DNA from: Polyangiales bacterium
GTDB taxonomy: Bacteria; Myxococcota_A; Polyangia; Polyangiales; Ga0077539
Direction: 5' to 3'
DNA length: 64,000 bases
Assembly: GCA_044229975.1 (NCBI GenBank)
Contig: JBGARZ010000013.1
Span: 128,001 to 192,000, forward strand
Every line of letters starts with the position of its first letter. Positions within the stretch are counted from its first letter, which is position 1. The notes beneath the pieces were generated by a model that had not been told where the DNA came from, ran no database searches, and saw nothing but the letters and a program-made list of their open reading frames with translations. The position numbers and the translations under genes were made by a program. Below are positions 1-64,000 of the stretch, piece after piece.

Positions 1-459
1 CCGAGCGCCGCCGCTCCCACCGCCCCGACCGCCGACACCAACGACGCCGACGAAGACGACGCCGAGCAGGACGACCAGGACTGCGACGCCGAGACCGATG
101 CGCCCGCGCCCACGGCTCCCCCCGTCGCCGCGGCGCCCGTGGCCCCGCCGGTCGCCGCGCCCGTCGCCGCTCCGACGGTCATGCCGTGGCAGAGCATCCC
201 CGGGCTCGACCAGTTTCTTACCGGGCTCGGTATGACCCGACAGCCCGCTGCCCCCGCGGCCACTCCCGCGGCGCGCGCTGCGAGCCATCAGGTCTACGTG
301 GTGCAGACGCCCTTTGGTCCGGTCAGGGTCGAGGTCCCCGGCGCGATGGCCGCCCCGGCCGCCGCGCCCGCCGCCCGCCCCGCAGCGCCGGCTCCCCGCA
401 CGCACCGCCGCCGCGCCGCGCCCGGCCGCGTGGTGCAGCTCGACACCCTCGACGTCTGA
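1..459 (+). CDS. Pro/Ala-rich hypothetical protein, C-terminal part (5' end outside window)
   Basis: Frame open from base 1 to TGA at 457-459; GC3-rich codons; acidic DEDD stretch and PAA repeats. Confidence 0.6.
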   Translation, partial: PSAAAPTAPTADTNDADEDDAEQDDQDCDAETDAPAPTAPPVAAAPVAPPVAAPVAAPTVMPWQSIPGLDQFLTGLGMTRQPAAPAATPAARAASHQVYVVQTPFGPVRVEVPGAMAAPAAAPAARPAAPAPRTHRRRAAPGRVVQLDTLDV

Positions 460-516
460 TCGACAACACCTCCCACCGCTGCTTCGCCTCCGCGGACTGC
501 GCTATCGTCCGACGCG

Positions 517-2139
517 ATGCTCACCCGACGAGACCTGCTGGCCGCCGTGGGCGCCTCCGCCGCCTCGGGCCTCGCGAGCACGGGCTGTAGCGGCGACGCC
601 CCGTACGTTCCTCCCTCCCCCGACGACGACGCCTCCACGAACTCCGACGGCGGTTCGCTCCCCGTAGAAGCTGACTTCCTCCACGGCGTCGCGAGCGGTG
701 ACCCCCTCTCCGATCGCGTCATCCTGTGGACCCGCGTCACCCCGCGCGGCGGCCTGCGAGGCTTCGTCGACGTCCGCTGGGAGCTCTCCGCCACGCTCGA
801 CTTCGCCACCCTCGTCGCCTCGGGCAGCGTCGTCACCACCTTCGAGCGCGACTACACGGTCAAGGTCGACGCCGCGGCCCTCAGCCCCGGGACCACCTAC
901 TACTACCGCTTCGCCGTCGGCGCGACGCACTCCGTCGTCGGCCGCACCCGCACCACGCCCGTCGGCCCCGTCGACCGACTGCGCCTCGCGGTGGTCTCCT
1001 GCGCGAGCCTCGCCCACGGGTACTTCCACATCTACCGCGACATCGCCGAGCGCCTCGACCTCGACGCGGTCGTGCACCTCGGCGACTACATCTACGAGTA
1101 CGCCAACGGGCGCTACGGCAACGTGCGGCCGTACGACCCGCCCACCGAGACCTTCTCGCTCTCCGACTACCGGCGTCGGCACGCCCAGTACAAGCGCGAC
1201 GCCGACGTGCGGGCCGTCCACCAGCAGCACCCGATGATCGCCATCTGGGACGACCACGAGTTCGCCAACAACACCTGGATGAACGGCTCGGAGACGCCGC
1301 CGCCCCGCGGCGTGGAGTGGCGCGACCGCAAGGCCGCCGCCATGCGCGCCTACTTCGAGTGGATGCCGATCCGCGAGCAGGCCGAGGGGCGCATCTGGCG
1401 GCGCTTCGCCTTCGGCGACCTCGCGGACCTCGTCATGCTCGACACCCGCCTCTGGGCGAGGCCGATGCCGCTCCCGGGCGGATCGCCCGGCGCCAACGAC
1501 CCGCGGCGCACGCTGCTCGGCGACGACCAGGAGCGCTGGTGCTTCGACGCCCTGGGCGGCTCCACCGCGCGATGGAAACTCGTCGGTCAGCAAGTGCGCA
1601 TGGCGCCGCTCTCGCCCAAGTACAACACCGACACCTGGGAGGGGTTTCCCGCCGCGAGGGACCGCTTCCTCCAGGCCATCGCGCGCATGCGCACCGACGA
1701 CGTCGCGGTGCTCACCGGCGACATCCACACCTCCTGGGCCATGGACCTCGCGCTCAACCCCTTCGACCGCCGCGAGTACGATCCGCGCACCGGCATGGGC
1801 TCGCTCGCCGTGGAGCTCATCACCCCCGGCGTGACCTCCCCCTCCGGGCACCCGCCCGAGGTCGAGGAGACCATCCCCGACATCCTCCGGGACAACCCCC
1901 ACATGCGCTACGGCAACGGCTCCAAGCGCGGCTTCATCCTCGTCGACGTCACCCGCGAGCGCCTCCAGGCCGAGTGGTTTCACCTGCCCTATGGCGCCGT
2001 CGAGCAGCGCGAGCGACGGCGCCCCACCTTCAGCGCCGCGTGGCTCACCCGCGCGGGCGCCAACCACCTCACGCCGGGCGGCAACCCGACGACGGCCCGC
2101 GAGAACCCTCCGGCCGCCGCGCCGTGGGAGCCCGCGTAG
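517..2139 (+). CDS. phoD: Alkaline phosphatase D family protein, Tat-exported lipoprotein
   Basis: FLHGVASGDP, VILWTR, HLGDYIYE, WDDHEFANN, LDTR and TGDIH motifs; N-terminal TRRDLL twin-arginine motif and STGC lipobox. Confidence 0.93.
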   Translation: MLTRRDLLAAVGASAASGLASTGCSGDAPYVPPSPDDDASTNSDGGSLPVEADFLHGVASGDPLSDRVILWTRVTPRGGLRGFVDVRWELSATLDFATLVASGSVVTTFERDYTVKVDAAALSPGTTYYYRFAVGATHSVVGRTRTTPVGPVDRLRLAVVSCASLAHGYFHIYRDIAERLDLDAVVHLGDYIYEYANGRYGNVRPYDPPTETFSLSDYRRRHAQYKRDADVRAVHQQHPMIAIWDDHEFANNTWMNGSETPPPRGVEWRDRKAAAMRAYFEWMPIREQAEGRIWRRFAFGDLADLVMLDTRLWARPMPLPGGSPGANDPRRTLLGDDQERWCFDALGGSTARWKLVGQQVRMAPLSPKYNTDTWEGFPAARDRFLQAIARMRTDDVAVLTGDIHTSWAMDLALNPFDRREYDPRTGMGSLAVELITPGVTSPSGHPPEVEETIPDILRDNPHMRYGNGSKRGFILVDVTRERLQAEWFHLPYGAVEQRERRRPTFSAAWLTRAGANHLTPGGNPTTARENPPAAAPWEPA

Positions 2140-2142
2140 CCG

Positions 2143-3984
2143 TCAGCCCTCGCGCACGACGAGACCCGGCGGCAACGGGATGCCGGCGTGGTGCAGCGCG
2201 GTGCGAAACTCCGACTTGTTGAAGCTGCGGCTGTACGCCTCGCGCACGTCGACGCGGCCCGAGCGCACCAGCTCGCAGAGCGAGTCGTGCTGCGAGATCA
2301 TCCCGACCTGTCGCGAGGTCTGCATCACGCCCGCGAGCTGGAAGGTCTTGCCCTCGCGGATGAGGTTGGCCACCGCGGGCGTCACCAGCAGGACCTCGTA
2401 CGCCGGGATGCGCCCGCCGCCGATCTTCCGGCACAGCGTCTGCGACACCACGCCCTTCAGCGACTCGGCCAGCATCGTGCGAATCTGCGGCTGACGCTCG
2501 GCGGGAAACTGGTCGATGATGCGGTCGACCGTGCTGGGGGCCGTGCGGGTGTGGAGCGTTCCGAAGACGAGGTGACCCGTCTCCGCCGTCTCGATGGCGA
2601 TGGCCGTCGTCTCCAGGTCGCGCATCTCGCCCACCAGCACCACGTCGGGGTCTTCGCGCAGCGCCGCCCGCAGCGCGTGCTTGAAGCCCTCGGTGTGCAT
2701 CCCCACCTCGCGCTGGTTGACCAGGCAGCGCTTGTTCTTGTGCACGAACTCGATGGGGTCTTCGATGGTGATGATGTGGTCTTTGCGGGTGCTGTTGATG
2801 CGGTCGATCATCCCCGCCAGCGACGTGCTCTTGCCCGAACCCGTCGGGCCCGTGAACAACACCAGACCTTTGGGCAGGTCGCACAGGTCGAGCACCGCGC
2901 GCGACAACCCGAGCTCCTCGGCCGACACGATGTCCATCGGGATGCGCCGCAGCACCGCCGACGGCCCGCGTCGCTCCACCATCGCGTTGCAGCGGAAGCG
3001 CGCGACCCCGTTGATCTCGTAGGCGTAGTCGGCGTCGTTGCGGGCGGCGTACTCGCGCCGCGCCGCGCCCTTCATCGTCGGCAGGATGAGCGCCTTGAGT
3101 CCGTCCGCGGTGAGCGGGAGGTGGTCGCCGGGCAGCGGCCTGATCTCGCCGTGCAGACGCATCATCGGCGGCCGACCCGTGGCGAGGTGCAGGTCGCTCG
3201 CGCCCACCTTGGTCATCAGCCGCAGGATCGCGTCGATGCCCGCGGTGTCGCCCACCCGCTCGTCGTCCGAGGCGACGATTGGTGCGGCAGGCGCCTCGCT
3301 CGCGCGACCGTTCTGCACCGCGCGGTCGATAATCACCTCGGTGCCGCGCGGCCCCGTCGACTCCGCCCCGCGGGGCACGTCGGGCTGCATCGAGACGCGC
3401 TGGAGGTCAGGCCGCGAAAACCGCGGGCCCTCCGGGATGGACAGCCGCTCGGGCGCGGGCAACGACTGGCGGGGTGAGTCCTGTCGCGGGACCTCCAGCC
3501 GGGCGCCCTGACCGACCATCGGAGACGGTGCCTGAGGGGCGGCCGAGCGGACGGGCTGCGGGCCGGAGGGGATGGTTCCGCTGCCGGCGACGCGCACGAT
3601 CGGGTGCATGTCGCCGCTCGGGCGACGGCCGACGGCCGCGAGGTTGCCCGACGTGACGTGCGCCGACGCCACCTGGCGCGGACTGGGCAGCGGGATGAGC
3701 ACGAGCTTCCACGCGCCGGGCGTCGGCGTGACCTCCACCGTCACCGTCGGAACATCGAGCGGATAGAGGAACTTCGTCGGCCGCGACGCGCGCAGGTCGG
3801 ACATCGCACCGGGCGGCGCGCTCTCGTTGACGGCCGCCACCAGCAGCGAGTGCTCGACGGTCTGCGTGGACGCCTTCTCGGTGCCCGAGGCGAGCCGCGC
3901 CACCACCGGGCCGTTGGACGTGACCATCAGCGAGAGGGCCTCGAAGCGCAGCAGGTGCTGGATGTACTTGTCGATCTGCGCCAC
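2143..3984 (-). CDS. pilT: Type IV pilus retraction ATPase PilT/PilU family with long N-terminal extension
   Basis: GASDLHL, Walker A GPTGSGKS, EDPIE Asp box, VGEMRD Walker B, TGHLVFGTLH His box, AVANLIRE. Confidence 0.9.
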   Translation of the reverse strand: MAQIDKYIQHLLRFEALSLMVTSNGPVVARLASGTEKASTQTVEHSLLVAAVNESAPPGAMSDLRASRPTKFLYPLDVPTVTVEVTPTPGAWKLVLIPLPSPRQVASAHVTSGNLAAVGRRPSGDMHPIVRVAGSGTIPSGPQPVRSAAPQAPSPMVGQGARLEVPRQDSPRQSLPAPERLSIPEGPRFSRPDLQRVSMQPDVPRGAESTGPRGTEVIIDRAVQNGRASEAPAAPIVASDDERVGDTAGIDAILRLMTKVGASDLHLATGRPPMMRLHGEIRPLPGDHLPLTADGLKALILPTMKGAARREYAARNDADYAYEINGVARFRCNAMVERRGPSAVLRRIPMDIVSAEELGLSRAVLDLCDLPKGLVLFTGPTGSGKSTSLAGMIDRINSTRKDHIITIEDPIEFVHKNKRCLVNQREVGMHTEGFKHALRAALREDPDVVLVGEMRDLETTAIAIETAETGHLVFGTLHTRTAPSTVDRIIDQFPAERQPQIRTMLAESLKGVVSQTLCRKIGGGRIPAYEVLLVTPAVANLIREGKTFQLAGVMQTSRQVGMISQHDSLCELVRSGRVDVREAYSRSFNKSEFRTALHHAGIPLPPGLVVREG

Positions 3985-3999
3985 TGCCTACGCCTCCGT

Positions 4000-5460
4000 C
4001 TATGCGTCCGGGAGAGAGACGCCGGCGTTGTGGAAGAGCTGCCGGATCTCGGTCTTGTTGATGGACTTCAGGTACGCCTCGCGCGGCTCGACGAGGCCCT
4101 TCAGCACGAGGTCGAGCAGCGAGTCGGCCATGGTCACCATGCCGAGGTGCTTGCTGGTCTGCATGGTTCCGGGGAGCTGGAAGGTCTTGCCCTCGCGGAT
4201 GAGGTTGGCCACCGCGGGCGTGCCGATGAGCACCTCGTAGGCCGCGATGCGACCGCCGCCGATCTTCTTGCAGAGCGTCTGCGCGATGACGCCCTTCAGC
4301 GAGTCCGAGAGCATCGCCCTGATCTGCGCCTGACGGTCGGACGGAAACTGGTCGATGATGCGATCGACGGTGCTCGCGGCCGTGTTGGTGTGGAGCGTTC
4401 CGAAGACGAGGTGACCGGTCTCCGCCGTCTCGATGGCGATCTCGACGGTCTCCAGGTCGCGCATCTCACCCACCAGCACCACGTCGGGGTCTTCGCGCAG
4501 CGCCGCGCGCAGCGCCACGCGGAAGCCTTCGGTGTGCACGCCCACCTCGCGCTGCCGCACGAGGCACTTCTTGTCGTTGTGGACGAACTCCACCGGGTCT
4601 TCGATGGTCACGATGTGGTCGTCGCGCGTGGCGTTGACCCGGTCGATCATCGAGGCGAGCGTGGTGCTCTTGCCCGACCCGGTGGGGCCCGTGACGAGCA
4701 CGAGGCCGCGCGAGAGATCACACAGTTCGAGCACCTGCACCGAGAGCCCGAGCTTCTCCGCCGAGAGGATCTCGAAGGGGATGCGGCGGAAGACGGCGCC
4801 GATGCCGTTGCGGTCCATGAACAGGTTGACGCGGAAGCGCGAGACGCCGGCGATCTCGTGGGCGAAGTCGGTGTCCCGCTTGCGCTCGAACTCCTCGCGG
4901 TTGCGCTTCGGAACGATGGGCCAGATGAGCGTGCGGAGGGCTTCGGGGCTGAAGGGCTGCGAGTCGTCGACGCGCTGCATCTCCCCGTGCAGGCGCATCA
5001 TGGCGGCGACGCCCGACGAGAGGTGCAGGTCGCTCGCCCCGCGCTGCGACATGGCGCGGAGCATGGACTCGATGCCCGCCTCGGCGCCGGGCGCGGTGGA
5101 GGCAGTGCCCCCCGCGGGCATCGCCTCGGGCAGCACCGCCGAGCGGGGCAAGCCCGGTGAGGCGCCAGGGATGAGCGTGACGCGCCAGGTGCCCTGCGAC
5201 GGCATGACCTCGACGGTGACGGAGTTCATCGCCGTGCTGCCGTAGTTGAAGCGGGTGGTCTTGCCGAGGCGCAGCTCCTGGAGGCAGCCGGGCGGCGCGA
5301 CCTCGGAGATCATCGCCGCGACGCTCGCGTGGTCGAGCACCTGGTTGGAGACCTTCTCCCCGGAGGCCGTCTGCACGGTCACGGGCGCGCCCGATCCCAC
5401 GACGAGGGCCTCGCCCGCGAAGCGGATCAAGTGTCCGACCAGCTTGTCGATCTGACGCAT
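4000..5460 (-). CDS. pilT: Type IV pilus retraction ATPase PilT/PilU family with N-terminal extension
   Basis: Same motif set (GPTGSGKSTT, EDPVE, GEMRD, GHLVFGTLH, AVANLIRE); tandem paralogue of 2143..3984. Confidence 0.9.
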   Translation of the reverse strand: MRQIDKLVGHLIRFAGEALVVGSGAPVTVQTASGEKVSNQVLDHASVAAMISEVAPPGCLQELRLGKTTRFNYGSTAMNSVTVEVMPSQGTWRVTLIPGASPGLPRSAVLPEAMPAGGTASTAPGAEAGIESMLRAMSQRGASDLHLSSGVAAMMRLHGEMQRVDDSQPFSPEALRTLIWPIVPKRNREEFERKRDTDFAHEIAGVSRFRVNLFMDRNGIGAVFRRIPFEILSAEKLGLSVQVLELCDLSRGLVLVTGPTGSGKSTTLASMIDRVNATRDDHIVTIEDPVEFVHNDKKCLVRQREVGVHTEGFRVALRAALREDPDVVLVGEMRDLETVEIAIETAETGHLVFGTLHTNTAASTVDRIIDQFPSDRQAQIRAMLSDSLKGVIAQTLCKKIGGGRIAAYEVLIGTPAVANLIREGKTFQLPGTMQTSKHLGMVTMADSLLDLVLKGLVEPREAYLKSINKTEIRQLFHNAGVSLPDA

Positions 5461-5595
5461 GCGACCGAAGCACCCACTGTCGCGCGCCCGACGAGCCGGA
5501 GCATCCGCGAGGCCCGGGGTTATACCAACACCCTCGCGCCCACCGCGAGGACGAACGCCACCGCCGCGTGTGGGTTATGCTCGACCGCCAGTCCG

Positions 5596-6237
5596 ATGGG
5601 ATACGCCGTCAAGGAGCTGTTCTACACGTTGCAGGGCGAAGGGGCGCGGGCCGGCCGGGCGGCGGTGTTCGTTCGATTTACGGGCTGCAACCTGTGGACG
5701 GGGCGCGAGGCCGACCGGGCGAAGGGCCCCGGCGGGTGCTCGCTCTGGTGCGACACGGACTTCGTCGGAACCGACGGCGACGGGGGTGGAAGGTTTGCCT
5801 CGGCGGACGATCTGGCGAGGGCGGTGGCACGGGCGTGGGGGCCCGACCGCGAGGCGCGCTACGTGGTGTGCACCGGGGGCGAGCCGCTGCTGCAACTGGA
5901 CGAGGCGCTGGTCGAGGCGCTGCACCGCGAGGGCTTCGAGGTGGCCATCGAGACCAACGGGACCATCGCCGTACCCGCGGGCGTCGACTGGGTGTGCGTG
6001 AGCCCGAAGGCGGGCTCGACGGTGGTGGTGCGCGAGGGCGACGAGCTGAAGCTGGTGATCCCGCAGGAGGGGATGAGCCCGACGGACTTCGAGGCGTGGG
6101 GCTTCGCGCACCGCTTCGTGCAGGCGTGCGACGGCCCGCAGCGGGTCGAGCACACGCGCGCGGCGGTCGAGTGGTGCCGCGCGCACCCGCGGTGGCGGCT
6201 GTCGCTCCAGACCCACAAGCTCCTGGGCATCCCATGA
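5596..6237 (+). CDS. queE: 7-carboxy-7-deazaguanine synthase (radical SAM)
   Basis: KELFYTLQGEG, AVFVRFTGCNLW...CDTDF, TGGEPLLQ, IETNGT, VSPK, WRLSLQTHK; ATG at 5596 chosen by family N-terminus. Confidence 0.93.
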   Translation: MGYAVKELFYTLQGEGARAGRAAVFVRFTGCNLWTGREADRAKGPGGCSLWCDTDFVGTDGDGGGRFASADDLARAVARAWGPDREARYVVCTGGEPLLQLDEALVEALHREGFEVAIETNGTIAVPAGVDWVCVSPKAGSTVVVREGDELKLVIPQEGMSPTDFEAWGFAHRFVQACDGPQRVEHTRAAVEWCRAHPRWRLSLQTHKLLGIP

Positions 6238-6851
6238 GGCGCGCGCTGGTCTCCGTCGCAGTCGTCGCGGTCGCGATGGTGTCGCTGGGCGCGTGCGCGC
6301 AGGGCCGCAGCGACGATCGCACCACCGACGTCGCCATCTCGGGGATGTCGCCCATCGTCGACCCCGTCGAAGACGGCGCGGTGGACGAGTACGGCGACCC
6401 CATCAAGCCGACGCCGGATGTTCCGGAGGTGTGGAGCGACCTGGGCGCACCGATGGTCGATGCGGGCGTGGCGCCGAGGGTCGACGCGGGACCGTGCGGG
6501 ACGGCGGGGCGCATGTGCTGTCAGGGGTCGACCTGCGGCAACGGGCTGCGGTGCACGGCCAACCTCTGCGTGGAGATGAGCGCCTGCGGGTCGTGGCGCC
6601 AGCCGTGCTGCGGCGCGGCGGCGTGCGGCCCGGGGCTGAGCTGTTCGAGCGCGCGCTGCGACGGGGCAGGAGCGTGCGGGGCGAGCGGGCAGTCGTGCTG
6701 CGGCGGGGCGACGCCATGCCTCGCGCGGCAGGTGTGCGCGGCCGCGACGTGCCGACCGTGCGGGGCCGCGGGTCAGCCGTGCTGCACCACGCTGGCGCCG
6801 ATGTGCAACGGGAGCCTCGCGTGCGCGGGCGGGTACTGCGTGGGCGGGTGA
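6234..6851 (+). CDS. Cys-rich lipoprotein with CGxxGQxCC repeats
   Basis: ATG overlaps the queE stop (ATGA); LGAC lipobox; four CGxxxxxCC units. Confidence 0.75.
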   Translation: MRRALVSVAVVAVAMVSLGACAQGRSDDRTTDVAISGMSPIVDPVEDGAVDEYGDPIKPTPDVPEVWSDLGAPMVDAGVAPRVDAGPCGTAGRMCCQGSTCGNGLRCTANLCVEMSACGSWRQPCCGAAACGPGLSCSSARCDGAGACGASGQSCCGGATPCLARQVCAAATCRPCGAAGQPCCTTLAPMCNGSLACAGGYCVGG

Positions 6852-6860
6852 TTTGGGGAG

Positions 6861-7045
6861 TTGCGTCGCGGAAAGAGAGAGAGCCGCAAGGGCGCAAGGA
6901 TCGCAAGGGAGAGAACGAAGGGTCGGCAGATCCGACCGACGCGGTTGAGCAAGACGGACCGACGCGGATGAGCGCCGGTCCGTCCATTCCATCTCTCCCT
7001 TGCGACCCTTGCGCCCTGGCGGCCCTTTCTCTCTCGACGTCGCAT
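6861..7045. repeat. Intergenic inverted-repeat element, family 1 (GCAAGG-triplet core), copy A
   Basis: Left arm gaaagagagagagccgcaagggcgcaaggatcgcaagggagaga is an imperfect reverse complement of right arm tctctcccttgcgacccttgcgccctggcggccctttctctctc. Confidence 0.85.
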
Positions 7046-7077
7046 CCGTCACCGGCCCGCCGCGCGTAGTCCCTCCT

Positions 7078-7770
7078 GTGAGCCCGCTGCGCTTCGCCTT
7101 CATTGCTCTCCTCCTCGCCTGTCGCGCCGAACGTCCACCCGCCGTCGCCGCGCCCATCGCCGACGCCACCCCTCGCCCGTCGGTGCGCTACCTCGCGCTC
7201 GGCGACTCGTTCACCATTGGCACCGGGTCGTCCCCAGCACAGTCGTTTCCGTCGCGCCTCGTCGCCCGCTGGGACGCGCGCTGCGCCGTCACCCACCGCA
7301 ACCTCGCGGTCAACGGCTACACCACGCAGGACGTCCTCGACGAGGAGCTTCCCGAGGTGCGCCCCTTCGCGCCGACCTTCGTCACGCTCGCCGTCGGCGC
7401 CAACGACCTCGTGCGCGGCCGCTCCGTCGCCGAGTACCGCGCGCAGCTCGGTCGCCTCTTCGACGCCCTCGCCGCCGCAGGCGTCCCCGCGTCGCGCGTC
7501 GTCACGCTCCCGCAGCCCGCGTGGGACCGCTCGCCCGCCGCCGCCAACTTCGGCGACCCCGCGGTCACCGCGCGCTCCATCGCGGCCTTCAACGACGCCC
7601 TGCGCGAGGTCTCCGCCGACCGCGGCGCCCGCTACGTCGACCTCACGACCCTGCTCCGCGCGCAAGCCGAGCGCGGCCTCATCGCCCCCGACGGGCTGCA
7701 CCCCTCCGCCGAGGCCCACGACGCCTGGGCCGCCGAGCTCGATCGCACGCTGCCGCCCTGCGGCGGCTGA
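7078..7770 (+). CDS. SGNH/GDSL hydrolase, lipoprotein
   Basis: YLALGDSFT, NLAVNG, GAND, DGLHPS blocks; LLAC lipobox after GTG at 7078. Confidence 0.88.
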   Translation: MSPLRFAFIALLLACRAERPPAVAAPIADATPRPSVRYLALGDSFTIGTGSSPAQSFPSRLVARWDARCAVTHRNLAVNGYTTQDVLDEELPEVRPFAPTFVTLAVGANDLVRGRSVAEYRAQLGRLFDALAAAGVPASRVVTLPQPAWDRSPAAANFGDPAVTARSIAAFNDALREVSADRGARYVDLTTLLRAQAERGLIAPDGLHPSAEAHDAWAAELDRTLPPCGG

Positions 7771-7818
7771 GACCCTTCCAACCGTCTCCCTCGTTGGCGT
7801 ATCACCGTCGCCCCTCCC

Positions 7819-9390
7819 GTGGCGCGCTCTCCCCTGTTCGGTCGGTTGATGCACTCGCTCCGCCTCGCGTCGTGGCTCGACGCGCGCCGCGTCTCCACCG
7901 CCGAGGGCCTCGAACGCCGTGATGCCTGGAGACACCAGCGCCGCGCCCTCCTCGTCGGGGCCGTCAGCGCCGCCGGGTGCGCCACCGCGTCGACGCTCAC
8001 TCCCGCGACGACCCAGCGATCAACGGGCGATGCGGGCGTGGTCATCGTCGGCGCGGGGCTCGCCGGTCTCACCGCCGCGACGCGGTTGCACCAGGCGGGG
8101 ATACGCTCGCGGGTCTTCGACGCGCAGCGACGGGTGGGCGGGAGGGCGTTCACGCTAAGGGGTCACTTCCCGTGCAAGGCAGAGCTCGGCGGCGAGCTCG
8201 TCGACACCGGGCACACCTCCATGCGCGGGCTCGTGCGCGAGCTCGGGCTCACCCTCGTCGACCGCGACGCGGGCCTCGAACCCGGCATCGAGCGCGAGCG
8301 CTACGTCATGCTCGGCCAGAGCTGGACCGAGCGGCAGGTGGTGGAGATGTTTCGCCCCGTCGCGTCGCTCATCCGGCGCGACCGCGCGCTGCTCGGCGGA
8401 CGCGAGGTCAGCCACGCGCACCACACGCCCGCGGCCGAGTCCCTCGACGCGCTCAGCACCGGTGTGTGGCTGGAGCGCAACGGCGTTCGCGGGCCGCTGC
8501 GTGCGCTGCTCGACGCGGCCTTCACCAGCGAGCTCGGACGTGACCTCGACGGGCAGAGCGCGCTGACATTCCTGTACGCGATCGGGGCCGAGCCCGACCG
8601 CTTCGCCCTCTATGGCGACAGCGACGAGCGCTACGTGGTGGCCGAAGGGTCCGACGCGATCGCGCGCACGCTGGCCTCGCGGCTGGGCGACGCGGTGATG
8701 CCCGGACACGCGCTGGTGGCGCTGCGACCGCGCGACGACGGCCGTGTGCGCTGCGTCTTCGACCGCGAGGGGACGACCGTGGAGGTCGACGCGGGGCGGG
8801 TGATCCTGGCGCTGCCGTTCAATCAGTTGCGGCGCGTGGAGCTGGGCGTGGAGCTGCCGCCCGCCAAGCGACGCGCCATCGCCGAGCTCCCCTACGCGAC
8901 CAACACCAAGGTCTTCATCACCACCACGGCCCGCCCCTGGCGCGAGGCGCGCAGCAGCGGGACCACCTTCCACGACGGCGGCGTCTACCATGAGAGCTGG
9001 GAGTCGGTTCGCGCGGCGGGGACGGAGCACGCGCTGCTCACGGCTTTCTCGGGGGGGAGGCTCGGGGTGTCGCTCGGTGAGAGCAACCCCGAGGCGCAGG
9101 GGCGGCGCTTCGCCGAGGCGTTGGACACGGTGTTTCCGGGGAGCGCGGAGGCGTTTACGGGACGGGCGGCGCGGATGCACTGGCCCGCGGCGCCCTTCCA
9201 CGAGGGCAGCTACGCCTGCTACGGGCCGGGCGACTGGTGCCGCATCGGCGGCGAAGAGGCGACGGCCGTCGGCGCGGTGCACTTCGCGGGCGAGCACACC
9301 AGCCGGCGCGCGCCGGGCTTCATGGAAGGCGCCGTGGAGTCAGGCGAGCGGGCGGCGCGTGAGGTGATCGCGGCGACACGTCGGGGGTGA
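7819..9390 (+). CDS. Flavin monoamine oxidase family protein
   Basis: VIVGAGLAGL dinucleotide fold, RVGGR, ELGGE, HFAGEHT...GFMEGAVESGERAA. Confidence 0.9.
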   Translation: MARSPLFGRLMHSLRLASWLDARRVSTAEGLERRDAWRHQRRALLVGAVSAAGCATASTLTPATTQRSTGDAGVVIVGAGLAGLTAATRLHQAGIRSRVFDAQRRVGGRAFTLRGHFPCKAELGGELVDTGHTSMRGLVRELGLTLVDRDAGLEPGIERERYVMLGQSWTERQVVEMFRPVASLIRRDRALLGGREVSHAHHTPAAESLDALSTGVWLERNGVRGPLRALLDAAFTSELGRDLDGQSALTFLYAIGAEPDRFALYGDSDERYVVAEGSDAIARTLASRLGDAVMPGHALVALRPRDDGRVRCVFDREGTTVEVDAGRVILALPFNQLRRVELGVELPPAKRRAIAELPYATNTKVFITTTARPWREARSSGTTFHDGGVYHESWESVRAAGTEHALLTAFSGGRLGVSLGESNPEAQGRRFAEALDTVFPGSAEAFTGRAARMHWPAAPFHEGSYACYGPGDWCRIGGEEATAVGAVHFAGEHTSRRAPGFMEGAVESGERAAREVIAATRRG

Positions 9391-9445
9391 CGCGGGGACG
9401 GGGTGGCGCGGCGCACGGTACCGCTCCGGCCGAGTGAGCGGGGTG

Positions 9446-10132
9446 TCAGACCGATGCAGCGGGTCGGCGGGTGTCCGGCGCCGTGAGGTGCGGAACCGCC
9501 GCGGTGTACTCGGCGGCGCGCCCCATCATCAGGAGGACGCCTTCGAGGATGAGCGCGGCGCCGCGGTAGGTGCGCAGCCACGCGCGCTTCTCCGAGGACT
9601 GCTCCGAGAGGGTGACGAGTCGCGCGCGCTCGGCCTCGTCGCCGCGGGTGACGAGCGGTTCGAGCGTCGCGAGCTGGGCGTCGAGGCGCGCGATCCAGCG
9701 GGTGTGATCGGGCACCGACGGCTCGTGCGCGAGGTGTTCGCGGGCGACGAGCGTGGCGTCGCGGAGGTTGCGGGCCCCCTTGCCGATGCCCGTCAGGCCG
9801 TGGGGGAGGAAGAGGTGGGGGTCGCCGTTCCAGGGGTCGTGGGCGTCGGACTTGCGGGCGGCGAGGTGCAGGGCGAACGACCGGAGCTCGCCGCGCGCGG
9901 CCTTCACCACGGGCAGCTTCTCCTCGGCGGTGGCGCCGCGCTCCGACTGGGCGCCACGACTCGCCGCCATCGCCCCGCGCATGGTGAGCGTCGCGGCGTC
10001 GAGCCGATCAGCGCACCACCCGAGCATGGCGATGACGGGCGGTGGGGCGTCGACGCCGACGATGCGCCGGAGGTTGCCGCTGAAGCGGTCGCCGTAGGTC
10101 TGGGTCTCCTGGTTGTCGATGTAGCTGTCCAT
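9446..10132 (-). CDS. Hypothetical, predicted all-helical protein
   Basis: ATG at 10132 preceded by GGAGG; GC3-biased codons; no family recognised. Confidence 0.75.
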   Translation of the reverse strand: MDSYIDNQETQTYGDRFSGNLRRIVGVDAPPPVIAMLGWCADRLDAATLTMRGAMAASRGAQSERGATAEEKLPVVKAARGELRSFALHLAARKSDAHDPWNGDPHLFLPHGLTGIGKGARNLRDATLVAREHLAHEPSVPDHTRWIARLDAQLATLEPLVTRGDEAERARLVTLSEQSSEKRAWLRTYRGAALILEGVLLMMGRAAEYTAAVPHLTAPDTRRPAASV

Positions 10133-10262
10133 GGTGATGCCTCCGTCCCGGGCGGGGCGCACCGTGCGCCGTTTCCTGGAACGCAGGTTCATCGGGACGC
10201 CGACCCGGCAGGTTTCCCACCGGGTGATGAATTCGACACGAGGGGAGAAGACGAGCGTCCGC

Positions 10263-10477
10263 CCGCTACCACTCGGCCGACGTGGACCAGCGGGAAGGCA
10301 CCCGACCGCCACCACTCGGCCGACGTGGACCAGCGGGAAGACACCCGACCGCGACCGCTCGTCCGACGTGCACCAGCGGGAAGACGCCCGACCGCTACCA
10401 CTCGGCCGACGCGGACCAGCGGGCAGGCACCCGGCCGCTGCCGCTCGCCCGATGCGAACCAGCGGGCAGGCGCACGT
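10263..10477. repeat. Five tandem copies of a 43-bp unit (ccgctaccactcggccgacgtggaccagcgggaaggcacccga)
   Basis: Units start at 10263, 10306, 10349, 10392 and 10435; intergenic; period not a multiple of 3. Confidence 0.92.
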
Positions 10478-10498
10478 CAGAACTCCTGCGACCCGGGA

Positions 10499-11626
10499 CT
10501 ACGGCGTCGGCGTCATCGTCACGCCCGGCGCCGCAGCGGGAGCGGTCGTCGGCGCGGCGGGCTGCTCGTTGCCCGTCGGCGTCGCGCCCGCGGCGGTGGC
10601 CGGCGCGGCGGCCCCGAGCAGCTCGCGCAGACGCGCCCGGCGCTCGGCCTCCGGCAACTGGAGCACCTGCGTGGTGTCCATCGTCATCATCGGAACACTC
10701 CCCCCGCCCGTGACCACCGGCAGATGGCCGTCCCAGCGCTGGAGCTGCCGGTACGCGATGACGTCGCGGTTCATGGAGAGGCGGATGATCTCGTTGGCCT
10801 GCGCCTCGGAGCGCGCGCGGATGAGCAGCGCGTCGCCCTCGCCCTGCGCCCGCTGCCGCGACGCCTCGGCCTCGCCGCGCGCCTGCGCCACGGCCTGCTC
10901 GGCCTCGGCGCGAATCTGTCGCACGCGGTTTTCCGCCTGGATGGCGTTTTGCGTCGCCTCCATCGCGCGGTTGATGGCCGCGACCACGTTGTCGGGCAGC
11001 CGCAGCGCCGAGTTGAACGTGAGCTGGTCGATGACGAAGCCATCGGTGCCGAGGCGGGTCACCACCCGCTGGAGGCTCTCGTTGAGCAGCCGCGTCTTGC
11101 CCGCGCCGTAGATCTGTTGCACCGGCATCACGGCCGCGCCCTCGTTGAGCGCCTCGCGCACCACGTTGCGGACATACCCGTGGGCGAGGATGAGCACGTC
11201 GCGCTGCCGAAACCGCGCGTACAGCCGCGGCGCCCGCTCGGCCTCGACGTGGAAGGCCAGGCCCACGTCGGCGTTGACGGTCACGCCCTCCGACGACGCG
11301 AAGGTGATGGACTCGTCGATGGTCGAGCCCTCGTGGGGGTCGTGGCTCCAGACGATGTTTTGCACGCTCGTCGGAAACTCCACGACCATCTCGGTGAGGG
11401 GGTTGTAGGCGACCCAGCCCGTCACGATGGGCGCGTCCTGCACGCCCCGCGCGCTGCCCGCGAGCTTCACCCGGATGCCCACGTGCCCGGGGTCGACGCG
11501 CGCACAGCTCGCTGATCCGACCACGCACGCCAGCACCAGCACCAGCAGGGTGATGAGCCCGCTGCGCACCGCGCCCCCGACGTTGGACGGGTTGAACTGC
11601 ACCGTGTTGTTGCCTGTCTTCGCCAT
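10499..11626 (-). CDS. SPFH/Band-7/prohibitin family membrane protein
   Basis: N-terminal TM, RVDPGHVGI, VRNVVREAL, AEAEQAVAQARGEAEA coiled coil, RWDGHLP. Confidence 0.9.
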   Translation of the reverse strand: MAKTGNNTVQFNPSNVGGAVRSGLITLLVLVLACVVGSASCARVDPGHVGIRVKLAGSARGVQDAPIVTGWVAYNPLTEMVVEFPTSVQNIVWSHDPHEGSTIDESITFASSEGVTVNADVGLAFHVEAERAPRLYARFRQRDVLILAHGYVRNVVREALNEGAAVMPVQQIYGAGKTRLLNESLQRVVTRLGTDGFVIDQLTFNSALRLPDNVVAAINRAMEATQNAIQAENRVRQIRAEAEQAVAQARGEAEASRQRAQGEGDALLIRARSEAQANEIIRLSMNRDVIAYRQLQRWDGHLPVVTGGGSVPMMTMDTTQVLQLPEAERRARLRELLGAAAPATAAGATPTGNEQPAAPTTAPAAAPGVTMTPTP

Positions 11627-11639
11627 CGCCGCTCTCCTG

Positions 11640-11936
11640 TCATCCCCGCGCGGGCCGCAGCACGCGCAGCGCGAACACCACGTTGGCCACCAGCAGCAGC
11701 GCCGCCGCCGACCAGCCGAGCCACACGTCCGCGTCGCGCGGCGCGTTGACCCAGCGCACCACCGCCGTGAACACCAGCCCGTCGACCACCAGCGCCGCCG
11801 CCACCAGCACGGCCGTCTTCACGCGCGACCGCTGCGCCCCGCGGAGGCCCGCGAGCTCAGCCGTCAGCCGCGCGTTTTCCGCCGCCAGCGAGTGCCGCTC
11901 GTCCCGAAACGCCCCACGATCGCCGCCGGGTTCCAC
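11640..11936 (-). CDS. Small two-TM hypothetical protein upstream of the SPFH gene
   Basis: GTG at 11936; short coiled coil (LAAENARLTAELAGL) followed by two hydrophobic helices; stop 14 bp before the SPFH start. Confidence 0.65.
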   Translation of the reverse strand: MEPGGDRGAFRDERHSLAAENARLTAELAGLRGAQRSRVKTAVLVAAALVVDGLVFTAVVRWVNAPRDADVWLGWSAAALLLVANVVFALRVLRPARG

Positions 11937-12092
11937 TGGGCGCAGCGTATACCCCCGGCCCTCGCCCCACGCACCCGCTGACCGCGCTTTGTGAGGCTCG
12001 CGAACCACAGCGCCGCGGTGTTTCCGCCCCCGATGGAGCGGTGTTAGGGTCCGCGCCCTCCATCGCCTGAACTGCCCGCAAGAGGTTCGCTC

Positions 12093-13649
12093 GTGAAGCC
12101 CGTGCCCCGCCGACTCATCGCCTCCGTCGCGCTCGCCTCCGTCACGCTCACCGCCGCGCTGCCCTCCGAGGCCATCGTCGTCGCACGCGTCACCCGGCAC
12201 GGGTACATCCTCACCGACGCCCCGGACGACCCCATCTACGGCGAAAACCTCCCGGTCTCCAACAGCCGCGACATGATCACCTTCATCGGTGAGGCCACCG
12301 CGGTGCTGAGCGAGGTCGAGGGCTTCCACGCGGGGAAGTTTCTCGCGACGATGCAGCTCCCGAGCACCCAGAGCCCGCTGGCGTTCTACCTCCCCATCCG
12401 CAACGACGTGCGCGGCATCGGGCAGCGCAGCAACGCCGACACGCGCGTCGAGGTCTTCGACAACAACCGCGCCTACAACACCGCCTTCTCCCTCGACGGC
12501 TTCCTCTACCTCAACTCCCTCCGCTTCTACACCGACCCGCGCTCCATCAACTTCGGGCGCTACCTCATCTGCACCCAGGAGTTCGGTCACCGCTACGGGC
12601 CGCGCAACGAGGTCCCCGCGTTTCCCCTCGGCGCCTCCGACGGCGGCGTGACCAACGACGGCGGCGTGACCAACGACGGCGGCGTCGCCACGCCCGATGT
12701 GACCGAGCTCGACGTCGCCACGGTGGATGTGCCCGCGACGGACGTACCCGTGACCGACGTGCCCGCGACCGACGGCGGCGCGCGCGACGGGTCCGCCGAC
12801 GCTGCCACCGGCCCGATCGCTCTCGTCCGCGACGCGCTCCTCGGCCGCGGCAACGAGGTCAACGGCATGGTCACCAACCGCGCCCACTGGAGCTACTTCT
12901 TCAACACCGGCGGATCGCCGATGGAAGGCAACCTCTGGACGGAGTCGGAGCCGGGGACCTTTCGCACCGAGCGACCGTCGTTTCGCTTCTCCGACTTCGA
13001 CCTCTACAACATGGGCCTCGTGCCCGCGTCCGCGGTGCGCCCCACCTTCCTCATCGCCGAACCCACCATGCTCCCGCGCGGCATCGACCGCGACTCCGCG
13101 CCCGAATACTCGGGCCGAACGGTGACCATCCGCGGCCGACGCGTCCCCGTCTCCATCGACGACATCATCTACGCCAACGGCCAGCGCAGCCCCGCGTACC
13201 CCGACACCCCGCGCGACCTCGACGTCGTGTGGGTGCTCTGGGTCGAGCCCGATCAGGTGACCGACGACCTCGCCGCGGAGTTCGACCAGGCCATCGAGTC
13301 GTGCGCCCTCGGCTACGACACCGCGAGCGCCAACCTCTCGCGCCTCGTCTCCAACACCCCCTTCGTCGAGCCCCCCGACGCGGGCTTCACCCCCGACGCA
13401 GGCACACCCGACGCGGGCGCTGAAGACGCCGGAACACCCGACAGCGGAATCAACTTCCCCCCCGAGGACGTGGTGCTCGCGACCGAGGACGTCGTGACGC
13501 CCGTCGCCCCCACCGCCGCGGGCGGCTGCGCCTGCTCCACCCACGCGCGGCCCACCGCCCCGTCGGGACTCTGCGCCGTCGGCGTCGCGTTGGCGCTTGC
13601 CACCACGCTGCGCCGCCGGCGCCGCGGGGTGGTAGCCTCGGCCGCGTGA
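12093..13649 (+). CDS. Secreted metallopeptidase-like protein with MYXO-CTERM-like tail
   Basis: Signal peptide; TQEFGH, AHWSYFF...MEGN and DLYNMGL motifs; C-terminal GGCAC, hydrophobic stretch and RRRRR. Confidence 0.75.
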   Translation: MKPVPRRLIASVALASVTLTAALPSEAIVVARVTRHGYILTDAPDDPIYGENLPVSNSRDMITFIGEATAVLSEVEGFHAGKFLATMQLPSTQSPLAFYLPIRNDVRGIGQRSNADTRVEVFDNNRAYNTAFSLDGFLYLNSLRFYTDPRSINFGRYLICTQEFGHRYGPRNEVPAFPLGASDGGVTNDGGVTNDGGVATPDVTELDVATVDVPATDVPVTDVPATDGGARDGSADAATGPIALVRDALLGRGNEVNGMVTNRAHWSYFFNTGGSPMEGNLWTESEPGTFRTERPSFRFSDFDLYNMGLVPASAVRPTFLIAEPTMLPRGIDRDSAPEYSGRTVTIRGRRVPVSIDDIIYANGQRSPAYPDTPRDLDVVWVLWVEPDQVTDDLAAEFDQAIESCALGYDTASANLSRLVSNTPFVEPPDAGFTPDAGTPDAGAEDAGTPDSGINFPPEDVVLATEDVVTPVAPTAAGGCACSTHARPTAPSGLCAVGVALALATTLRRRRRGVVASAA

Positions 13650-14707
13650 GCCGCGAGACCCCTCCACTCCCCCAACACGTCTTCCGCTGGGACCTCGACA
13701 AGACCTACCTCCACACCGAGTTCGATCACTGGATCGACCTCGTGAAGACCGCCGTCGAGACGCCCGAGACCAAGCGCTCCATGCCCGGCGCCGCGCGCCT
13801 CATCCGCGCGCTCAAGCTCCACCAGCCGAGCCGCGTCACCATCCTCTCGGGCAGCCCCGAGCAGATGCGCGGAACCCTCGAATCCAAGCTCCGCCTCGAC
13901 GGCATCGCGTGGGACGAGTTCACCCTCAAGCCGTCCGTCCGCAACATCCTGCGGCTGCGCTTTCGGGCCCTGCGCGACCAGCTCGGGTACAAGCTCCCGG
14001 CCCTCCTCGACGCCCGCACCCGCGTCGCCCAGGACGTCCCCGAAACCCTCTTCGGCGACGACGCCGAGGCCGACGCGCTCGTCTACTCCCTCTACGCCGA
14101 CGTGCTCTCGGGCAAGGTCTCGGACCGTCAGCTCACGGCCGTTCTGGAGCAGTCCCGCACCTACGCCGACGTCGTGTCGGAGGTCATCCGCCTCGTGCAT
14201 CGCGTGGAGAAGGGCGACGTCGTGCGCCGCATCTTCATCCACCTCGAACGCCGCTCCGACCCCGACTTCTTCCGTCTGTATGGGCCGCGCGTGGTGCCCG
14301 TCTCCAACTACCTCCAGGCCGCCGTGGTGCTCGTCTCCGACGGGCTCCTCGGCACCGACGCCCTCGCCCCCATCGCCGCCGCCGTGCACACCGAGACGCA
14401 GCTCCCGGTGCCCGCGCTCGCCGCCACGCTGCATGACCTCGTGCGCCGCGGCGACCTCACGCCCGACGTCGTGCACCGCGTCGCCAAGGCCCTCGGTGAC
14501 TCCGCCCCGCAGCTCGACCTCACCGCCGACGAGCTCACCGAGCTCGCCGATGCCCTGCAGGACACACCCCCCGCGGCCGATCCTCCGCCGGTCGTGGCGA
14601 TCGACTACCTCAACGCCCTCGACGACGACCGCGCGCGCTGGGAGGCCGCCCGCCTCGCGGCCCGCGCCCGCAACCGCGAGCGCAGCAAGCCCCCGACGGA
14701 GCAGTGA
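13646..14707 (+). CDS. HAD-like phosphatase domain protein (App1/LNS2-like)
   Basis: WDLDKT (DxDxT), ILSGSP, FGDDAEAD; start overlaps the upstream stop. Confidence 0.65.
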   Translation: MSRETPPLPQHVFRWDLDKTYLHTEFDHWIDLVKTAVETPETKRSMPGAARLIRALKLHQPSRVTILSGSPEQMRGTLESKLRLDGIAWDEFTLKPSVRNILRLRFRALRDQLGYKLPALLDARTRVAQDVPETLFGDDAEADALVYSLYADVLSGKVSDRQLTAVLEQSRTYADVVSEVIRLVHRVEKGDVVRRIFIHLERRSDPDFFRLYGPRVVPVSNYLQAAVVLVSDGLLGTDALAPIAAAVHTETQLPVPALAATLHDLVRRGDLTPDVVHRVAKALGDSAPQLDLTADELTELADALQDTPPAADPPPVVAIDYLNALDDDRARWEAARLAARARNRERSKPPTEQ

Positions 14708-14761
14708 CGCCGCGCGGCGCGCACGGTGGACGCACCACCCGCCGCTCTCTACACTGCCTTC

Positions 14762-16099
14762 ATGAACCGACTGCTCCGCGCAACCCTCCTGCTCGCGGTG
14801 CTCGGAGGATGCGGCGCGCGGACGGGGCTTCGTACCCCCGACGTGGTCACCGACTCTCCGCCCGTCGACGACGTCCCGCCGCGGCCACCTCCGACGTGCA
14901 TCGAGGTGCAGCCCGGCACCGACGTGGTCACCGTCAACCTCGAGACGCGGCCGCAGGTGAGCGTGGCGGACGTGTTCTTCCTCATCGACCGCACGGGCTC
15001 GATGGACGGCGAGATCGACAACATCAAGGCCAACCTCCAGCGCAGCATCGTGCCGGCCATCGCGCGCGCCATCGACGACGTGCAGTTCGGCGTGGCGACC
15101 TACGCGGACTTCCCGCTGCGGAGGCCCGACGGCGTCGAGTACGGCAACATCAACATCCCCACGGACATCCCCTTCACCCTCGTCTCCCCCATCGACCGCG
15201 GCATCGCCAACGTGCAGGGCGCCGTCGACGGCATCATCACGGGCGGCGGCGGCGACAACCCCGAGGCCATGGTCGAGGCGCTCTTCCAGGTCGCCAGCGG
15301 CGAGGGTTACACCCCGTGGATCACCCCACGCGCGGCATGCCCCGTCCCCGGCCGCCTCGGGTACGGGTGCCTGCGCCCCAACGCCCAGACCATCATCCTC
15401 CTCATCGCCGACGCGCCCAGCCACAACGGCCCCTTCGGCAGCAACGCCTACGTCAACACGTCGTTCACCACGCCCGCCCTCTGCCCGGCGTCGCTCCCGG
15501 CATGTGCCGCCGCGCGCGGGCCGCACACCTACGTCGAGGCCCTCGCGGCGCTGCGCGCCCTCAACGCGCGGGTCATCGGCATCAACTCGGGCGCCGGCCA
15601 GTACACGGGTCGCCCCGACCTCCAGCGCCTGGCGATGGACACCGGGTCGGTCACCGCCGCGGGCTCGCCGCTCGTGTTCGACATCGGCGCCGATGGGCGC
15701 GACCTCGACTCCCGCGTCGTCACCGCCGTCGAGACCTTCACCCAGCAGGTGCGCTTCAACGCCTCGGCGCGCGTCATCGACCTCGACCCCCAGCGCCCCG
15801 CCTCGCAGTTCGTGGTGGCCGTGCGCCCCGTCTCCGCCGCGCCCGCCGCCAACATCGAGCGCCTCGACATGACGACCTTCTACGGGGTGGTCCCGGGCAC
15901 GCGGCTCACCTTCGGGCTCGACCTGCGCACCAACCTCCCGCGCATGGCGACGGCGCAGCGCTTCCCCGCGCGGGTGCAGTTCTTCGGCGACGGCCGGCCC
16001 AACCTCGGGTCACAGGACATCGTCATCGTCATCCCCGGCGAAGACATGACGGGCTGCAACGACAACTCCGTCGAGATCACCGATGCCGGCGTTCGGTGA
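14762..16099 (+). CDS. von Willebrand A (MIDAS) domain lipoprotein, CglB/CglD-like adhesin class
   Basis: LGGC lipobox; DVFFLIDRTGSM MIDAS motif, GGGDNPEA, LIADAPSH. Confidence 0.82.
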   Translation: MNRLLRATLLLAVLGGCGARTGLRTPDVVTDSPPVDDVPPRPPPTCIEVQPGTDVVTVNLETRPQVSVADVFFLIDRTGSMDGEIDNIKANLQRSIVPAIARAIDDVQFGVATYADFPLRRPDGVEYGNINIPTDIPFTLVSPIDRGIANVQGAVDGIITGGGGDNPEAMVEALFQVASGEGYTPWITPRAACPVPGRLGYGCLRPNAQTIILLIADAPSHNGPFGSNAYVNTSFTTPALCPASLPACAAARGPHTYVEALAALRALNARVIGINSGAGQYTGRPDLQRLAMDTGSVTAAGSPLVFDIGADGRDLDSRVVTAVETFTQQVRFNASARVIDLDPQRPASQFVVAVRPVSAAPAANIERLDMTTFYGVVPGTRLTFGLDLRTNLPRMATAQRFPARVQFFGDGRPNLGSQDIVIVIPGEDMTGCNDNSVEITDAGVR

Positions 16100-16130
16100 G
16101 CGCAGCACCACGGCGGCCCGCGCCCCCGAC

Positions 16131-16682
16131 GTGACGCCGCAGCGGCTGCTCACGGTGCGCATCCTGTGGGCGGCGCTGCTGTCGACCAACTTCGTCTACC
16201 TCGGCGTGCTGGCGTACGTGCGCGACCACCGGGCGCCGCTGCCTGCGCCCGCCTCCGCGATGGTGATGGCGATGGCGGTGGCGGGTCTCGCCAACGCCGT
16301 GATGAGCTTCGTGATGCCGCAGATGATCTACCGGCGGGCGGCGCTGGCGACGGGCGTGGCGACGCGCGAGGGGCTGATGGGCGACCCGCTGGGCGCGACG
16401 CAGGGGTTTCGCACGGCGGCCGCGAGCGGGCGGGTGTTTGGCGACGATCGCGCGGCGCGGCAGGCGGCGTTTCGCGTGTACCAGACGCCCTTCATCATGG
16501 GCATGGCGATGGCGGAGGCGGTGTCGCTCTTCGGCTTCGTGCTGGGCTTCCTCGGCGCGGAGTGGGCGCAGGTGCTGCCGTTCTTCGCGGTGGGCATCGC
16601 GGCGCAGGCGGCGCGGCTTCCGACGATGGGCAGGGTCGAGGGGATGTTCGAGGCGGCGCACGGGGCGCGCTTCGGGGGGTAA
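16131..16682 (+). CDS. Hypothetical membrane protein (about 4 TM)
   Basis: Hydrophobic helices; GTG at 16131; start uncertain. Confidence 0.65.
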   Translation: MTPQRLLTVRILWAALLSTNFVYLGVLAYVRDHRAPLPAPASAMVMAMAVAGLANAVMSFVMPQMIYRRAALATGVATREGLMGDPLGATQGFRTAAASGRVFGDDRAARQAAFRVYQTPFIMGMAMAEAVSLFGFVLGFLGAEWAQVLPFFAVGIAAQAARLPTMGRVEGMFEAAHGARFGG

Positions 16683-16802
16683 AGACCCCTGAGCCACCCT
16701 GCGCCAGCGCACCACGCTCGTTGCGTCCTTCGCTGATCGCGCACTCGACGAATCTCGCGGGGCACGCCCATTGCGATCGGTCTCTCCACGGAGGTCGATG
16801 CG

Positions 16803-17441
16803 ATGCGATGCCCGGCGCTGTTCACCCTGCTGGCCCTGCTCACCGCAGCGGCCACCGCGCACGCTGACCCCGCTCCTCCCGCCCGCCGGCGCGTCGTCCG
16901 CGACTACTTCCGCCGAACCATCTCCGCTGGCGCAACCCTTGGCGTGGGCTCGGCCCTCGGGCTCGTGGGCGCCTTCGTCGAGCTGCGCCCGTGGCGGGCC
17001 TTCGGCGTCGCGGTCGGCGGTGGCCTGGGCGGCAGCTTCGGCCCCAGCGTGGCGGCAACCTTGTTGGCATCCCCCATCGGAACGCGCCGCTGGGCCCTCG
17101 ACCTCGAAGCGTCGATCTCGCACCACTTCGCCTACGCCCAGGGGCTCTCGTTGAGCGGCGGGCGCGAGCTGCCCGGGTCGTCCAACTGGGTGGGCCTCGG
17201 GGTCGCGAGCGAGTGGCGCCCCAGCCGATCGATCATGCTGCGCGTCGCCGTCGGTCACGCGTGGCTCCTCGACACCAGCGGGTACGGCGTGCTGCGCGAG
17301 TCCGAGCTCCCCGAAGCGGAACAAGCGGTCGGCTTCCTCCCCGGCGCGACGCCCGTCGACGCAGCGCGCGCCGCCATCGCGGGCGACACGCTCGGCGTCT
17401 GGTACGTGCACATCGACCTCGCGCCCACCTGGCGTTGGTAG
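16803..17441 (+). CDS. Hypothetical exported protein, possibly a small outer-membrane beta-barrel
   Basis: AHA signal-peptidase site; amphipathic beta patterns; terminal aromatic residue (TWRW). Confidence 0.6.
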   Translation: MRCPALFTLLALLTAAATAHADPAPPARRRVVRDYFRRTISAGATLGVGSALGLVGAFVELRPWRAFGVAVGGGLGGSFGPSVAATLLASPIGTRRWALDLEASISHHFAYAQGLSLSGGRELPGSSNWVGLGVASEWRPSRSIMLRVAVGHAWLLDTSGYGVLRESELPEAEQAVGFLPGATPVDAARAAIAGDTLGVWYVHIDLAPTWRW

Positions 17442-17527
17442 CGCTCGGACGGTCGTTCCAAAAGCCGGGAAGTACGCGGTAGCGTCCGTCGTTCGTCGGT
17501 GACGGTCGTGGGCCCGGAGTTGGACGC

Positions 17528-18706
17528 GTGCTGATTCTCACAAGCCTCCTGCTGCTCGGTTGGGTCTGCCAACTGGTCCTCGCGTTTCGCATCCGGGGAG
17601 CCGTCCCGGTGGTCGCGTCGCTGCCCGCGCCCGCCCGCGACACGTGGCCGACGGTGTCGCTCATCGTGCCGGCGCGCGACGAAGGGCTGCACGTCGAAGC
17701 GGCGCTCGCGTCGAAGCTCTCGTGCGGATACCCGTCGCTGCAGGTGATCGCCATCGACGACCGCTCGACCGACGAGACGGGCGCCATCATCGACCGCGCC
17801 GCCGCGAAGGACCCGCGCGTGGTGGCGCTGCACCTCACCGAGCTGCCCGACGGGTGGCTCGGCAAGGTCCACGCGATGGCGCGGGGCCTGGAGCGCGCGA
17901 CGGGCGACTGGGTGCTGCTGAGCGACGCCGACGTGCACGTCGAGCCCGGGACCCTGGAGCGCCTCGTCGCCTGGGCCGAGGCGGGGAGCATCGATCTGGT
18001 CGCGGTGTTTCCGCGGATGCAGCCGGTGAGTCCGCTCATCGACGCGGCGCTGGGCGCGACGATCCGGGTGCTGACGCTCTCGGGCCGGGCGTGGAAGGGC
18101 AACGACGACACGAGCGGCGTGGGGATGAGCGTCGGGGCCTTCACGCTGGTGCGACGCGCCATGCTGGTGGAGAGCGACGCGCTCGGCCACCTGCGCATGG
18201 AGGTCGCCGACGACGTGGCGCTCGGCGGGTACCTGAAGGCGCGCGGCGCGCGGTGTCGCGTGCTGGTGGGACACGGCGACGTGCATCTGGTGTTCATGGA
18301 GTCCCTCGGGGCGATCGCGCGGAGCGGCGACAAGGGCGGCGGGATGCTCGGGTTCTCGTGGTGGAGGACGGTGTTCTTCGCGCTGCTGCCGTCGACGCTC
18401 GACGTGGTGCTGCCGACGGCGGCGCTCGCGTCGGGCGGGGCGACGGCGCTCGTCGGCGCGGCGACGCTCGCGGTGGCGACGGTGACGCACGTGGTGCTCA
18501 CGCGGCACTTCGACGGACCGTTGCGCGGCGCGCTGCTGTGGCCGATCGGCGAGGTGATGATGGGCGGGTTCACCCTCCGCGCGGGGCTGCGCGCGTGGAG
18601 GGACCAGGGGATCTACTGGCGGCGGACGTTCTACCCGCGAGCGGTCATCGAAGCGGGGCGGAAGCTGGACATGATCTCGATGAAGGTGACGCCGCGGGGG
18701 AAGTAG
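17528..18706 (+). CDS. Glycosyltransferase family 2 (HpnB/CrtQ-like), membrane-bound
   Basis: SLIVPARDE, IDDRSTDET, GWLGKVHA, SDADV, ADDVALG; C-terminal TMs and WRRT. Confidence 0.88.
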   Translation: MLILTSLLLLGWVCQLVLAFRIRGAVPVVASLPAPARDTWPTVSLIVPARDEGLHVEAALASKLSCGYPSLQVIAIDDRSTDETGAIIDRAAAKDPRVVALHLTELPDGWLGKVHAMARGLERATGDWVLLSDADVHVEPGTLERLVAWAEAGSIDLVAVFPRMQPVSPLIDAALGATIRVLTLSGRAWKGNDDTSGVGMSVGAFTLVRRAMLVESDALGHLRMEVADDVALGGYLKARGARCRVLVGHGDVHLVFMESLGAIARSGDKGGGMLGFSWWRTVFFALLPSTLDVVLPTAALASGGATALVGAATLAVATVTHVVLTRHFDGPLRGALLWPIGEVMMGGFTLRAGLRAWRDQGIYWRRTFYPRAVIEAGRKLDMISMKVTPRGK

Positions 18707-18732
18707 GAGTGACTCCCCGTCGGGGCTTCGTC

Positions 18733-20301
18733 CTACCGCGGAATCGCGCACTGCAAGCGCGTGAACCACGCCTGGATGCGCCCCTCGCGCTGATCGCGGA
18801 AGAGCACGCCCACGTCACCATCGGGCCCGCGCGCGAGCACCGGGTACACGCTCGCCGTCGGGCCCATCGCGGTGCGGGTCACCCGCGACTCCGCGCTCAG
18901 AGGCGCCAGATCCGCCGTGAACGTGCGCGCCCACAGTGAGTATTGCCCGCCGTCGCGGTCGTCGGCCCAGGCCATCAGCACCCGATCGCCCAATGGCAAC
19001 AAGGTTGGATATCGACTGAAGCCCGCGTCCATCGTGAGCCGCTGCGCCGCCCGCATCGCGCCGCCGCCCGCCGCCCTCGTCGCGCCCCACACCTCGTGGT
19101 CGGGCGACATCTCGTCGTCGTCGAACCAGGCGAGCACCCAGCGATCGCGGTTCCAGACCACCTGCGCGCCGATGGCGCTGGTGGTCTGTGGAGACACCTG
19201 CTGGTCGGGAGAGACCCGCGTGAGGTTGCGGTCGAAGGTCGCGAACCAGACCGCGCGACGCCCGCTGCGACCGTCCATCCACGCGACGCCGATGCCCGCT
19301 TCGTTGATGGCCACCGCGGGCGCCTCGCTGTTGGACCGATCACGCGTCAACCGCTGGTTGGGCAGGATGAGCCGCCCCTCCTCGTCGATGCGCTGCGCGT
19401 AGATCTCATAGGCGCCGGCGTCGAGGGAGTCGCGCTCGTCCTGCCACACCAGGATGAACTCCTCGCCCGTCCACGCGATGCTCGGGTTGATGGAGAAGCC
19501 CGGCGCAAAGGAGATGCGCTGGTCGGGCCCCACCCGCTCGCCCGCTGGCGTCAGTCGGTTGAAGTAGATCTCGTAGCCGCCCGATGGGTCGCGCCGGTCT
19601 TGCCACACGGCGCCCAGCACCCGCCCGCTCCACGCGAGCGACGCACCAAACGCGTCGTTGGGCGTCGTCGTCACCTGCTGCCGCATCCCCACCGGCGCGC
19701 CGTCCCGATCGATCTCCCGATAGAACACCCGCGCCCGGCTCTCGGCATATCCCCAATAGCTCACGCCATATCGGTTGCCGGTCCATTGGACACCGCCCGG
19801 CCCGCTCGGGGCGACCTCGGCCTCGCTCACCCGCACCACGCTGCCCACCGGCGTCAGCGTCGCGTTGTCGTCGATGACCCCGTTGCAGTCGTCGTCGAGC
19901 CCGTTGCACAGCTCCGTCGCGCCGGGATGAACCGCCCGGTTGGTGTCATCGCAATCATCACCGCAGCGGTTGGGCGCGCCCGGGAGCGTCCCCGCCCGCG
20001 GCGCGCGAAACCCATCACCGTCGCGGTCTTCCGTCGCGGGCTGGCTCTGACACGCGCGCAGCGTCTCGTCGCAGGCCACCGCGATGCAGGTCGTGCTGCC
20101 CATGCAAACGAGCGGTGCGCCGGGGATGCACCGCTCCTCCACGCAGGTCTCCTGGCCGTCGCAGAAGAGCTGGTTGTCGCAGTCCTGATCGCTCGTGCAC
20201 GGTGGTACGGGCGGACCCGCGTCGCGGTCGAGCAGCCCCGTGCGCGCCCCGCACCCGACCAGCAGCACCAGCGGCCACAGGCAGGCCCGGTAGCCACTCA
20301 C
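18733..20301 (-). CDS. Lipoprotein with a Cys/Asp putative metal-binding repeat and beta-rich repeats
   Basis: LVGC lipobox; DCDDTNRAVHPGATELCNGLDDDCNG motif; repeated W-x-D-x-R...EIY blades. Confidence 0.8.
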   Translation of the reverse strand: MSGYRACLWPLVLLVGCGARTGLLDRDAGPPVPPCTSDQDCDNQLFCDGQETCVEERCIPGAPLVCMGSTTCIAVACDETLRACQSQPATEDRDGDGFRAPRAGTLPGAPNRCGDDCDDTNRAVHPGATELCNGLDDDCNGVIDDNATLTPVGSVVRVSEAEVAPSGPGGVQWTGNRYGVSYWGYAESRARVFYREIDRDGAPVGMRQQVTTTPNDAFGASLAWSGRVLGAVWQDRRDPSGGYEIYFNRLTPAGERVGPDQRISFAPGFSINPSIAWTGEEFILVWQDERDSLDAGAYEIYAQRIDEEGRLILPNQRLTRDRSNSEAPAVAINEAGIGVAWMDGRSGRRAVWFATFDRNLTRVSPDQQVSPQTTSAIGAQVVWNRDRWVLAWFDDDEMSPDHEVWGATRAAGGGAMRAAQRLTMDAGFSRYPTLLPLGDRVLMAWADDRDGGQYSLWARTFTADLAPLSAESRVTRTAMGPTASVYPVLARGPDGDVGVLFRDQREGRIQAWFTRLQCAIPR

Positions 20302-20825
20302 TGGCAGGCACCGAAGTCGGGGAGGTCGGTGGGCTCACACACCGTGCCGCGCTGGCACCGTGGCTCGGTGCCGTCGAGGCGACACAGGCGCAGGCAGCGG
20401 TTCATCGCGCCCGTGACGAAGCAGCCCGCACCCGCGGTGCACTCGGTGCCCGTGCGGCAGAACGTCCCCGGAGCATTGCTCCCTGCGGGAAAGCACCGCG
20501 CCCGGTAGGTCTCGCTCCCGCAGCGCACCGACGGGTACTCGATGAACGCGTAGCACCCCTCGCCCGCGGGACAGCCGCCGCCCGCGATCGGGTCGCACTC
20601 GTACGCGCGCTGCGCCGGAGGGCGGGCGCCGCCGCACGCGTCTTCGCGGTAGACGTCGTACACGCGCACGTCGAAGTAGGGGACGTCGCGCACGTCGCCG
20701 CCGAGGTCGCGCGACGCGGCGCTGTCACCGCGCCCGCCGACGCTTCCGTCCGGGCCGCCTGTGCCATCGACGGTGCTGGCACACCCCAGAGACGCCCACG
20801 CCAACAGCGAAATCACGCGCCGCAT
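20298..20825 (-). CDS. Small Cys-rich lipoprotein
   Basis: SLGC lipobox; many paired Cys; stop overlaps the next gene's start. Confidence 0.72.
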   Translation of the reverse strand: MRRVISLLAWASLGCASTVDGTGGPDGSVGGRGDSAASRDLGGDVRDVPYFDVRVYDVYREDACGGARPPAQRAYECDPIAGGGCPAGEGCYAFIEYPSVRCGSETYRARCFPAGSNAPGTFCRTGTECTAGAGCFVTGAMNRCLRLCRLDGTEPRCQRGTVCEPTDLPDFGACQ

Positions 20826-21004
20826 CTGCACTACCGCCTCCGAGGGTTCGCAGCCTCGCACGGACATGGTGCAAGTGGCAGGCCCCGTCGACCCCTCGTG
20901 CGCGACCGATGGCGCGAGGGTCGCGGGTGCCGCACAGCGTCAGGAAGTTAGCGGTAGACCGCGCGACGAACGATCGGCTACCGCAGAGCGAAGAGGAGCG
21001 ACGC

Positions 21005-22006
21005 ATGGAGTACACGGTCACGTTGATTCCGGGGGATGGGATCGGGCCCGAGGTGACGGCGGCGACGCAGCTCGTCGTGGCGGCGACGGGCGTGAAGGTT
21101 CGGTGGGAGCCCTTCGAGGCGGGCGCGGCGGCGGCGGAGAAGTACGGCAACCCGTGCCCCGACGAGGCGATCGAGTCGATTCGCCGCAACCGCATCGCGC
21201 TGAAGGGGCCCGTGGGGACGCCCATCGGGACGGGGTTTCGCTCGGTCAACGTGACGCTGCGGCGGGCGCTCGACCTCTACGCGTGCGTGCGGCCGGTGAA
21301 GTCGATCAAAGGGGTTCCGTCCCGCTACGACGACGTCGACCTGGTGATCGTGCGGGAGAACACCGAGGGCCTGTATTCGGGCGTCGAGCACATGGTGGTT
21401 CCGGGCGTCGCAGAGAGCCTGAAGATCGTCACCGAGAAGGCGTGTCTGCGCATCTGCGAGTACGCGTACCGCCACGCGCGCGCCAACAACCGCAAGAAGG
21501 TCACGGCGGTGCACAAGGCCAACATCATGAAGCTGACGGACGGGATGTTTCTCGACGTCGCGCGGCGGGTGTCCAAGCGGTACGCCGACATCGAGGCGCA
21601 TGAGGCCATCGTCGACGCGTGCTGCATGCAACTGGTTCGTGACCCGTCGCGCTTCGACGTGCTGGTGATGGACAACCTCTATGGGGACATCCTGAGCGAC
21701 CTGTGTGCAGGGCTCGTCGGGGGATTGGGCGTCGTCCCGGGGGCGAACTTCGGGGAGAACTGCGCGGTGTTCGAGGCGGTGCACGGCAGCGCGCCGGACA
21801 TCGCCGGCAAGAACGTCGCGAACCCCACGGCGCTCATCCTGTCGGCGGCGATGATGCTGCACGCCATGGGCGAGCGCGACGCAGGGAAGAAGGTGGAAGA
21901 CGCCGTCGCGTGGCTCTACGCGGAGACCGACGTCCGCACCGGTGACCTGGGCGGCAAGGTCGGCACGATGGAGTTTGCGGAGGCGCTGGCGAAGCGGGTG
22001 AGCTGA
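21005..22006 (+). CDS. Isocitrate/isopropylmalate dehydrogenase family, probably NAD-dependent isocitrate dehydrogenase
   Basis: IPGDGIGPEV, SVNVTLRR, VRENTEGLY, VHKANIMK, NLYGDILSD, FEAVHGSAPDIAG; GAGGAG RBS. Confidence 0.92.
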   Translation: MEYTVTLIPGDGIGPEVTAATQLVVAATGVKVRWEPFEAGAAAAEKYGNPCPDEAIESIRRNRIALKGPVGTPIGTGFRSVNVTLRRALDLYACVRPVKSIKGVPSRYDDVDLVIVRENTEGLYSGVEHMVVPGVAESLKIVTEKACLRICEYAYRHARANNRKKVTAVHKANIMKLTDGMFLDVARRVSKRYADIEAHEAIVDACCMQLVRDPSRFDVLVMDNLYGDILSDLCAGLVGGLGVVPGANFGENCAVFEAVHGSAPDIAGKNVANPTALILSAAMMLHAMGERDAGKKVEDAVAWLYAETDVRTGDLGGKVGTMEFAEALAKRVS

Positions 22007-22095
22007 GGGTCGCGAGCCCACGGAACCGTGACGTCGTCGAAGGCGCGGTCGTAGAGTTCATCGACGGCGATGCGGAGGTCGGGCGAGTGCCTGTC

Positions 22096-22419
22096 CACAG
22101 GAGACTTCGATGCGTTGGAGAGCATCCGCCCACGTCGGCCCAACGCCCCTCACCGTCGCGCAGCGACGGGGCGACGCGTGGTCGGAGATGGGCCGCCAGG
22201 GCGCAAGGGTCGCAAGGGAGCAAGCGATAGGGGCGGTTCGGCGCTCCCGACGCCACCAGCCTGCGAACGTGGATGTGTCGTAGCCCACTCACTCCTTGCG
22301 ACCCTGGCGCCCTGGCGGCCCATCTCCGACCACGCGCCGCCCCGTCGCTTCGCGACGGTGAGGGGCGTTGGGCTGACGTGAACGAGTGCTCGGCGATCAA
22401 CCCATCGAAGTCCCCTGTG
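22096..22419. repeat. Intergenic inverted-repeat element, family 1, copy B (arms over 120 bp)
   Basis: cacaggagacttcgatg...cccaacgcccctcaccgtcgcg...gggccgccagggcgcaagggtcgcaagg is mirrored by ccttgcgaccctggcgccctggcggccc...cgcgacggtgaggggcgttggg...catcgaagtcccctgtg. Confidence 0.88.
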
Positions 22420-23095
22420 AGCGGGTCCTTCGCAGACTCACGCGACGTGCGACGACCGCCGCGCAGTCCGCGCAGAAGCGCCCGCCGCGTGCGTCGATTG
22501 TCTCGACCGAGTCGACGTCGGCGTCGCCGATCATCAAGCAGTCCACACCCTCTTCGTAGCTGTGATGATCGAGCCCGAAGGTGTGACCGATCTCGTGCAG
22601 CGCGATCTTCGCCGCGCGCGTAACGAGTCGGCGCCGCGAGGGACAATCGGCGTCGAGCATGTGCAGGCTCAACACGCAGGCCGGGCGCGCGAGGTAGGCG
22701 AGGCCAAAGACGAAGTTCCAATCGCGGCGCGGTGTGATGTTGTCTTCGGTGATCCCCAGCGAAGCGACCGCCCCCGCCAGCTTCCGGCGCTCCACCTGCG
22801 CGAGGAACACGTTGGCCGACCGACCACGCCACCCCGCCGCGCTCCGCACCGACGGCCGCGCGTCGACCGCCGCTGGCTGCACCACCACCGGCACGCCCAG
22901 GGCGCGCGTCACCGCCGTCGAGAGTGAGCGCACGAAACCAGCCCGCATCGGCCCCAGCGTCCACAGTGACACCGCCCCGCGCGCGTCGACCACGAGCGGC
23001 GCCCGACACGCGGGACACCGCCGTCGCGAGAGCACCACCCGCGCACCGCAGCCGCACTCGTGCGCGTCGGAGAGGCGCTTCACGGTCGCTTTCAC
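22397..23095 (-). CDS. Archaemetzincin-like Zn metalloprotease (peptidase M54) with N-terminal CxxC pair
   Basis: FVFGLA, HEIGHTFGLDH, CLM and FCADC motifs. Confidence 0.8.
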   Translation of the reverse strand: MKATVKRLSDAHECGCGARVVLSRRRCPACRAPLVVDARGAVSLWTLGPMRAGFVRSLSTAVTRALGVPVVVQPAAVDARPSVRSAAGWRGRSANVFLAQVERRKLAGAVASLGITEDNITPRRDWNFVFGLAYLARPACVLSLHMLDADCPSRRRLVTRAAKIALHEIGHTFGLDHHSYEEGVDCLMIGDADVDSVETIDARGGRFCADCAAVVARRVSLRRTRSQGTSMG

Positions 23096-23129
23096 ACAGC
23101 GACCATACAGCGATCCGTAGGCCGACCCG

Positions 23130-23996
23130 TCACCCCATGAAGGCCGCGCGGTGGTCGCGCGCGAATGCCGCCAGCGAGCGCGGCTCCGCGCCCGTCACGC
23201 GTCGCACGTCGTCGGTCACCCGCTCGGTGCGGCCCGCCGCGAAGGCCGTCACGTAGACGTCCGTCAGCAGCTCCGCGAACCACCGCGGCAGCCCCGCCTC
23301 CACCATCCCCTGACAGAACGCCGCGCCCGGCAGGTCGATGAACTGCACCGGTCGCCCCAGCGCCTCGCCCAGCACCCGCGCCGCGTCGCCGTGGCTCAAC
23401 GACTCCGGGCCCGTCAGCGTGTACGTGCGACCCGCGTGGCCGTCCTCCGTGAGCACCTTCTCGGCCACCCGCGCGATGTCGCCCGCGTCGATGAGCGCCG
23501 ACCGCGCCGCGCCCGTCGGCATCGGGAGCGCGCCGTTGCGGATGGCGCCCGCGAGGCCGAGGAAGTTCTGCATGAAGAAGTTGGGGCGCAGCACCGTGGC
23601 GGGCACACCCGACGCGGCGAGGTGCCGCTCGATCGCCCCGTGAATCGCCTGGATGCGCGCGGGACCATCCGGGTGCGCGTCGACACCCGACACCTTCACG
23701 TAGTGCCCGACGCCCGCCGCCTTCGCGGCGTCGATGAGCGCCGACTCCGCGCTCACCAGATCGAGCGTTCCGGTCGGGCCTCCAACCGCGACGTACATCC
23801 GCTCGGCCCCAGCGAGGGCGCGGCTGAAGGTGTCCGGTCGCTCGATGTCCCCGACCACGAACTCCGCCCCCTCGCCCACCGCGCGTCGCGCCCGCTCGAC
23901 GTCGCGCGCCACCACGCGCACGCGGCGACCCGCCGCGACCAGGGCCTTCACCAGTGGGGTTCCCGTGCTACCCGTTGCTCCGTAGACGACGATCAT
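23130..23996 (-). CDS. NmrA-like atypical SDR, NAD(P)H-binding
   Basis: IVVYGATGSTG, LRPNFFMQN, IDAGDIA, YTLTGPE; GGAGGAG RBS. Confidence 0.9.
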   Translation of the reverse strand: MIVVYGATGSTGTPLVKALVAAGRRVRVVARDVERARRAVGEGAEFVVGDIERPDTFSRALAGAERMYVAVGGPTGTLDLVSAESALIDAAKAAGVGHYVKVSGVDAHPDGPARIQAIHGAIERHLAASGVPATVLRPNFFMQNFLGLAGAIRNGALPMPTGAARSALIDAGDIARVAEKVLTEDGHAGRTYTLTGPESLSHGDAARVLGEALGRPVQFIDLPGAAFCQGMVEAGLPRWFAELLTDVYVTAFAAGRTERVTDDVRRVTGAEPRSLAAFARDHRAAFMG

Positions 23997-24090
23997 GGCG
24001 CTCTCTCCTCCGGTTGGTGATTCAACCGAAGGCCACCGTGCGCCGAGCGACGTCACCCGAGAATTGGCCGGGTGGCGCATGGACGGGCGT

Positions 24091-25617
24091 TCAGGCGTCG
24101 AGCAGGCGGTGCTCCATCGCGAAGAGCGCGAGGCCCGCGCGGCTCTCCAGGCCGAGCTTCTCGTAGACGTTCATCACGTGCTTCTGTGCCGTGCGCGGCG
24201 ACATCCCGAGCAGCGCCCCCACCTCCGGGTTGGTGCGCCCCACCGCCACCAGACGGATCACCTCGACCTCGCGATCGGTGAGCCCGCGCGGCCACGCCGA
24301 CGAGCGCTCACGGGCGACGCCAGCGGCCTCCAGCACGGCGCCGACGGCGGTGCGATCGAGGGCACCGTCGCGCACCATCGCGAGCATCTCGCGACGCGAC
24401 GCCTCGGGCGCAAAGGCCTCTCGATGGGGCCGCCTGGAGCAGAGGGCCACGTAGACGTCCGCGGCAGCGAGCACCCGCGCCACGGCCGGAACGCTCTCCA
24501 ACCCCAGCCGTCGGTGATAGCCCGCGCCCGCACCGCGCTCGTGGGTGGCCGCGGCGACATCGGCGAAGGGACCCAGCGCCGGAGCGAGCCGGAGGATGGT
24601 CTCGGTCTGCTGGCTATGGGTTCGCACGCGCTCGCGCTCGTAGGGGGTGAGCGCGCCGGGCTTCTCCCACACGCCGTTGGCAACAGCCACGCGACCGAGG
24701 TCGTGCACGAGACCAGCGTCGCGCGCGAAGCCCGGGTCGGGCAGCGCGGCGATGACCGCGGCCTTCTCCGCGAGCTCGGCGACGCGCTCGGAGTGACCGA
24801 GCGTAAACACCGACCCGAGGTCGGCGAAGCGAGAGAACGCCCGCAGGTAGCGGGTGACCTCCGCCCCGTCGACGGCGATGAGATGGGGTGCGGGCTCCGA
24901 GGCGAGAAAGGCGTCCCACACCGAGCTGCCGTAGAGGGGCGCCCAGAGCTCGCCCGCGTGCGCGATGAAGGCGTCGACCATGACCGGATCGAGCTCTCCT
25001 CCACGGCGGCGACGGAGCTCGGCGAGGGCCTCGTCGGGGCCGAAGTTCCAGGCGTAGAGCTCGGCGGTGTCGGCGACGTCGGCGAGGCGCGCGGCGGCCG
25101 GCATCGCGTCGCCGCCGCGCGCAGACAGCGGGCCGCGGCCGTCCCAGCGCTCCCCCCGCAACATGAGCACGTCGGCGACCGCGGGCATGCCGACGGCGAG
25201 CGCGAAGCCACGGCCGCCCTCGCACTGGGCGTGGGAGTGGCCGGCGACCGCAGCGGGGGTCAGGAGGCGACCGATGGCCGCGGCGCGTGCGGCGATGGGG
25301 GCGTGCGCGGCGATGCCGCGGAGGGCGGCCGCGACGAAGGTCGACGGGCGGCCGAAGTCGACCATGGCGAGCGTGCGGCGCAGGGCGATGTCGTCGCCCG
25401 CGCTGAAGTAGCGGCCCTCCTCGTGGGCGAAGGAGGTGCAACCCACGAAGCGCAGCAGCGTCGCCCAGAACGCCGCCCGAACGCCCTCGTCGTCGGCCCC
25501 GGTGGCGCGCGCGAGGCGACACGCGAGCACGGTGTTGCGCAGCGACTTCTCCAGGGCGAACCCGTCGGCGAGGTCGGTGGCGAGGGAGAGCGACCCGAGC
25601 AGCTCCGCGACACGCAT
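24091..25617 (-). CDS. HD-GYP-like domain / LuxR HTH transcriptional regulator
   Basis: ELLGSLSLATDL, ERWDGRG, VHDLGR, HER, and C-terminal GLTDREVEV...SPRTAQKHVMNVYEKLG. Confidence 0.88.
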   Translation of the reverse strand: MRVAELLGSLSLATDLADGFALEKSLRNTVLACRLARATGADDEGVRAAFWATLLRFVGCTSFAHEEGRYFSAGDDIALRRTLAMVDFGRPSTFVAAALRGIAAHAPIAARAAAIGRLLTPAAVAGHSHAQCEGGRGFALAVGMPAVADVLMLRGERWDGRGPLSARGGDAMPAAARLADVADTAELYAWNFGPDEALAELRRRRGGELDPVMVDAFIAHAGELWAPLYGSSVWDAFLASEPAPHLIAVDGAEVTRYLRAFSRFADLGSVFTLGHSERVAELAEKAAVIAALPDPGFARDAGLVHDLGRVAVANGVWEKPGALTPYERERVRTHSQQTETILRLAPALGPFADVAAATHERGAGAGYHRRLGLESVPAVARVLAAADVYVALCSRRPHREAFAPEASRREMLAMVRDGALDRTAVGAVLEAAGVARERSSAWPRGLTDREVEVIRLVAVGRTNPEVGALLGMSPRTAQKHVMNVYEKLGLESRAGLALFAMEHRLLDA

Positions 25618-25654
25618 GGTGGGCTCCGATGGTACGACAGTCGTCGGAGCACCG

Positions 25655-26404
25655 ATGAGCACGCACCCCGATCGCATCCTCTACACCTTCAAGATCTCCC
25701 ACTACGCCGAGAAGGCGCGCTGGGCCCTCGACCGCAAGGCGCTGCCCTATCGCGAGGAGGCCGTGCTCATCGGCCCCGGCCAGGTGCTGCTCAAGCTGCG
25801 CACCGGCAGCCGACAGGTTCCGGTGCTCGATGATGGTGGGCACGTGGTGCCGGGCTCGACCGCCATCCTCGAACACCTCGATCGGCGCTACCCCACCGCG
25901 CCGCTCTGGCCGGAAGACCCGACGGTGCGCGACGAAGCGAAGTCCCTCGTCACCTGGATCGACGAGCGCATCGGCAAGGGCGTGCGGGGCTACCTGCTCG
26001 CGCAGGCGCGTCACAACAAGCGCATCGGGGTGGGCGCGAAGGTCGCGCAGGTGGTGGGCCCCGCGGTGCTGGGCGTCGCGTCGGACTACTTCGGCTACGA
26101 GTCCCTCGACCGCGCGCAGGAGGAGTTTCCCAAGGACCTCCGCGAGCTCGCCGCGCGCCTCGTGGGCAACGACTTCCTCGTGGGTGACCGCTTCGGCGCG
26201 GCCGACCTCACCGCGGCGTCGCTGCTCAACGCGCTGTATGCGCCGGTCGGGTCGCCGCTGCGCACCCGGCTCAACAGCCACCGCCCGGGCATCGCGAAGG
26301 ACCGCGAGCTCACCCCGCTCTTCGACTGGCTCGACCGGATGTACCGAGACCACCGCCGCGCCCGACCGGTCGCCGACTACGGCACGCCGTCGAGCGCGGC
26401 GTAG
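25655..26404 (+). CDS. Glutathione S-transferase family protein
   Basis: SHYAEKARWALD, QVPVL, GSTAILEHLD, FLVGDRFGAADL. Confidence 0.88.
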   Translation: MSTHPDRILYTFKISHYAEKARWALDRKALPYREEAVLIGPGQVLLKLRTGSRQVPVLDDGGHVVPGSTAILEHLDRRYPTAPLWPEDPTVRDEAKSLVTWIDERIGKGVRGYLLAQARHNKRIGVGAKVAQVVGPAVLGVASDYFGYESLDRAQEEFPKDLRELAARLVGNDFLVGDRFGAADLTAASLLNALYAPVGSPLRTRLNSHRPGIAKDRELTPLFDWLDRMYRDHRRARPVADYGTPSSAA

Positions 26405-26408
26405 CGGG

Positions 26409-26738
26409 TCACTTCACCGCGAGCAGCTCGACGTCGAAGACGAGCGTGGCGTGGGGCGGAATCCTCCCGCCAGCCGCGCCGCCCGCGCCGTAGCCGAGCT
26501 CCGAGGGGATGGTGAGCTTGCGCTTGCCGCCGACCTTCATGCCGACGACCCCCTGGTCCCACCCCTTGATGACGCGCCCGGCGCCGAGGGAGAACGAGAA
26601 GGGGCGGCCGCGGTCGACGGACGAATCGAACTTCGTCCCGTCGGTGAGCCAGCCCGTGTAGTGCACGTCGACGGAGCGGCCCGTGGTGGCTTCGGCGCCG
26701 GTCCCAACCTGGAGGTCTTCGATCTTGAGGTCTGCCAT
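26409..26738 (-). CDS. FKBP-type peptidyl-prolyl cis-trans isomerase
   Basis: VHYTGWL.DG.KFDSS.DR, VIKGWDQG, IPSELGYG, TLVFDVELL. Confidence 0.95.
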   Translation of the reverse strand: MADLKIEDLQVGTGAEATTGRSVDVHYTGWLTDGTKFDSSVDRGRPFSFSLGAGRVIKGWDQGVVGMKVGGKRKLTIPSELGYGAGGAAGGRIPPHATLVFDVELLAVK

Positions 26739-26800
26739 GATGGCCGCGACGCTCTCACGCCCGACGGGTCGGTGTGAAGACCGCCGGTGGCCCTTGTCCG

Positions 26801-27907
26801 CTACCGCCAGGCCTGCACGCGGTAGGCGTCGCCGTTGTCGTCGCCGACGAGGTACAGCCGCTGCCCGCCGCCGCACACGACGTCGCGCGCCACGTTGCCC
26901 GACTCGGTGAGCGCTGCGGGCGCGCCCTGCCCCGTCCACCGCCACACCTGCGGGCGCGTTCGGTAGCGGGCGCGCGTCAACAGCACCGTGGTGCAACCGG
27001 GGCCCGTCGCCGCGGGGTCGAGCGCGAGCAGCACCCGCCGGTAGTCGTTGAAGCCGATGTCCACCACCGGGTCGTGCGCCGCGAGGGACGTCGGCAGCAC
27101 CGCCTCCAGCGACGGCGCCGTCGGGTCCCACGCGATGCGCGGGTGACCCATCGGGCTGCCCGTCCCGCGGGCGCTCAGCGTCGCGAACCACGTCACCACC
27201 GCCGTCGCCGAGGGCGCCACCGCCGCGTGCGCCCGGTCGATCATCGCCTCGGGCCACGCGAGCGTCGCCCCCGCCGGCTGCTGCGCCGTGAGCTCGTCCC
27301 ACTCCGCGCCGCGACCCGCGAAGGCTACCGCCGTGCTGTCGAAGCGGCCGCGTCGCAGCCCGCTGAAGCCCCCGGTGGTCGACCACGGCGCGCGGGTGAG
27401 CAGCACCGTCGCGCTCGACTCGGTGTACCGCGGCGGCCGCTCGTGGCTGCGCCGCGTCGTCTGCGCGCTCACCACCACGGTCATCGCCTGCGTCGCGCAG
27501 TACTGCACCTGCCCCGCTGCGCCTTCGGGGTGATCGACCGCGGCTTCTGTGATGGTGCCCGCCGGGCCGGGCGCCGCGAGGGTCAGCGCCGTCAAGCGCT
27601 GGAAGCCCGACACGCCCGCGATGACGGCCACACACTCGCGCGCCGCGAGGTTGACCGTGAGCTGCAACGGCCCTCCCGCGCCGACGGCCCGCGCCGACGC
27701 GCTCACGTCCGCCGCCGGGGGGAAGCCCGTCGCGGTCGCACTCGCGAGCTCCCGCGCGATGGCCGCGCGCGTCACCTCGACGGGCGTCGCCGTCGGCACG
27801 CTCTGCACGGCCGCCTCGTCGGCGAACGCGTACGCCCCGATCACCCCGGCGACCGCAGAGCAGCAGCCCGCCACCACCAGCCCAGCCGTGCGCGCAACCG
27901 ACACCAT
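26801..27907 (-). CDS. Hypothetical protein with N-terminal membrane anchor or signal
   Basis: ATG at 27907; hydrophobic N-terminus; GC3-biased frame. Confidence 0.62.
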   Translation of the reverse strand: MVSVARTAGLVVAGCCSAVAGVIGAYAFADEAAVQSVPTATPVEVTRAAIARELASATATGFPPAADVSASARAVGAGGPLQLTVNLAARECVAVIAGVSGFQRLTALTLAAPGPAGTITEAAVDHPEGAAGQVQYCATQAMTVVVSAQTTRRSHERPPRYTESSATVLLTRAPWSTTGGFSGLRRGRFDSTAVAFAGRGAEWDELTAQQPAGATLAWPEAMIDRAHAAVAPSATAVVTWFATLSARGTGSPMGHPRIAWDPTAPSLEAVLPTSLAAHDPVVDIGFNDYRRVLLALDPAATGPGCTTVLLTRARYRTRPQVWRWTGQGAPAALTESGNVARDVVCGGGQRLYLVGDDNGDAYRVQAWR

Positions 27908-27958
27908 CGCACCGTCGCATCCTCCGCCCGTCCCCCACAAGGGACGATTGCGGTCCTG

Positions 27959-28170
27959 GGACTCGGAGTGGGCAGTGAGGGAGTCAGAAGAGCCGCAAGG
28001 GGCGGTTGGGCATTGAGGGCGAGAGCGTGAAGCGCTGGGTGAGCACGACCGTTCGAGCCACCACATCACAACCTTGCGCTCGCCTGTGCCTCTCACACCC
28101 GAACTGCACCCCTTGCGACCCTCGCGCCCTTGCGGCTCTTCTGACTCCCTCACTGCCCACTCCGAATCCT
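27959..28170. repeat. Intergenic inverted-repeat element, family 1, copy C
   Basis: Perfect 39-bp inverted repeat 27963..28001 / 28127..28165; the right arm continues inward into the GCAAGG-triplet core. Confidence 0.9.
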
Positions 28171-28207
28171 CGTGCCGTCGCCCCCGCGAACGTTGTCCTA
28201 TGCGTTC

Positions 28208-29305
28208 ATGCGCTGGTCGTCGTCGGTCGCGTTCGCCCTCTGCCTCTTCGCCACCCGCGCCTCGGCGCAGCACAGCGGCGGTCGCTCGGGCCACAGCAGC
28301 TTCGGCGGCGGATCATCGAGCCACAGCTCATCCTCGTCGTCGCGCTCGTCGTCTTCGTCCTCCTCGTCGCACTCCTCGACGCCGACCCGCGTGGCTCCTT
28401 GGCGACGCATCACGCCGACGGCCACGCCCGGTGAGTTCGCGGCTCCTCCCACCGCCACGGTGACGGTCCCGGCCGAGGAGCGCCTCGCGGTGGCGGTGCT
28501 CCCGACGCTCTACGACCCGCCGTCGGCGCCCGCGGGCGTGGTGGTCTTCGGGCTCTCGTTTGGTGTGCTCGGCGGCCTCGTCTGGGTCGTCACCCGCAAG
28601 CGCCCGCCGCTCCCGCTCGGCACCGCCGGAACACGCCCAGGCCCCTTCCCCGGCTGCGACCTGCGGCGCATCACCATCGGCTTCGACGGCACCGCGCGCC
28701 CCGCTCTCCAGTCGGCGCTGCGCTCCATCTCCACGCGCCTCGACCCTGCCAACCCGCAGGCCCGCCATCAGTCCATTCGTGAGGCGGTCGCGCTGCTCGG
28801 CGCGCACCTCGCGTCGGCGCGCTACGCCTGCGTGCAGTCGAGCGCGATGGCCGTGTCCGCCGCGGCGGGAGCCTTCGAGCGCCTCGCCACCGATCTGCGC
28901 GGTCGCTACCTCGTCGAGGCCGTCTCGAACCAGCAGACGGTGCAGGTGATGCCGGGCGCCGCGCCGCGCGTGGAGGAAGGCGCCGGGATGCTGGTGGTGA
29001 GCGTTCTGGTGGCCAGCACCGAAGACCTCGCCGAGCTCTCGGGCGCCATCTCGCGCGAGGCGCTGTTCGACGCGCTGCAACGGCTCGCTCCGTCGCGCGG
29101 TGAGGCGATGGCGGGCTACGAGCTCATCTGGTCGCCGTCCGAAGACGCCGATCGGATGTCGTCCGCCGAGCTGGAGGTGCGCTACCCCGAGCTCAAGAAG
29201 ATCGACGCGGGCGCGGCCTTCGGGCGGGCCCAGTGCGCGGCCTGCCAGACGGTGTTTGCGCGCGAGCTCGGCCGCTGCCCCCACTGCGGCAACCCTTCGA
29301 CCTGA
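28208..29305 (+). CDS. DUF1517-like domain protein with Ser-rich linker and C-terminal Zn ribbon
   Basis: SGGRSGHSSFGGGSSS N-terminus, TM, ELIWSPSEDADRMSSAELEVRYPEL, CAAC...CPHCG. Confidence 0.78.
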   Translation: MRWSSSVAFALCLFATRASAQHSGGRSGHSSFGGGSSSHSSSSSSRSSSSSSSSHSSTPTRVAPWRRITPTATPGEFAAPPTATVTVPAEERLAVAVLPTLYDPPSAPAGVVVFGLSFGVLGGLVWVVTRKRPPLPLGTAGTRPGPFPGCDLRRITIGFDGTARPALQSALRSISTRLDPANPQARHQSIREAVALLGAHLASARYACVQSSAMAVSAAAGAFERLATDLRGRYLVEAVSNQQTVQVMPGAAPRVEEGAGMLVVSVLVASTEDLAELSGAISREALFDALQRLAPSRGEAMAGYELIWSPSEDADRMSSAELEVRYPELKKIDAGAAFGRAQCAACQTVFARELGRCPHCGNPST

Positions 29306-29338
29306 CCTCACCCTCTCTCATCCCCCATCGGAGTCTTC

Positions 29339-30370
29339 ATGGAACATCGTCAACTCGGACGCTCGGGCCTCAAGGTGCCCGTGCTCAGCCTCGGCACCGG
29401 CACCTTCGGGGGCGTCGGCGCCATGTTCAGCAAGTGGGGCGCGACGGACGTGAGCGAGGCCACGCGCCTCGTCGACGTCTGCCTCGAAGCCGGCCTCAAT
29501 TTCTTCGACACGGCCGACGTGTACTCGAAGGGTGCGGCCGAGGAGATCCTCGGTCAGGCCATCAAGGGGCGGCGCGATGACGTGCTCATCTCCACCAAGG
29601 CGACGTTCACCTCGGGCACCGGGCCCAACGGCAAGGGCTCCTCGCGCTGGCACCTCATCCGCGCCTGCGAGGCCAGCCTCAAGCGCCTCGGCACCGATTA
29701 CATCGACCTGTACTTCATGCACGCCTTCGACGCGCTCACCCCCGTGGACGAGTCGCTGCGCGCGCTCGATGACCTCGTCCGCGCGGGGAAGGTCCGCTAC
29801 GTCGGGTGCTCCAACTTCTCGGGCTGGCACCTGATGAAGGCGCTCGCCACGTCGGAGCGCGAGGGCCTCGGGCGCTACGTCTCGCACCAGGCGTACTACT
29901 CGCTCATCGGGCGGGAGTTCGAGTGGGAGCTCATGCCGCTCGCGCTCGACCAGGGCGTCGGAACCATGGTCTGGAGCCCCCTCGGCTGGGGCCGACTGAC
30001 GGGGAAGATCCGCAGGGGTCAACCGCCGCAGGGCGGGCGCATCCAGCAAGGTGGCGCCGACGGCGGCCCGAAGGTGGACGACGAGTACCTCTACACGGTG
30101 ATGGACGCCCTCGACGCGGTGGCCGCGGAGACGGGCAAGAGCGTCCCGCAGATCGCCCTCAACTGGCTGCTGGGGCGACCGTCGGTGACCAACCTGGTCA
30201 TCGGCGCGCGCAACGAGGAGCAGCTCCGGCAGAACCTCGGCGCCCTCGGCTGGAACCTCACCGCCGAACAGGTCGCGCGCCTCGACGACGCGAGCCGACG
30301 CGAGCCGATCTACCCCTACTGGCACCAGGCCGACTTCGCCGAGCGCAACCCGTTTCCCACCCGCTGGTGA
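29339..30370 (+). CDS. Aldo/keto reductase
   Basis: LGRSGLKV, FDTADVYS, SLKRLGTDYIDLY, GKVRYVGCSN, WSPLG. Confidence 0.94.
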   Translation: MEHRQLGRSGLKVPVLSLGTGTFGGVGAMFSKWGATDVSEATRLVDVCLEAGLNFFDTADVYSKGAAEEILGQAIKGRRDDVLISTKATFTSGTGPNGKGSSRWHLIRACEASLKRLGTDYIDLYFMHAFDALTPVDESLRALDDLVRAGKVRYVGCSNFSGWHLMKALATSEREGLGRYVSHQAYYSLIGREFEWELMPLALDQGVGTMVWSPLGWGRLTGKIRRGQPPQGGRIQQGGADGGPKVDDEYLYTVMDALDAVAAETGKSVPQIALNWLLGRPSVTNLVIGARNEEQLRQNLGALGWNLTAEQVARLDDASRREPIYPYWHQADFAERNPFPTRW

Positions 30371-30425
30371 GCCTCCGCACAAACCTGACAGGAGGCTGAC
30401 ATCGCGCCCTGCGATGCTTCGGCCC

Positions 30426-31397
30426 ATGCACACCCTCCTCCTCGATCGTCCGACGGGCTTCGTCCTCCAGAGCGCGACCGACTTCTACGCGCAGTTCATC
30501 CCGGGTTCGGGCATGGCCGCCGCGTCCACCGACGGCCTCACGCTCGCGTTTCGCCTCGATCGCACCTTCGACGCCGTCGCCGCGCGCCTGCGTGACGAGG
30601 GCGCCCACCTCGTCGTCGACTACGCCGGAACCGACGACGCCGAAGCCGTCCGCGCGCAGCTCGCGCGCATCCTCGGACTGGAGGGCGACACGAACGCGTG
30701 GTGGCAGCTCGGCGCGCGCAACCCGACGGTCGGCGCGCTCCAGCGGGAGTTTCCGGGCTTCCTCACGGCGGCCAAGTCGTCGCCCTACGACGCCGCGACG
30801 TGGTCGGTGATCGCGCCGCGCATCCCGATGCACCTCGCCGCCGCCGTGAAGATGGAGCTCAGCCGCGTCTACGGCGACACCGTGCGCCTCGGCGACGTCG
30901 AGCATCGGGTGTTTCCGCGACCCGAGGTGCTCGTCTCGCTCGCGCGCATCGAGGGCCTCACCGACGAGAAGGTCGCCCGCCTGCGGGGCGTCGCGCAGGC
31001 CGCGCTCGACGGCCGCCTCGACGCCGAGACGCTGCGCCGCCAACCCGAGGATGTCGCCCTGCGCGAGCTCCAGCGCCTCCGCGGCGTCGGCCCCTGGTCC
31101 GCGAGCCACATCTACTACCGCGGCGCGGCGCCCATCGACGCGCTGCCCACCACCGAGCCGCGCGTGCTCCACGGTCTCGCCCACGCGCGCGGCGTCGCGT
31201 CGGTCACCACTGCGGACTTCGTTCGCGAGGCAGGCGACTGGCGGCCCTTCCGGATGTGGGTCGCGGTGCTGCTCTCGCGACACCTCGCGCGGAGCGGCCA
31301 GTGGCATGCGCCGACGCTCGCGTCGGAGCGCGCTCGCAGCGGCCGGGCGCTCGCACGTCGCGTGAGCGGCGCCGCGACACGATCCAGCGACACTTGA
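30426..31397 (+). CDS. alkA: DNA-3-methyladenine glycosylase II (HhH-GPD family)
   Basis: FPRPE, LQRLRGVGPWSA HhH motif, WRPFRMW. Confidence 0.8.
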   Translation: MHTLLLDRPTGFVLQSATDFYAQFIPGSGMAAASTDGLTLAFRLDRTFDAVAARLRDEGAHLVVDYAGTDDAEAVRAQLARILGLEGDTNAWWQLGARNPTVGALQREFPGFLTAAKSSPYDAATWSVIAPRIPMHLAAAVKMELSRVYGDTVRLGDVEHRVFPRPEVLVSLARIEGLTDEKVARLRGVAQAALDGRLDAETLRRQPEDVALRELQRLRGVGPWSASHIYYRGAAPIDALPTTEPRVLHGLAHARGVASVTTADFVREAGDWRPFRMWVAVLLSRHLARSGQWHAPTLASERARSGRALARRVSGAATRSSDT

Positions 31398-31521
31398 TGG
31401 ACGTCGGGATCGGCGAGGTCCGCGACGGCCGCTCGACGATGCGCCGCAGTTTAGCGATGGGCCGCTCCCGCGCGCCGACAACTCGGGCCGACGCCGGTCA
31501 CCGTGATAGCGTCGCACGCCT

Positions 31522-32283
31522 ATGAACGGCGTCCCGATCACCATGTTCATGCCCTTCGTGGTGCTCATCGTCGTGATCGCGATGGTGATCAACGGGCGGC
31601 GGATGCGCGCCGGCTACCTCGCCGACAACCCCCAGTTCGGCCTCGGCGCGATCGCGCAGCGGCTCGGGCTCCAGTTCGTGCACGGCGACCCCACGTACAA
31701 CATCCTCGTCAACGACCACGACCTGCGGCGATCGGCCGCCATCCCGATGATCGCCGGGATGACCGGCAACACGCAGCCCGTCGAGGCGCGCGCCGTCGGA
31801 CAGCACCGCGGTCACCCCGTGGAGTTCGTCTTCTACGACCAGACGCGCGTCGAGAAGGGGATCATCGAGACCACCTTCTTCCGCACCTTCAACTGCGTCG
31901 TGCAGGTCGGCGTCAACGGGTACGTCCCGCCCTTCGAGATCGTCCTGCGCAACGAGAACGAGTACCTCGTCACCGAGCGCATCATCGATGCGCCCGAGCA
32001 GCGCTTCGGCCACCCCGCGCTCGACCCGGTGCTCGTGCTGCGCTCTTCCGACCCGCGCCTGGGGCCAGCGTTTGCGCCCGTCGTCGGCGCCCTCATGGCC
32101 TTCGGGTACGTCCACGTCGTCGGTGACCAGGGGAGCGTGCGCTTCACCTTCACCGCGCTCGGCGCGCCCACCGCGCTCTACTACGTCGAGACGGTCTTGC
32201 AGGTGCTGCTCGGACTCGCCGACGTCCTCGAAGGCCGCCCGGCCGTGCCCGTCGCTCCGCCCGTTCCGCCTCCCGCGCGATGA
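31522..32283 (+). CDS. Hypothetical protein with N-terminal TM
   Basis: Strong GC3 bias; hydrophobic N-terminus. Confidence 0.72.
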   Translation: MNGVPITMFMPFVVLIVVIAMVINGRRMRAGYLADNPQFGLGAIAQRLGLQFVHGDPTYNILVNDHDLRRSAAIPMIAGMTGNTQPVEARAVGQHRGHPVEFVFYDQTRVEKGIIETTFFRTFNCVVQVGVNGYVPPFEIVLRNENEYLVTERIIDAPEQRFGHPALDPVLVLRSSDPRLGPAFAPVVGALMAFGYVHVVGDQGSVRFTFTALGAPTALYYVETVLQVLLGLADVLEGRPAVPVAPPVPPPAR

Positions 32284-33089
32284 ACCCCTACGCGGTCGCC
32301 CCCGAGCAGTGGCCGGTGCCCTGCAACCGCTGCGGCGCCTCGCTCCGCATGACGGGACAGCCGTCGCCCTACGGCGGCGCCGTGATGATGGCGTGCCCCT
32401 TCTGTCAGGCCGTGGAGCACCTGCCGTACGAGGCGTCGGAGCGCGTTCGCATCGCCCACGAGCGCGTGTCGATGCTGCGGATGGCGATGACCGCGGCCGA
32501 GGGTCCGGCCCGCGCGATGGACGCACTCATGCGCAGCCGGCCGTGGATCGGCGGAGTGATCGTCGGCGGCGTGATGGGGCTCAACATGATCTCGTCGCTG
32601 GTGAACAACCGCGCGAGCCTGGAGCGCGCCGGGGCGTCGATGGCGGCCGACGATCGGTGGAAGCTGATGTTCCAGTCGTGGGCGATGGGCCTTGGGGGCA
32701 TCGGGTTCGCGGTGGGCGGATACGTGGGGTGGTGGTTCGCGCTGAAGTCCTACCGGGCCGCGGTGGAGCCGACCACGTGGGCGCGGCCGCCGCTCTCTCC
32801 GCAGGGCGCAGCGCGCTGTCGCTGCTGCGGGGCCGACCTCGTGATGCAGTGGGGCGCGACCGTCACCTGCGGCTACTGCCAGACGCAGAACCTCCTCAGC
32901 CGCGCGCTCATCGACCGCCGCGACGCGCTGCTCCAGGAGGAGACGCTGATGCACCAGCAGCGGGCCGCGGGAGTGATCCAGCGCGGCAACGTCGCGCACC
33001 GCAACTTCAGCCGATGGTGGTGGGTCGGCGGCCTCGCGGGCGCCGGTGCGATGGTGGCGCTCGCGGCGGTGCTGGCCTCTGTGGGGTGA
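32280..33089 (+). CDS. Membrane protein with two Zn-ribbon (CxxC...CxxC) modules
   Basis: CNRC...CPFC and CRCC...CGYC flanking TM helices; ATGA coupling. Confidence 0.72.
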   Translation: MNPYAVAPEQWPVPCNRCGASLRMTGQPSPYGGAVMMACPFCQAVEHLPYEASERVRIAHERVSMLRMAMTAAEGPARAMDALMRSRPWIGGVIVGGVMGLNMISSLVNNRASLERAGASMAADDRWKLMFQSWAMGLGGIGFAVGGYVGWWFALKSYRAAVEPTTWARPPLSPQGAARCRCCGADLVMQWGATVTCGYCQTQNLLSRALIDRRDALLQEETLMHQQRAAGVIQRGNVAHRNFSRWWWVGGLAGAGAMVALAAVLASVG

Positions 33090-33997
33090 AGGGTGACACG
33101 ATCGCTCGGGTGACATCCCGTGGGCATCGGTCGGTGGGCTCGTCGTGGTGCGTCGCGATCACCTTCGCGATGGGATGCGCGGCCGATCACTCCGACGCGC
33201 TACCGAAGGCATCCGTCGACGCCGGAATCACGCGCGAGGACGTCCCTCGTGATGTGCCGCGCGACGTGCGCTCCGACGCCGGCGTGGTGTCACCGATCGA
33301 CGTGCCGCCCGCACCGCGCGCCAACGTCAACGTGCTCATCACCGCCGACAACGCGTACGGCTTCGGCTACGGCACCTCGTCGACGATGATGAACTACCTC
33401 GGTGGCGTCGAGAACGTCAGCGCCGGGGAGATCTTCGACTGCCCCGTCGGGGTCGGCACCGAGGCGTACGTCGTGCCCGCGGCCGACGCCCCGAGCGGTG
33501 CGTTTCTGTACATCGTCACGTGGTCGGACATGGCCGTCACGCAGGGCGTGATCGCGCAGTTTCGACGCGCGGGAGACCCCACGACCATCTACACGGGCGA
33601 CCCCCGCTTCGAGGTGTGCGCGACGGGCGTTCCCTTCGACCTCGGCACCCGCGGGCCGTCGCTCGCGGTCATCAACGAACAGATCGCGCGCTGCAACGCT
33701 CGATCGGGCGACCCGGCCACCACCAGCGCCGGGTGGGTCAACGCAACGGGAACCGCCAACGGAGCGCTCGCGATCGGCGAGGACAACACCACCGACCGCG
33801 GCAGCCCGGCGCCCGGCAACGAGTTTCCCGTGGCGTGCGGCATCGACCCGAGCGCGCGATGGATGTGGTTCAACTGGAGCCCCGCGACGCTCGTGTGGCC
33901 CACGACGGGGAGCCCGTTTCTCTACCCGTCGGGGTCGAACAACCCGACGAAGCAGTTCCTGATCTTCCGCCTGGGAGCGGAGTACATCCCCGGGTGA
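33086..33997 (+). CDS. Lipoprotein with lectin-like/beta-sandwich domain
   Basis: AMGC lipobox; DVPR linker; ITADNAY and ARWMW motifs; start uncertain. Confidence 0.68.
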   Translation: MKGDTIARVTSRGHRSVGSSWCVAITFAMGCAADHSDALPKASVDAGITREDVPRDVPRDVRSDAGVVSPIDVPPAPRANVNVLITADNAYGFGYGTSSTMMNYLGGVENVSAGEIFDCPVGVGTEAYVVPAADAPSGAFLYIVTWSDMAVTQGVIAQFRRAGDPTTIYTGDPRFEVCATGVPFDLGTRGPSLAVINEQIARCNARSGDPATTSAGWVNATGTANGALAIGEDNTTDRGSPAPGNEFPVACGIDPSARWMWFNWSPATLVWPTTGSPFLYPSGSNNPTKQFLIFRLGAEYIPG

Positions 33998-34087
33998 GGG
34001 GCAGCCCTATCAAGGTCGTTGCGCCCGGCTACCGTGGGTTTTCAACCCGCGGCGGCCACGGCGCAGCGACCTTGATAGGGGGTGCGA
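33998..34087. repeat. REP-like palindrome, family 2 (gtgggttttcaacccgc); probably also acts as a terminator between convergent genes
   Basis: 20/21-bp inverted repeat 34005..34025 / 34060..34080 enclosing an inner hairpin. Confidence 0.82.
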
Positions 34088-34095
34088 GTAAAGCG

Positions 34096-34965
34096 TCACC
34101 GCGTGATGGGCGTACACCGCGCGCGCTCGGTGTCGGTCACGAAGGCCCAGCCCAGTCCCTCCGTGCGGCCGTGGATCTGCACACACGACAGCGTCGCGGC
34201 GCCGCGCCGGACCGTTCCCCGCACAAGCACCGTCACCCTCGACCCCGGAGGCACGGAGCTCGCGTTGGGCCCCGGCTGCGTCCGCTCCGTCACCCGCAAC
34301 GCCCCGCCCGCGTGGAGCGTCGTCTCGCACGGCGGCTGCGGTGCCGCGAGCGGCGACGTCTGCCAGCACGTGGACGGCGCGAAGACCCCATCGCGGTTGC
34401 GGACCAGCAGCGCCGAGACCGCCGCGCCACGCACGCCGTCGTCGCCGAGCCGGGACGTCGCGAGGACACCGCCATTGGGCTGCTGGACGAAGCGCCAGTC
34501 CTGCGGGTCATCACCCCGATTGAACTCCGAGCGAAACTCCCACACGCACCGCGCCCGAGCGCCGACCGCGAACTGAAACACCCCGACCGAACCCCAGGTG
34601 TACGAGCGCGTCCGGGGCCCGTCGTGGTCGACCTCGTGGCCGGACGCCATCACCACCAACGCTGGGCGACCATCGAGCGTGAACTGCGCCGCGACGTGGG
34701 TGTTGTCCTCGGCGGATTCGAGCCGGAGGTCTTCTTCCGCAGGGCCGTTCGCGGTCTGGCGAACGACGCGCGCGCCGTCGTTGTAGACGCGGTCGGGGCG
34801 ACCGTCGCCGTCGAGGTCGACGACCGAGTCCGCAGTGGGCTCCGCTGGAGCGGCGGACCCGGCGTCGACGCGCGGCTGGGCGCTCGCGATCGGCAACGTG
34901 CCCGTGACACCGAGCACGCAGAACGCGAGGCGTACCGCGTTGCGTGAGGGGAACAACCCCGTCAC
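34096..34965 (-). CDS. Exported hypothetical protein (DxDGDG Ca-binding loop; SH3b-like C-terminus)
   Basis: GTG coupled to the upstream stop; ASA signal site; DLDGDGRPD; LRV...GWAF pattern. Confidence 0.6.
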   Translation of the reverse strand: MTGLFPSRNAVRLAFCVLGVTGTLPIASAQPRVDAGSAAPAEPTADSVVDLDGDGRPDRVYNDGARVVRQTANGPAEEDLRLESAEDNTHVAAQFTLDGRPALVVMASGHEVDHDGPRTRSYTWGSVGVFQFAVGARARCVWEFRSEFNRGDDPQDWRFVQQPNGGVLATSRLGDDGVRGAAVSALLVRNRDGVFAPSTCWQTSPLAAPQPPCETTLHAGGALRVTERTQPGPNASSVPPGSRVTVLVRGTVRRGAATLSCVQIHGRTEGLGWAFVTDTERARCTPITR

Positions 34966-35924
34966 CCGTTGAGCGCGCCGATGAACTCCTCGACGATGCT
35001 CTTGCCCTTCGCGAGCTCGCCCGGCGGCAGCGACACTGCGCCCACCACCGGATGGCCGCCGCCGCCATAGCGCTCGCACAGCTTGGCGATGTCGTGCTTG
35101 CGCGGGTGCTTCGACCACGGGTTGAACCCCACGGAGATCTTCACGCGCTTGGGCGTTCGCGACAGCACGACGGAGTACATCGCCGTCGGGAAGAGCTTGT
35201 AGCCGACGAACTTCGCGACGGTGTCGAGCGGCGCCTCGCTCAGGTCGAACCACGCCACCGAGCCGCGCTGCTCGCCCGATTGTTCCATGCGCTTGGAGAG
35301 CGCCTCGTGCCGCGTCTTGATGGGTTCGAGTCGGCGCAGCACGTCGGGGTGCGCCGCGAGGTCGGTGAGCGACGTCGCCCCGAGCTGCGGGATCATCCAC
35401 GCCAGCAGCGAGTCGTCGCCCTGCTCCTGCACCACGGCGGCGAGCTTCATCGCGGCCGGCTCGAAGGAGCTCGCCTGGTCGGCGTCGGTGAAGCGCGCGG
35501 CGTCGATGATGTCGCTCCAGTGCACCAGCTCGTCGAGGTCGGGCGCCGTCCAGCCCCAGCGCTCGCGGGTGATGTCGACGATGAACTTCGTGCACGACCC
35601 GTAGGTGCCGTCGTGAAACTTCCGGCCCGTGGTGCTCGACTGGAAGTGCAGCTCCGAGCCGGGCTCCTGGAAGGCGCTGACGTGGTGGTCGAAGTACCAG
35701 TCGAGGTACGGCGACTGGGTGTAGCGGTAGTCGAGGATGGCGTTGATGGCGCCGACCATGAGCTTGTCGCCCGGCGGTGGCGCGTTGGGCTCGTACAGCA
35801 GCCCCCGGAAATGAAACTTCGCCTCCGCCAGCGACGGCTGCGTCTCGCGGAGAAACCGCGAGAAGATCGCCGCGCTCGCGGCCCCGTCGAAGCAGTATCC
35901 GTGGTGGGCGACAAGCACGTCCAT
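34962..35924 (-). CDS. DHH/DHHA1 family phosphoesterase
   Basis: H..CFDG.ASAA, LDY, FDHH, C-terminal YGGGGHPVVGA. Confidence 0.85.
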   Translation of the reverse strand: MDVLVAHHGYCFDGAASAAIFSRFLRETQPSLAEAKFHFRGLLYEPNAPPPGDKLMVGAINAILDYRYTQSPYLDWYFDHHVSAFQEPGSELHFQSSTTGRKFHDGTYGSCTKFIVDITRERWGWTAPDLDELVHWSDIIDAARFTDADQASSFEPAAMKLAAVVQEQGDDSLLAWMIPQLGATSLTDLAAHPDVLRRLEPIKTRHEALSKRMEQSGEQRGSVAWFDLSEAPLDTVAKFVGYKLFPTAMYSVVLSRTPKRVKISVGFNPWSKHPRKHDIAKLCERYGGGGHPVVGAVSLPPGELAKGKSIVEEFIGALNG

Positions 35925-36013
35925 GGGGGTGTTGGCGCGGAAGATCGCATCGGCCGTGCCCCCGCAGCAAGCGTTGACCGTCGGTGCCGCCGGGGAGTAA
36001 CCCCATCGGCGCA

Positions 36014-36970
36014 ATGCGAACCCGAACCCTTGGCCGCAGCGGCGTTTCGGTGGGCGAGGTGGGCCTCGGCACCTGGGGCATCTCGGGCGAGGGCTACGGC
36101 ACCTGCTTCGAGCTCACGGCCCGCGCCACGCTGCGCGCGGCCGTCGACGCGGGCGGGTCGTTTATCGAGGTGGCCGACAGCTACCGCGAGGGCGAGGTGC
36201 TCGAATGGGTGGGCGCCCTCAAGCGCGACGTCGGCGCCGACAAGGTGTTTGCGTCGGTTCGCGTCGGCGTCGACCGCGACCCCAAGCACCCGGTACCCCG
36301 CAAGGACTTCTCCGCCGAGTACCTCACCGCCGCCTGCGAGCGCGCCATCAAGAAGCTCGGCACCGACGGCCTCGACGCCCTCGTGCTGCATAACCCCTCG
36401 GTCACCACCCTCGCGCGCGGCGACGCGTGGCGCGCGCTCCTGGCCCTGCAAGACGCCGGCAAGGCCCGGCTTATCGGCGTGAGCGTCGGCTCCGAGGACG
36501 CCGGTCGCGCCGCCCTCGCGCTCTCGCCCGACCTCATCGTGCTGCCGTACAACCTCTATGTTCCGACGATGCTGCACCGCCTGTCCGGCGAGATCAGCGC
36601 GGTGGGCGCCGCCGTGGTCGCGCGCTCGCCCCTCGCCTACGGGCTGCTCGCTGATGGCTGGTCGTCGGCGCGGCGCTTCTCCGACGACGACCACCGGCTC
36701 TACCGCTGGACGCCGCAAGACCTCACCCGCCGCATGAAGCAGCGTGACGCTTTGCGCGAGGCGCTGGTGCGCGACCCCATCCCCTCGCTGCGCGATGCGG
36801 CGCTGCGCTACGTGCTCGCCAACGGACTCGTGAGCGTCGTCGCCGCGGGCGCGCGAACGCCCGACCAGGCGGGCGAAAACGTCAGATCGGTGGAGCGCCA
36901 GCCGTACCTCTCCGACGCCACGCTCGCCGACATCGGCAACGTGCTCAGCAACGCAGGCATCGCGCACTGA
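36014..36970 (+). CDS. Aldo/keto reductase family protein
   Basis: RTLGRSGVSVGEVGLGTW, LHNP, GKARLIGVS, RSPLAYGLL. Confidence 0.88.
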   Translation: MRTRTLGRSGVSVGEVGLGTWGISGEGYGTCFELTARATLRAAVDAGGSFIEVADSYREGEVLEWVGALKRDVGADKVFASVRVGVDRDPKHPVPRKDFSAEYLTAACERAIKKLGTDGLDALVLHNPSVTTLARGDAWRALLALQDAGKARLIGVSVGSEDAGRAALALSPDLIVLPYNLYVPTMLHRLSGEISAVGAAVVARSPLAYGLLADGWSSARRFSDDDHRLYRWTPQDLTRRMKQRDALREALVRDPIPSLRDAALRYVLANGLVSVVAAGARTPDQAGENVRSVERQPYLSDATLADIGNVLSNAGIAH

Positions 36971-37166
36971 GGGGATAGGGCGTCCAACGCGGCGCCCTCG
37001 CGGGCACGGATCCGCTCGGGTTGACCGATCGCCCAGACCGCGAAGTACCCCCTTTGTGACGTGCAGTGAGAGCTCTACGCGCGCTCGCTGGAGAGCTCGC
37101 TGGTCCACTGCCCTGAAGGCGCCGACCCCGACCCCGACCCCGACCTCGACGAGTCGCGCCGAAGGC

Positions 37167-37235
37167 GTTGTTGCGCAGGGCGTCTGCGCAAGCGCACCGC
37201 GCAACAACACTGCGCAAGCGCATTGCGCAACCACA
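37167..37235. promoter_or_regulatory. Operator-like cluster of TGCGCA palindromes and a 26-bp direct repeat
   Basis: ctgcgcaagcgcaccgcgcaacaaca (37184) and ctgcgcaagcgcattgcgcaaccaca (37210); gttgttgcgc/gcgcaacaac inverted repeat. Confidence 0.45.
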
Positions 37236-37394
37236 CCAGAGAGGCGTTCGGGCAGCGACGACCGCTCTACGGACTCTGCTGCGCAGGATGCCCGTCGCGT
37301 CCCACTGCGCGAACGACGGTCCATCGCGTGGCCTTGCGTTTGCTCAGGGCAGCGTCGTCGCCCGCCGTTCGCCCTTCAGGAAGGAGGCTCAGCC

Positions 37395-38402
37395 TTGATC
37401 TCGCTCAGCACCGCGAAGCACCTCGTTCAGTCGCCCCGTTGGGACCTCGACCACGTCCGGCACCTCGCCCTCCAGAACCCCACCTACGCTGCGTCCTTCG
37501 TGCTCAGCCTCGGCCGCTCGTGCCGCGACTACGCCGTCGCGCGCGATCCCACCGCAGCGACGGTGCTCGACTTCATCCTCAACACGAGCCTGGTGATGCT
37601 GGCGCGGGCGCTCGGCGACGGGGCCTATGAGCTCCGCTACCAGAACTCGCGCATGAAGAAGCTCGACGACGCGCGGCGCTTCGTGTCGTTGCGGGTTGAA
37701 TTCACCGCGCGGGAGGTCCGGACCTTCGAGCTCAATGGGGAGGCCCTCGACGACCCCGGGGACATGGTGAGCGTCCTGGTGGTGTTCCTCTCATGCGGCA
37801 TCCACACCAAGTCGCATGTGATGGGCGAGCGCAGCGTGCAGGAGATCCGCCGCAAGCGCATCAAGGCACTCCGGCGCTCCACCTGGTCGACCCTCTCGAC
37901 GGATCACGCAGTGCTCAACAGCCCCTTCAGCCCGATCCGCAGCCGCTTCTACGGCTTCCACATGGACGTCGACTCACTCATCGCCGAGTCGAAGAACCGC
38001 GACACCGTCGAACACCATGTGCTGCGCGGCGCGCCGCCGCCATCGCAGTTCCTGAGTTTCCTCGTGCGCGGCCGCGCCGTGCTTGCCCGCCACCTCGCCG
38101 CGCACGACCTCGACGTGAACCCCGAGTGCCTCTTCAACGCCATGCTGGTACACCCCGTCGACCACTACCTGGCCTTCCGCACGCTCGCCGACGTGCGCTT
38201 CTCCATCAGCGACCGGAAGACGCCCTCGAAGGTCTTCGGTGCCTTCATGTTCCGGCACCTGTTCCTGCGCGGCGTGCTCAATCCCATCGCCCCGAACCTC
38301 CTCTCGACCATCGACGAACCCTTCTACCGAGACCTCTATCGCGACCTCGTCGCACTCGACCCTGAGCTCGCGGCTCACGCCACCGCCTGCGTGATGTACT
38401 GA
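37395..38402 (+). CDS. Hypothetical protein with His-rich putative metal-binding motifs
   Basis: TTG at 37395 preceded by AGGAGG; GC3 bias; HTKSH and HPVDH motifs. Confidence 0.78.
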   Translation: MISLSTAKHLVQSPRWDLDHVRHLALQNPTYAASFVLSLGRSCRDYAVARDPTAATVLDFILNTSLVMLARALGDGAYELRYQNSRMKKLDDARRFVSLRVEFTAREVRTFELNGEALDDPGDMVSVLVVFLSCGIHTKSHVMGERSVQEIRRKRIKALRRSTWSTLSTDHAVLNSPFSPIRSRFYGFHMDVDSLIAESKNRDTVEHHVLRGAPPPSQFLSFLVRGRAVLARHLAAHDLDVNPECLFNAMLVHPVDHYLAFRTLADVRFSISDRKTPSKVFGAFMFRHLFLRGVLNPIAPNLLSTIDEPFYRDLYRDLVALDPELAAHATACVMY

Positions 38403-38898
38403 CGCTCCTGCCACGCGGTTCGGGGCTCCGTGTCACCCGAGAAGCAACCGACGGGCACCGGGCGCGAGCTGTGAGCAGGGCTTTGGCGAATGAGCACGAC
38501 GACGCCGTTGCGATCGAACACACGGCCCCGCCGCTCTGTCCCATGCTCGATGGTCGCCCGTTCTACGGCGTGACGCCCGACGCCCAACCTGTCGCCGCCA
38601 CTCGCGTTGGCCGAAACGGCCCTTTGGGCGCGCCACCTCTGGGAGGCGTGGTGGGTGCTTCCGATCGTGACGACCGTGGTCGCGCCGTCCACGCGTGCGA
38701 CCACCTACTGCGCGCTCGACGTCCTGCTCCCGCTCCTGCTCCACGCGTGCGGACCTCACGCCCACCTGCGCCAGACCCTGCGCGACGCACGGCCCTTCGC
38801 CGACGCCCTCATGGCCGTCTGGGCGCGCGACGCGTCGCGTCGGCGCCACCGAGGTCCCGTTCACCACCAACAGCGCGGCGCGAGTACCATCCCCACCC

Positions 38899-40002
38899 GT
38901 GCGCCCCCTTCACCTCGCCGCCCTCCTCGCCCTCGGCTGCGTCTCCCCCGCCGCCGCGCAGCCCCGCGCGCCGTCCGCCGCGCCGCCTGCCTTCGTGCTC
39001 CTCCGCGGCCGCCCTGACGCCGCGTCCACCTCCGTCGTCCTCCACGGCGCCACCCTCGTCCCGCTCGGAACCTTCCCCCACCTCCCCTCCTCCGCCCGCC
39101 ACGCCGCGCTCCTCCCCGGCGCTCACCCCGTCGTGCTCGCAGTCGCCGCCGATCGCGAGTCACCCCGCGGCGGCAGCTACCACTCCGCCCTCTTCCGCAT
39201 CGACCCCACCACCGCGACGACCACGCGCCTCCTCGGCGACCTCGTCGACAACTCACGCCCGCTCGTCACCGCCCGCGGCACCGTCGTCGTCCAGCGCGGA
39301 ACCGACGGCCCCGACCCCGTCCCCGCCAACCGTCAGCTCGTCGAGCGCACCGACGCCTTTCGCCTCGACGTCATCGACCCGCTCACGGGAGCCGCTCGCA
39401 CCGTGTGGTCGGGCCGCGGCCAGCTCGCCTACCTCGCGACCGCCCTGCGCGGCGACGAGGTGCTCGTCTACCACCTCCACGACGGCGGCTCTGCACTCCT
39501 GCGCCTCGACGTCGCCACCGGCCGCGCGACCGAGCTGCACGCCAACGTCCCCCTCGCGCGTGACTTCTCCTACGACCCCGATCGCGACGAGGTCGTCTTC
39601 GCACGCGCCATCGCGCCCACCGTCTACGAGGTCGCCTCGCTCGCCGCCCACGCTCCTTCGCCCGTCGCCGTCACCCCACGATGGCGCGCGTCGAGCGACC
39701 ACCTCATGCCCCGCGTCCTCCGCGACGGAACCATCGGTCTCTCCCTCCCCGACGACCACGGCCTCGCGTGGCTCTCGCGCGGCGCCGACGTTCAGTCACA
39801 GCCCGCCACCTTCTCCCCGCGCGGTGACGGCAGCGACGCCCTCCTCGCCGAGAGCCCCGACGGCCGCTGGATCGCGCTTCGCCACACCACCGACCGCGAC
39901 GAGTCCGTCGTCGTGAGTCCGCGCCGTGGTGGGCAGCCCGTGGTCATCACCTCGCCCGACGAGGTCATCGAGTTCGTCGGCTTCACCGGGAGCGCGCGAT
40001 GA
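38899..40002 (+). CDS. Lipoprotein or exported protein, TolB-like beta-propeller
   Basis: ALGC lipobox; SPDGRWIAL and FSYDPD blade motifs. Confidence 0.7.
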   Translation: MRPLHLAALLALGCVSPAAAQPRAPSAAPPAFVLLRGRPDAASTSVVLHGATLVPLGTFPHLPSSARHAALLPGAHPVVLAVAADRESPRGGSYHSALFRIDPTTATTTRLLGDLVDNSRPLVTARGTVVVQRGTDGPDPVPANRQLVERTDAFRLDVIDPLTGAARTVWSGRGQLAYLATALRGDEVLVYHLHDGGSALLRLDVATGRATELHANVPLARDFSYDPDRDEVVFARAIAPTVYEVASLAAHAPSPVAVTPRWRASSDHLMPRVLRDGTIGLSLPDDHGLAWLSRGADVQSQPATFSPRGDGSDALLAESPDGRWIALRHTTDRDESVVVSPRRGGQPVVITSPDEVIEFVGFTGSAR

Positions 40003-41192
40003 GGGCCATCGCCATCGCGCTCGCCATCGCGCTCGCGAGTACTGAGGCAGCGGCGCAGTGCTCGGGCGGCGCCGCGTGTCCGCCGTGCACGATGTGCCGC
40101 GTGGCGCCCACGAGCGGGAGCAACCCCTCGGTGACGGAGATGTCGTCGCTCTTCGACCGCATCGCCGCCGGACCCATGAGCTACGGCTCGCTCGGGTGGG
40201 ACTTCGGCGGCCGCAACACCGTCGGATCAGGCGGCGGCTGGTGCGCTGGCACCGGTCGTCGCGACACCGTCGCAGTGACCTTTCCGTGCGTGCTGCTCAA
40301 GGCGATCTACCTGACCGAGTCGTCGTGGCGGCAGTTCTGCACCACCAACCAGACGGTGATCAGCTTCGACTGCGGCTACGGCATCGCGCAGGTGACCAGC
40401 GGCATGCGCCGCGGCGAGACCAGCGCCTACGACGCCAACCGCGTCGCCTCGTCGGCCGCGTACAACGTGAGCGTCGGCGCGGCCATCCTCGCGGACAAGT
40501 GGCGCGCGTCACCGTGCGTCGGCGACAACGACCCGCAGGTCGTCGAGGACTGGTACTTCGCGACCTGGGGCTACAACGGCTTCGTCGTTCGCAACAACCC
40601 CAACAACCCGATGTTCGCGGCCGACCGCCGGGAGTTTCGTACGCCCGGACTCGCCAGCGCCCAGGTGCGCGCCAACTACCCTTACCAGGAGCTCGTCTGG
40701 GGCTACGCGCACTACCCCCTCACCGCCGCCCACTACACCGGCGTCGCGCTCGCGTACCCCACGCGCGGTGAGATCTGCGCGAGCTGCGGCCGACCCACCG
40801 CCGACATCTCCCGCCCCGCCGGCTCCCACCGCGGAACCTGCCCCGGCCCCGTCGCTCCCATGGACGCGGGCTTCCCCGTCGATGTTCCGGTGGTGACCGA
40901 CCGCGGCGCGCCCGATGTCCCCGATGTGCCCGACGTGCAGGTGGCGAGAGACGTCGGCGTCGACCGCCCGACCGACGTCGTGCGCTTGGACGTCGCACGC
41001 GACGCGGGCGCGGAAGACGTCATCGATGCCGGACTGGTGGAGATGCGCGACGAGGCGGGCTGCGGTTGTGGCGTAGCGGGTGCGGGTGGTCAGCGGGGCG
41101 TCGGTGCGCTCGCGCTGCTCGTCATGGCGTCATCATGGCGGCGAGCGCGACGCCCTGCGTCTCGTAGCGCTGCACGCAGATCGCGCGGGTGA
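39999..41192 (+). CDS. Secreted lysozyme-like/lytic transglycosylase protein with MYXO-CTERM-like tail
   Basis: KAIYLTESSW (putative catalytic Glu), GYGIAQV, YNVSVGAAIL, GYNG; C-terminal GCGC, hydrophobic stretch and RRARR. Confidence 0.72.
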   Translation: MRAIAIALAIALASTEAAAQCSGGAACPPCTMCRVAPTSGSNPSVTEMSSLFDRIAAGPMSYGSLGWDFGGRNTVGSGGGWCAGTGRRDTVAVTFPCVLLKAIYLTESSWRQFCTTNQTVISFDCGYGIAQVTSGMRRGETSAYDANRVASSAAYNVSVGAAILADKWRASPCVGDNDPQVVEDWYFATWGYNGFVVRNNPNNPMFAADRREFRTPGLASAQVRANYPYQELVWGYAHYPLTAAHYTGVALAYPTRGEICASCGRPTADISRPAGSHRGTCPGPVAPMDAGFPVDVPVVTDRGAPDVPDVPDVQVARDVGVDRPTDVVRLDVARDAGAEDVIDAGLVEMRDEAGCGCGVAGAGGQRGVGALALLVMASSWRRARRPASRSAARRSRG

Positions 41193-42246
41193 GCGAGCGT
41201 CGCGCGTCGACGCTGAAGCCCCCGGCGACGGCGTCGTCGAGGCGTGATCCGAGGAGCGCGTCGCGCAAGGTGTGGGCGTCGAGCTGCGGGACGCGCAGCG
41301 CCGCGGAGACGACCCAGCGCACGGCGTCGTAGCCGACGGCGGCGAAGGCGCCGGGATGGGCGCGGTGCCTCGCCTCGAAGGCGGCGACAAAGGACTCCAC
41401 CTCCGAGCGCGGCGCCACCGGGCTGAACAGCTCCGAAAAATGCACCCCCACGAGAGCATCGTGGGCGAAGCGTCGGGTCTCCTCGGAGGCCCAGCCGTCG
41501 GCCCCCATGATCTGCGCGGTGACCCTGCCCTGCTTCAGCGCCACAGCGATGTGCCCCGCGTCTTCGCTGGTGGCGGGTGCGTAGACGAGGTCGGCGCCCG
41601 AGGCGCGCACCCGGCCGACGAGGCGAACGAGGTCGGCGTCGTCCTGGTAGGCGTCGCGCAGCACCGTCTCGCCCCCGTTGGCGCGAAACGCCGTGGCGAA
41701 CGCGTCGGCCATGCCCACGTGCAGGAGCGAGCTGCGCCGGTACACGATGGCTGCCTTGCGCCGCTGCATCGACTGCCGCGCGTAGCGGGCCATCGCCTGC
41801 GCCTGCTCGCCGTCGGTGAGCACCGTGCGAAAGACGAAGTCCCCCGCGCGCGAGACGTCCCTCGCCGTGGAGGCCGTCGCGACAAACACCACGCTGCGCC
41901 GCTGGGCTGCCGCCGCGCCGCGCTCGTTGGCGACGGACGAGAGCTCGCCGAAGACGGCGATGGCCCCTTCGCGCTCGATGAGCCGGGTGGTGACGGTGGA
42001 GACGTGCTCTTCGCGGCTCTCGGTGTCGAGCGTGGCGAGGCGGAGGCGGCGGCCGTGGATGCCGCCGCGGAGGTTCTGCTGCTCGACCGCGAGCTCGTAG
42101 CCGTGGAGGAGGTCGGCGCCCCACGGAGCGCGGTCGCCGGTGCGCGGGACGACCGCGCCGAGGGTGATCTCGTTGCCGCGACGCCAGCGGCAACCCGCGG
42201 CGGCGGCGCCCAGGGCGGCGGTGGAGAGGAAGCGCCGTCGGTTCAC
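41122..42246 (-). CDS. Branched-chain amino acid ABC substrate-binding protein (LivK-like), Tat lipoprotein
   Basis: NRRRFL...AAGC; GGIHGR, FVFR, GADGW and GYDA motifs. Confidence 0.85.
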   Translation of the reverse strand: MNRRRFLSTAALGAAAAGCRWRRGNEITLGAVVPRTGDRAPWGADLLHGYELAVEQQNLRGGIHGRRLRLATLDTESREEHVSTVTTRLIEREGAIAVFGELSSVANERGAAAAQRRSVVFVATASTARDVSRAGDFVFRTVLTDGEQAQAMARYARQSMQRRKAAIVYRRSSLLHVGMADAFATAFRANGGETVLRDAYQDDADLVRLVGRVRASGADLVYAPATSEDAGHIAVALKQGRVTAQIMGADGWASEETRRFAHDALVGVHFSELFSPVAPRSEVESFVAAFEARHRAHPGAFAAVGYDAVRWVVSAALRVPQLDAHTLRDALLGSRLDDAVAGGFSVDARRSLTRAICVQRYETQGVALAAMMTP

Positions 42247-42311
42247 GGGCGGCACCGTACACACCCCGTAGGGCGCTTGTCATCGCGGGAGCGAACGTCT
42301 ATTCCGCCGCC

Positions 42312-42752
42312 ATGCTGCTCAACGTCCTGCTCGCGACGCACGTGCTCTCGCTGCTGCTCTGGATCGGGAGCCTCGTGAGCATCACGCGCGTGCTCACCGC
42401 CGGCGCGACGGAAGAGCCCGCGGTGCAGGCGCGGTTCGCGGCGCTGGCGCGGCGCATCTACCGGACGGTGTCGTCACCGTGGATGGGCGTCGCCACGCTC
42501 GCGGGCTTCGCGATGATCGGCGTTCGCCACGGCGAGATGTTTCACCACGGGTGGTGGCACGGGAAGTTCACCATGGCGCTGGTGATGCTGGCGCTGCACT
42601 TCGTGCTGGGCGCCCGGGTGCGCGCCGCCGAGGCCGCGGGCCGCACCGACGGCGTCGCCCCGCAGATGCGCCTGCTCCAGCTCGGGGTGCTGCTCACCGC
42701 CACGCTCGCGGTGCTCTTCGTGCTGGTGCTGAAGTACCGCCCCGGGGCGTAG
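42312..42752 (+). CDS. CopD/HemJ-like 4-TM membrane protein
   Basis: H..SLLLWIG in TM1 and GWWHGK...LH pattern resembling the HemJ family. Confidence 0.6.
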
Positions 42753-42808
42753 CGCAGGGCAGTCGGTCTCACGCCACCTGCGGGGAGCGCGACAAGCACG
42801 ACGGCATC

Positions 42809-43747
42809 CTAAGGGGTCTCGTTGAAGAGGTCGGCGACGTCGGCGACGGCCAGGGCGCGCGTCACCCATGCCTGGAGCACTTCGCGGCGAGACTCCGTGT
42901 CGAGCCGGGCGCGGGTGTCGACCGAGAGCGTGAGTCCGCGCGCGGTGAGCACCTGCACGATGGCGAGGCGGAGACCTTGTTCGGTGCCCTTCTCGATGCC
43001 CTTCTCGATGCCCTTCTCGATGCCCTTCTCGATGCCCTTCTCGATGCCGCGTTCGTATTGTCGCTGGAAGAGTTCTTCCGCGAGTTTCTGGGTCTGCATG
43101 AGGGTCTCCTTCGCTTCGTCGCTAGGATCGTCGCGCAGCTGCAACTCCAACTGCTTGAGGGGGACGGCCACGAGTGTACGCTCCGGCGCGTCGACGGGAA
43201 GGGCGCGCAGATCCTCGATCGCCCGACGAAAGGTCACGCCTCGCCCGAGCGTCCGCACCAGCAACGTGTCCCGCGTGCGCGGCAGCTCGGCCACCACCAC
43301 CAACCGGAAGGTGCCCGCGGGCACTCCCTGGTAACAGCCGCGTGGCCAGGGGGCGGGCATCGGAGCCAGGGCATACGCGCGCATCGCCCGGGTCGGCGGC
43401 CCGGACGACACGCCCCAGAGCCACGGAGGCATCGCGGGAGGCTTCGCCTCGACGCGACGCGCTTCATTGATCAGCACCTGAAACCAGGCGAGCTGCTTGC
43501 GCTGCCACGACGCCATCTCGGCCACGTCAGGGGGCGCGTGGGCGAACTCAAACAGCGCGCGTCGGGCGCCCATGCGCGCCAGGAGGTCGGAGCGCGCAGA
43601 GGCTGTCTTCGTCGTGTGCGCTTCGAAGCGAAGGTCGGCGAACTGCGGGTCGGAGGCGATGCGTGCGTCGCTCTCGGCCGTCCCGAGCGACGCCAGCGCG
43701 GCCTGCGCGAGGTCTTTGGAGAACGTGTCGTAGGGCGTTCGCGACAT
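42809..43747 (-). CDS. Rpn/PD-(D/E)xK-like hypothetical protein with (GIEK)n repeat
   Basis: YDTFSK, FADLRF, LFEF; C-terminal [10 protein letters not shown]...G and L..W..RAL tail typical of Rpn-like proteins. Confidence 0.75.
42986..43045. repeat. 12-bp tandem repeat x5 (gcccttctcgat) encoding GIEK
   Basis: Five perfect copies at 42986, 42998, 43010, 43022 and 43034. Confidence 0.95.
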
Positions 43748-43840
43748 CGAGCGGACGACAGTGGTCCCACGCCGCCTTCCGCGACGGCAAGTGCCGACCA
43801 CCCCGGCGACATCGATCGTCGGTTCGAGGCGAAGCGGTTG

Positions 43841-45178
43841 CTACCAGACGTCCGCCCGCGCCCGCGCCGACCGCAGCCCCACGGCCTCGGCCCCCATCGC
43901 GCGAAACACCTCCGCCCTCACGCGCGCCGCCAGCGTCAGCCGCCGCACCCGCACGCCCACGCCGCTCGGGCCCGCCTCCCACGCCGACACCGCGCCCACC
44001 GCCGCGCCGGCGCCCGCGCGCTGCACCCGCGCCCCCAGCGCGCCGCCGTAGCGCTCCACGCTCCCGGCCGCGATGAGCCACACCCACTGCGTGATCTCGC
44101 CTTCGGTCAGCATCGCCTCGCCCGGCGCCAGCTGCACCGGCTCGAAGCGCGAGTACAGCGACGCGCGCTGCGACGGCTCCACCGAGGCCAGCAGCGACGA
44201 GGCGTGGCCCAGCGCCGCGAACGACCGCTCCCACGCGCTCTCCTCCAGCGCCACCCGCACGCCGTCGTACTGCCGCGCGAGCGCTTGAAGCACCGTCGGC
44301 GCCACACACAGCGCCCGCCCCGCGGTGCGCGCCTCGGCGCGGAAGAGGCACCCGCTCTCGTAGTACGCCGACAGCTCGCCCACGAAGTCGCCGGGCCCGA
44401 GCTGCGCCCCGATGGGAACTCCCCCCACCGAGAGCTGCACCTGCCCCTCGATGATGACCCAAAGCGGCGCCGCCACGGCGTGGTCACCCGGCGTGGGGAG
44501 GGAGAGTTCTTGCCCGGCGTGCAGCGGGACGATGACGCTCTCCCGCGCAAGTGCGCGCACCCGGTCGCTGAACAGGTCGGCGAAGAGCGGCAGCGCCATG
44601 AGCAGCGCCGCGGCGCCTTCGGAGGCCATGGCGCGCGCCGGATCGTAGCCGACGGAGACGCTCACCACCGGCGCCGTGAGCGCGGGCGCCGGAACGGGCG
44701 GCCCCACCTGCAGCACCGCCGCCGACGCGTGCAGCGAGGGCGGCGCGTGCAGCGCGGGCGCGGCGACGGGCACGAGGGTCATCGGCGCCATCGGGGTCGG
44801 GAGCTCGTCGTCGGGGACGTGCGGCTCGGGCATGCGCACGTTGGTCGGCGCCGGGACGCGCTCGGTCGGAGGCGACGTGTCCTCCGGCGGAGGCCCCGAC
44901 AGAAACATATCGAACGGCGGCAGGGAGTCCGGCGGCGGGGCCGTGGACATCGGCGCGGGCGGGGGCGGCTCGGACAGCGCCGCGACCTGCTTGGCGACGG
45001 CGAGCGCGCGGTCGTCGAGGCCCGCGTCCATGAGGTGCTCGGCCGCCCGACGAAACCAGTTGCGCGCCCCCTGAAGGTCGCCCTTCGCCTGGAGCGTCTC
45101 GGCGGTGGCCAGGGCCCAGTCCGCCTCCTCCGCGGCCTCGCTCTCCGGGGTCGATGCGCCGTGGTCGTCAGTTCCCAT
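43841..45178 (-). CDS. Protein with two cyclic-nucleotide-binding-like domains, N-terminal TPR-like helices and a Pro-rich linker
   Basis: [22 protein letters not shown]; second, degenerate copy [12 protein letters not shown]...IAAGSV. Confidence 0.78.
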
Positions 45179-45220
45179 CGAGGGAAGTTGCTACACGCGC
45201 CCCCGCGCGACCGCAATGCT

Positions 45221-47176
45221 TCAAGACCGATCGACCACCCGCAGCGCCGCGACGTACCGCTCCCAGGTGCCGGCCACCGAGAGCAGCTTCGCCGCCTCGT
45301 CGATGGCCGCGTACACCGGCACCAGCGCCTCGCTCACGGTGAAGCGCGCGCGGATGGTGTCCACCTCCGAACGCCGCACCTCCAGCGCCGCCTGCGCCGC
45401 GCGCCGCGTCGCCCACGCGCTCACGCCCAGCACCACCAGCAGGTCGCGCCGCGTCGACGCCTCGACCAGCGCGCGCAATCGGGTGCGCTCCGGCCCCGGC
45501 GGAACCTGTCCATCAGCCAACGCGTGGGCCACGCCCTCCACCCGCAAGAGCTGCAACCACTGCAACGCCACCAGCACCGGGAGCGCCGCGTCGCCGTGGG
45601 CGCGCACCAGCGTCGCGATGTCGGTGCGCCGCGTCGCCAGCGCCGCCACGCGCTCGTTGGGTTGCAGCGGGAGCGCCGCGAGGGCCGTCCCGTCGCCGCG
45701 CAGCGTGAGCTCGGTGCCGTCGCCCCCGAGGAGCTGGTAGGCCACCGCGGGCTCGATGCGCGCGCGGGCCGCGTTGACCAGCAGCGCGTCGAGGGCCCGC
45801 GTCGGAAACGGGATGCTCAGCGAGCTCGTACGCGGTCGGATCTCCCAGGTGAACTGCTCCAGACAGAGCAGGTCGAAGGCCACCTCCTGCGCAGCGCGGG
45901 CGAGCGTCGCGACGAGCGCGTCGGCGGCCACGTACCCCTGGGCCGCGAGCAGCGCCGCCCCGCGCGGACCCACGTCGAGCGACACCGCCGCGAAGCGCGC
46001 GGCCTCCTGTGGGACGAACCCCAGGCGCGCGAGCAGCGGCCCCACCTGCTCGTCGGACTGGCTGCTGTGCAGCGAGAGCAGGTGCCCGTTGGCCACCGAG
46101 AGCTGCCACTCCCGCGAGCCCTCGCGGATGACGATGTCGCCGGTGGCGCGCACCCGCCACGCGGCGCTGAAGAGGGGACCGAGGCCGTAGCGATCGAGCT
46201 TGCCCCCGAGGCGCGCGTCGCCGTCCACCGGCAGCGGAACCACCGGCGCCACCTCCAGTCCCTCGCGCGGCGGACGACGATCAAGGCCCACGCGGGTGGT
46301 GGACACCGCGGCGGTGGAGACGGTGACCCCCTCGACGCGGGTGTCGTCGTCGAGGGCGCCCTCCAGGGGTTCGAGGAGCTCTGGCGGCACGAGCTCGTCG
46401 AGGGAGTCGTCGCCCTGCGCGGTGAGCTCCAGGGCCGCGGGGTCGGAGCCCACGAGCTGCAGCGCGCGGCGCAGGGTCTCCTCGACGTCGTGGCCGAGGT
46501 CGTGCGGAACCCACGGCGCGTTGTCATCAAGGCTCGCCTCGACGTCGGCGAGCCACGCATGAACGGCCGAGGGCGAGCCCGTCGGCGCGTCGGCCGGGAC
46601 GCCCACCGGCGCCATCGACGACGTGCTGAGCGTGAGCACCGGCATGCTCGACGGGGTGATGGCAGGCATCGGGGTCGCCGTCGGCGGGCGCCGCGGAATG
46701 GGCGTCTCCATCTTGGCGACGGCCGAGGCCGCGAGGGCGCGCAGCTTCGGCGGCGTGATGGGCGCGATGCGGCGCGACGACGGCGGCGGCGGCGCGCTCG
46801 GAAACGCGGTGGTGACCATCGAACCGAGCAGCTCGACCAGCGACTCGGGCAGCACGGGCCGCGGCAGGATGACGTCGGCGCCCGACTTGAGCGCGCGCGC
46901 GCTGATGGTCGTCCCGACGCCCAGCAGCACCACCGGCACGGGGCCCGCGCGACGCAGCCGCTGCACGGCCTCGCGCACCCCGGGGACGGCCTCGTCGAGC
47001 ACCACGAGCCGCGCCCGCTCGGCGAGCGCCACCTCGTCGAGGCGCTCGGCCGTCGACGACACCACGAGGTAGCGGGCCTTGCGGAGCGCGTCGATGAGCG
47101 CCCCGTCTTCGGGCGTCAGCACCACGACCACTCGTTGGAGCGGTCGGGCCTCGATGATGTCGCCTGGGTCAGCCAA
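45221..47176 (-). CDS. Receiver-like + DUF4388(PATAN)-like + degenerate J-like domain protein
   Basis: TTG at 47176 with GAGGGAG upstream; LVVLD...VPVVLL...ALKSGAD; L.G.L....L..L...ATGDI; VLGVS...A helix near the C-terminus. Confidence 0.7.
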
Positions 47177-47281
47177 CGAGTCTCCCTCAGGGGGCGCATG
47201 GTATCCGGTTCGGCCGTCGGCCGCAGCAACGAGAACGCGCAGCGCGACAGCGAGTGGATGGTCTATTCTCCGTCCTCGCCC

Positions 47282-49266
<1,985 letters not shown>

Positions 49267-49363
49267 CACCCGCGATTGAACATCCCCAGGGTGAAGCTTC
49301 GTCGGTATGCTGCCGTCCTCACGAACCCGTTACCCACTTCAATGGCCCCACGGAGTTGATCCC

Positions 49364-50350
49364 ATGCGAACCCTCCCCCGCGTACTCACCATCCTCGCCT
49401 TCGCCGTCCCCGTCGGTTGCACCATCCGCACGGTCCCCGCGCAGTCGACCCTCTACGCGCAGCCCACCGCGGTCGCCGTCGGTCAGCCCACCGCGGTCGC
49501 CGTCGGCCAGCCCACTGGCGTCGCCGTCGCGGTCGGTCAGCCTGGTTACGCAGGCGCGTCGGTCAACGGCTCCGGCTGGGGTACCCCGGGCGTCAGCGGA
49601 AGCGTGACCGTCGGCGGCTCGGTCGGCGGAACGTGGGGCGGCGGCGCCCCCCAGCCCGGCGTCGGCGTCGGCGTCAACGTCGGTCAGCCCGCGCAGCCCG
49701 GCTACGCGGTCGGCGTCGGTCAGCCCGCGCAGCCCGGCTACGCGGTCGGCGTCGGTCAGCCCGCGCAGCCCGGTTACGCGGTCGGCGTCGGCCAGCCCGC
49801 GCAGCCCGGTTACGCGGTCGGCGTCGGTACGCCCGCGCAGCCTCCGATCGGCGTCGGCGTCGCGGTCGCCCAGCCCGTGCAGCCCACCATTGGCGGCGGC
49901 GTTGGCATCGCCCAGCCTGTGCGACCGATGCAGCCCGGCATCAACGGTGGTGTCGGCATCGCCCAGCCCGTGCGACCCATGCAGCCTGGCATCAACAGCG
50001 GCGTCGGCATCGCCCAGCCTGTGCAGCCGATGCAGCCCGGCATCAACGGCGGTGTCGGCATCGCTCAGCCCGTGCGACCCGTGCAGCCCACGATGAACGG
50101 CGGCGTCGGCATCGCTCAGCCCGTCCAGCCGATGCAGCCCACCGTCAACGGCGGTGTGGGCATCGCCCAGCCCGTGCGGCCCGTGCAGCCCGCCATCAAC
50201 GGTGGCGTTGGCGTCGTGCAGCCGGTGCGTCCGGTCGGTGGGGCCACCGTCGCCTCGCCGGGCGCCATCACCACGCCGCTCCCGCCCATCATCCGTCGCC
50301 CCATCGACCCGTCGCAGATCACCGCCCAGCCCGTCCCGATGCCGCGCTGA
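49364..50350 (+). CDS. Low-complexity G/V/Q/P repeat lipoprotein
   Basis: PVGC lipobox; 12-aa and 17-aa tandem repeats. Confidence 0.75.
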   Translation: MRTLPRVLTILAFAVPVGCTIRTVPAQSTLYAQPTAVAVGQPTAVAVGQPTGVAVAVGQPGYAGASVNGSGWGTPGVSGSVTVGGSVGGTWGGGAPQPGVGVGVNVGQPAQPGYAVGVGQPAQPGYAVGVGQPAQPGYAVGVGQPAQPGYAVGVGTPAQPPIGVGVAVAQPVQPTIGGGVGIAQPVRPMQPGINGGVGIAQPVRPMQPGINSGVGIAQPVQPMQPGINGGVGIAQPVRPVQPTMNGGVGIAQPVQPMQPTVNGGVGIAQPVRPVQPAINGGVGVVQPVRPVGGATVASPGAITTPLPPIIRRPIDPSQITAQPVPMPR

Positions 50351-50463
50351 CATACCCGCCCGGGTATTCTCACCCCGCCCTCCCCGCCGCTCGCCCCCGT
50401 CCCCCGACCGACCGACCGCTCCGCCCGTGCGCTCCCTCGCGCCGCGCGTCATGCGATGGCCCG

Positions 50464-51435
50464 ATGCGTACGCGCTTGATCATCCCGGCCTCGGTGTTTG
50501 CGCTCGTCGCGGCGGCGCTCTTCCTCGAACGCTCGCCGCCCGACCCCGACTCGCTTTTCGGTCACGCCATCCGCGCCGAGCCCGTCCACCTCGTCGTGCA
50601 CGCCGCGCTCTACGCGAGCCTCGCGGCGCTCCTCGCGTGGCGCTGGTTTCCCCCATCGGCGCTCGCCGCCCCGCGCGCTTCGCTCTGGCGTCGCGGCCTC
50701 GCCGCCAGCGCCATCTTCGCGTTCGCGGCCGGCGCGCAGGAACTCGCCCAGGCCCTCAGCCGCGGACGCGCGCCCTGCATGGAGGAGTACTTCGACCTCT
50801 CCGTCGACGTGGCCGGCGCGTGCCTCGGCGTCATCGCGTGGTCCATGGCCGACGCCCGTCGCCGCTACCCCGTGGCCCGCGCCCTCGGCGTCCTCCTGCA
50901 CCCGGCCATCGTCGGCCCGCTCGGCATGTACGCCGTGCTCCACAGCGCGCTCGCCGACCCGCGCGCCGCCGCCCGTTGGACGGCCCTCGGCGTCGCCGCG
51001 ACGCTCCCCGTCGCCGCCGTGTGGCAGGTCGGGCTGCGCCGCGGCTGGTTCGACGACCGCGACCTCTCGGTGCGCTCCCAGCGACCCGCGTTTCTGCTGG
51101 TGGCGATGCTCTGCGCGGCCGGCCTCTACGCGTCGGTGATCGCCCTCGACGCACCCACCGTGGTGCGCCACGTCGCGCTCGCGGGCGCGCTCGCCGCGGT
51201 GCTGGTGACAACCGCGACGGTCGCTGGGCTCAAGGTGAGCGGACACGTCGCCGTGCCGGTGGGCGTGATGGTGCTGCTACAGGCCACGTCGTTTCGTGGT
51301 CCGTGGCCCTTCGTGCTGGCGGCCGTGGCGGTGAGCTGGGCGAGGGTGCGGGAGGGGCGGCACACGCCGCGCGAGGTGATCGGGGGTTGGGCCATCGCGG
51401 GCGCCTCGGGGCTGCTCACGCGATGGGCGGGGTGA
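50464..51435 (+). CDS. Polytopic membrane protein with VanZ-like N-half and PAP2-like C-half
   Basis: H..LYA.L, QE..Q...R...D...D..G (VanZ-like); KVSGH and WARV...RHT..EV (PAP2-like). Confidence 0.65.
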   Translation: MRTRLIIPASVFALVAAALFLERSPPDPDSLFGHAIRAEPVHLVVHAALYASLAALLAWRWFPPSALAAPRASLWRRGLAASAIFAFAAGAQELAQALSRGRAPCMEEYFDLSVDVAGACLGVIAWSMADARRRYPVARALGVLLHPAIVGPLGMYAVLHSALADPRAAARWTALGVAATLPVAAVWQVGLRRGWFDDRDLSVRSQRPAFLLVAMLCAAGLYASVIALDAPTVVRHVALAGALAAVLVTTATVAGLKVSGHVAVPVGVMVLLQATSFRGPWPFVLAAVAVSWARVREGRHTPREVIGGWAIAGASGLLTRWAG

Positions 51436-51438
51436 CCG

Positions 51439-52089
51439 TCAGCGGGGGTCGCGGAGCTGCGCCTTCACCGCGTCGGTCATGAACATGTAGACGAGCCACA
51501 CGAAGGGCGCGAAGAGGCCGTTCACGTAGGGGATCACCTGCATCACGCAGCAGGCGAGGGCGAGTGACTTCGGGGCGCGCGCGGAGCGGCCGCTCTGCAT
51601 CATCACGCTGTCGAGGGCCTCGCAGTACCCGAGGTTCTGCGCGAACACCCAGTACAGGTTGTAGAGCGGGACGAACTCGAAGCCGACCGCGGCGGCGGGG
51701 CTGATCTCGCGACCGCTGGCGGTGCGCCGGTATTCGCGCGGGAGAAACTGCCAGGACTTGTAGACCCACGTCAGGCACGACACGCCCCAGACGCAGACCG
51801 TGGCGAGCCACAGCAGTCCGGTGACCCCCAGGGCGACGTCGTGGGGCCCAGCTTGTTCGACGCCCTCCGACATGGCCGCAAACGCGCAGAACGCGATGAA
51901 CATCGGGATGCCCACCACCATGCTCGCGAGGGCGACCCACTTCACCGCGAAGCCGCCCGACCCCGCGGGCACGATGGTGGTGCTCGGCCCGTAGGGAGAC
52001 GCGCCCCAGGGCATGGACGTGGGAGGCAGGCCGTAGCCCCCGGGCGGCGGGTACTGCGGCGATCCGTACGGCGGCATGGTGGGTTGCAT
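51439..52089 (-). CDS. Membrane protein with Pro/Tyr/Gly-rich N-terminus (DUF4328-like)
   Basis: TM helices; WVYK, SPAAAVG.FVPLYNLYW. Confidence 0.7.
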   Translation of the reverse strand: MQPTMPPYGSPQYPPPGGYGLPPTSMPWGASPYGPSTTIVPAGSGGFAVKWVALASMVVGIPMFIAFCAFAAMSEGVEQAGPHDVALGVTGLLWLATVCVWGVSCLTWVYKSWQFLPREYRRTASGREISPAAAVGFEFVPLYNLYWVFAQNLGYCEALDSVMMQSGRSARAPKSLALACCVMQVIPYVNGLFAPFVWLVYMFMTDAVKAQLRDPR

Positions 52090-52216
52090 CGTCGGGTGTT
52101 GCTCCGGTGGGCGATGGGGGAGACGGTTCTATGGACGTACGTTCTCGCGAGAGCGCGCGTCAACCACGGGGGCGCCCGCTTGACGCGCGGTGGGCGCGCG
52201 ATGTGGCATCGCCCGC

Positions 52217-52675
52217 ATGGACAGGATCATCGAGAAGCAGTGGTACTACGAGGTCGGCCCGCAGCGGGTGGGCCCGCTCCCGTGGGAGAGCTTCCTCCAG
52301 GCCGCGCGCGAGAACCGCTTCGGCCCGCACAGCCGCGTGTGGTCCGACGGGTGGACCGACTGGGTCCCCGCGGTGCAGGTGCCGGGCCTCTTCGCCGCGA
52401 CCAACGGCCCCACCACCACCGCGGCCGAGCGCGCCATCCTCCCGGTGGGCCGGACGGGATCCGCCATCGCCGCGGGCTACCTCGGGCTGCTCAGCCCCCT
52501 CCCCCCCTTCGCCCCGTTCGCCCTCGTCTTCGGCGTCATCGCGCTGCGCACCCTCAAGCGCGAACCCCACCTCCACGGCGCCGGGCGCGCGTGGTTTGGC
52601 ATCGTCATGGGGGCGCTCTTCTCGTTCATCTACGGGTTCGCGTTCCTGCAATCACGCGCGCACGGTGGCGGGTGA
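52217..52675 (+). CDS. GYF_2 (DUF4339) + DUF4190-like membrane protein
   Basis: WYY....QRVGP...VWSDGWTDWVPA; AIAAGYLGL...GVIALR...G.GRAWFGIVMG. Confidence 0.8.
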   Translation: MDRIIEKQWYYEVGPQRVGPLPWESFLQAARENRFGPHSRVWSDGWTDWVPAVQVPGLFAATNGPTTTAAERAILPVGRTGSAIAAGYLGLLSPLPPFAPFALVFGVIALRTLKREPHLHGAGRAWFGIVMGALFSFIYGFAFLQSRAHGGG

Positions 52676-53522
52676 GCGCGTCGGCGAAGCGCCCCGCCGA
52701 GTCGGGGTCGGTGCGGAAGTAGAGCGACGGCTCGATGACCTCCAGCTCCATCAGCGCGAGCGCCCCGTCGTCCAATCGGACGAGGTCGACGCGCGCCTGA
52801 AACGGCGGGTCGCCCAGCATACGCAGGGCCCGCTCGGCGGCCTTGTGCATCTCCGCGTCGGGCGTCGCCCGGTGGATGCGCCCGCCGTGCTCCTCCTGCA
52901 CCCGGAAGTCCCCGCCCCGCGGAACCTTCCGCACCGCGTGGCTGTACCCCCCGTCGAAGTAGAAGAGCGAGTGCTCCCCCTCGTCGAGCACGCTCTTCAC
53001 GAAGGGCTGGGCCATCCACGCGCGGCCGCGAAACATCCCTTCGAGGTACATCGCCGTGCCCTCGTCGACCTCGCGCGGCAGCCGGTGCGCGTCGAGGGCG
53101 TTGGCGCCCACCGTGGGCTTGAGCACCCACTCGTCGCTCCCGATGGAGGCCCCGAGCGGGCGCGCCGCTTCCACGGGTAGACCGCTGCCCCACTGCGTCG
53201 GGACGACCCTCACGCCGCGCGCTTCGAGGTCGCGAAGGTAGGTCTTGCGGAGGTTCCAGGTGACCAGGTCGAGCGGGTTGAGCAGCAGCACGCCGGCCCG
53301 CTCGATGGTGCCGAGCACGCCGAGAAATTCCTCGACGTGGTGCTGGTAGTCCCAGGTCGTGCGGATGACGACCACGTCGAACTTCCGCCAGTCGACGCCC
53401 TTGCGCCGCCACGGGACCTCCTCCACCCGCCACTGCCGCGAGCGCAGCTCGGCGACGGCGAGGTCGTCGTCGATGACGTAGGACTGGCGATCGTCGAGCG
53501 TGAGAAACGCAACTGCCGGCAT
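52626..53522 (-). CDS. ATP-grasp (RimK/glutathione synthetase-like) protein
   Basis: IRTTWDY, WNLRKTYL, VLKPTVG, DFRVQEEHGG, ARVDL, MELEVIEPSL. Confidence 0.87.
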   Translation of the reverse strand: MPAVAFLTLDDRQSYVIDDDLAVAELRSRQWRVEEVPWRRKGVDWRKFDVVVIRTTWDYQHHVEEFLGVLGTIERAGVLLLNPLDLVTWNLRKTYLRDLEARGVRVVPTQWGSGLPVEAARPLGASIGSDEWVLKPTVGANALDAHRLPREVDEGTAMYLEGMFRGRAWMAQPFVKSVLDEGEHSLFYFDGGYSHAVRKVPRGGDFRVQEEHGGRIHRATPDAEMHKAAERALRMLGDPPFQARVDLVRLDDGALALMELEVIEPSLYFRTDPDSAGRFADALTRHRARVIAGTRTRR

Positions 53523-53549
53523 CGGGTCCCCTCCCCCCCTCCCGCGGCG

Positions 53550-54647
53550 CTACTTGCCGCGCTTCTTCAGGTGGTTGGCGGCCGCCGAGCGCACGGCCGC
53601 CGCGACGCCCTTGCTCGCCGCGACGCGCTTCATGTCGCTCTCGCGCAGGTGCACCAGCAGCTTCATCCCCTCGCCCACCGGGGTCTTCGGGTTGCTCACC
53701 AGGTTGAGCTTCACCTCGTAGAGCCGCAGCCACGAGCCGCGGTTGGCGATGCGCCGCAGGATGTCCTCGCTCACGTTGCGGCTCGCCGCGTACTTGATGA
53801 TCTCGTCGTCGGCGATCTTCGGCGAGTCGAGCACCGCCGCCGCCACGAGGCGGTTGTTGGAGCGGATGAGCAGCGCCCGCTGCATGCCGTTGCCCAGCAT
53901 CGCCGTGCGGATCTTCTCCGTCACGTTCATGTCCTCGATGCGCTTCTCGGCCTTCTCGGCGCCCTGCTTGAAGCGGATGGCCCCTTCCTCGTCCTCCTCG
54001 ATGTCGTCGATGCTGAACGCGCTCGCCTCCGTCAGCGCCGACACGAAGGCCATGTCCCGCTCGTCGGGCTCCTCGCTGGCCGGCAGCACCACCTGGTTCT
54101 GCAGCGCCGCCACGATCTGCTCGAAGCCGGGGACGTTGACCTTCAGCCCGTTGCGCGCGGCAAACTCCACGATGCGGTCGGAGGTCGACATGCGCGTCGC
54201 GGGGTTGAGGTAGAGCGCCACGATGATCTCGGGCCACGCCAGCAGCCGCTGCTCGTTCTGCGAGATCATCTCGGTGAGCGCCTCGTCGGCCCCCGCGGCG
54301 ATGCGCGCCACGGTCTCGCCCGAGGTGTTGGGGTGCCGGATGACCCGCTCGATGTGATCGTGGTTGTCGGCGCCGCGCGTCGCGAGGTCGTCGAGCACCG
54401 CTGCGGGCAGCTCGATGGACGCCAGGGCCGCGCCCACCACCGCCTCCGGGAGCCCCTTGAGCGTCTTGGCCGCCGCGTCGCGCAGGCCCGGGTCGTCGCT
54501 CCACGCGAGGCCATAGAGGGCGCACAGCGAGGCCACGGGCGGCAGCGGCGCGAGCCCGCGCGCGGCCATCATCTTCAACGGCGCGGGACCCGCGAGCACC
54601 TTGCGCGCGGCCTCTGGGAGATGGTTCAGATCGACCGGGTGTTGCAT
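53550..54647 (-). CDS. Helical-repeat (HEAT/LRV-like) hypothetical protein
   Basis: Repeated HPNT/NPAT/NPKT motifs; KMMAARGLAPL; EKIRTAMLG. Confidence 0.8.
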   Translation of the reverse strand: MQHPVDLNHLPEAARKVLAGPAPLKMMAARGLAPLPPVASLCALYGLAWSDDPGLRDAAAKTLKGLPEAVVGAALASIELPAAVLDDLATRGADNHDHIERVIRHPNTSGETVARIAAGADEALTEMISQNEQRLLAWPEIIVALYLNPATRMSTSDRIVEFAARNGLKVNVPGFEQIVAALQNQVVLPASEEPDERDMAFVSALTEASAFSIDDIEEDEEGAIRFKQGAEKAEKRIEDMNVTEKIRTAMLGNGMQRALLIRSNNRLVAAAVLDSPKIADDEIIKYAASRNVSEDILRRIANRGSWLRLYEVKLNLVSNPKTPVGEGMKLLVHLRESDMKRVAASKGVAAAVRSAAANHLKKRGK

Positions 54648-54689
54648 CGCTCGGCAGCGTACGTCCCCGACGTCGCCGCTGGGAAGCCT

Positions 54690-55901
54690 CTACGCGCCGC
54701 AGGGCACGCCCGTCGGCTGCGACGACGTCGGTGGCAGACAGTACCGACTCCCGCCCACGACCGGCGCGCCGCGACCATCCTCCGGCCACGCGCACACCGC
54801 ACCCACGGCGCAGGCGCACCCGTCCGTACACGATCGGTACACGCACAGCGCGAGGTTGTCCGCGCCAGCCGGCCCCAGCGGCGTCATCGTCTCGGGACCG
54901 TCCCAGCAGCGCTCGCGCGAGACGCGGTTGAAGAGGCTCGCGCACAGCCCGCGCGTCGTCGACCCGACCCGCGCGCAGTACCCGCGGCACGTCGCGCTGC
55001 GCCCGCCCTCGTCGAGCGCTGCGGGGTCACACGGCGAGCCGTCGGCGGCCATGCGCCCGTCGTCCGCCCGCCGACCGCACACACCCGTCCGCAGGCTGCA
55101 CCGACCGCCGCGCGCGCTCCCCTGGCAGTCGCCGTCGCTCTCGCAGAAGCCCACGCACGCGGGCGCGTCGAGGCGCGCGACGTCGTGGCTCATCCACAGC
55201 GCGGTGCACACCTGCGCGCGAGCGCACCCCCCGCGGTTGACGACGCGCTCCCTCGGATCACACCCGCGCAGGCACCGCCCCTCCACACCGTCGAGCGAGA
55301 GGCACGTCGCGCCGACGCCACACACCCGCCGCTCCGTGTCCGCGTCCGACGGAGTACACGGCAGCGAGCACACGCCGCCGAGCTCTGCGTCGCACGTGTA
55401 CGGCGCCTCGCAGTCCGCCGCCCCGCGGCACCGCGCGCTCGCGCCCCGCTGCCTCGGGACACACGCCCCCCGATCGCACACGTCGCCCTCACGGCACCGC
55501 ACGCCGCAGCGCCCGCAGTCCTCCGTCGACCCCGCGAGGTCGACGCATCGCACGCCGCCGTCGACGCCGTCGCAGGGCGAGAGCACGCCGCACACCGGGT
55601 CGACGCATCCGTTGACGCCGTCGCACACCGTCCCGTCGGTGCATCGCGAGGGCACGGCGACCCGCTCGCAGCGCCCGCTGCGACAGCGGTCGGCGGTGCA
55701 CCCGACGCCGTCGTCGCAGTCCTCGTCGGCCGCGCACTCCGCGGGCGCCACCACCTCTGCTTCCACTGCGCCGTCGGTCACCGCGACGCTCACCGTGCGC
55801 CCGCAACCGAGGGCCAGAATGAGTGCCAGCGCGCCCGGCTGTCGTGGGTTTTCAACCCGCGGCGGCCGGGCGCGGTGACCTTGAAAGAGCAGCCCCCTCA
55901 C
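54690..55901 (-). CDS. Cys-rich lipoprotein
   Basis: GTG at 55901 coupled to the upstream stop; ALGC lipobox; CDDGVGCTADRC and DCGRCG..C repeats. Confidence 0.72.
   Translation of the reverse strand: MRGLLFQGHRARPPRVENPRQPGALALILALGCGRTVSVAVTDGAVEAEVVAPAECAADEDCDDGVGCTADRCRSGRCERVAVPSRCTDGTVCDGVNGCVDPVCGVLSPCDGVDGGVRCVDLAGSTEDCGRCGVRCREGDVCDRGACVPRQRGASARCRGAADCEAPYTCDAELGGVCSLPCTPSDADTERRVCGVGATCLSLDGVEGRCLRGCDPRERVVNRGGCARAQVCTALWMSHDVARLDAPACVGFCESDGDCQGSARGGRCSLRTGVCGRRADDGRMAADGSPCDPAALDEGGRSATCRGYCARVGSTTRGLCASLFNRVSRERCWDGPETMTPLGPAGADNLALCVYRSCTDGCACAVGAVCAWPEDGRGAPVVGGSRYCLPPTSSQPTGVPCGA
55829..55897. repeat. REP-like palindrome, family 2, second copy
   Basis: 55831..55867 matches 34021..34057 at 35/37 positions; also shares the gaccttga arm. 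Confidence 0.8.
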
Positions 55902-57877
55902 GGCGCCCGCTCGAACGCGCTCCCGTTCCAGCGGTAGGTCACCCGCCGCGAGCCCGCGTCCCACGGCAGCAGCAGCGGGAAGAAGCCCTGCGGCGCCACG
56001 TCGTGGAAGGAGTACGTCCCCGCGGTCCACCCCTGCGCGCTGCCGCTCCCGAGCGTGACCGACGCGTTGTCGCCCAGCGCGATCACCTCGTTGACCACCG
56101 CGCGATCGCCCACGCGCCGCGCCACCTCGGCGCCAAACACCCGACCGCGCCGCTCGCCCGTCACGGCGTACGCGAGCAGCATCTCGCGCTGCGACGTCAC
56201 CGGCGCGCCCTGCACCTGCACCGTCACGTTGCGGCGCACCCGCACCACGGCCTCGCGCTTACCGTCGCCCGTAAGATCGGCGAGGCGCAGGTCGAGCACC
56301 GCGTCGCCCTCCGACAGCGGCAGCGACACCGAGTAGTACGACCGCCCCCCGTAGAACCGCTGCCCCACCACCACCAGCACGCGCCCGAACACCAGCACCT
56401 GCTCGGCGAACGCGTCCTCCGCCACGTCGCCGCTCGCGCGGTGCGACGGCGCCGTGCCTTCCGGGATGTTCTCCCGCTGGCGAAACAGCCGCAGCACCCC
56501 GTCGAGGTCGGCTGGCAGTGGGGCCTCCACCACGGGTGCACTCGGCGCGCTCACCGGCGCCGGCGCCGACTGTGCGACACCCGCGTTGGCCTCACGCCGC
56601 GCCACGGTGAAGGTGCGCGCCGATGGGCTCCACGCGAACACCCGCGCCCGATCGGCGCTCCACGGCGTCAGCGGCGCTTCGACGCCCGCCTCCGTCGCCG
56701 TCGGCCACGTCGCGGCGGTGAAGCCCACCGGCGCGCCCGCCTCGATGCGCAGCCCGTTGCCCTCGTACGACACGCGATCGCTCAAGCGACCCGGCCCCAG
56801 CGCGCGCCCCACCTCGTGGCTGAACACCTGCTGGAGCGACGCTCCCTCCGCGAGCTGATAGACGGTGAGCACCTCGCGGGTGAATCCACCCTCCGTCCCC
56901 ACGCGCTGTCGCAGCGCCACCTCGGCGCGGTTGTCGCCGGTGAGGTCGCGCACCGTCACGTCGAGCAGGTCGTCGGCGTTGCGCGTCGGCAATCGAATGA
57001 ACGCGTACGCCCCGCCCTCCCCCACCGCGGGCCCCACCACCACCACGTAGCCCGGGAACACCACCACCCGCTCGGGCCTCGCATCACCCGCCATGTCGAC
57101 GGTGCGATCGAGGCGCGGCGCACCCGTGACGTTGTTCTCGGAGCGGAAGCGATCGAGCAGCGCCGACGGAGCCGGCGGAGCGTTGGCGCCGAGCGTCAAC
57201 GGCAGCGCGTCGGGGTGCGCGCCATCGCCCGGACCCGTCGCGATGACGCTGTCGGCGGCGCTGCGACGTGGAGCGTCGGCGTCGGCGTAGGCCACGCGCG
57301 CGCGCAGCGTCGCGAGGTTGGCGCGCACCTCGGGGATGGCGCTCCACGGGATGCGGGCTTCGACGGTGAGGCCCATGCGATCGGGCAGCGGCGCCTCGAC
57401 CAGCTCACCGCGTGCGACTGCACCGCGACCGCCGACGCGAAAGCGCATGGCGCCTGGAAACGATCCGGGCTCACCGGGGTAGAGGTCGATCTCGTACGCG
57501 ACCGTACGACCGCTCGCGGTGACAGCGAGCGCGACGGAGAAGTGGTCGTCGGCGTCGGCGTGGGCGCTCGATCGCACGAGCAGGTCATCACGCAACTCAG
57601 CCGCGACCCAAAGCCCTTCGTCGTCGCGCGCGAGGGCGTAGCCGAAGGAGGCGTCGTCCGCGCCTCGCCACGCACTTTGGCCGACGGTGACGCTCGCGCG
57701 CTCGTCGACGGCGCGCATCTGTCCGAAGCCCGACCACTCGCGCAAGAGGCCGTCGAGCGTGAGGCGGGCGGCCCCGCGCTCGAACACCTCCACCGCGGTC
57801 TGGGCGGAGGCGGTCGCGCTGGCGAGGGTGATGGCGAGGGAGAGGGAGAGGCGGTTCATCATCGTCGGGTATGACAC
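55898..57877 (-). CDS. Secreted protein with CBM9/DOMON-like N-domain and duplicated FG-GAP-like modules
   Basis: ASA signal; LDG.L.EW...D...L..A....DD...EARIPW; DLTGDNRAEV and DLTGDGKREA. The start may be the ATG near 57859-57862. Confidence 0.75.
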   Translation of the reverse strand: MSYPTMMNRLSLSLAITLASATASAQTAVEVFERGAARLTLDGLLREWSGFGQMRAVDERASVTVGQSAWRGADDASFGYALARDDEGLWVAAELRDDLLVRSSAHADADDHFSVALAVTASGRTVAYEIDLYPGEPGSFPGAMRFRVGGRGAVARGELVEAPLPDRMGLTVEARIPWSAIPEVRANLATLRARVAYADADAPRRSAADSVIATGPGDGAHPDALPLTLGANAPPAPSALLDRFRSENNVTGAPRLDRTVDMAGDARPERVVVFPGYVVVVGPAVGEGGAYAFIRLPTRNADDLLDVTVRDLTGDNRAEVALRQRVGTEGGFTREVLTVYQLAEGASLQQVFSHEVGRALGPGRLSDRVSYEGNGLRIEAGAPVGFTAATWPTATEAGVEAPLTPWSADRARVFAWSPSARTFTVARREANAGVAQSAPAPVSAPSAPVVEAPLPADLDGVLRLFRQRENIPEGTAPSHRASGDVAEDAFAEQVLVFGRVLVVVGQRFYGGRSYYSVSLPLSEGDAVLDLRLADLTGDGKREAVVRVRRNVTVQVQGAPVTSQREMLLAYAVTGERRGRVFGAEVARRVGDRAVVNEVIALGDNASVTLGSGSAQGWTAGTYSFHDVAPQGFFPLLLPWDAGSRRVTYRWNGSAFERAP

Positions 57878-57895
57878 CCAACGCGGGCGATTGGT

Positions 57896-60631
57896 TCAGT
57901 CGACGACGTCGACCTCTTCGGGGGTTCGCACGCGGTAGTTCATGTCGATGTAGCGGTAGAGGTCGAGGAAGTACGACTCCATCCGCGCGTTGCCGACGGG
58001 GGAGTCGGTGTAGAAGGTTCCGCGCAGGCAGCCATCCGACGGACGGCAGCGCCCATCGGGGAACACCATGATGAACTTCTGCGGGCGCCTCCACGAGGGG
58101 ATGCTGCTGAGGGCCATGAAGTTGCCGACGATGAGGCCGGTGGCGACGAGGTCCTGCGGCTGCTGACCGTAGCCGTGGAGGAAGTACACGATCGGGTAAC
58201 GCACGCCGGCGTTCTCGGGGTCGTGGTAGCCGGGCGGGAGGTACACGCTGACGGGGCCGTTGCGGTTGGCCGTCTCCGAGCGGAAGTCGAAGGTGCAGAA
58301 GTAGCCCGTCGAGCAGCGACCCGCGTTGTCGAACTCCGTGGAGTAGCGCGCCGCGCGACGATCACCGCCGGGCCAGCGCGAGGCCATCCAGAAGAGGGAG
58401 CTGTAGAGACGGTTGGTGATCTGGGGAATGGTTCCGACGTGGGCGCCGTCGCCGTTGACCAGCTCGGTGTTGGTCGCGTCGGGGTTGCCGTAGCGGAGCA
58501 TCACGTAGTCGGGCACGTGGGCCCAGTCGATGAAGTCGTACGGGAAGGGCGTCTCGGGCACGCGCTCGGCCCCGAAGGGCGAGAAGTTGTTGAAGAAGTG
58601 CACGGGCAACCCGCGCTGCGCGAGGCCGCCCGCGAAGTGGTTGGACACCACGCCGAAGTTGAAGAGGTCGTGCACGCCGCCGTCGGTGAACACGCCGACG
58701 CGCGCGAGCTGCGCCGCCGGAGCAGCCGCCGCGATGTTGCGCGGGTTGACGGCGGTGAAGCGCTCCCAGCCGGGCGTCTGGTCCCAGGTGTTGTTGCCCT
58801 CGCCCTGGTCGTAGGGGCACGTCGCGCCCGACGGGCACGCGACGCCGTCGAGGCCGAGGTCGTCGAAGGCTTCGCCCGTCTCGTGGAGGTAGTTGCCCTC
58901 GGTGCCGGCCGGGTTGAACTGCCGGTCGTAGTCGTCCTGCGCCGGGTCGGGGTTGGTGAGAGCGTCGTAGCCGGGCTCGTTGGCCGACGCGACGCCGTCG
59001 GTGCCGAAGTCGCGGAAGGGCTCGAAGAAGCGCCGCAGCACGGGCTCGCCCGCGTCGCGACGGCCGTTGCGGTTGACGTCCACCGCGAGCGACACCTCCA
59101 TCGGGAAGTTGCCCGCGGTGCCGTCCCACTGGCCCGAGTGACCGCGGGCGTGCGTGCCGTCGCAGAAGGTCACCACCGGCAGCGAGCCGTCGGGGTTGTA
59201 CTCGCGGTCGTAGTAGTTGGTGAGCGTGACGGGGGTCGCGCAGCGGTCGCTGTCGCTGCGCATGAGCTCGGTGTCGGGCACGCCGCGCGGCAGCACACCC
59301 GTCGCGCCCGGCGCCGTCACCGCGTTGCCGAACATGCGCGTGAGGTCGCGGAAGATCTGGATGTACGACTGGCGATCGAAGGTGCCGCCCTGGCCGTCCC
59401 ACCCGTCGGGGAAGAACCAATCCTCGAAGTGCTGCCGACGCTCGAAGAGGTCCGACTGCGGCGGCGTGCGGTCGACGCTCGACCCCATCGCGCAGCCCGT
59501 CGGGTCGAGCGCGCGCTGGGCCGCCGTGCAGAAGCCCCCGACGTGCCAGTTCTGGATGTAGTGACCGAGGTAGTTCCAGTCGACGGGGCCGCCGAGGGGG
59601 GCGATGAAGTCGAAGAGGGGGAGGTTGCGCATGCCGATCATGCCCGCGCCCGCCGCGCCCATGGAGACGCCGAGAATACTGTGGAAGGTAAACCGTCGGC
59701 GCGTGTGGCGGGTGCCGAGCCCCGTGCGGATGACCGCCTGCCAGGTGCCGAGCCGCGGCGCCTTGAAGCTCAGACCGCGGCCGTCGTTGGTGAGGTGCAC
59801 GTCGGCGGCGGGGACGATGCGCGCGGTGCGAACGCCCGGCGACGTGTACGCGAGCTGCACCTGGAGTTCGTAGCCCGCGGGCACCTTCGACGCGTTGACC
59901 GGAACCGTGAATGGAATCTCCCGCAGCAGCCGCGTGGTGCCCGGGTTGAAGCGCACCGCGGGCCCGATGGCCGTGTACCCGTCGGGCACCTGATCGGCCG
60001 CGCACCCGAGCTCGACCTCGACCGGGTTGATCTCGCGCGCCGCCGCGGGGAGACCCACCGTCGCCTGTTCGAGCGGGGTGCCCGTCGCGCCTCGCACCGT
60101 CTCGCCCGCGCGCAGGGTGCCGCGCAGCGCGGGCGTGGTGGTGGGGCACGCAGGCAGCTCGGCGGCGAGCACGGTCACCGTCACCATGGCCGCGCCGACG
60201 CGCACGATGGAGGTGCCCGCCGCGACGCCCGTCACGTCGAAGGTGGCCGTCGAGGCGCCGCGCACCACCGTCACCGTCGGCGACGCCACCGTGGCCACCG
60301 TCGGCTGCGCGGAGCTCACCGTGAACGGAGCTGGGCGACAGCGGTCGCGGCCCACGCGCACGGTCAGCGTCGCGCTCGAACCCGCCGTGAGGTACAGCGC
60401 GCCGGGGCTCAGCGACTCGCGCGTCGGCGGCTCTTCGCCGCACTCGTCCTCGACGTCGGTCGTCGGCGCTGCGTCGCTCACCGCGTCGACCGCGGCGTCG
60501 TCGGGCGTGGCGTCGGTGACGGTCACGCCGCGATCGGTGGTGACGGCAGCGTCGGTGGTCGCCGACGTCGACTCGCAGGCGAGCATCGACCCCGGGACAA
60601 GCAGAGACAGAACCCAAGCGTGGCGGCGCAT
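57896..60631 (-). CDS. Large lipoprotein with Ig-like domain and circularly permuted alpha/beta-hydrolase (esterase)
   Basis: MLAC lipobox; GVSMG nucleophile elbow mid-protein; VYLPPGY...YPIVYFLHG...VFPDG...YIDMNY at the extreme C-terminus. Confidence 0.8.
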   Translation of the reverse strand: MRRHAWVLSLLVPGSMLACESTSATTDAAVTTDRGVTVTDATPDDAAVDAVSDAAPTTDVEDECGEEPPTRESLSPGALYLTAGSSATLTVRVGRDRCRPAPFTVSSAQPTVATVASPTVTVVRGASTATFDVTGVAAGTSIVRVGAAMVTVTVLAAELPACPTTTPALRGTLRAGETVRGATGTPLEQATVGLPAAAREINPVEVELGCAADQVPDGYTAIGPAVRFNPGTTRLLREIPFTVPVNASKVPAGYELQVQLAYTSPGVRTARIVPAADVHLTNDGRGLSFKAPRLGTWQAVIRTGLGTRHTRRRFTFHSILGVSMGAAGAGMIGMRNLPLFDFIAPLGGPVDWNYLGHYIQNWHVGGFCTAAQRALDPTGCAMGSSVDRTPPQSDLFERRQHFEDWFFPDGWDGQGGTFDRQSYIQIFRDLTRMFGNAVTAPGATGVLPRGVPDTELMRSDSDRCATPVTLTNYYDREYNPDGSLPVVTFCDGTHARGHSGQWDGTAGNFPMEVSLAVDVNRNGRRDAGEPVLRRFFEPFRDFGTDGVASANEPGYDALTNPDPAQDDYDRQFNPAGTEGNYLHETGEAFDDLGLDGVACPSGATCPYDQGEGNNTWDQTPGWERFTAVNPRNIAAAAPAAQLARVGVFTDGGVHDLFNFGVVSNHFAGGLAQRGLPVHFFNNFSPFGAERVPETPFPYDFIDWAHVPDYVMLRYGNPDATNTELVNGDGAHVGTIPQITNRLYSSLFWMASRWPGGDRRAARYSTEFDNAGRCSTGYFCTFDFRSETANRNGPVSVYLPPGYHDPENAGVRYPIVYFLHGYGQQPQDLVATGLIVGNFMALSSIPSWRRPQKFIMVFPDGRCRPSDGCLRGTFYTDSPVGNARMESYFLDLYRYIDMNYRVRTPEEVDVVD

Positions 60632-60723
60632 GCGCGGGAGTCTCCACGACCGGGCGGCCGTGACAAGGGGTTTGGGTTCCGCAGGTGATCGCGAGGCGAA
60701 GTCCCCCGCGCGACGAGGCGAGC

Positions 60724-61434
60724 TCAGCGGTAGGTGAAGACGATCTCGTGGTCGCAGATGCGGAAGACGTCGCCCTCGGCGATGGGCCGACGATCGACGC
60801 GGCCGCCCTGGTACTCGATGCCGTTGGTGCTGCCCATGTCGACCATCCAGAACTGGCCCTGGTGACGAACGATGCGCGCGTGCTGACGGGAGACGTTGGG
60901 GTCCTTCACGATGAGGTCGCAGCTCTTGTTGGAGCGACCGATGAAGAACTCGTCCTTGGTGATCGGGTAGCGCTGGCCTTCGTAGACGGCCATGAGCACG
61001 CCGCCGCTCGGAGGCGCCATCACGGCGGGCTGTCGCTGCTGCGCCATCGGGGGCATGCGCCCCTGCGGCTGACCCGGGTTGCCGTAGGCCGCGGGCGGCC
61101 GACCGTTCATCGACGGAGCACCCACGGGAGAAGGCATCGGAGGCCGCATGCCGTTCATCCCCGGGAGCGGCGCGCCGGTGCCCATGCCCGGACGAGCTTG
61201 CCCCATCGGCGGCATGGCCGAGGCCGCCTGCGGGCGACCCATCGGCGGTTGTGGCTGCTGCGGCGGCGCCGTGCCCTGGCCCTTCCCCTGGGTGCGCGCA
61301 TAGTGGCGCATCGCTTCATTGATCAGATAGTCGACGGAGCATTCGAGCTCCCGCGACATCTGCTCGTAGGTGTCCCAGAGATAGTCCCGGCACTGAAACT
61401 GCCGGTAGGTCTTTCGGTTCGGATCTTCGGTCAT
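60724..61434 (-). CDS. FHA domain protein with N-terminal RHH-like domain
   Basis: IGRS...D....DPNVSRQHA...DMGSTNG FHA signature. Confidence 0.88.
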   Translation of the reverse strand: MTEDPNRKTYRQFQCRDYLWDTYEQMSRELECSVDYLINEAMRHYARTQGKGQGTAPPQQPQPPMGRPQAASAMPPMGQARPGMGTGAPLPGMNGMRPPMPSPVGAPSMNGRPPAAYGNPGQPQGRMPPMAQQRQPAVMAPPSGGVLMAVYEGQRYPITKDEFFIGRSNKSCDLIVKDPNVSRQHARIVRHQGQFWMVDMGSTNGIEYQGGRVDRRPIAEGDVFRICDHEIVFTYR

Positions 61435-61548
61435 GGCCCATCCACCGCGGCGCAAGACTGCACGCGATCGGATGCTACACCGATCGTTCGGCGCCGGTCT
61501 ATCGTCCTTCGCTGCCCTCGCGACCGGGGACGCCGCGCCGCGGAACTC

Positions 61549-62415
61549 TCAGCGGTAGACGAACTGAATCTCGTGGTCGCAGATGCGATACGAGTCGCCG
61601 TCCTCGATGACCTTCCGGTCGACCTTGCCGCCGTTGTAGTCGATGCCGTTGGTGCTCTGCTGGTCGACGATCCAATACTGGCCGTTGTAAAGCACCACGC
61701 TGGCGTGGCGGCGCGAGACGTTGGAGTCGCGAATCGTCAGGTCGGTGGTCTTCTGACCGCGACCGATGACGAACTCCTCCTTGGTGACCGGGTACTGCTG
61801 ACCCTCGAAGAGCGCGATGAGCGTGCGGCCCTGGGTGGGCGCGGGGCGCTGCGGGGCCTGCTGCGGAGGCGGGGGGCGCTGCGGGGCCTGCTGCGGAGGG
61901 GGCTGACCCATGCCGGGCATGGCGGGCCGCTGCTGCTGCGGCTGGGTGGTGGGGCCCATCCCCGGTCGCCCCTGGGGCTGCGCCTGCTGCGGCTGCATGG
62001 GGGGCATCCCGGGGCGCTGCGCCTGCGGGTTCATCGAGGGCAGGCGCTGGCCGGTCTGACCCGACATCCCCTGCTGCTGCGGCTGCATCCCGGGCATCCC
62101 CGGACGCTGCTGCGGCTGCATCCCGGGCATCCCCGGGCGCATCGGCTGTTGCTGCATGGGCTGCTGCTGCGGCTGCTGCATGCCCGGCCGATAGCCGGCG
62201 CCCATCTGCTGGGAGACGCTCGCGCGCTCGGGCTGCTCGGGCTGCTCGACGAAGGGGCCGCCGCGCTGCCGGCTCTGGGCGAACTGCCGCATCGACTCGT
62301 TGATGAGGTAGTCGAGCGAGACGTCGAACTCCTGCGACATCGACTCGAAGGTGTCCCAGAGGTACTCGCGGCAATTGAACTGCCGCGGGTTCTTGCTTTG
62401 CGGATCGCCAGGCAT
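61549..62415 (-). CDS. FHA domain protein with N-terminal RHH-like domain and Q/P/M/G-rich linker
   Basis: IGRG...D....DSNVSRRHA...DQQSTNG FHA signature; paralogue of 60724..61434. Confidence 0.88.
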   Translation of the reverse strand: MPGDPQSKNPRQFNCREYLWDTFESMSQEFDVSLDYLINESMRQFAQSRQRGGPFVEQPEQPERASVSQQMGAGYRPGMQQPQQQPMQQQPMRPGMPGMQPQQRPGMPGMQPQQQGMSGQTGQRLPSMNPQAQRPGMPPMQPQQAQPQGRPGMGPTTQPQQQRPAMPGMGQPPPQQAPQRPPPPQQAPQRPAPTQGRTLIALFEGQQYPVTKEEFVIGRGQKTTDLTIRDSNVSRRHASVVLYNGQYWIVDQQSTNGIDYNGGKVDRKVIEDGDSYRICDHEIQFVYR

Positions 62416-62427
62416 GTTTGAGCGTCC

Positions 62428-63996
62428 CTAGGGCTGCGCCGGGGCCTGCTGGGCCGCGCGCAAGGCGTTCTGGAGGTTGTCCTTCGAGCGGGTGGCGACG
62501 GCGCCGACCGTGGAGGGGTTGTCCCCGCTCCAGGCTTCGCCGACCACCGGGGTCGTGTCCCCCGCGAACGACTGGAGCAGCGCGATGTCCTGCGCCTCGC
62601 CCTTGATGCCCAGGAAGAGCATCGCCAGCAGCCGCACCGGCTGCGGGTTGCTCGCGGCGGTGTACGCCCGCAGGGCCGCGCGCGGCGGCGGCGAGATGTC
62701 GCCGAGGGCCTGCGCCTCGCCGTTGATCTCCGCGAAGGTGTAGCCCGCGAAGGGCGCCGGCCGCGCCGTCGCGAGGTGGGTCATGAAGTCCGACACCACG
62801 CCCGCGCCGCCGAGGCGGATGATGGCCTCGCCGATCTTCCAGCGCAGCGTGAAGCCCTGGTCGGCCGCCGTGCCGTTGGCCTGATCGAAGAGACCAAGCA
62901 ACGCCGGAACGGTCTCGCGGCTGCGCGTGTCGCCGACGCGGTCGATGGCCAGGCCGCGGAGCTCGACGTCGCACTGCGCGCCCGTGTTGGGAGAGCCCGC
63001 GGGGCAGGCGTTGTAGATCTCCATCAGCGCCGGGACGTTGGCCGCGGTGACCGCGCCGGTCATGGCCGCGAGGGCGAGGCGACGACGCTCGATGGGCGCC
63101 GCGGCGTCACGCGCGACGGTGAGCAGGTACTCGGTGCCATTGGGCTGCGCGAGCGTCTTGATGGCCTCGAAGAGCACCGTGAGGTACTGGCTGCGGAGCG
63201 CCTCGATGGAGGTCACGATGCGCGCCTCGGCCGGCGGGTCGCGCCCCGGCACGGTGAGCAGCGCGATGACCTTCGTGCGCAGTCGTGCGGTGGCCGCGGG
63301 GCTGGCGATTTCGGTGGCGTTGCGAACGAGCGCGGAGACGGCGGCCTGCTTGCCCTGCGGGGTGCCGACGCCGTTGATGAGGCGCGAGATCTCCACCGAC
63401 ACGGGGATGGCGTTGTCGTCGCTGGTGAGCGCGCGGGTGAGGCGCTCGGCGGCGCTCGACCCGATGGCGTTGACGGTCTGCTCCGCGGTGTACGAGCCCG
63501 CGAGCGCGCGCTGGTTGAAGTCGGCGAGCAGCCAGTCGAGGAGGAGGTTGGCGAGCGCGGCGCGGTCTTCGGCGCTCGCGAAGGAGGCGCGGCCGTCGCC
63601 GCGGAGGAGGACGTACGCCGCGTCCTTGGCCTTGATCATCGGCTCGGACGGGCCCGACGCCGCCGTCGGCGAGGTCTGCGTGCCCGCGGTCATCATGCGC
63701 TGAAGCTCGGGGAGCAGCGCGTGCACGATGCCCTCGCGCTCGGACGCGGGCATCGCCTGCATGGCCGTCGCGAGGAGCTCGAGCCCGTTGGCGTTGGGGT
63801 GCTTCATCTCCACCAGCGCCCGCGCGGCGTGGACGCGCAGGGGCTGCGCGTACCGCGACTCGACGAGCACGGTGGTGATCTTCCGGGGGCCGCGCTGCGT
63901 GTGCTTCCAGTGCTCGATGTCGTCGTCGCCGACCGCACACCCCGCCGCGACCCACATCAAAGCGGCCAGGGCCGCGGCACGTCGTCGATTCAGCAT
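62428..63996 (-). CDS. Helical-repeat (HEAT-like) lipoprotein
   Basis: AAGC lipobox; amphipathic helical repeats (RVHAARALVEM, RLLAMLFLG). Confidence 0.75.
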   Translation of the reverse strand: MLNRRRAAALAALMWVAAGCAVGDDDIEHWKHTQRGPRKITTVLVESRYAQPLRVHAARALVEMKHPNANGLELLATAMQAMPASEREGIVHALLPELQRMMTAGTQTSPTAASGPSEPMIKAKDAAYVLLRGDGRASFASAEDRAALANLLLDWLLADFNQRALAGSYTAEQTVNAIGSSAAERLTRALTSDDNAIPVSVEISRLINGVGTPQGKQAAVSALVRNATEIASPAATARLRTKVIALLTVPGRDPPAEARIVTSIEALRSQYLTVLFEAIKTLAQPNGTEYLLTVARDAAAPIERRRLALAAMTGAVTAANVPALMEIYNACPAGSPNTGAQCDVELRGLAIDRVGDTRSRETVPALLGLFDQANGTAADQGFTLRWKIGEAIIRLGGAGVVSDFMTHLATARPAPFAGYTFAEINGEAQALGDISPPPRAALRAYTAASNPQPVRLLAMLFLGIKGEAQDIALLQSFAGDTTPVVGEAWSGDNPSTVGAVATRSKDNLQNALRAAQQAPAQP

Positions 63997-64000
63997 CGTC

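Follow-up and report, generated by a model that had tools for sequence, protein, structure and literature searches.

The core of the three long intergenic palindromes in the window, the 64,000-nucleotide stretch of Polyangiales DNA analysed here, also brackets a gene for a GxxExxY protein elsewhere in the same genome (G000). We hold with somewhat more belief than doubt that the window elements are gene-less deletion derivatives of this cassette, spread through cutting by the GxxExxY protein followed by host repair.

The palindromes described in a sequence-only reading of this DNA are real, and they are the longest three inverted repeats listed for the window. Element A (6861-7045) is a gene-less core pair flanked by two genes of one orientation, of which the downstream encodes a GDSL lipase, and its arms (6862-6926 and 6980-7044) are 65 nt long and 82% matching; its left triple-GCAAG core of 26 nt (6883-6908, + strand) and right core (6998-7023, - strand) enclose an 89-nt spacer (6909-6997) with a loose link to a spacer family of 29 members, and its short, purine-rich outer arms belong to no recognised class. 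Element B (22086-22429) lies between the convergent genes for an isocitrate/isopropylmalate dehydrogenase and a peptidase M54, with arms at 22120-22217 and 22294-22391 (98 nt, 92% matching), and has three nested layers: IS630-like ends, a hairpin module (SF2) and the core pair. On the left these are a decayed IS630 terminal inverted repeat (22086-22116, +), SF2 (22109-22172, +), a repeat with an internal hairpin that is also found without the core, and the core (22192-22217, +); a 76-nt spacer (22218-22293) common to three other elements of the genome leads to the right core (22294-22319, -), SF2 (22339-22402, -) and the second decayed IS630 repeat (22399-22429, -). The left and right terminal repeats score 31 and 35 when aligned with the termini of the IS630 copy at G000:C32:623276-624808, against a background 99.5th percentile of 21, and no TA duplication is recognisable at element B.

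Element C (27956-28169), between divergent genes, has 43-nt arms (27959-28001 and 28127-28169; 98% matching, 42 of 43 positions paired) around a spacer (28002-28110); the perfect 39-nt run ascribed to it is present, but the core pair is not whole, the left copy being cut to its first unit (27992-28001, +) while the right is complete (28111-28136, -). Judged by sequence, its arms likely belong to a further wrapper family, SF3, whose search pattern allowed the variant letters of C and which the right arm reaches only at the threshold of wrapper scoring. The 31-bp identity between 22190-22220 and the reverse strand of 6995-7025 is exact. Genome-wide family searches and a scan of 30 window ORFs placed no GxxExxY, RAYT or transposase gene in the window, in agreement with the earlier statement that it holds no cognate enzyme.

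Across the G000 genome the 26-nt core is far above chance, with 205 copies at four or fewer mismatches and 0 for the reversed pattern. It consists of three units at a spacing of 8-9 nt, and 178 of the copies sit in 89 head-to-head pairs, 88 of them with a gap of 38-119 nt; only four of these short pairs overlap a called gene, so that the family consists mainly of inverted extragenic doublets. The spacers, taken to be unrelated when the window was read by itself, prove otherwise across the genome: 60 of 88 can be grouped into 8 families, of which the largest, with 29 members, is a loose chain.

The one remaining pair, with a gap of 602 nt, is the sole long core pair of the genome and holds its only GxxExxY (PF13366/TIGR04256) gene. 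A G000-type core likewise flanks the GxxExxY gene in G001 (both sides) and in G003 (5' side), and a search of metagenomes from the repeat side yielded 26 loci with 16 head-to-head pairs, in which the gene was held by all four long pairs and by none of the 12 short ones. Searched from the gene side, 41 of 63 GxxExxY loci had inverted flanks scoring at least 34, whereas the direct orientation gave 6 of 63 and the cross-locus control 125 of 3906, loci of related genomes not being independent of each other; the other 22 loci had no scored inverted flank. Triple repeats face inward on both sides of the gene at 24 of the 63 loci and outward at 2, and inward at 11 of 29 loci in the set not used for shaping the pattern. 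Other genomes carry short pairs built from a repeat type of their own.

Some short pairs in relatives retain parts of the gene. Those of G011 enclose a 5' gene piece fused to a 3' piece, with an identical junction at two loci, and one in G019 encloses a clear 5' piece of a GxxExxY gene. For the G000 spacers, nhmmer detected no gene remnants, and likeness to the cassette exceeded z 3 in 6 of the 178 end tests, compared with 1 of the 178 middle tests; the spacer of C faintly resembles the cassette's 3' end (z 4.07, 0 of 60 shuffles, one among 356 tests), for which nhmmer returned no match. In G001, a 1.39-kb insert comprising a short pair and a full cassette is missing from G000, G002, G003 and G004; its ends do not match core positions, and no terminal repeat was seen. 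Given the pairing of the cores, the presence of the gene in long pairs, the deleted gene pieces and the absence of the insert from four relatives, the hairpins are likely non-autonomous derivatives of the cassette.

Cassette sites are non-orthologous between genomes. No empty sites were established for A, B and C, since the relatives are too distant: site A is variable among them, gene order behind B's left gene is altered, and the flanks of C had no counterpart at E 1e-30 in any of 8 relatives. The core was absent behind the orthologues of the left genes of both A and B in six of six relatives each (two of the contigs for B being short). The contigs of a relative with about 89-96% identity do not span A or B.

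The enclosed G000 gene encodes a full member of the GxxExxY/PDDEXK_3 family (129 bits against a curated cut-off of 35). Residues E33, D72, E82, K84 and Y100 are invariant in the 49 proteins aligned, from 49 of 64 loci. A structure was predicted with a pLDDT of 92.5; its best fold matches are to Cas4 SSO0001 (Z 7.9, rmsd 2.7, 97 aligned) and Hjc (Z 6.6, rmsd 3.2, 86 aligned). Nearly all the top entries among 50 fold matches are PD-(D/E)XK proteins, every Z being below 8, and none of the 50 is an HUH or DDE protein, although such matches could lie outside these 50. A search of the PDB by sequence gave no relative at E values up to 1, and a search of the Atlas gave GxxExxY clusters only. The protein has the acidic and lysine active-site residues of PD-(D/E)XK enzymes (D72, E82, K84) and a predicted fold of that type, and is a predicted nuclease. 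A passage of PMC3424549 on the family lists its function as "Unknown", with multiple transfers, and makes no mention of repeats.

We infer that this nuclease moves the element. The GxxExxY protein would cut at paired cores, and host repair would copy the cut unit to other places; the three units spaced 8-9 nt apart are putative GxxExxY binding sites, and the substrate may be the two inward-facing arrays or a hairpin formed by them. Copying through repair could account for the fuzzy ends, the absent target duplication and the mixed spacers and flanks. The outer arms (IS630 ends, SF2 and SF3 repeats) form a second layer. We know of no unaided route by which a hydrolytic nuclease integrates DNA. 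More tentatively, and with rather less than even confidence, we propose that a PD-(D/E)XK nuclease, in place of any transposase, drives a mobile-DNA class of wide distribution. GxxExxY proteins would read inward-facing phased triple repeats and, through cutting and repair, multiply their cassette along with gene-less hairpins in the hundreds. Recombination of these hairpins with IS630 ends and other repeats would build nested composites, like Russian dolls, in which modules are exchanged at the core.

Proteins of the GxxExxY family occur widely in prokaryotes, and the repeats are the predicted lineage-specific DNA substrate for each of them, which opens their function to direct testing. Should the nuclease indeed spread the hairpins, abundant palindromes in bacteria would have a third origin, besides MITEs driven by DDE enzymes and REPINs driven by HUH enzymes. 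The nesting illustrates how unrelated repeat systems merge into composites that seem "inside-out" in a single window. In the literature searched, which lay outside subscription sources, we found no paper linking GxxExxY genes to these repeats, and the system would be a type of mobile DNA absent from it. Homing endonucleases and Cas4/Hjc-type nucleases resemble it as small nucleases that could spread by cut-and-repair, but no conserved target gene was seen here, and to our knowledge free-standing homing endonucleases and nucleases of the Cas4/Hjc type come without dispersed miniature hairpins. The cyanobacterial STRR/SDR repeats are likewise dispersed, with short units of 7-9-nt periodicity, and nesting is reported for them.

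The hairpins might instead be cassette-derived with GxxExxY riding along as a passenger (a defence or addiction nuclease, for example), the arms being regulatory and spread proceeding only via IS630 or other wrapper ends and host recombination between cores, a scenario that we regard as unlikely, though it deserves serious weight. A recognised wrapper is present on 62 of 205 half-elements, the youngest, near-identical copies are those with IS630 ends, and in two genomes with more than 100 core matches, G020 (96% complete, 144) and G005 (64% complete, 110), an intact gene was not found. Seven of 41 genomes carry cores with no intact GxxExxY gene found; G020 has a 465-nt core pair without the gene, G001 has the gene and only two strict core matches, and gene and repeat numbers do not track each other among the 41. 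Against the passenger scenario, 55 of the 89 pairs lack a recognised wrapper on either side, the layout is constant across phyla although repeat type shifts together with the gene, and the same spacers recur beside unrelated flanks (62 of 114 spacer links have homology at neither flank).

Most outer arms prove to be the ends of other repeats, among them an ordinary IS630 transposon identified in G000 by NF033545. IS630 is known to target TA and to show MITE behaviour; the IS630-wrapped subset (SF1), like the decayed element B, ends in terminal repeats of the resident copy, whose transposase likely moves that subset in the manner of an ordinary MITE. Matching 2-nt direct repeats like those of the full IS flank 5 of 13 short IS630-ended elements (four TA, one GA), and 8 have none. 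Unlike IS630-family MITEs, however, only 44 of 205 half-elements have homologous IS630 ends, and the interior is the core pair of another system, not deleted IS sequence. We rejected the whole core family as a MITE, for which conserved terminal repeats, fixed ends and a target duplication would be expected, in view of the pairs without an outer class and of sequence conservation, which fades within about 8 nt outside the core. The SF2 module has 31 hits in the genome, 12 of them near a core, and no full-length IS bearing SF3 ends was found in G000.

That the hairpins are RNA structures kept as terminators, 3' stabilisers or a structured scaffold, the last also suggested by the sequence-only reading, appears improbable. 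The three window elements fold strongly (z-scores -10.9, -20.6 and -10.4), and with a crude gene caller 32 of 83 elements fall in convergent gaps, compared with 332 of 2368 gaps in the background, and most of them lie no more than about 45 nt from a 3' end; tolerated insertion would also fit this bias. Yet the window has no Rfam match at gathering score, the hairpins share no common inner structure, a core taken alone gives no stronger fold than its shuffles (z +1.1 and +0.4), the core is absent behind the orthologues described above, and the enclosed gene would be left unexplained. A mini-hairpin with a C-GNNA-G loop in each unit was rejected on the folding of the core and the misfit of units from other phyla.

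Mobilisation as REPINs by a resident RAYT (HUH) transposase is largely refuted and retains very little probability. The family resembles REPIN/RAYT systems, as portrayed in the relevant parts of PMC3116915 and PMC3733652, in its inverted intergenic doublets with a spacer and many gene-less copies, in a single-copy gene flanked by its repeat, in doublets better kept than singlets (0.38 mismatches in paired versus 0.67 in single cores, a slight difference) and in an origin proposed to lie in sequences flanking an autonomous element. Four Y1_Tnp genes occur in G000, but none has a core within 3 kb and they have repeats of their own. The core consists of three phased direct words of 8-9 nt and, unlike the REPs treated in those parts, is not palindromic, with no GTAG- or CGTC-like conserved tag beside it in flank composition; the gene here is PD-(D/E)XK, not HUH Y1. 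The proposal of a non-autonomous, REPIN-like element with a small nuclease gene next to its core thus stands as to a cognate gene, found elsewhere in the genome, and falls as to the HUH/RAYT enzyme. Two other partners were considered and set aside: the only DUF559 gene in G000 has no core within 3 kb, and a four-helix-bundle gene (PF05635) was not found in this genome (93% complete).

It is scarcely credible that the core pair produces inverted copies of any flanking DNA: a few pairs have paired arms of 15-41 nt with only weak relatives elsewhere, but 62 of 89 lack long paired arms, just one of 27 well-paired arm sets is private by our set definition, and SF2 and SF3 pairs also occur without cores. 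Fewer than half of the pairs have long self-complementary outer arms (27 of 89, against 6 of 267 in the cross-locus controls, at a score cut-off of 10; the outer arm of A scores 6). Arms do differ wholly between loci inside the window, whereas genome-wide 68 of 205 half-elements group into 7 shared clusters, one class matching the resident IS630 ends, a pattern that the sequence-only reading had named as counting against its proposal and that is borne out in part; because the arms fall into shared classes, the creation of inverted flank copies is not supported as a general rule. Homogenisation of inverted copies, the other half of that suggestion, finds support: 31% of the 89 pairs have identical mate cores, compared with 5% of 4976 random pairs, 15 of the 27 well-paired arm sets are closer to their own mate than to any other copy, and strand switching, which is a known process, has likely made the mates within a hairpin more alike.

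Of all inverted repeats listed for the window, the three longest are the intergenic palindromes A (6861-7045), B (22086-22429) and C (27956-28169), and the family to which they belong is real. The 31-nt core is exactly identical between A and B; for C, which the sequence-only reading had credited with a perfect 39-bp arm, an arm is indeed present and pairs at 42 of 43 positions, but only one unit survives of its left core. All three elements fold far better than shuffles, a single core alone folds no better than shuffles, and the proposal of a structured RNA scaffold gained nothing from an Rfam search of the window, which returned 0 matches.

Searching the 10.0-Mb host assembly (G000) with a degenerate 26-nt pattern for the core, a triple GCAAG-type array, with up to 4 mismatches gave 205 places, and the reversed pattern gave 0. 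Most copies (178/205) form 89 head-to-head pairs, in which two cores face inward around a spacer; the gap is 38-119 nt in 88 pairs and 602 nt in one, and a truncated partner lies beside 9 of the 27 unpaired cores. By a crude gene caller, overlap with a called gene is seen in 4 of the 88 short pairs, and convergent genes flank 32 of 83, as against 332 of 2368 background gaps. The core was found in 10 of 41 genomes, all of one family, with 2 to 197 matches each. Mates within a hairpin are evened out, both in core identity (31% of pairs have identical mate cores versus 5% of random pairs) and in arm similarity, the closest relative being the arm's own mate in 15 of 27 well-paired arm sets. The spacers, originally described as unrelated, have relatives genome-wide in 60 of 88 cases, and since 62 of 114 spacer links share neither flank, the core is where modules become mixed.

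The 602-nt pair encloses the only PF13366 match of G000, the product of which is a TIGR04256 GxxExxY protein, and the same core stands beside a GxxExxY gene on both sides in the compared genome G001 and on the 5' side in G003. Starting from the repeat, 16 head-to-head pairs were obtained at 26 metagenome loci, with a full GxxExxY gene in 4/4 long and 0/12 short ones. The gene-side set comprised 64 GxxExxY loci, of which 35 came from the phylum or relatives and 29 from GTDB records spanning many phyla; 63 were counted, one being left out because its flank was short. When the upstream flank was compared with the reverse complement of the downstream one, the score reached at least 34 at 41/63 loci, among which related genomes are not independent, versus 6/63 in direct orientation and 125/3906 across loci in the controls. 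A triple repeat flanks the gene on both sides facing inward at 24/63 loci, the pattern having been shaped on the first set of 35 loci and the second set giving 11/29, as compared with 2/63 facing outward and 0/29 in farther windows. The repeat unit varies between lineages; of five further genomes tested, four contain arrays of such types, either as short pairs or singly. At L072, L074, L088 and L045 the GxxExxY genes are flanked by whole gene-less hairpins, not single arrays.

That the short pairs derive from the GxxExxY cassette, the gene bracketed by inward cores, is well supported and in our judgement highly probable. Across 21 loci surveyed in four relatives (G005, G011, G019 and G020), gene pieces were found inside three G011 pairs: in two, at different loci, a 5' piece is joined to a 3' piece at an identical 5-nt shared word, and the third holds the 3' 180 nt of the gene. 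G019 has a clear 5' piece in one pair and a weak one in a second, and the G005 and G020 pairs examined have none. An nhmmer search of the G000 spacers found no gene remnants; against shuffles, z >3 was reached in 6/178 tests for the cassette ends and 1/178 for its middle, a weak signal, with the spacer of C among those passing. Many of the tabulated PF13366 matches are short fragments confined to the first 30 residues or to the last 45, and deletion derivatives may be common, because two such fragments (genome:contig:position G261:C33:3010-3102 and G196:C1:68854-68940) adjoin triple repeats. As to mobility, G001 carries a 1.39-kb insert, containing a single short pair and a single full cassette, between two genes that are no more than about 16 nt apart in G000, G002, G003 and G004; the ends of the insert do not coincide with cores, and no terminal repeat was seen. 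The cassettes of G000, G001 and G003 have the cassette alone in common, and their flanks differ.

Well-paired outer arms occur in 27/89 pairs versus 6/267 controls. The arms had been taken as wholly locus-specific, a view that gives way genome-wide, where they cluster across loci into classes that we call SF1, SF2 and SF3. SF1 matches the terminal sequences of a 1533-nt element that codes for an IS630 transposase. IS630 transposition prefers TA targets, and strand switching occurs within hairpins; a 2-nt direct repeat is kept in 5/13 short SF1 elements. At G000 C4:10715-10893 the same non-TA variant is found at both ends, inverted not direct, suggesting that one arm was copied from the other once the element had inserted; among IS630-ended elements at C14:83945-84186 and C14:131516-133203, one has a tandemly duplicated core pair and another abuts the left end of a full IS630 copy. 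The hairpin module SF2 has 31 matches in G000, 12 of them near a core, and also builds core-less pairs, one of which sits inside IS630-like ends. SF3 is one wrapper with cargo from two unrelated repeat systems, its ends enclosing core pairs, core-less spacers and arms of a Y1_Tnp gene's repeat; no full-length IS with SF3 ends was found in G000. The SF3-wrapped arms, from the repeat flanking the Y1_Tnp gene L013, are at G000 C2:122156-122529, C19:491552 and C34:259896. Within the window, B is layered from outside inward as IS630-like end, SF2 and core, C is likely layered as SF3 and core, and A is unwrapped, its outer arms belonging to no recognised class. Genome-wide, 62/205 half-elements have a recognised arm class and 143/205 have none, and 55/89 pairs lack one on either side. 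In relatives, the sites orthologous to B and A (L024, L022, L023, L124) hold a hairpin pair, Y1_Tnp-type arms and an IS630-like end, and because these palindromes are other ones, the 3' ends at the A and B sites look like repeat hotspots.

Residues G28, E33, D72, E82, K84, Y100 and R125 are invariant in 49 aligned GxxExxY sequences. The structure model (pLDDT 92.5) best matches Cas4 SSO0001 (Z 7.9, rmsd 2.7, 97 aligned), followed by BpuSI (Z 7.6, rmsd 2.9, 95 aligned) and Hjc (Z 6.6, rmsd 3.2, 86 aligned), all with Z <8 and a measure of fold likeness alone, not activity. In the mechanism that we favour, GxxExxY, a predicted nuclease, would bind the phased units of the core and cut at inward-facing core pairs, after which host repair would copy or convert the unit; the IS630 transposase would additionally move the IS630-ended subset. 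Overall we lean slightly towards a catalytic role of GxxExxY in the spread of the hairpins. Against this role, cores with no intact gene found occur in 7/41 genomes; G020, 96% complete, has 144 core matches, no intact gene found and one long pair without it, and G001 has the gene yet few cores.

The suggestion of a REPIN-like element stood as to the pair layout, but the core lies within 3 kb of 0/4 Y1_Tnp genes. Each of these four genes of G000 (L013-L016) is flanked by a long repeat of its own, either inverted or tandem. Compared with REPIN/RAYT systems (PMC3733652, PMC3116915), the doublet layout is the same, but the core family fails two defining features, the palindromic tagged unit and the repeat-flanked HUH Y1 gene. 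By its ends, a subset of core elements qualifies as IS630 MITEs. For the PDDEXK_3/PF13366/TIGR04256 family, PMC3424549 gives the function as 'Unknown'. No description of a link between GxxExxY and repeats was found in a literature search outside which most subscription journals and all supplements fell, and six repeat strings sought there had no match. The chance that the core/GxxExxY system is a new class is, in our view, somewhat below even. L017, the only DUF559 gene of G000 (C11:568631-568933) with a paired hairpin repeat upstream, is possibly a parallel nuclease-plus-repeat unit.

Elsewhere in the window, a 43-nt unit forms five tandem copies at 10213-10476, and tandem repeats of 36 nt and 51 nt lie inside a called reading frame at 49637-50284, in a low-complexity protein region. 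Two tandem T2SSE-family ATPase genes at 2143-5460, which we take to be likely of PilT/PilU type, have a 300-nt repeat at 78% in common.
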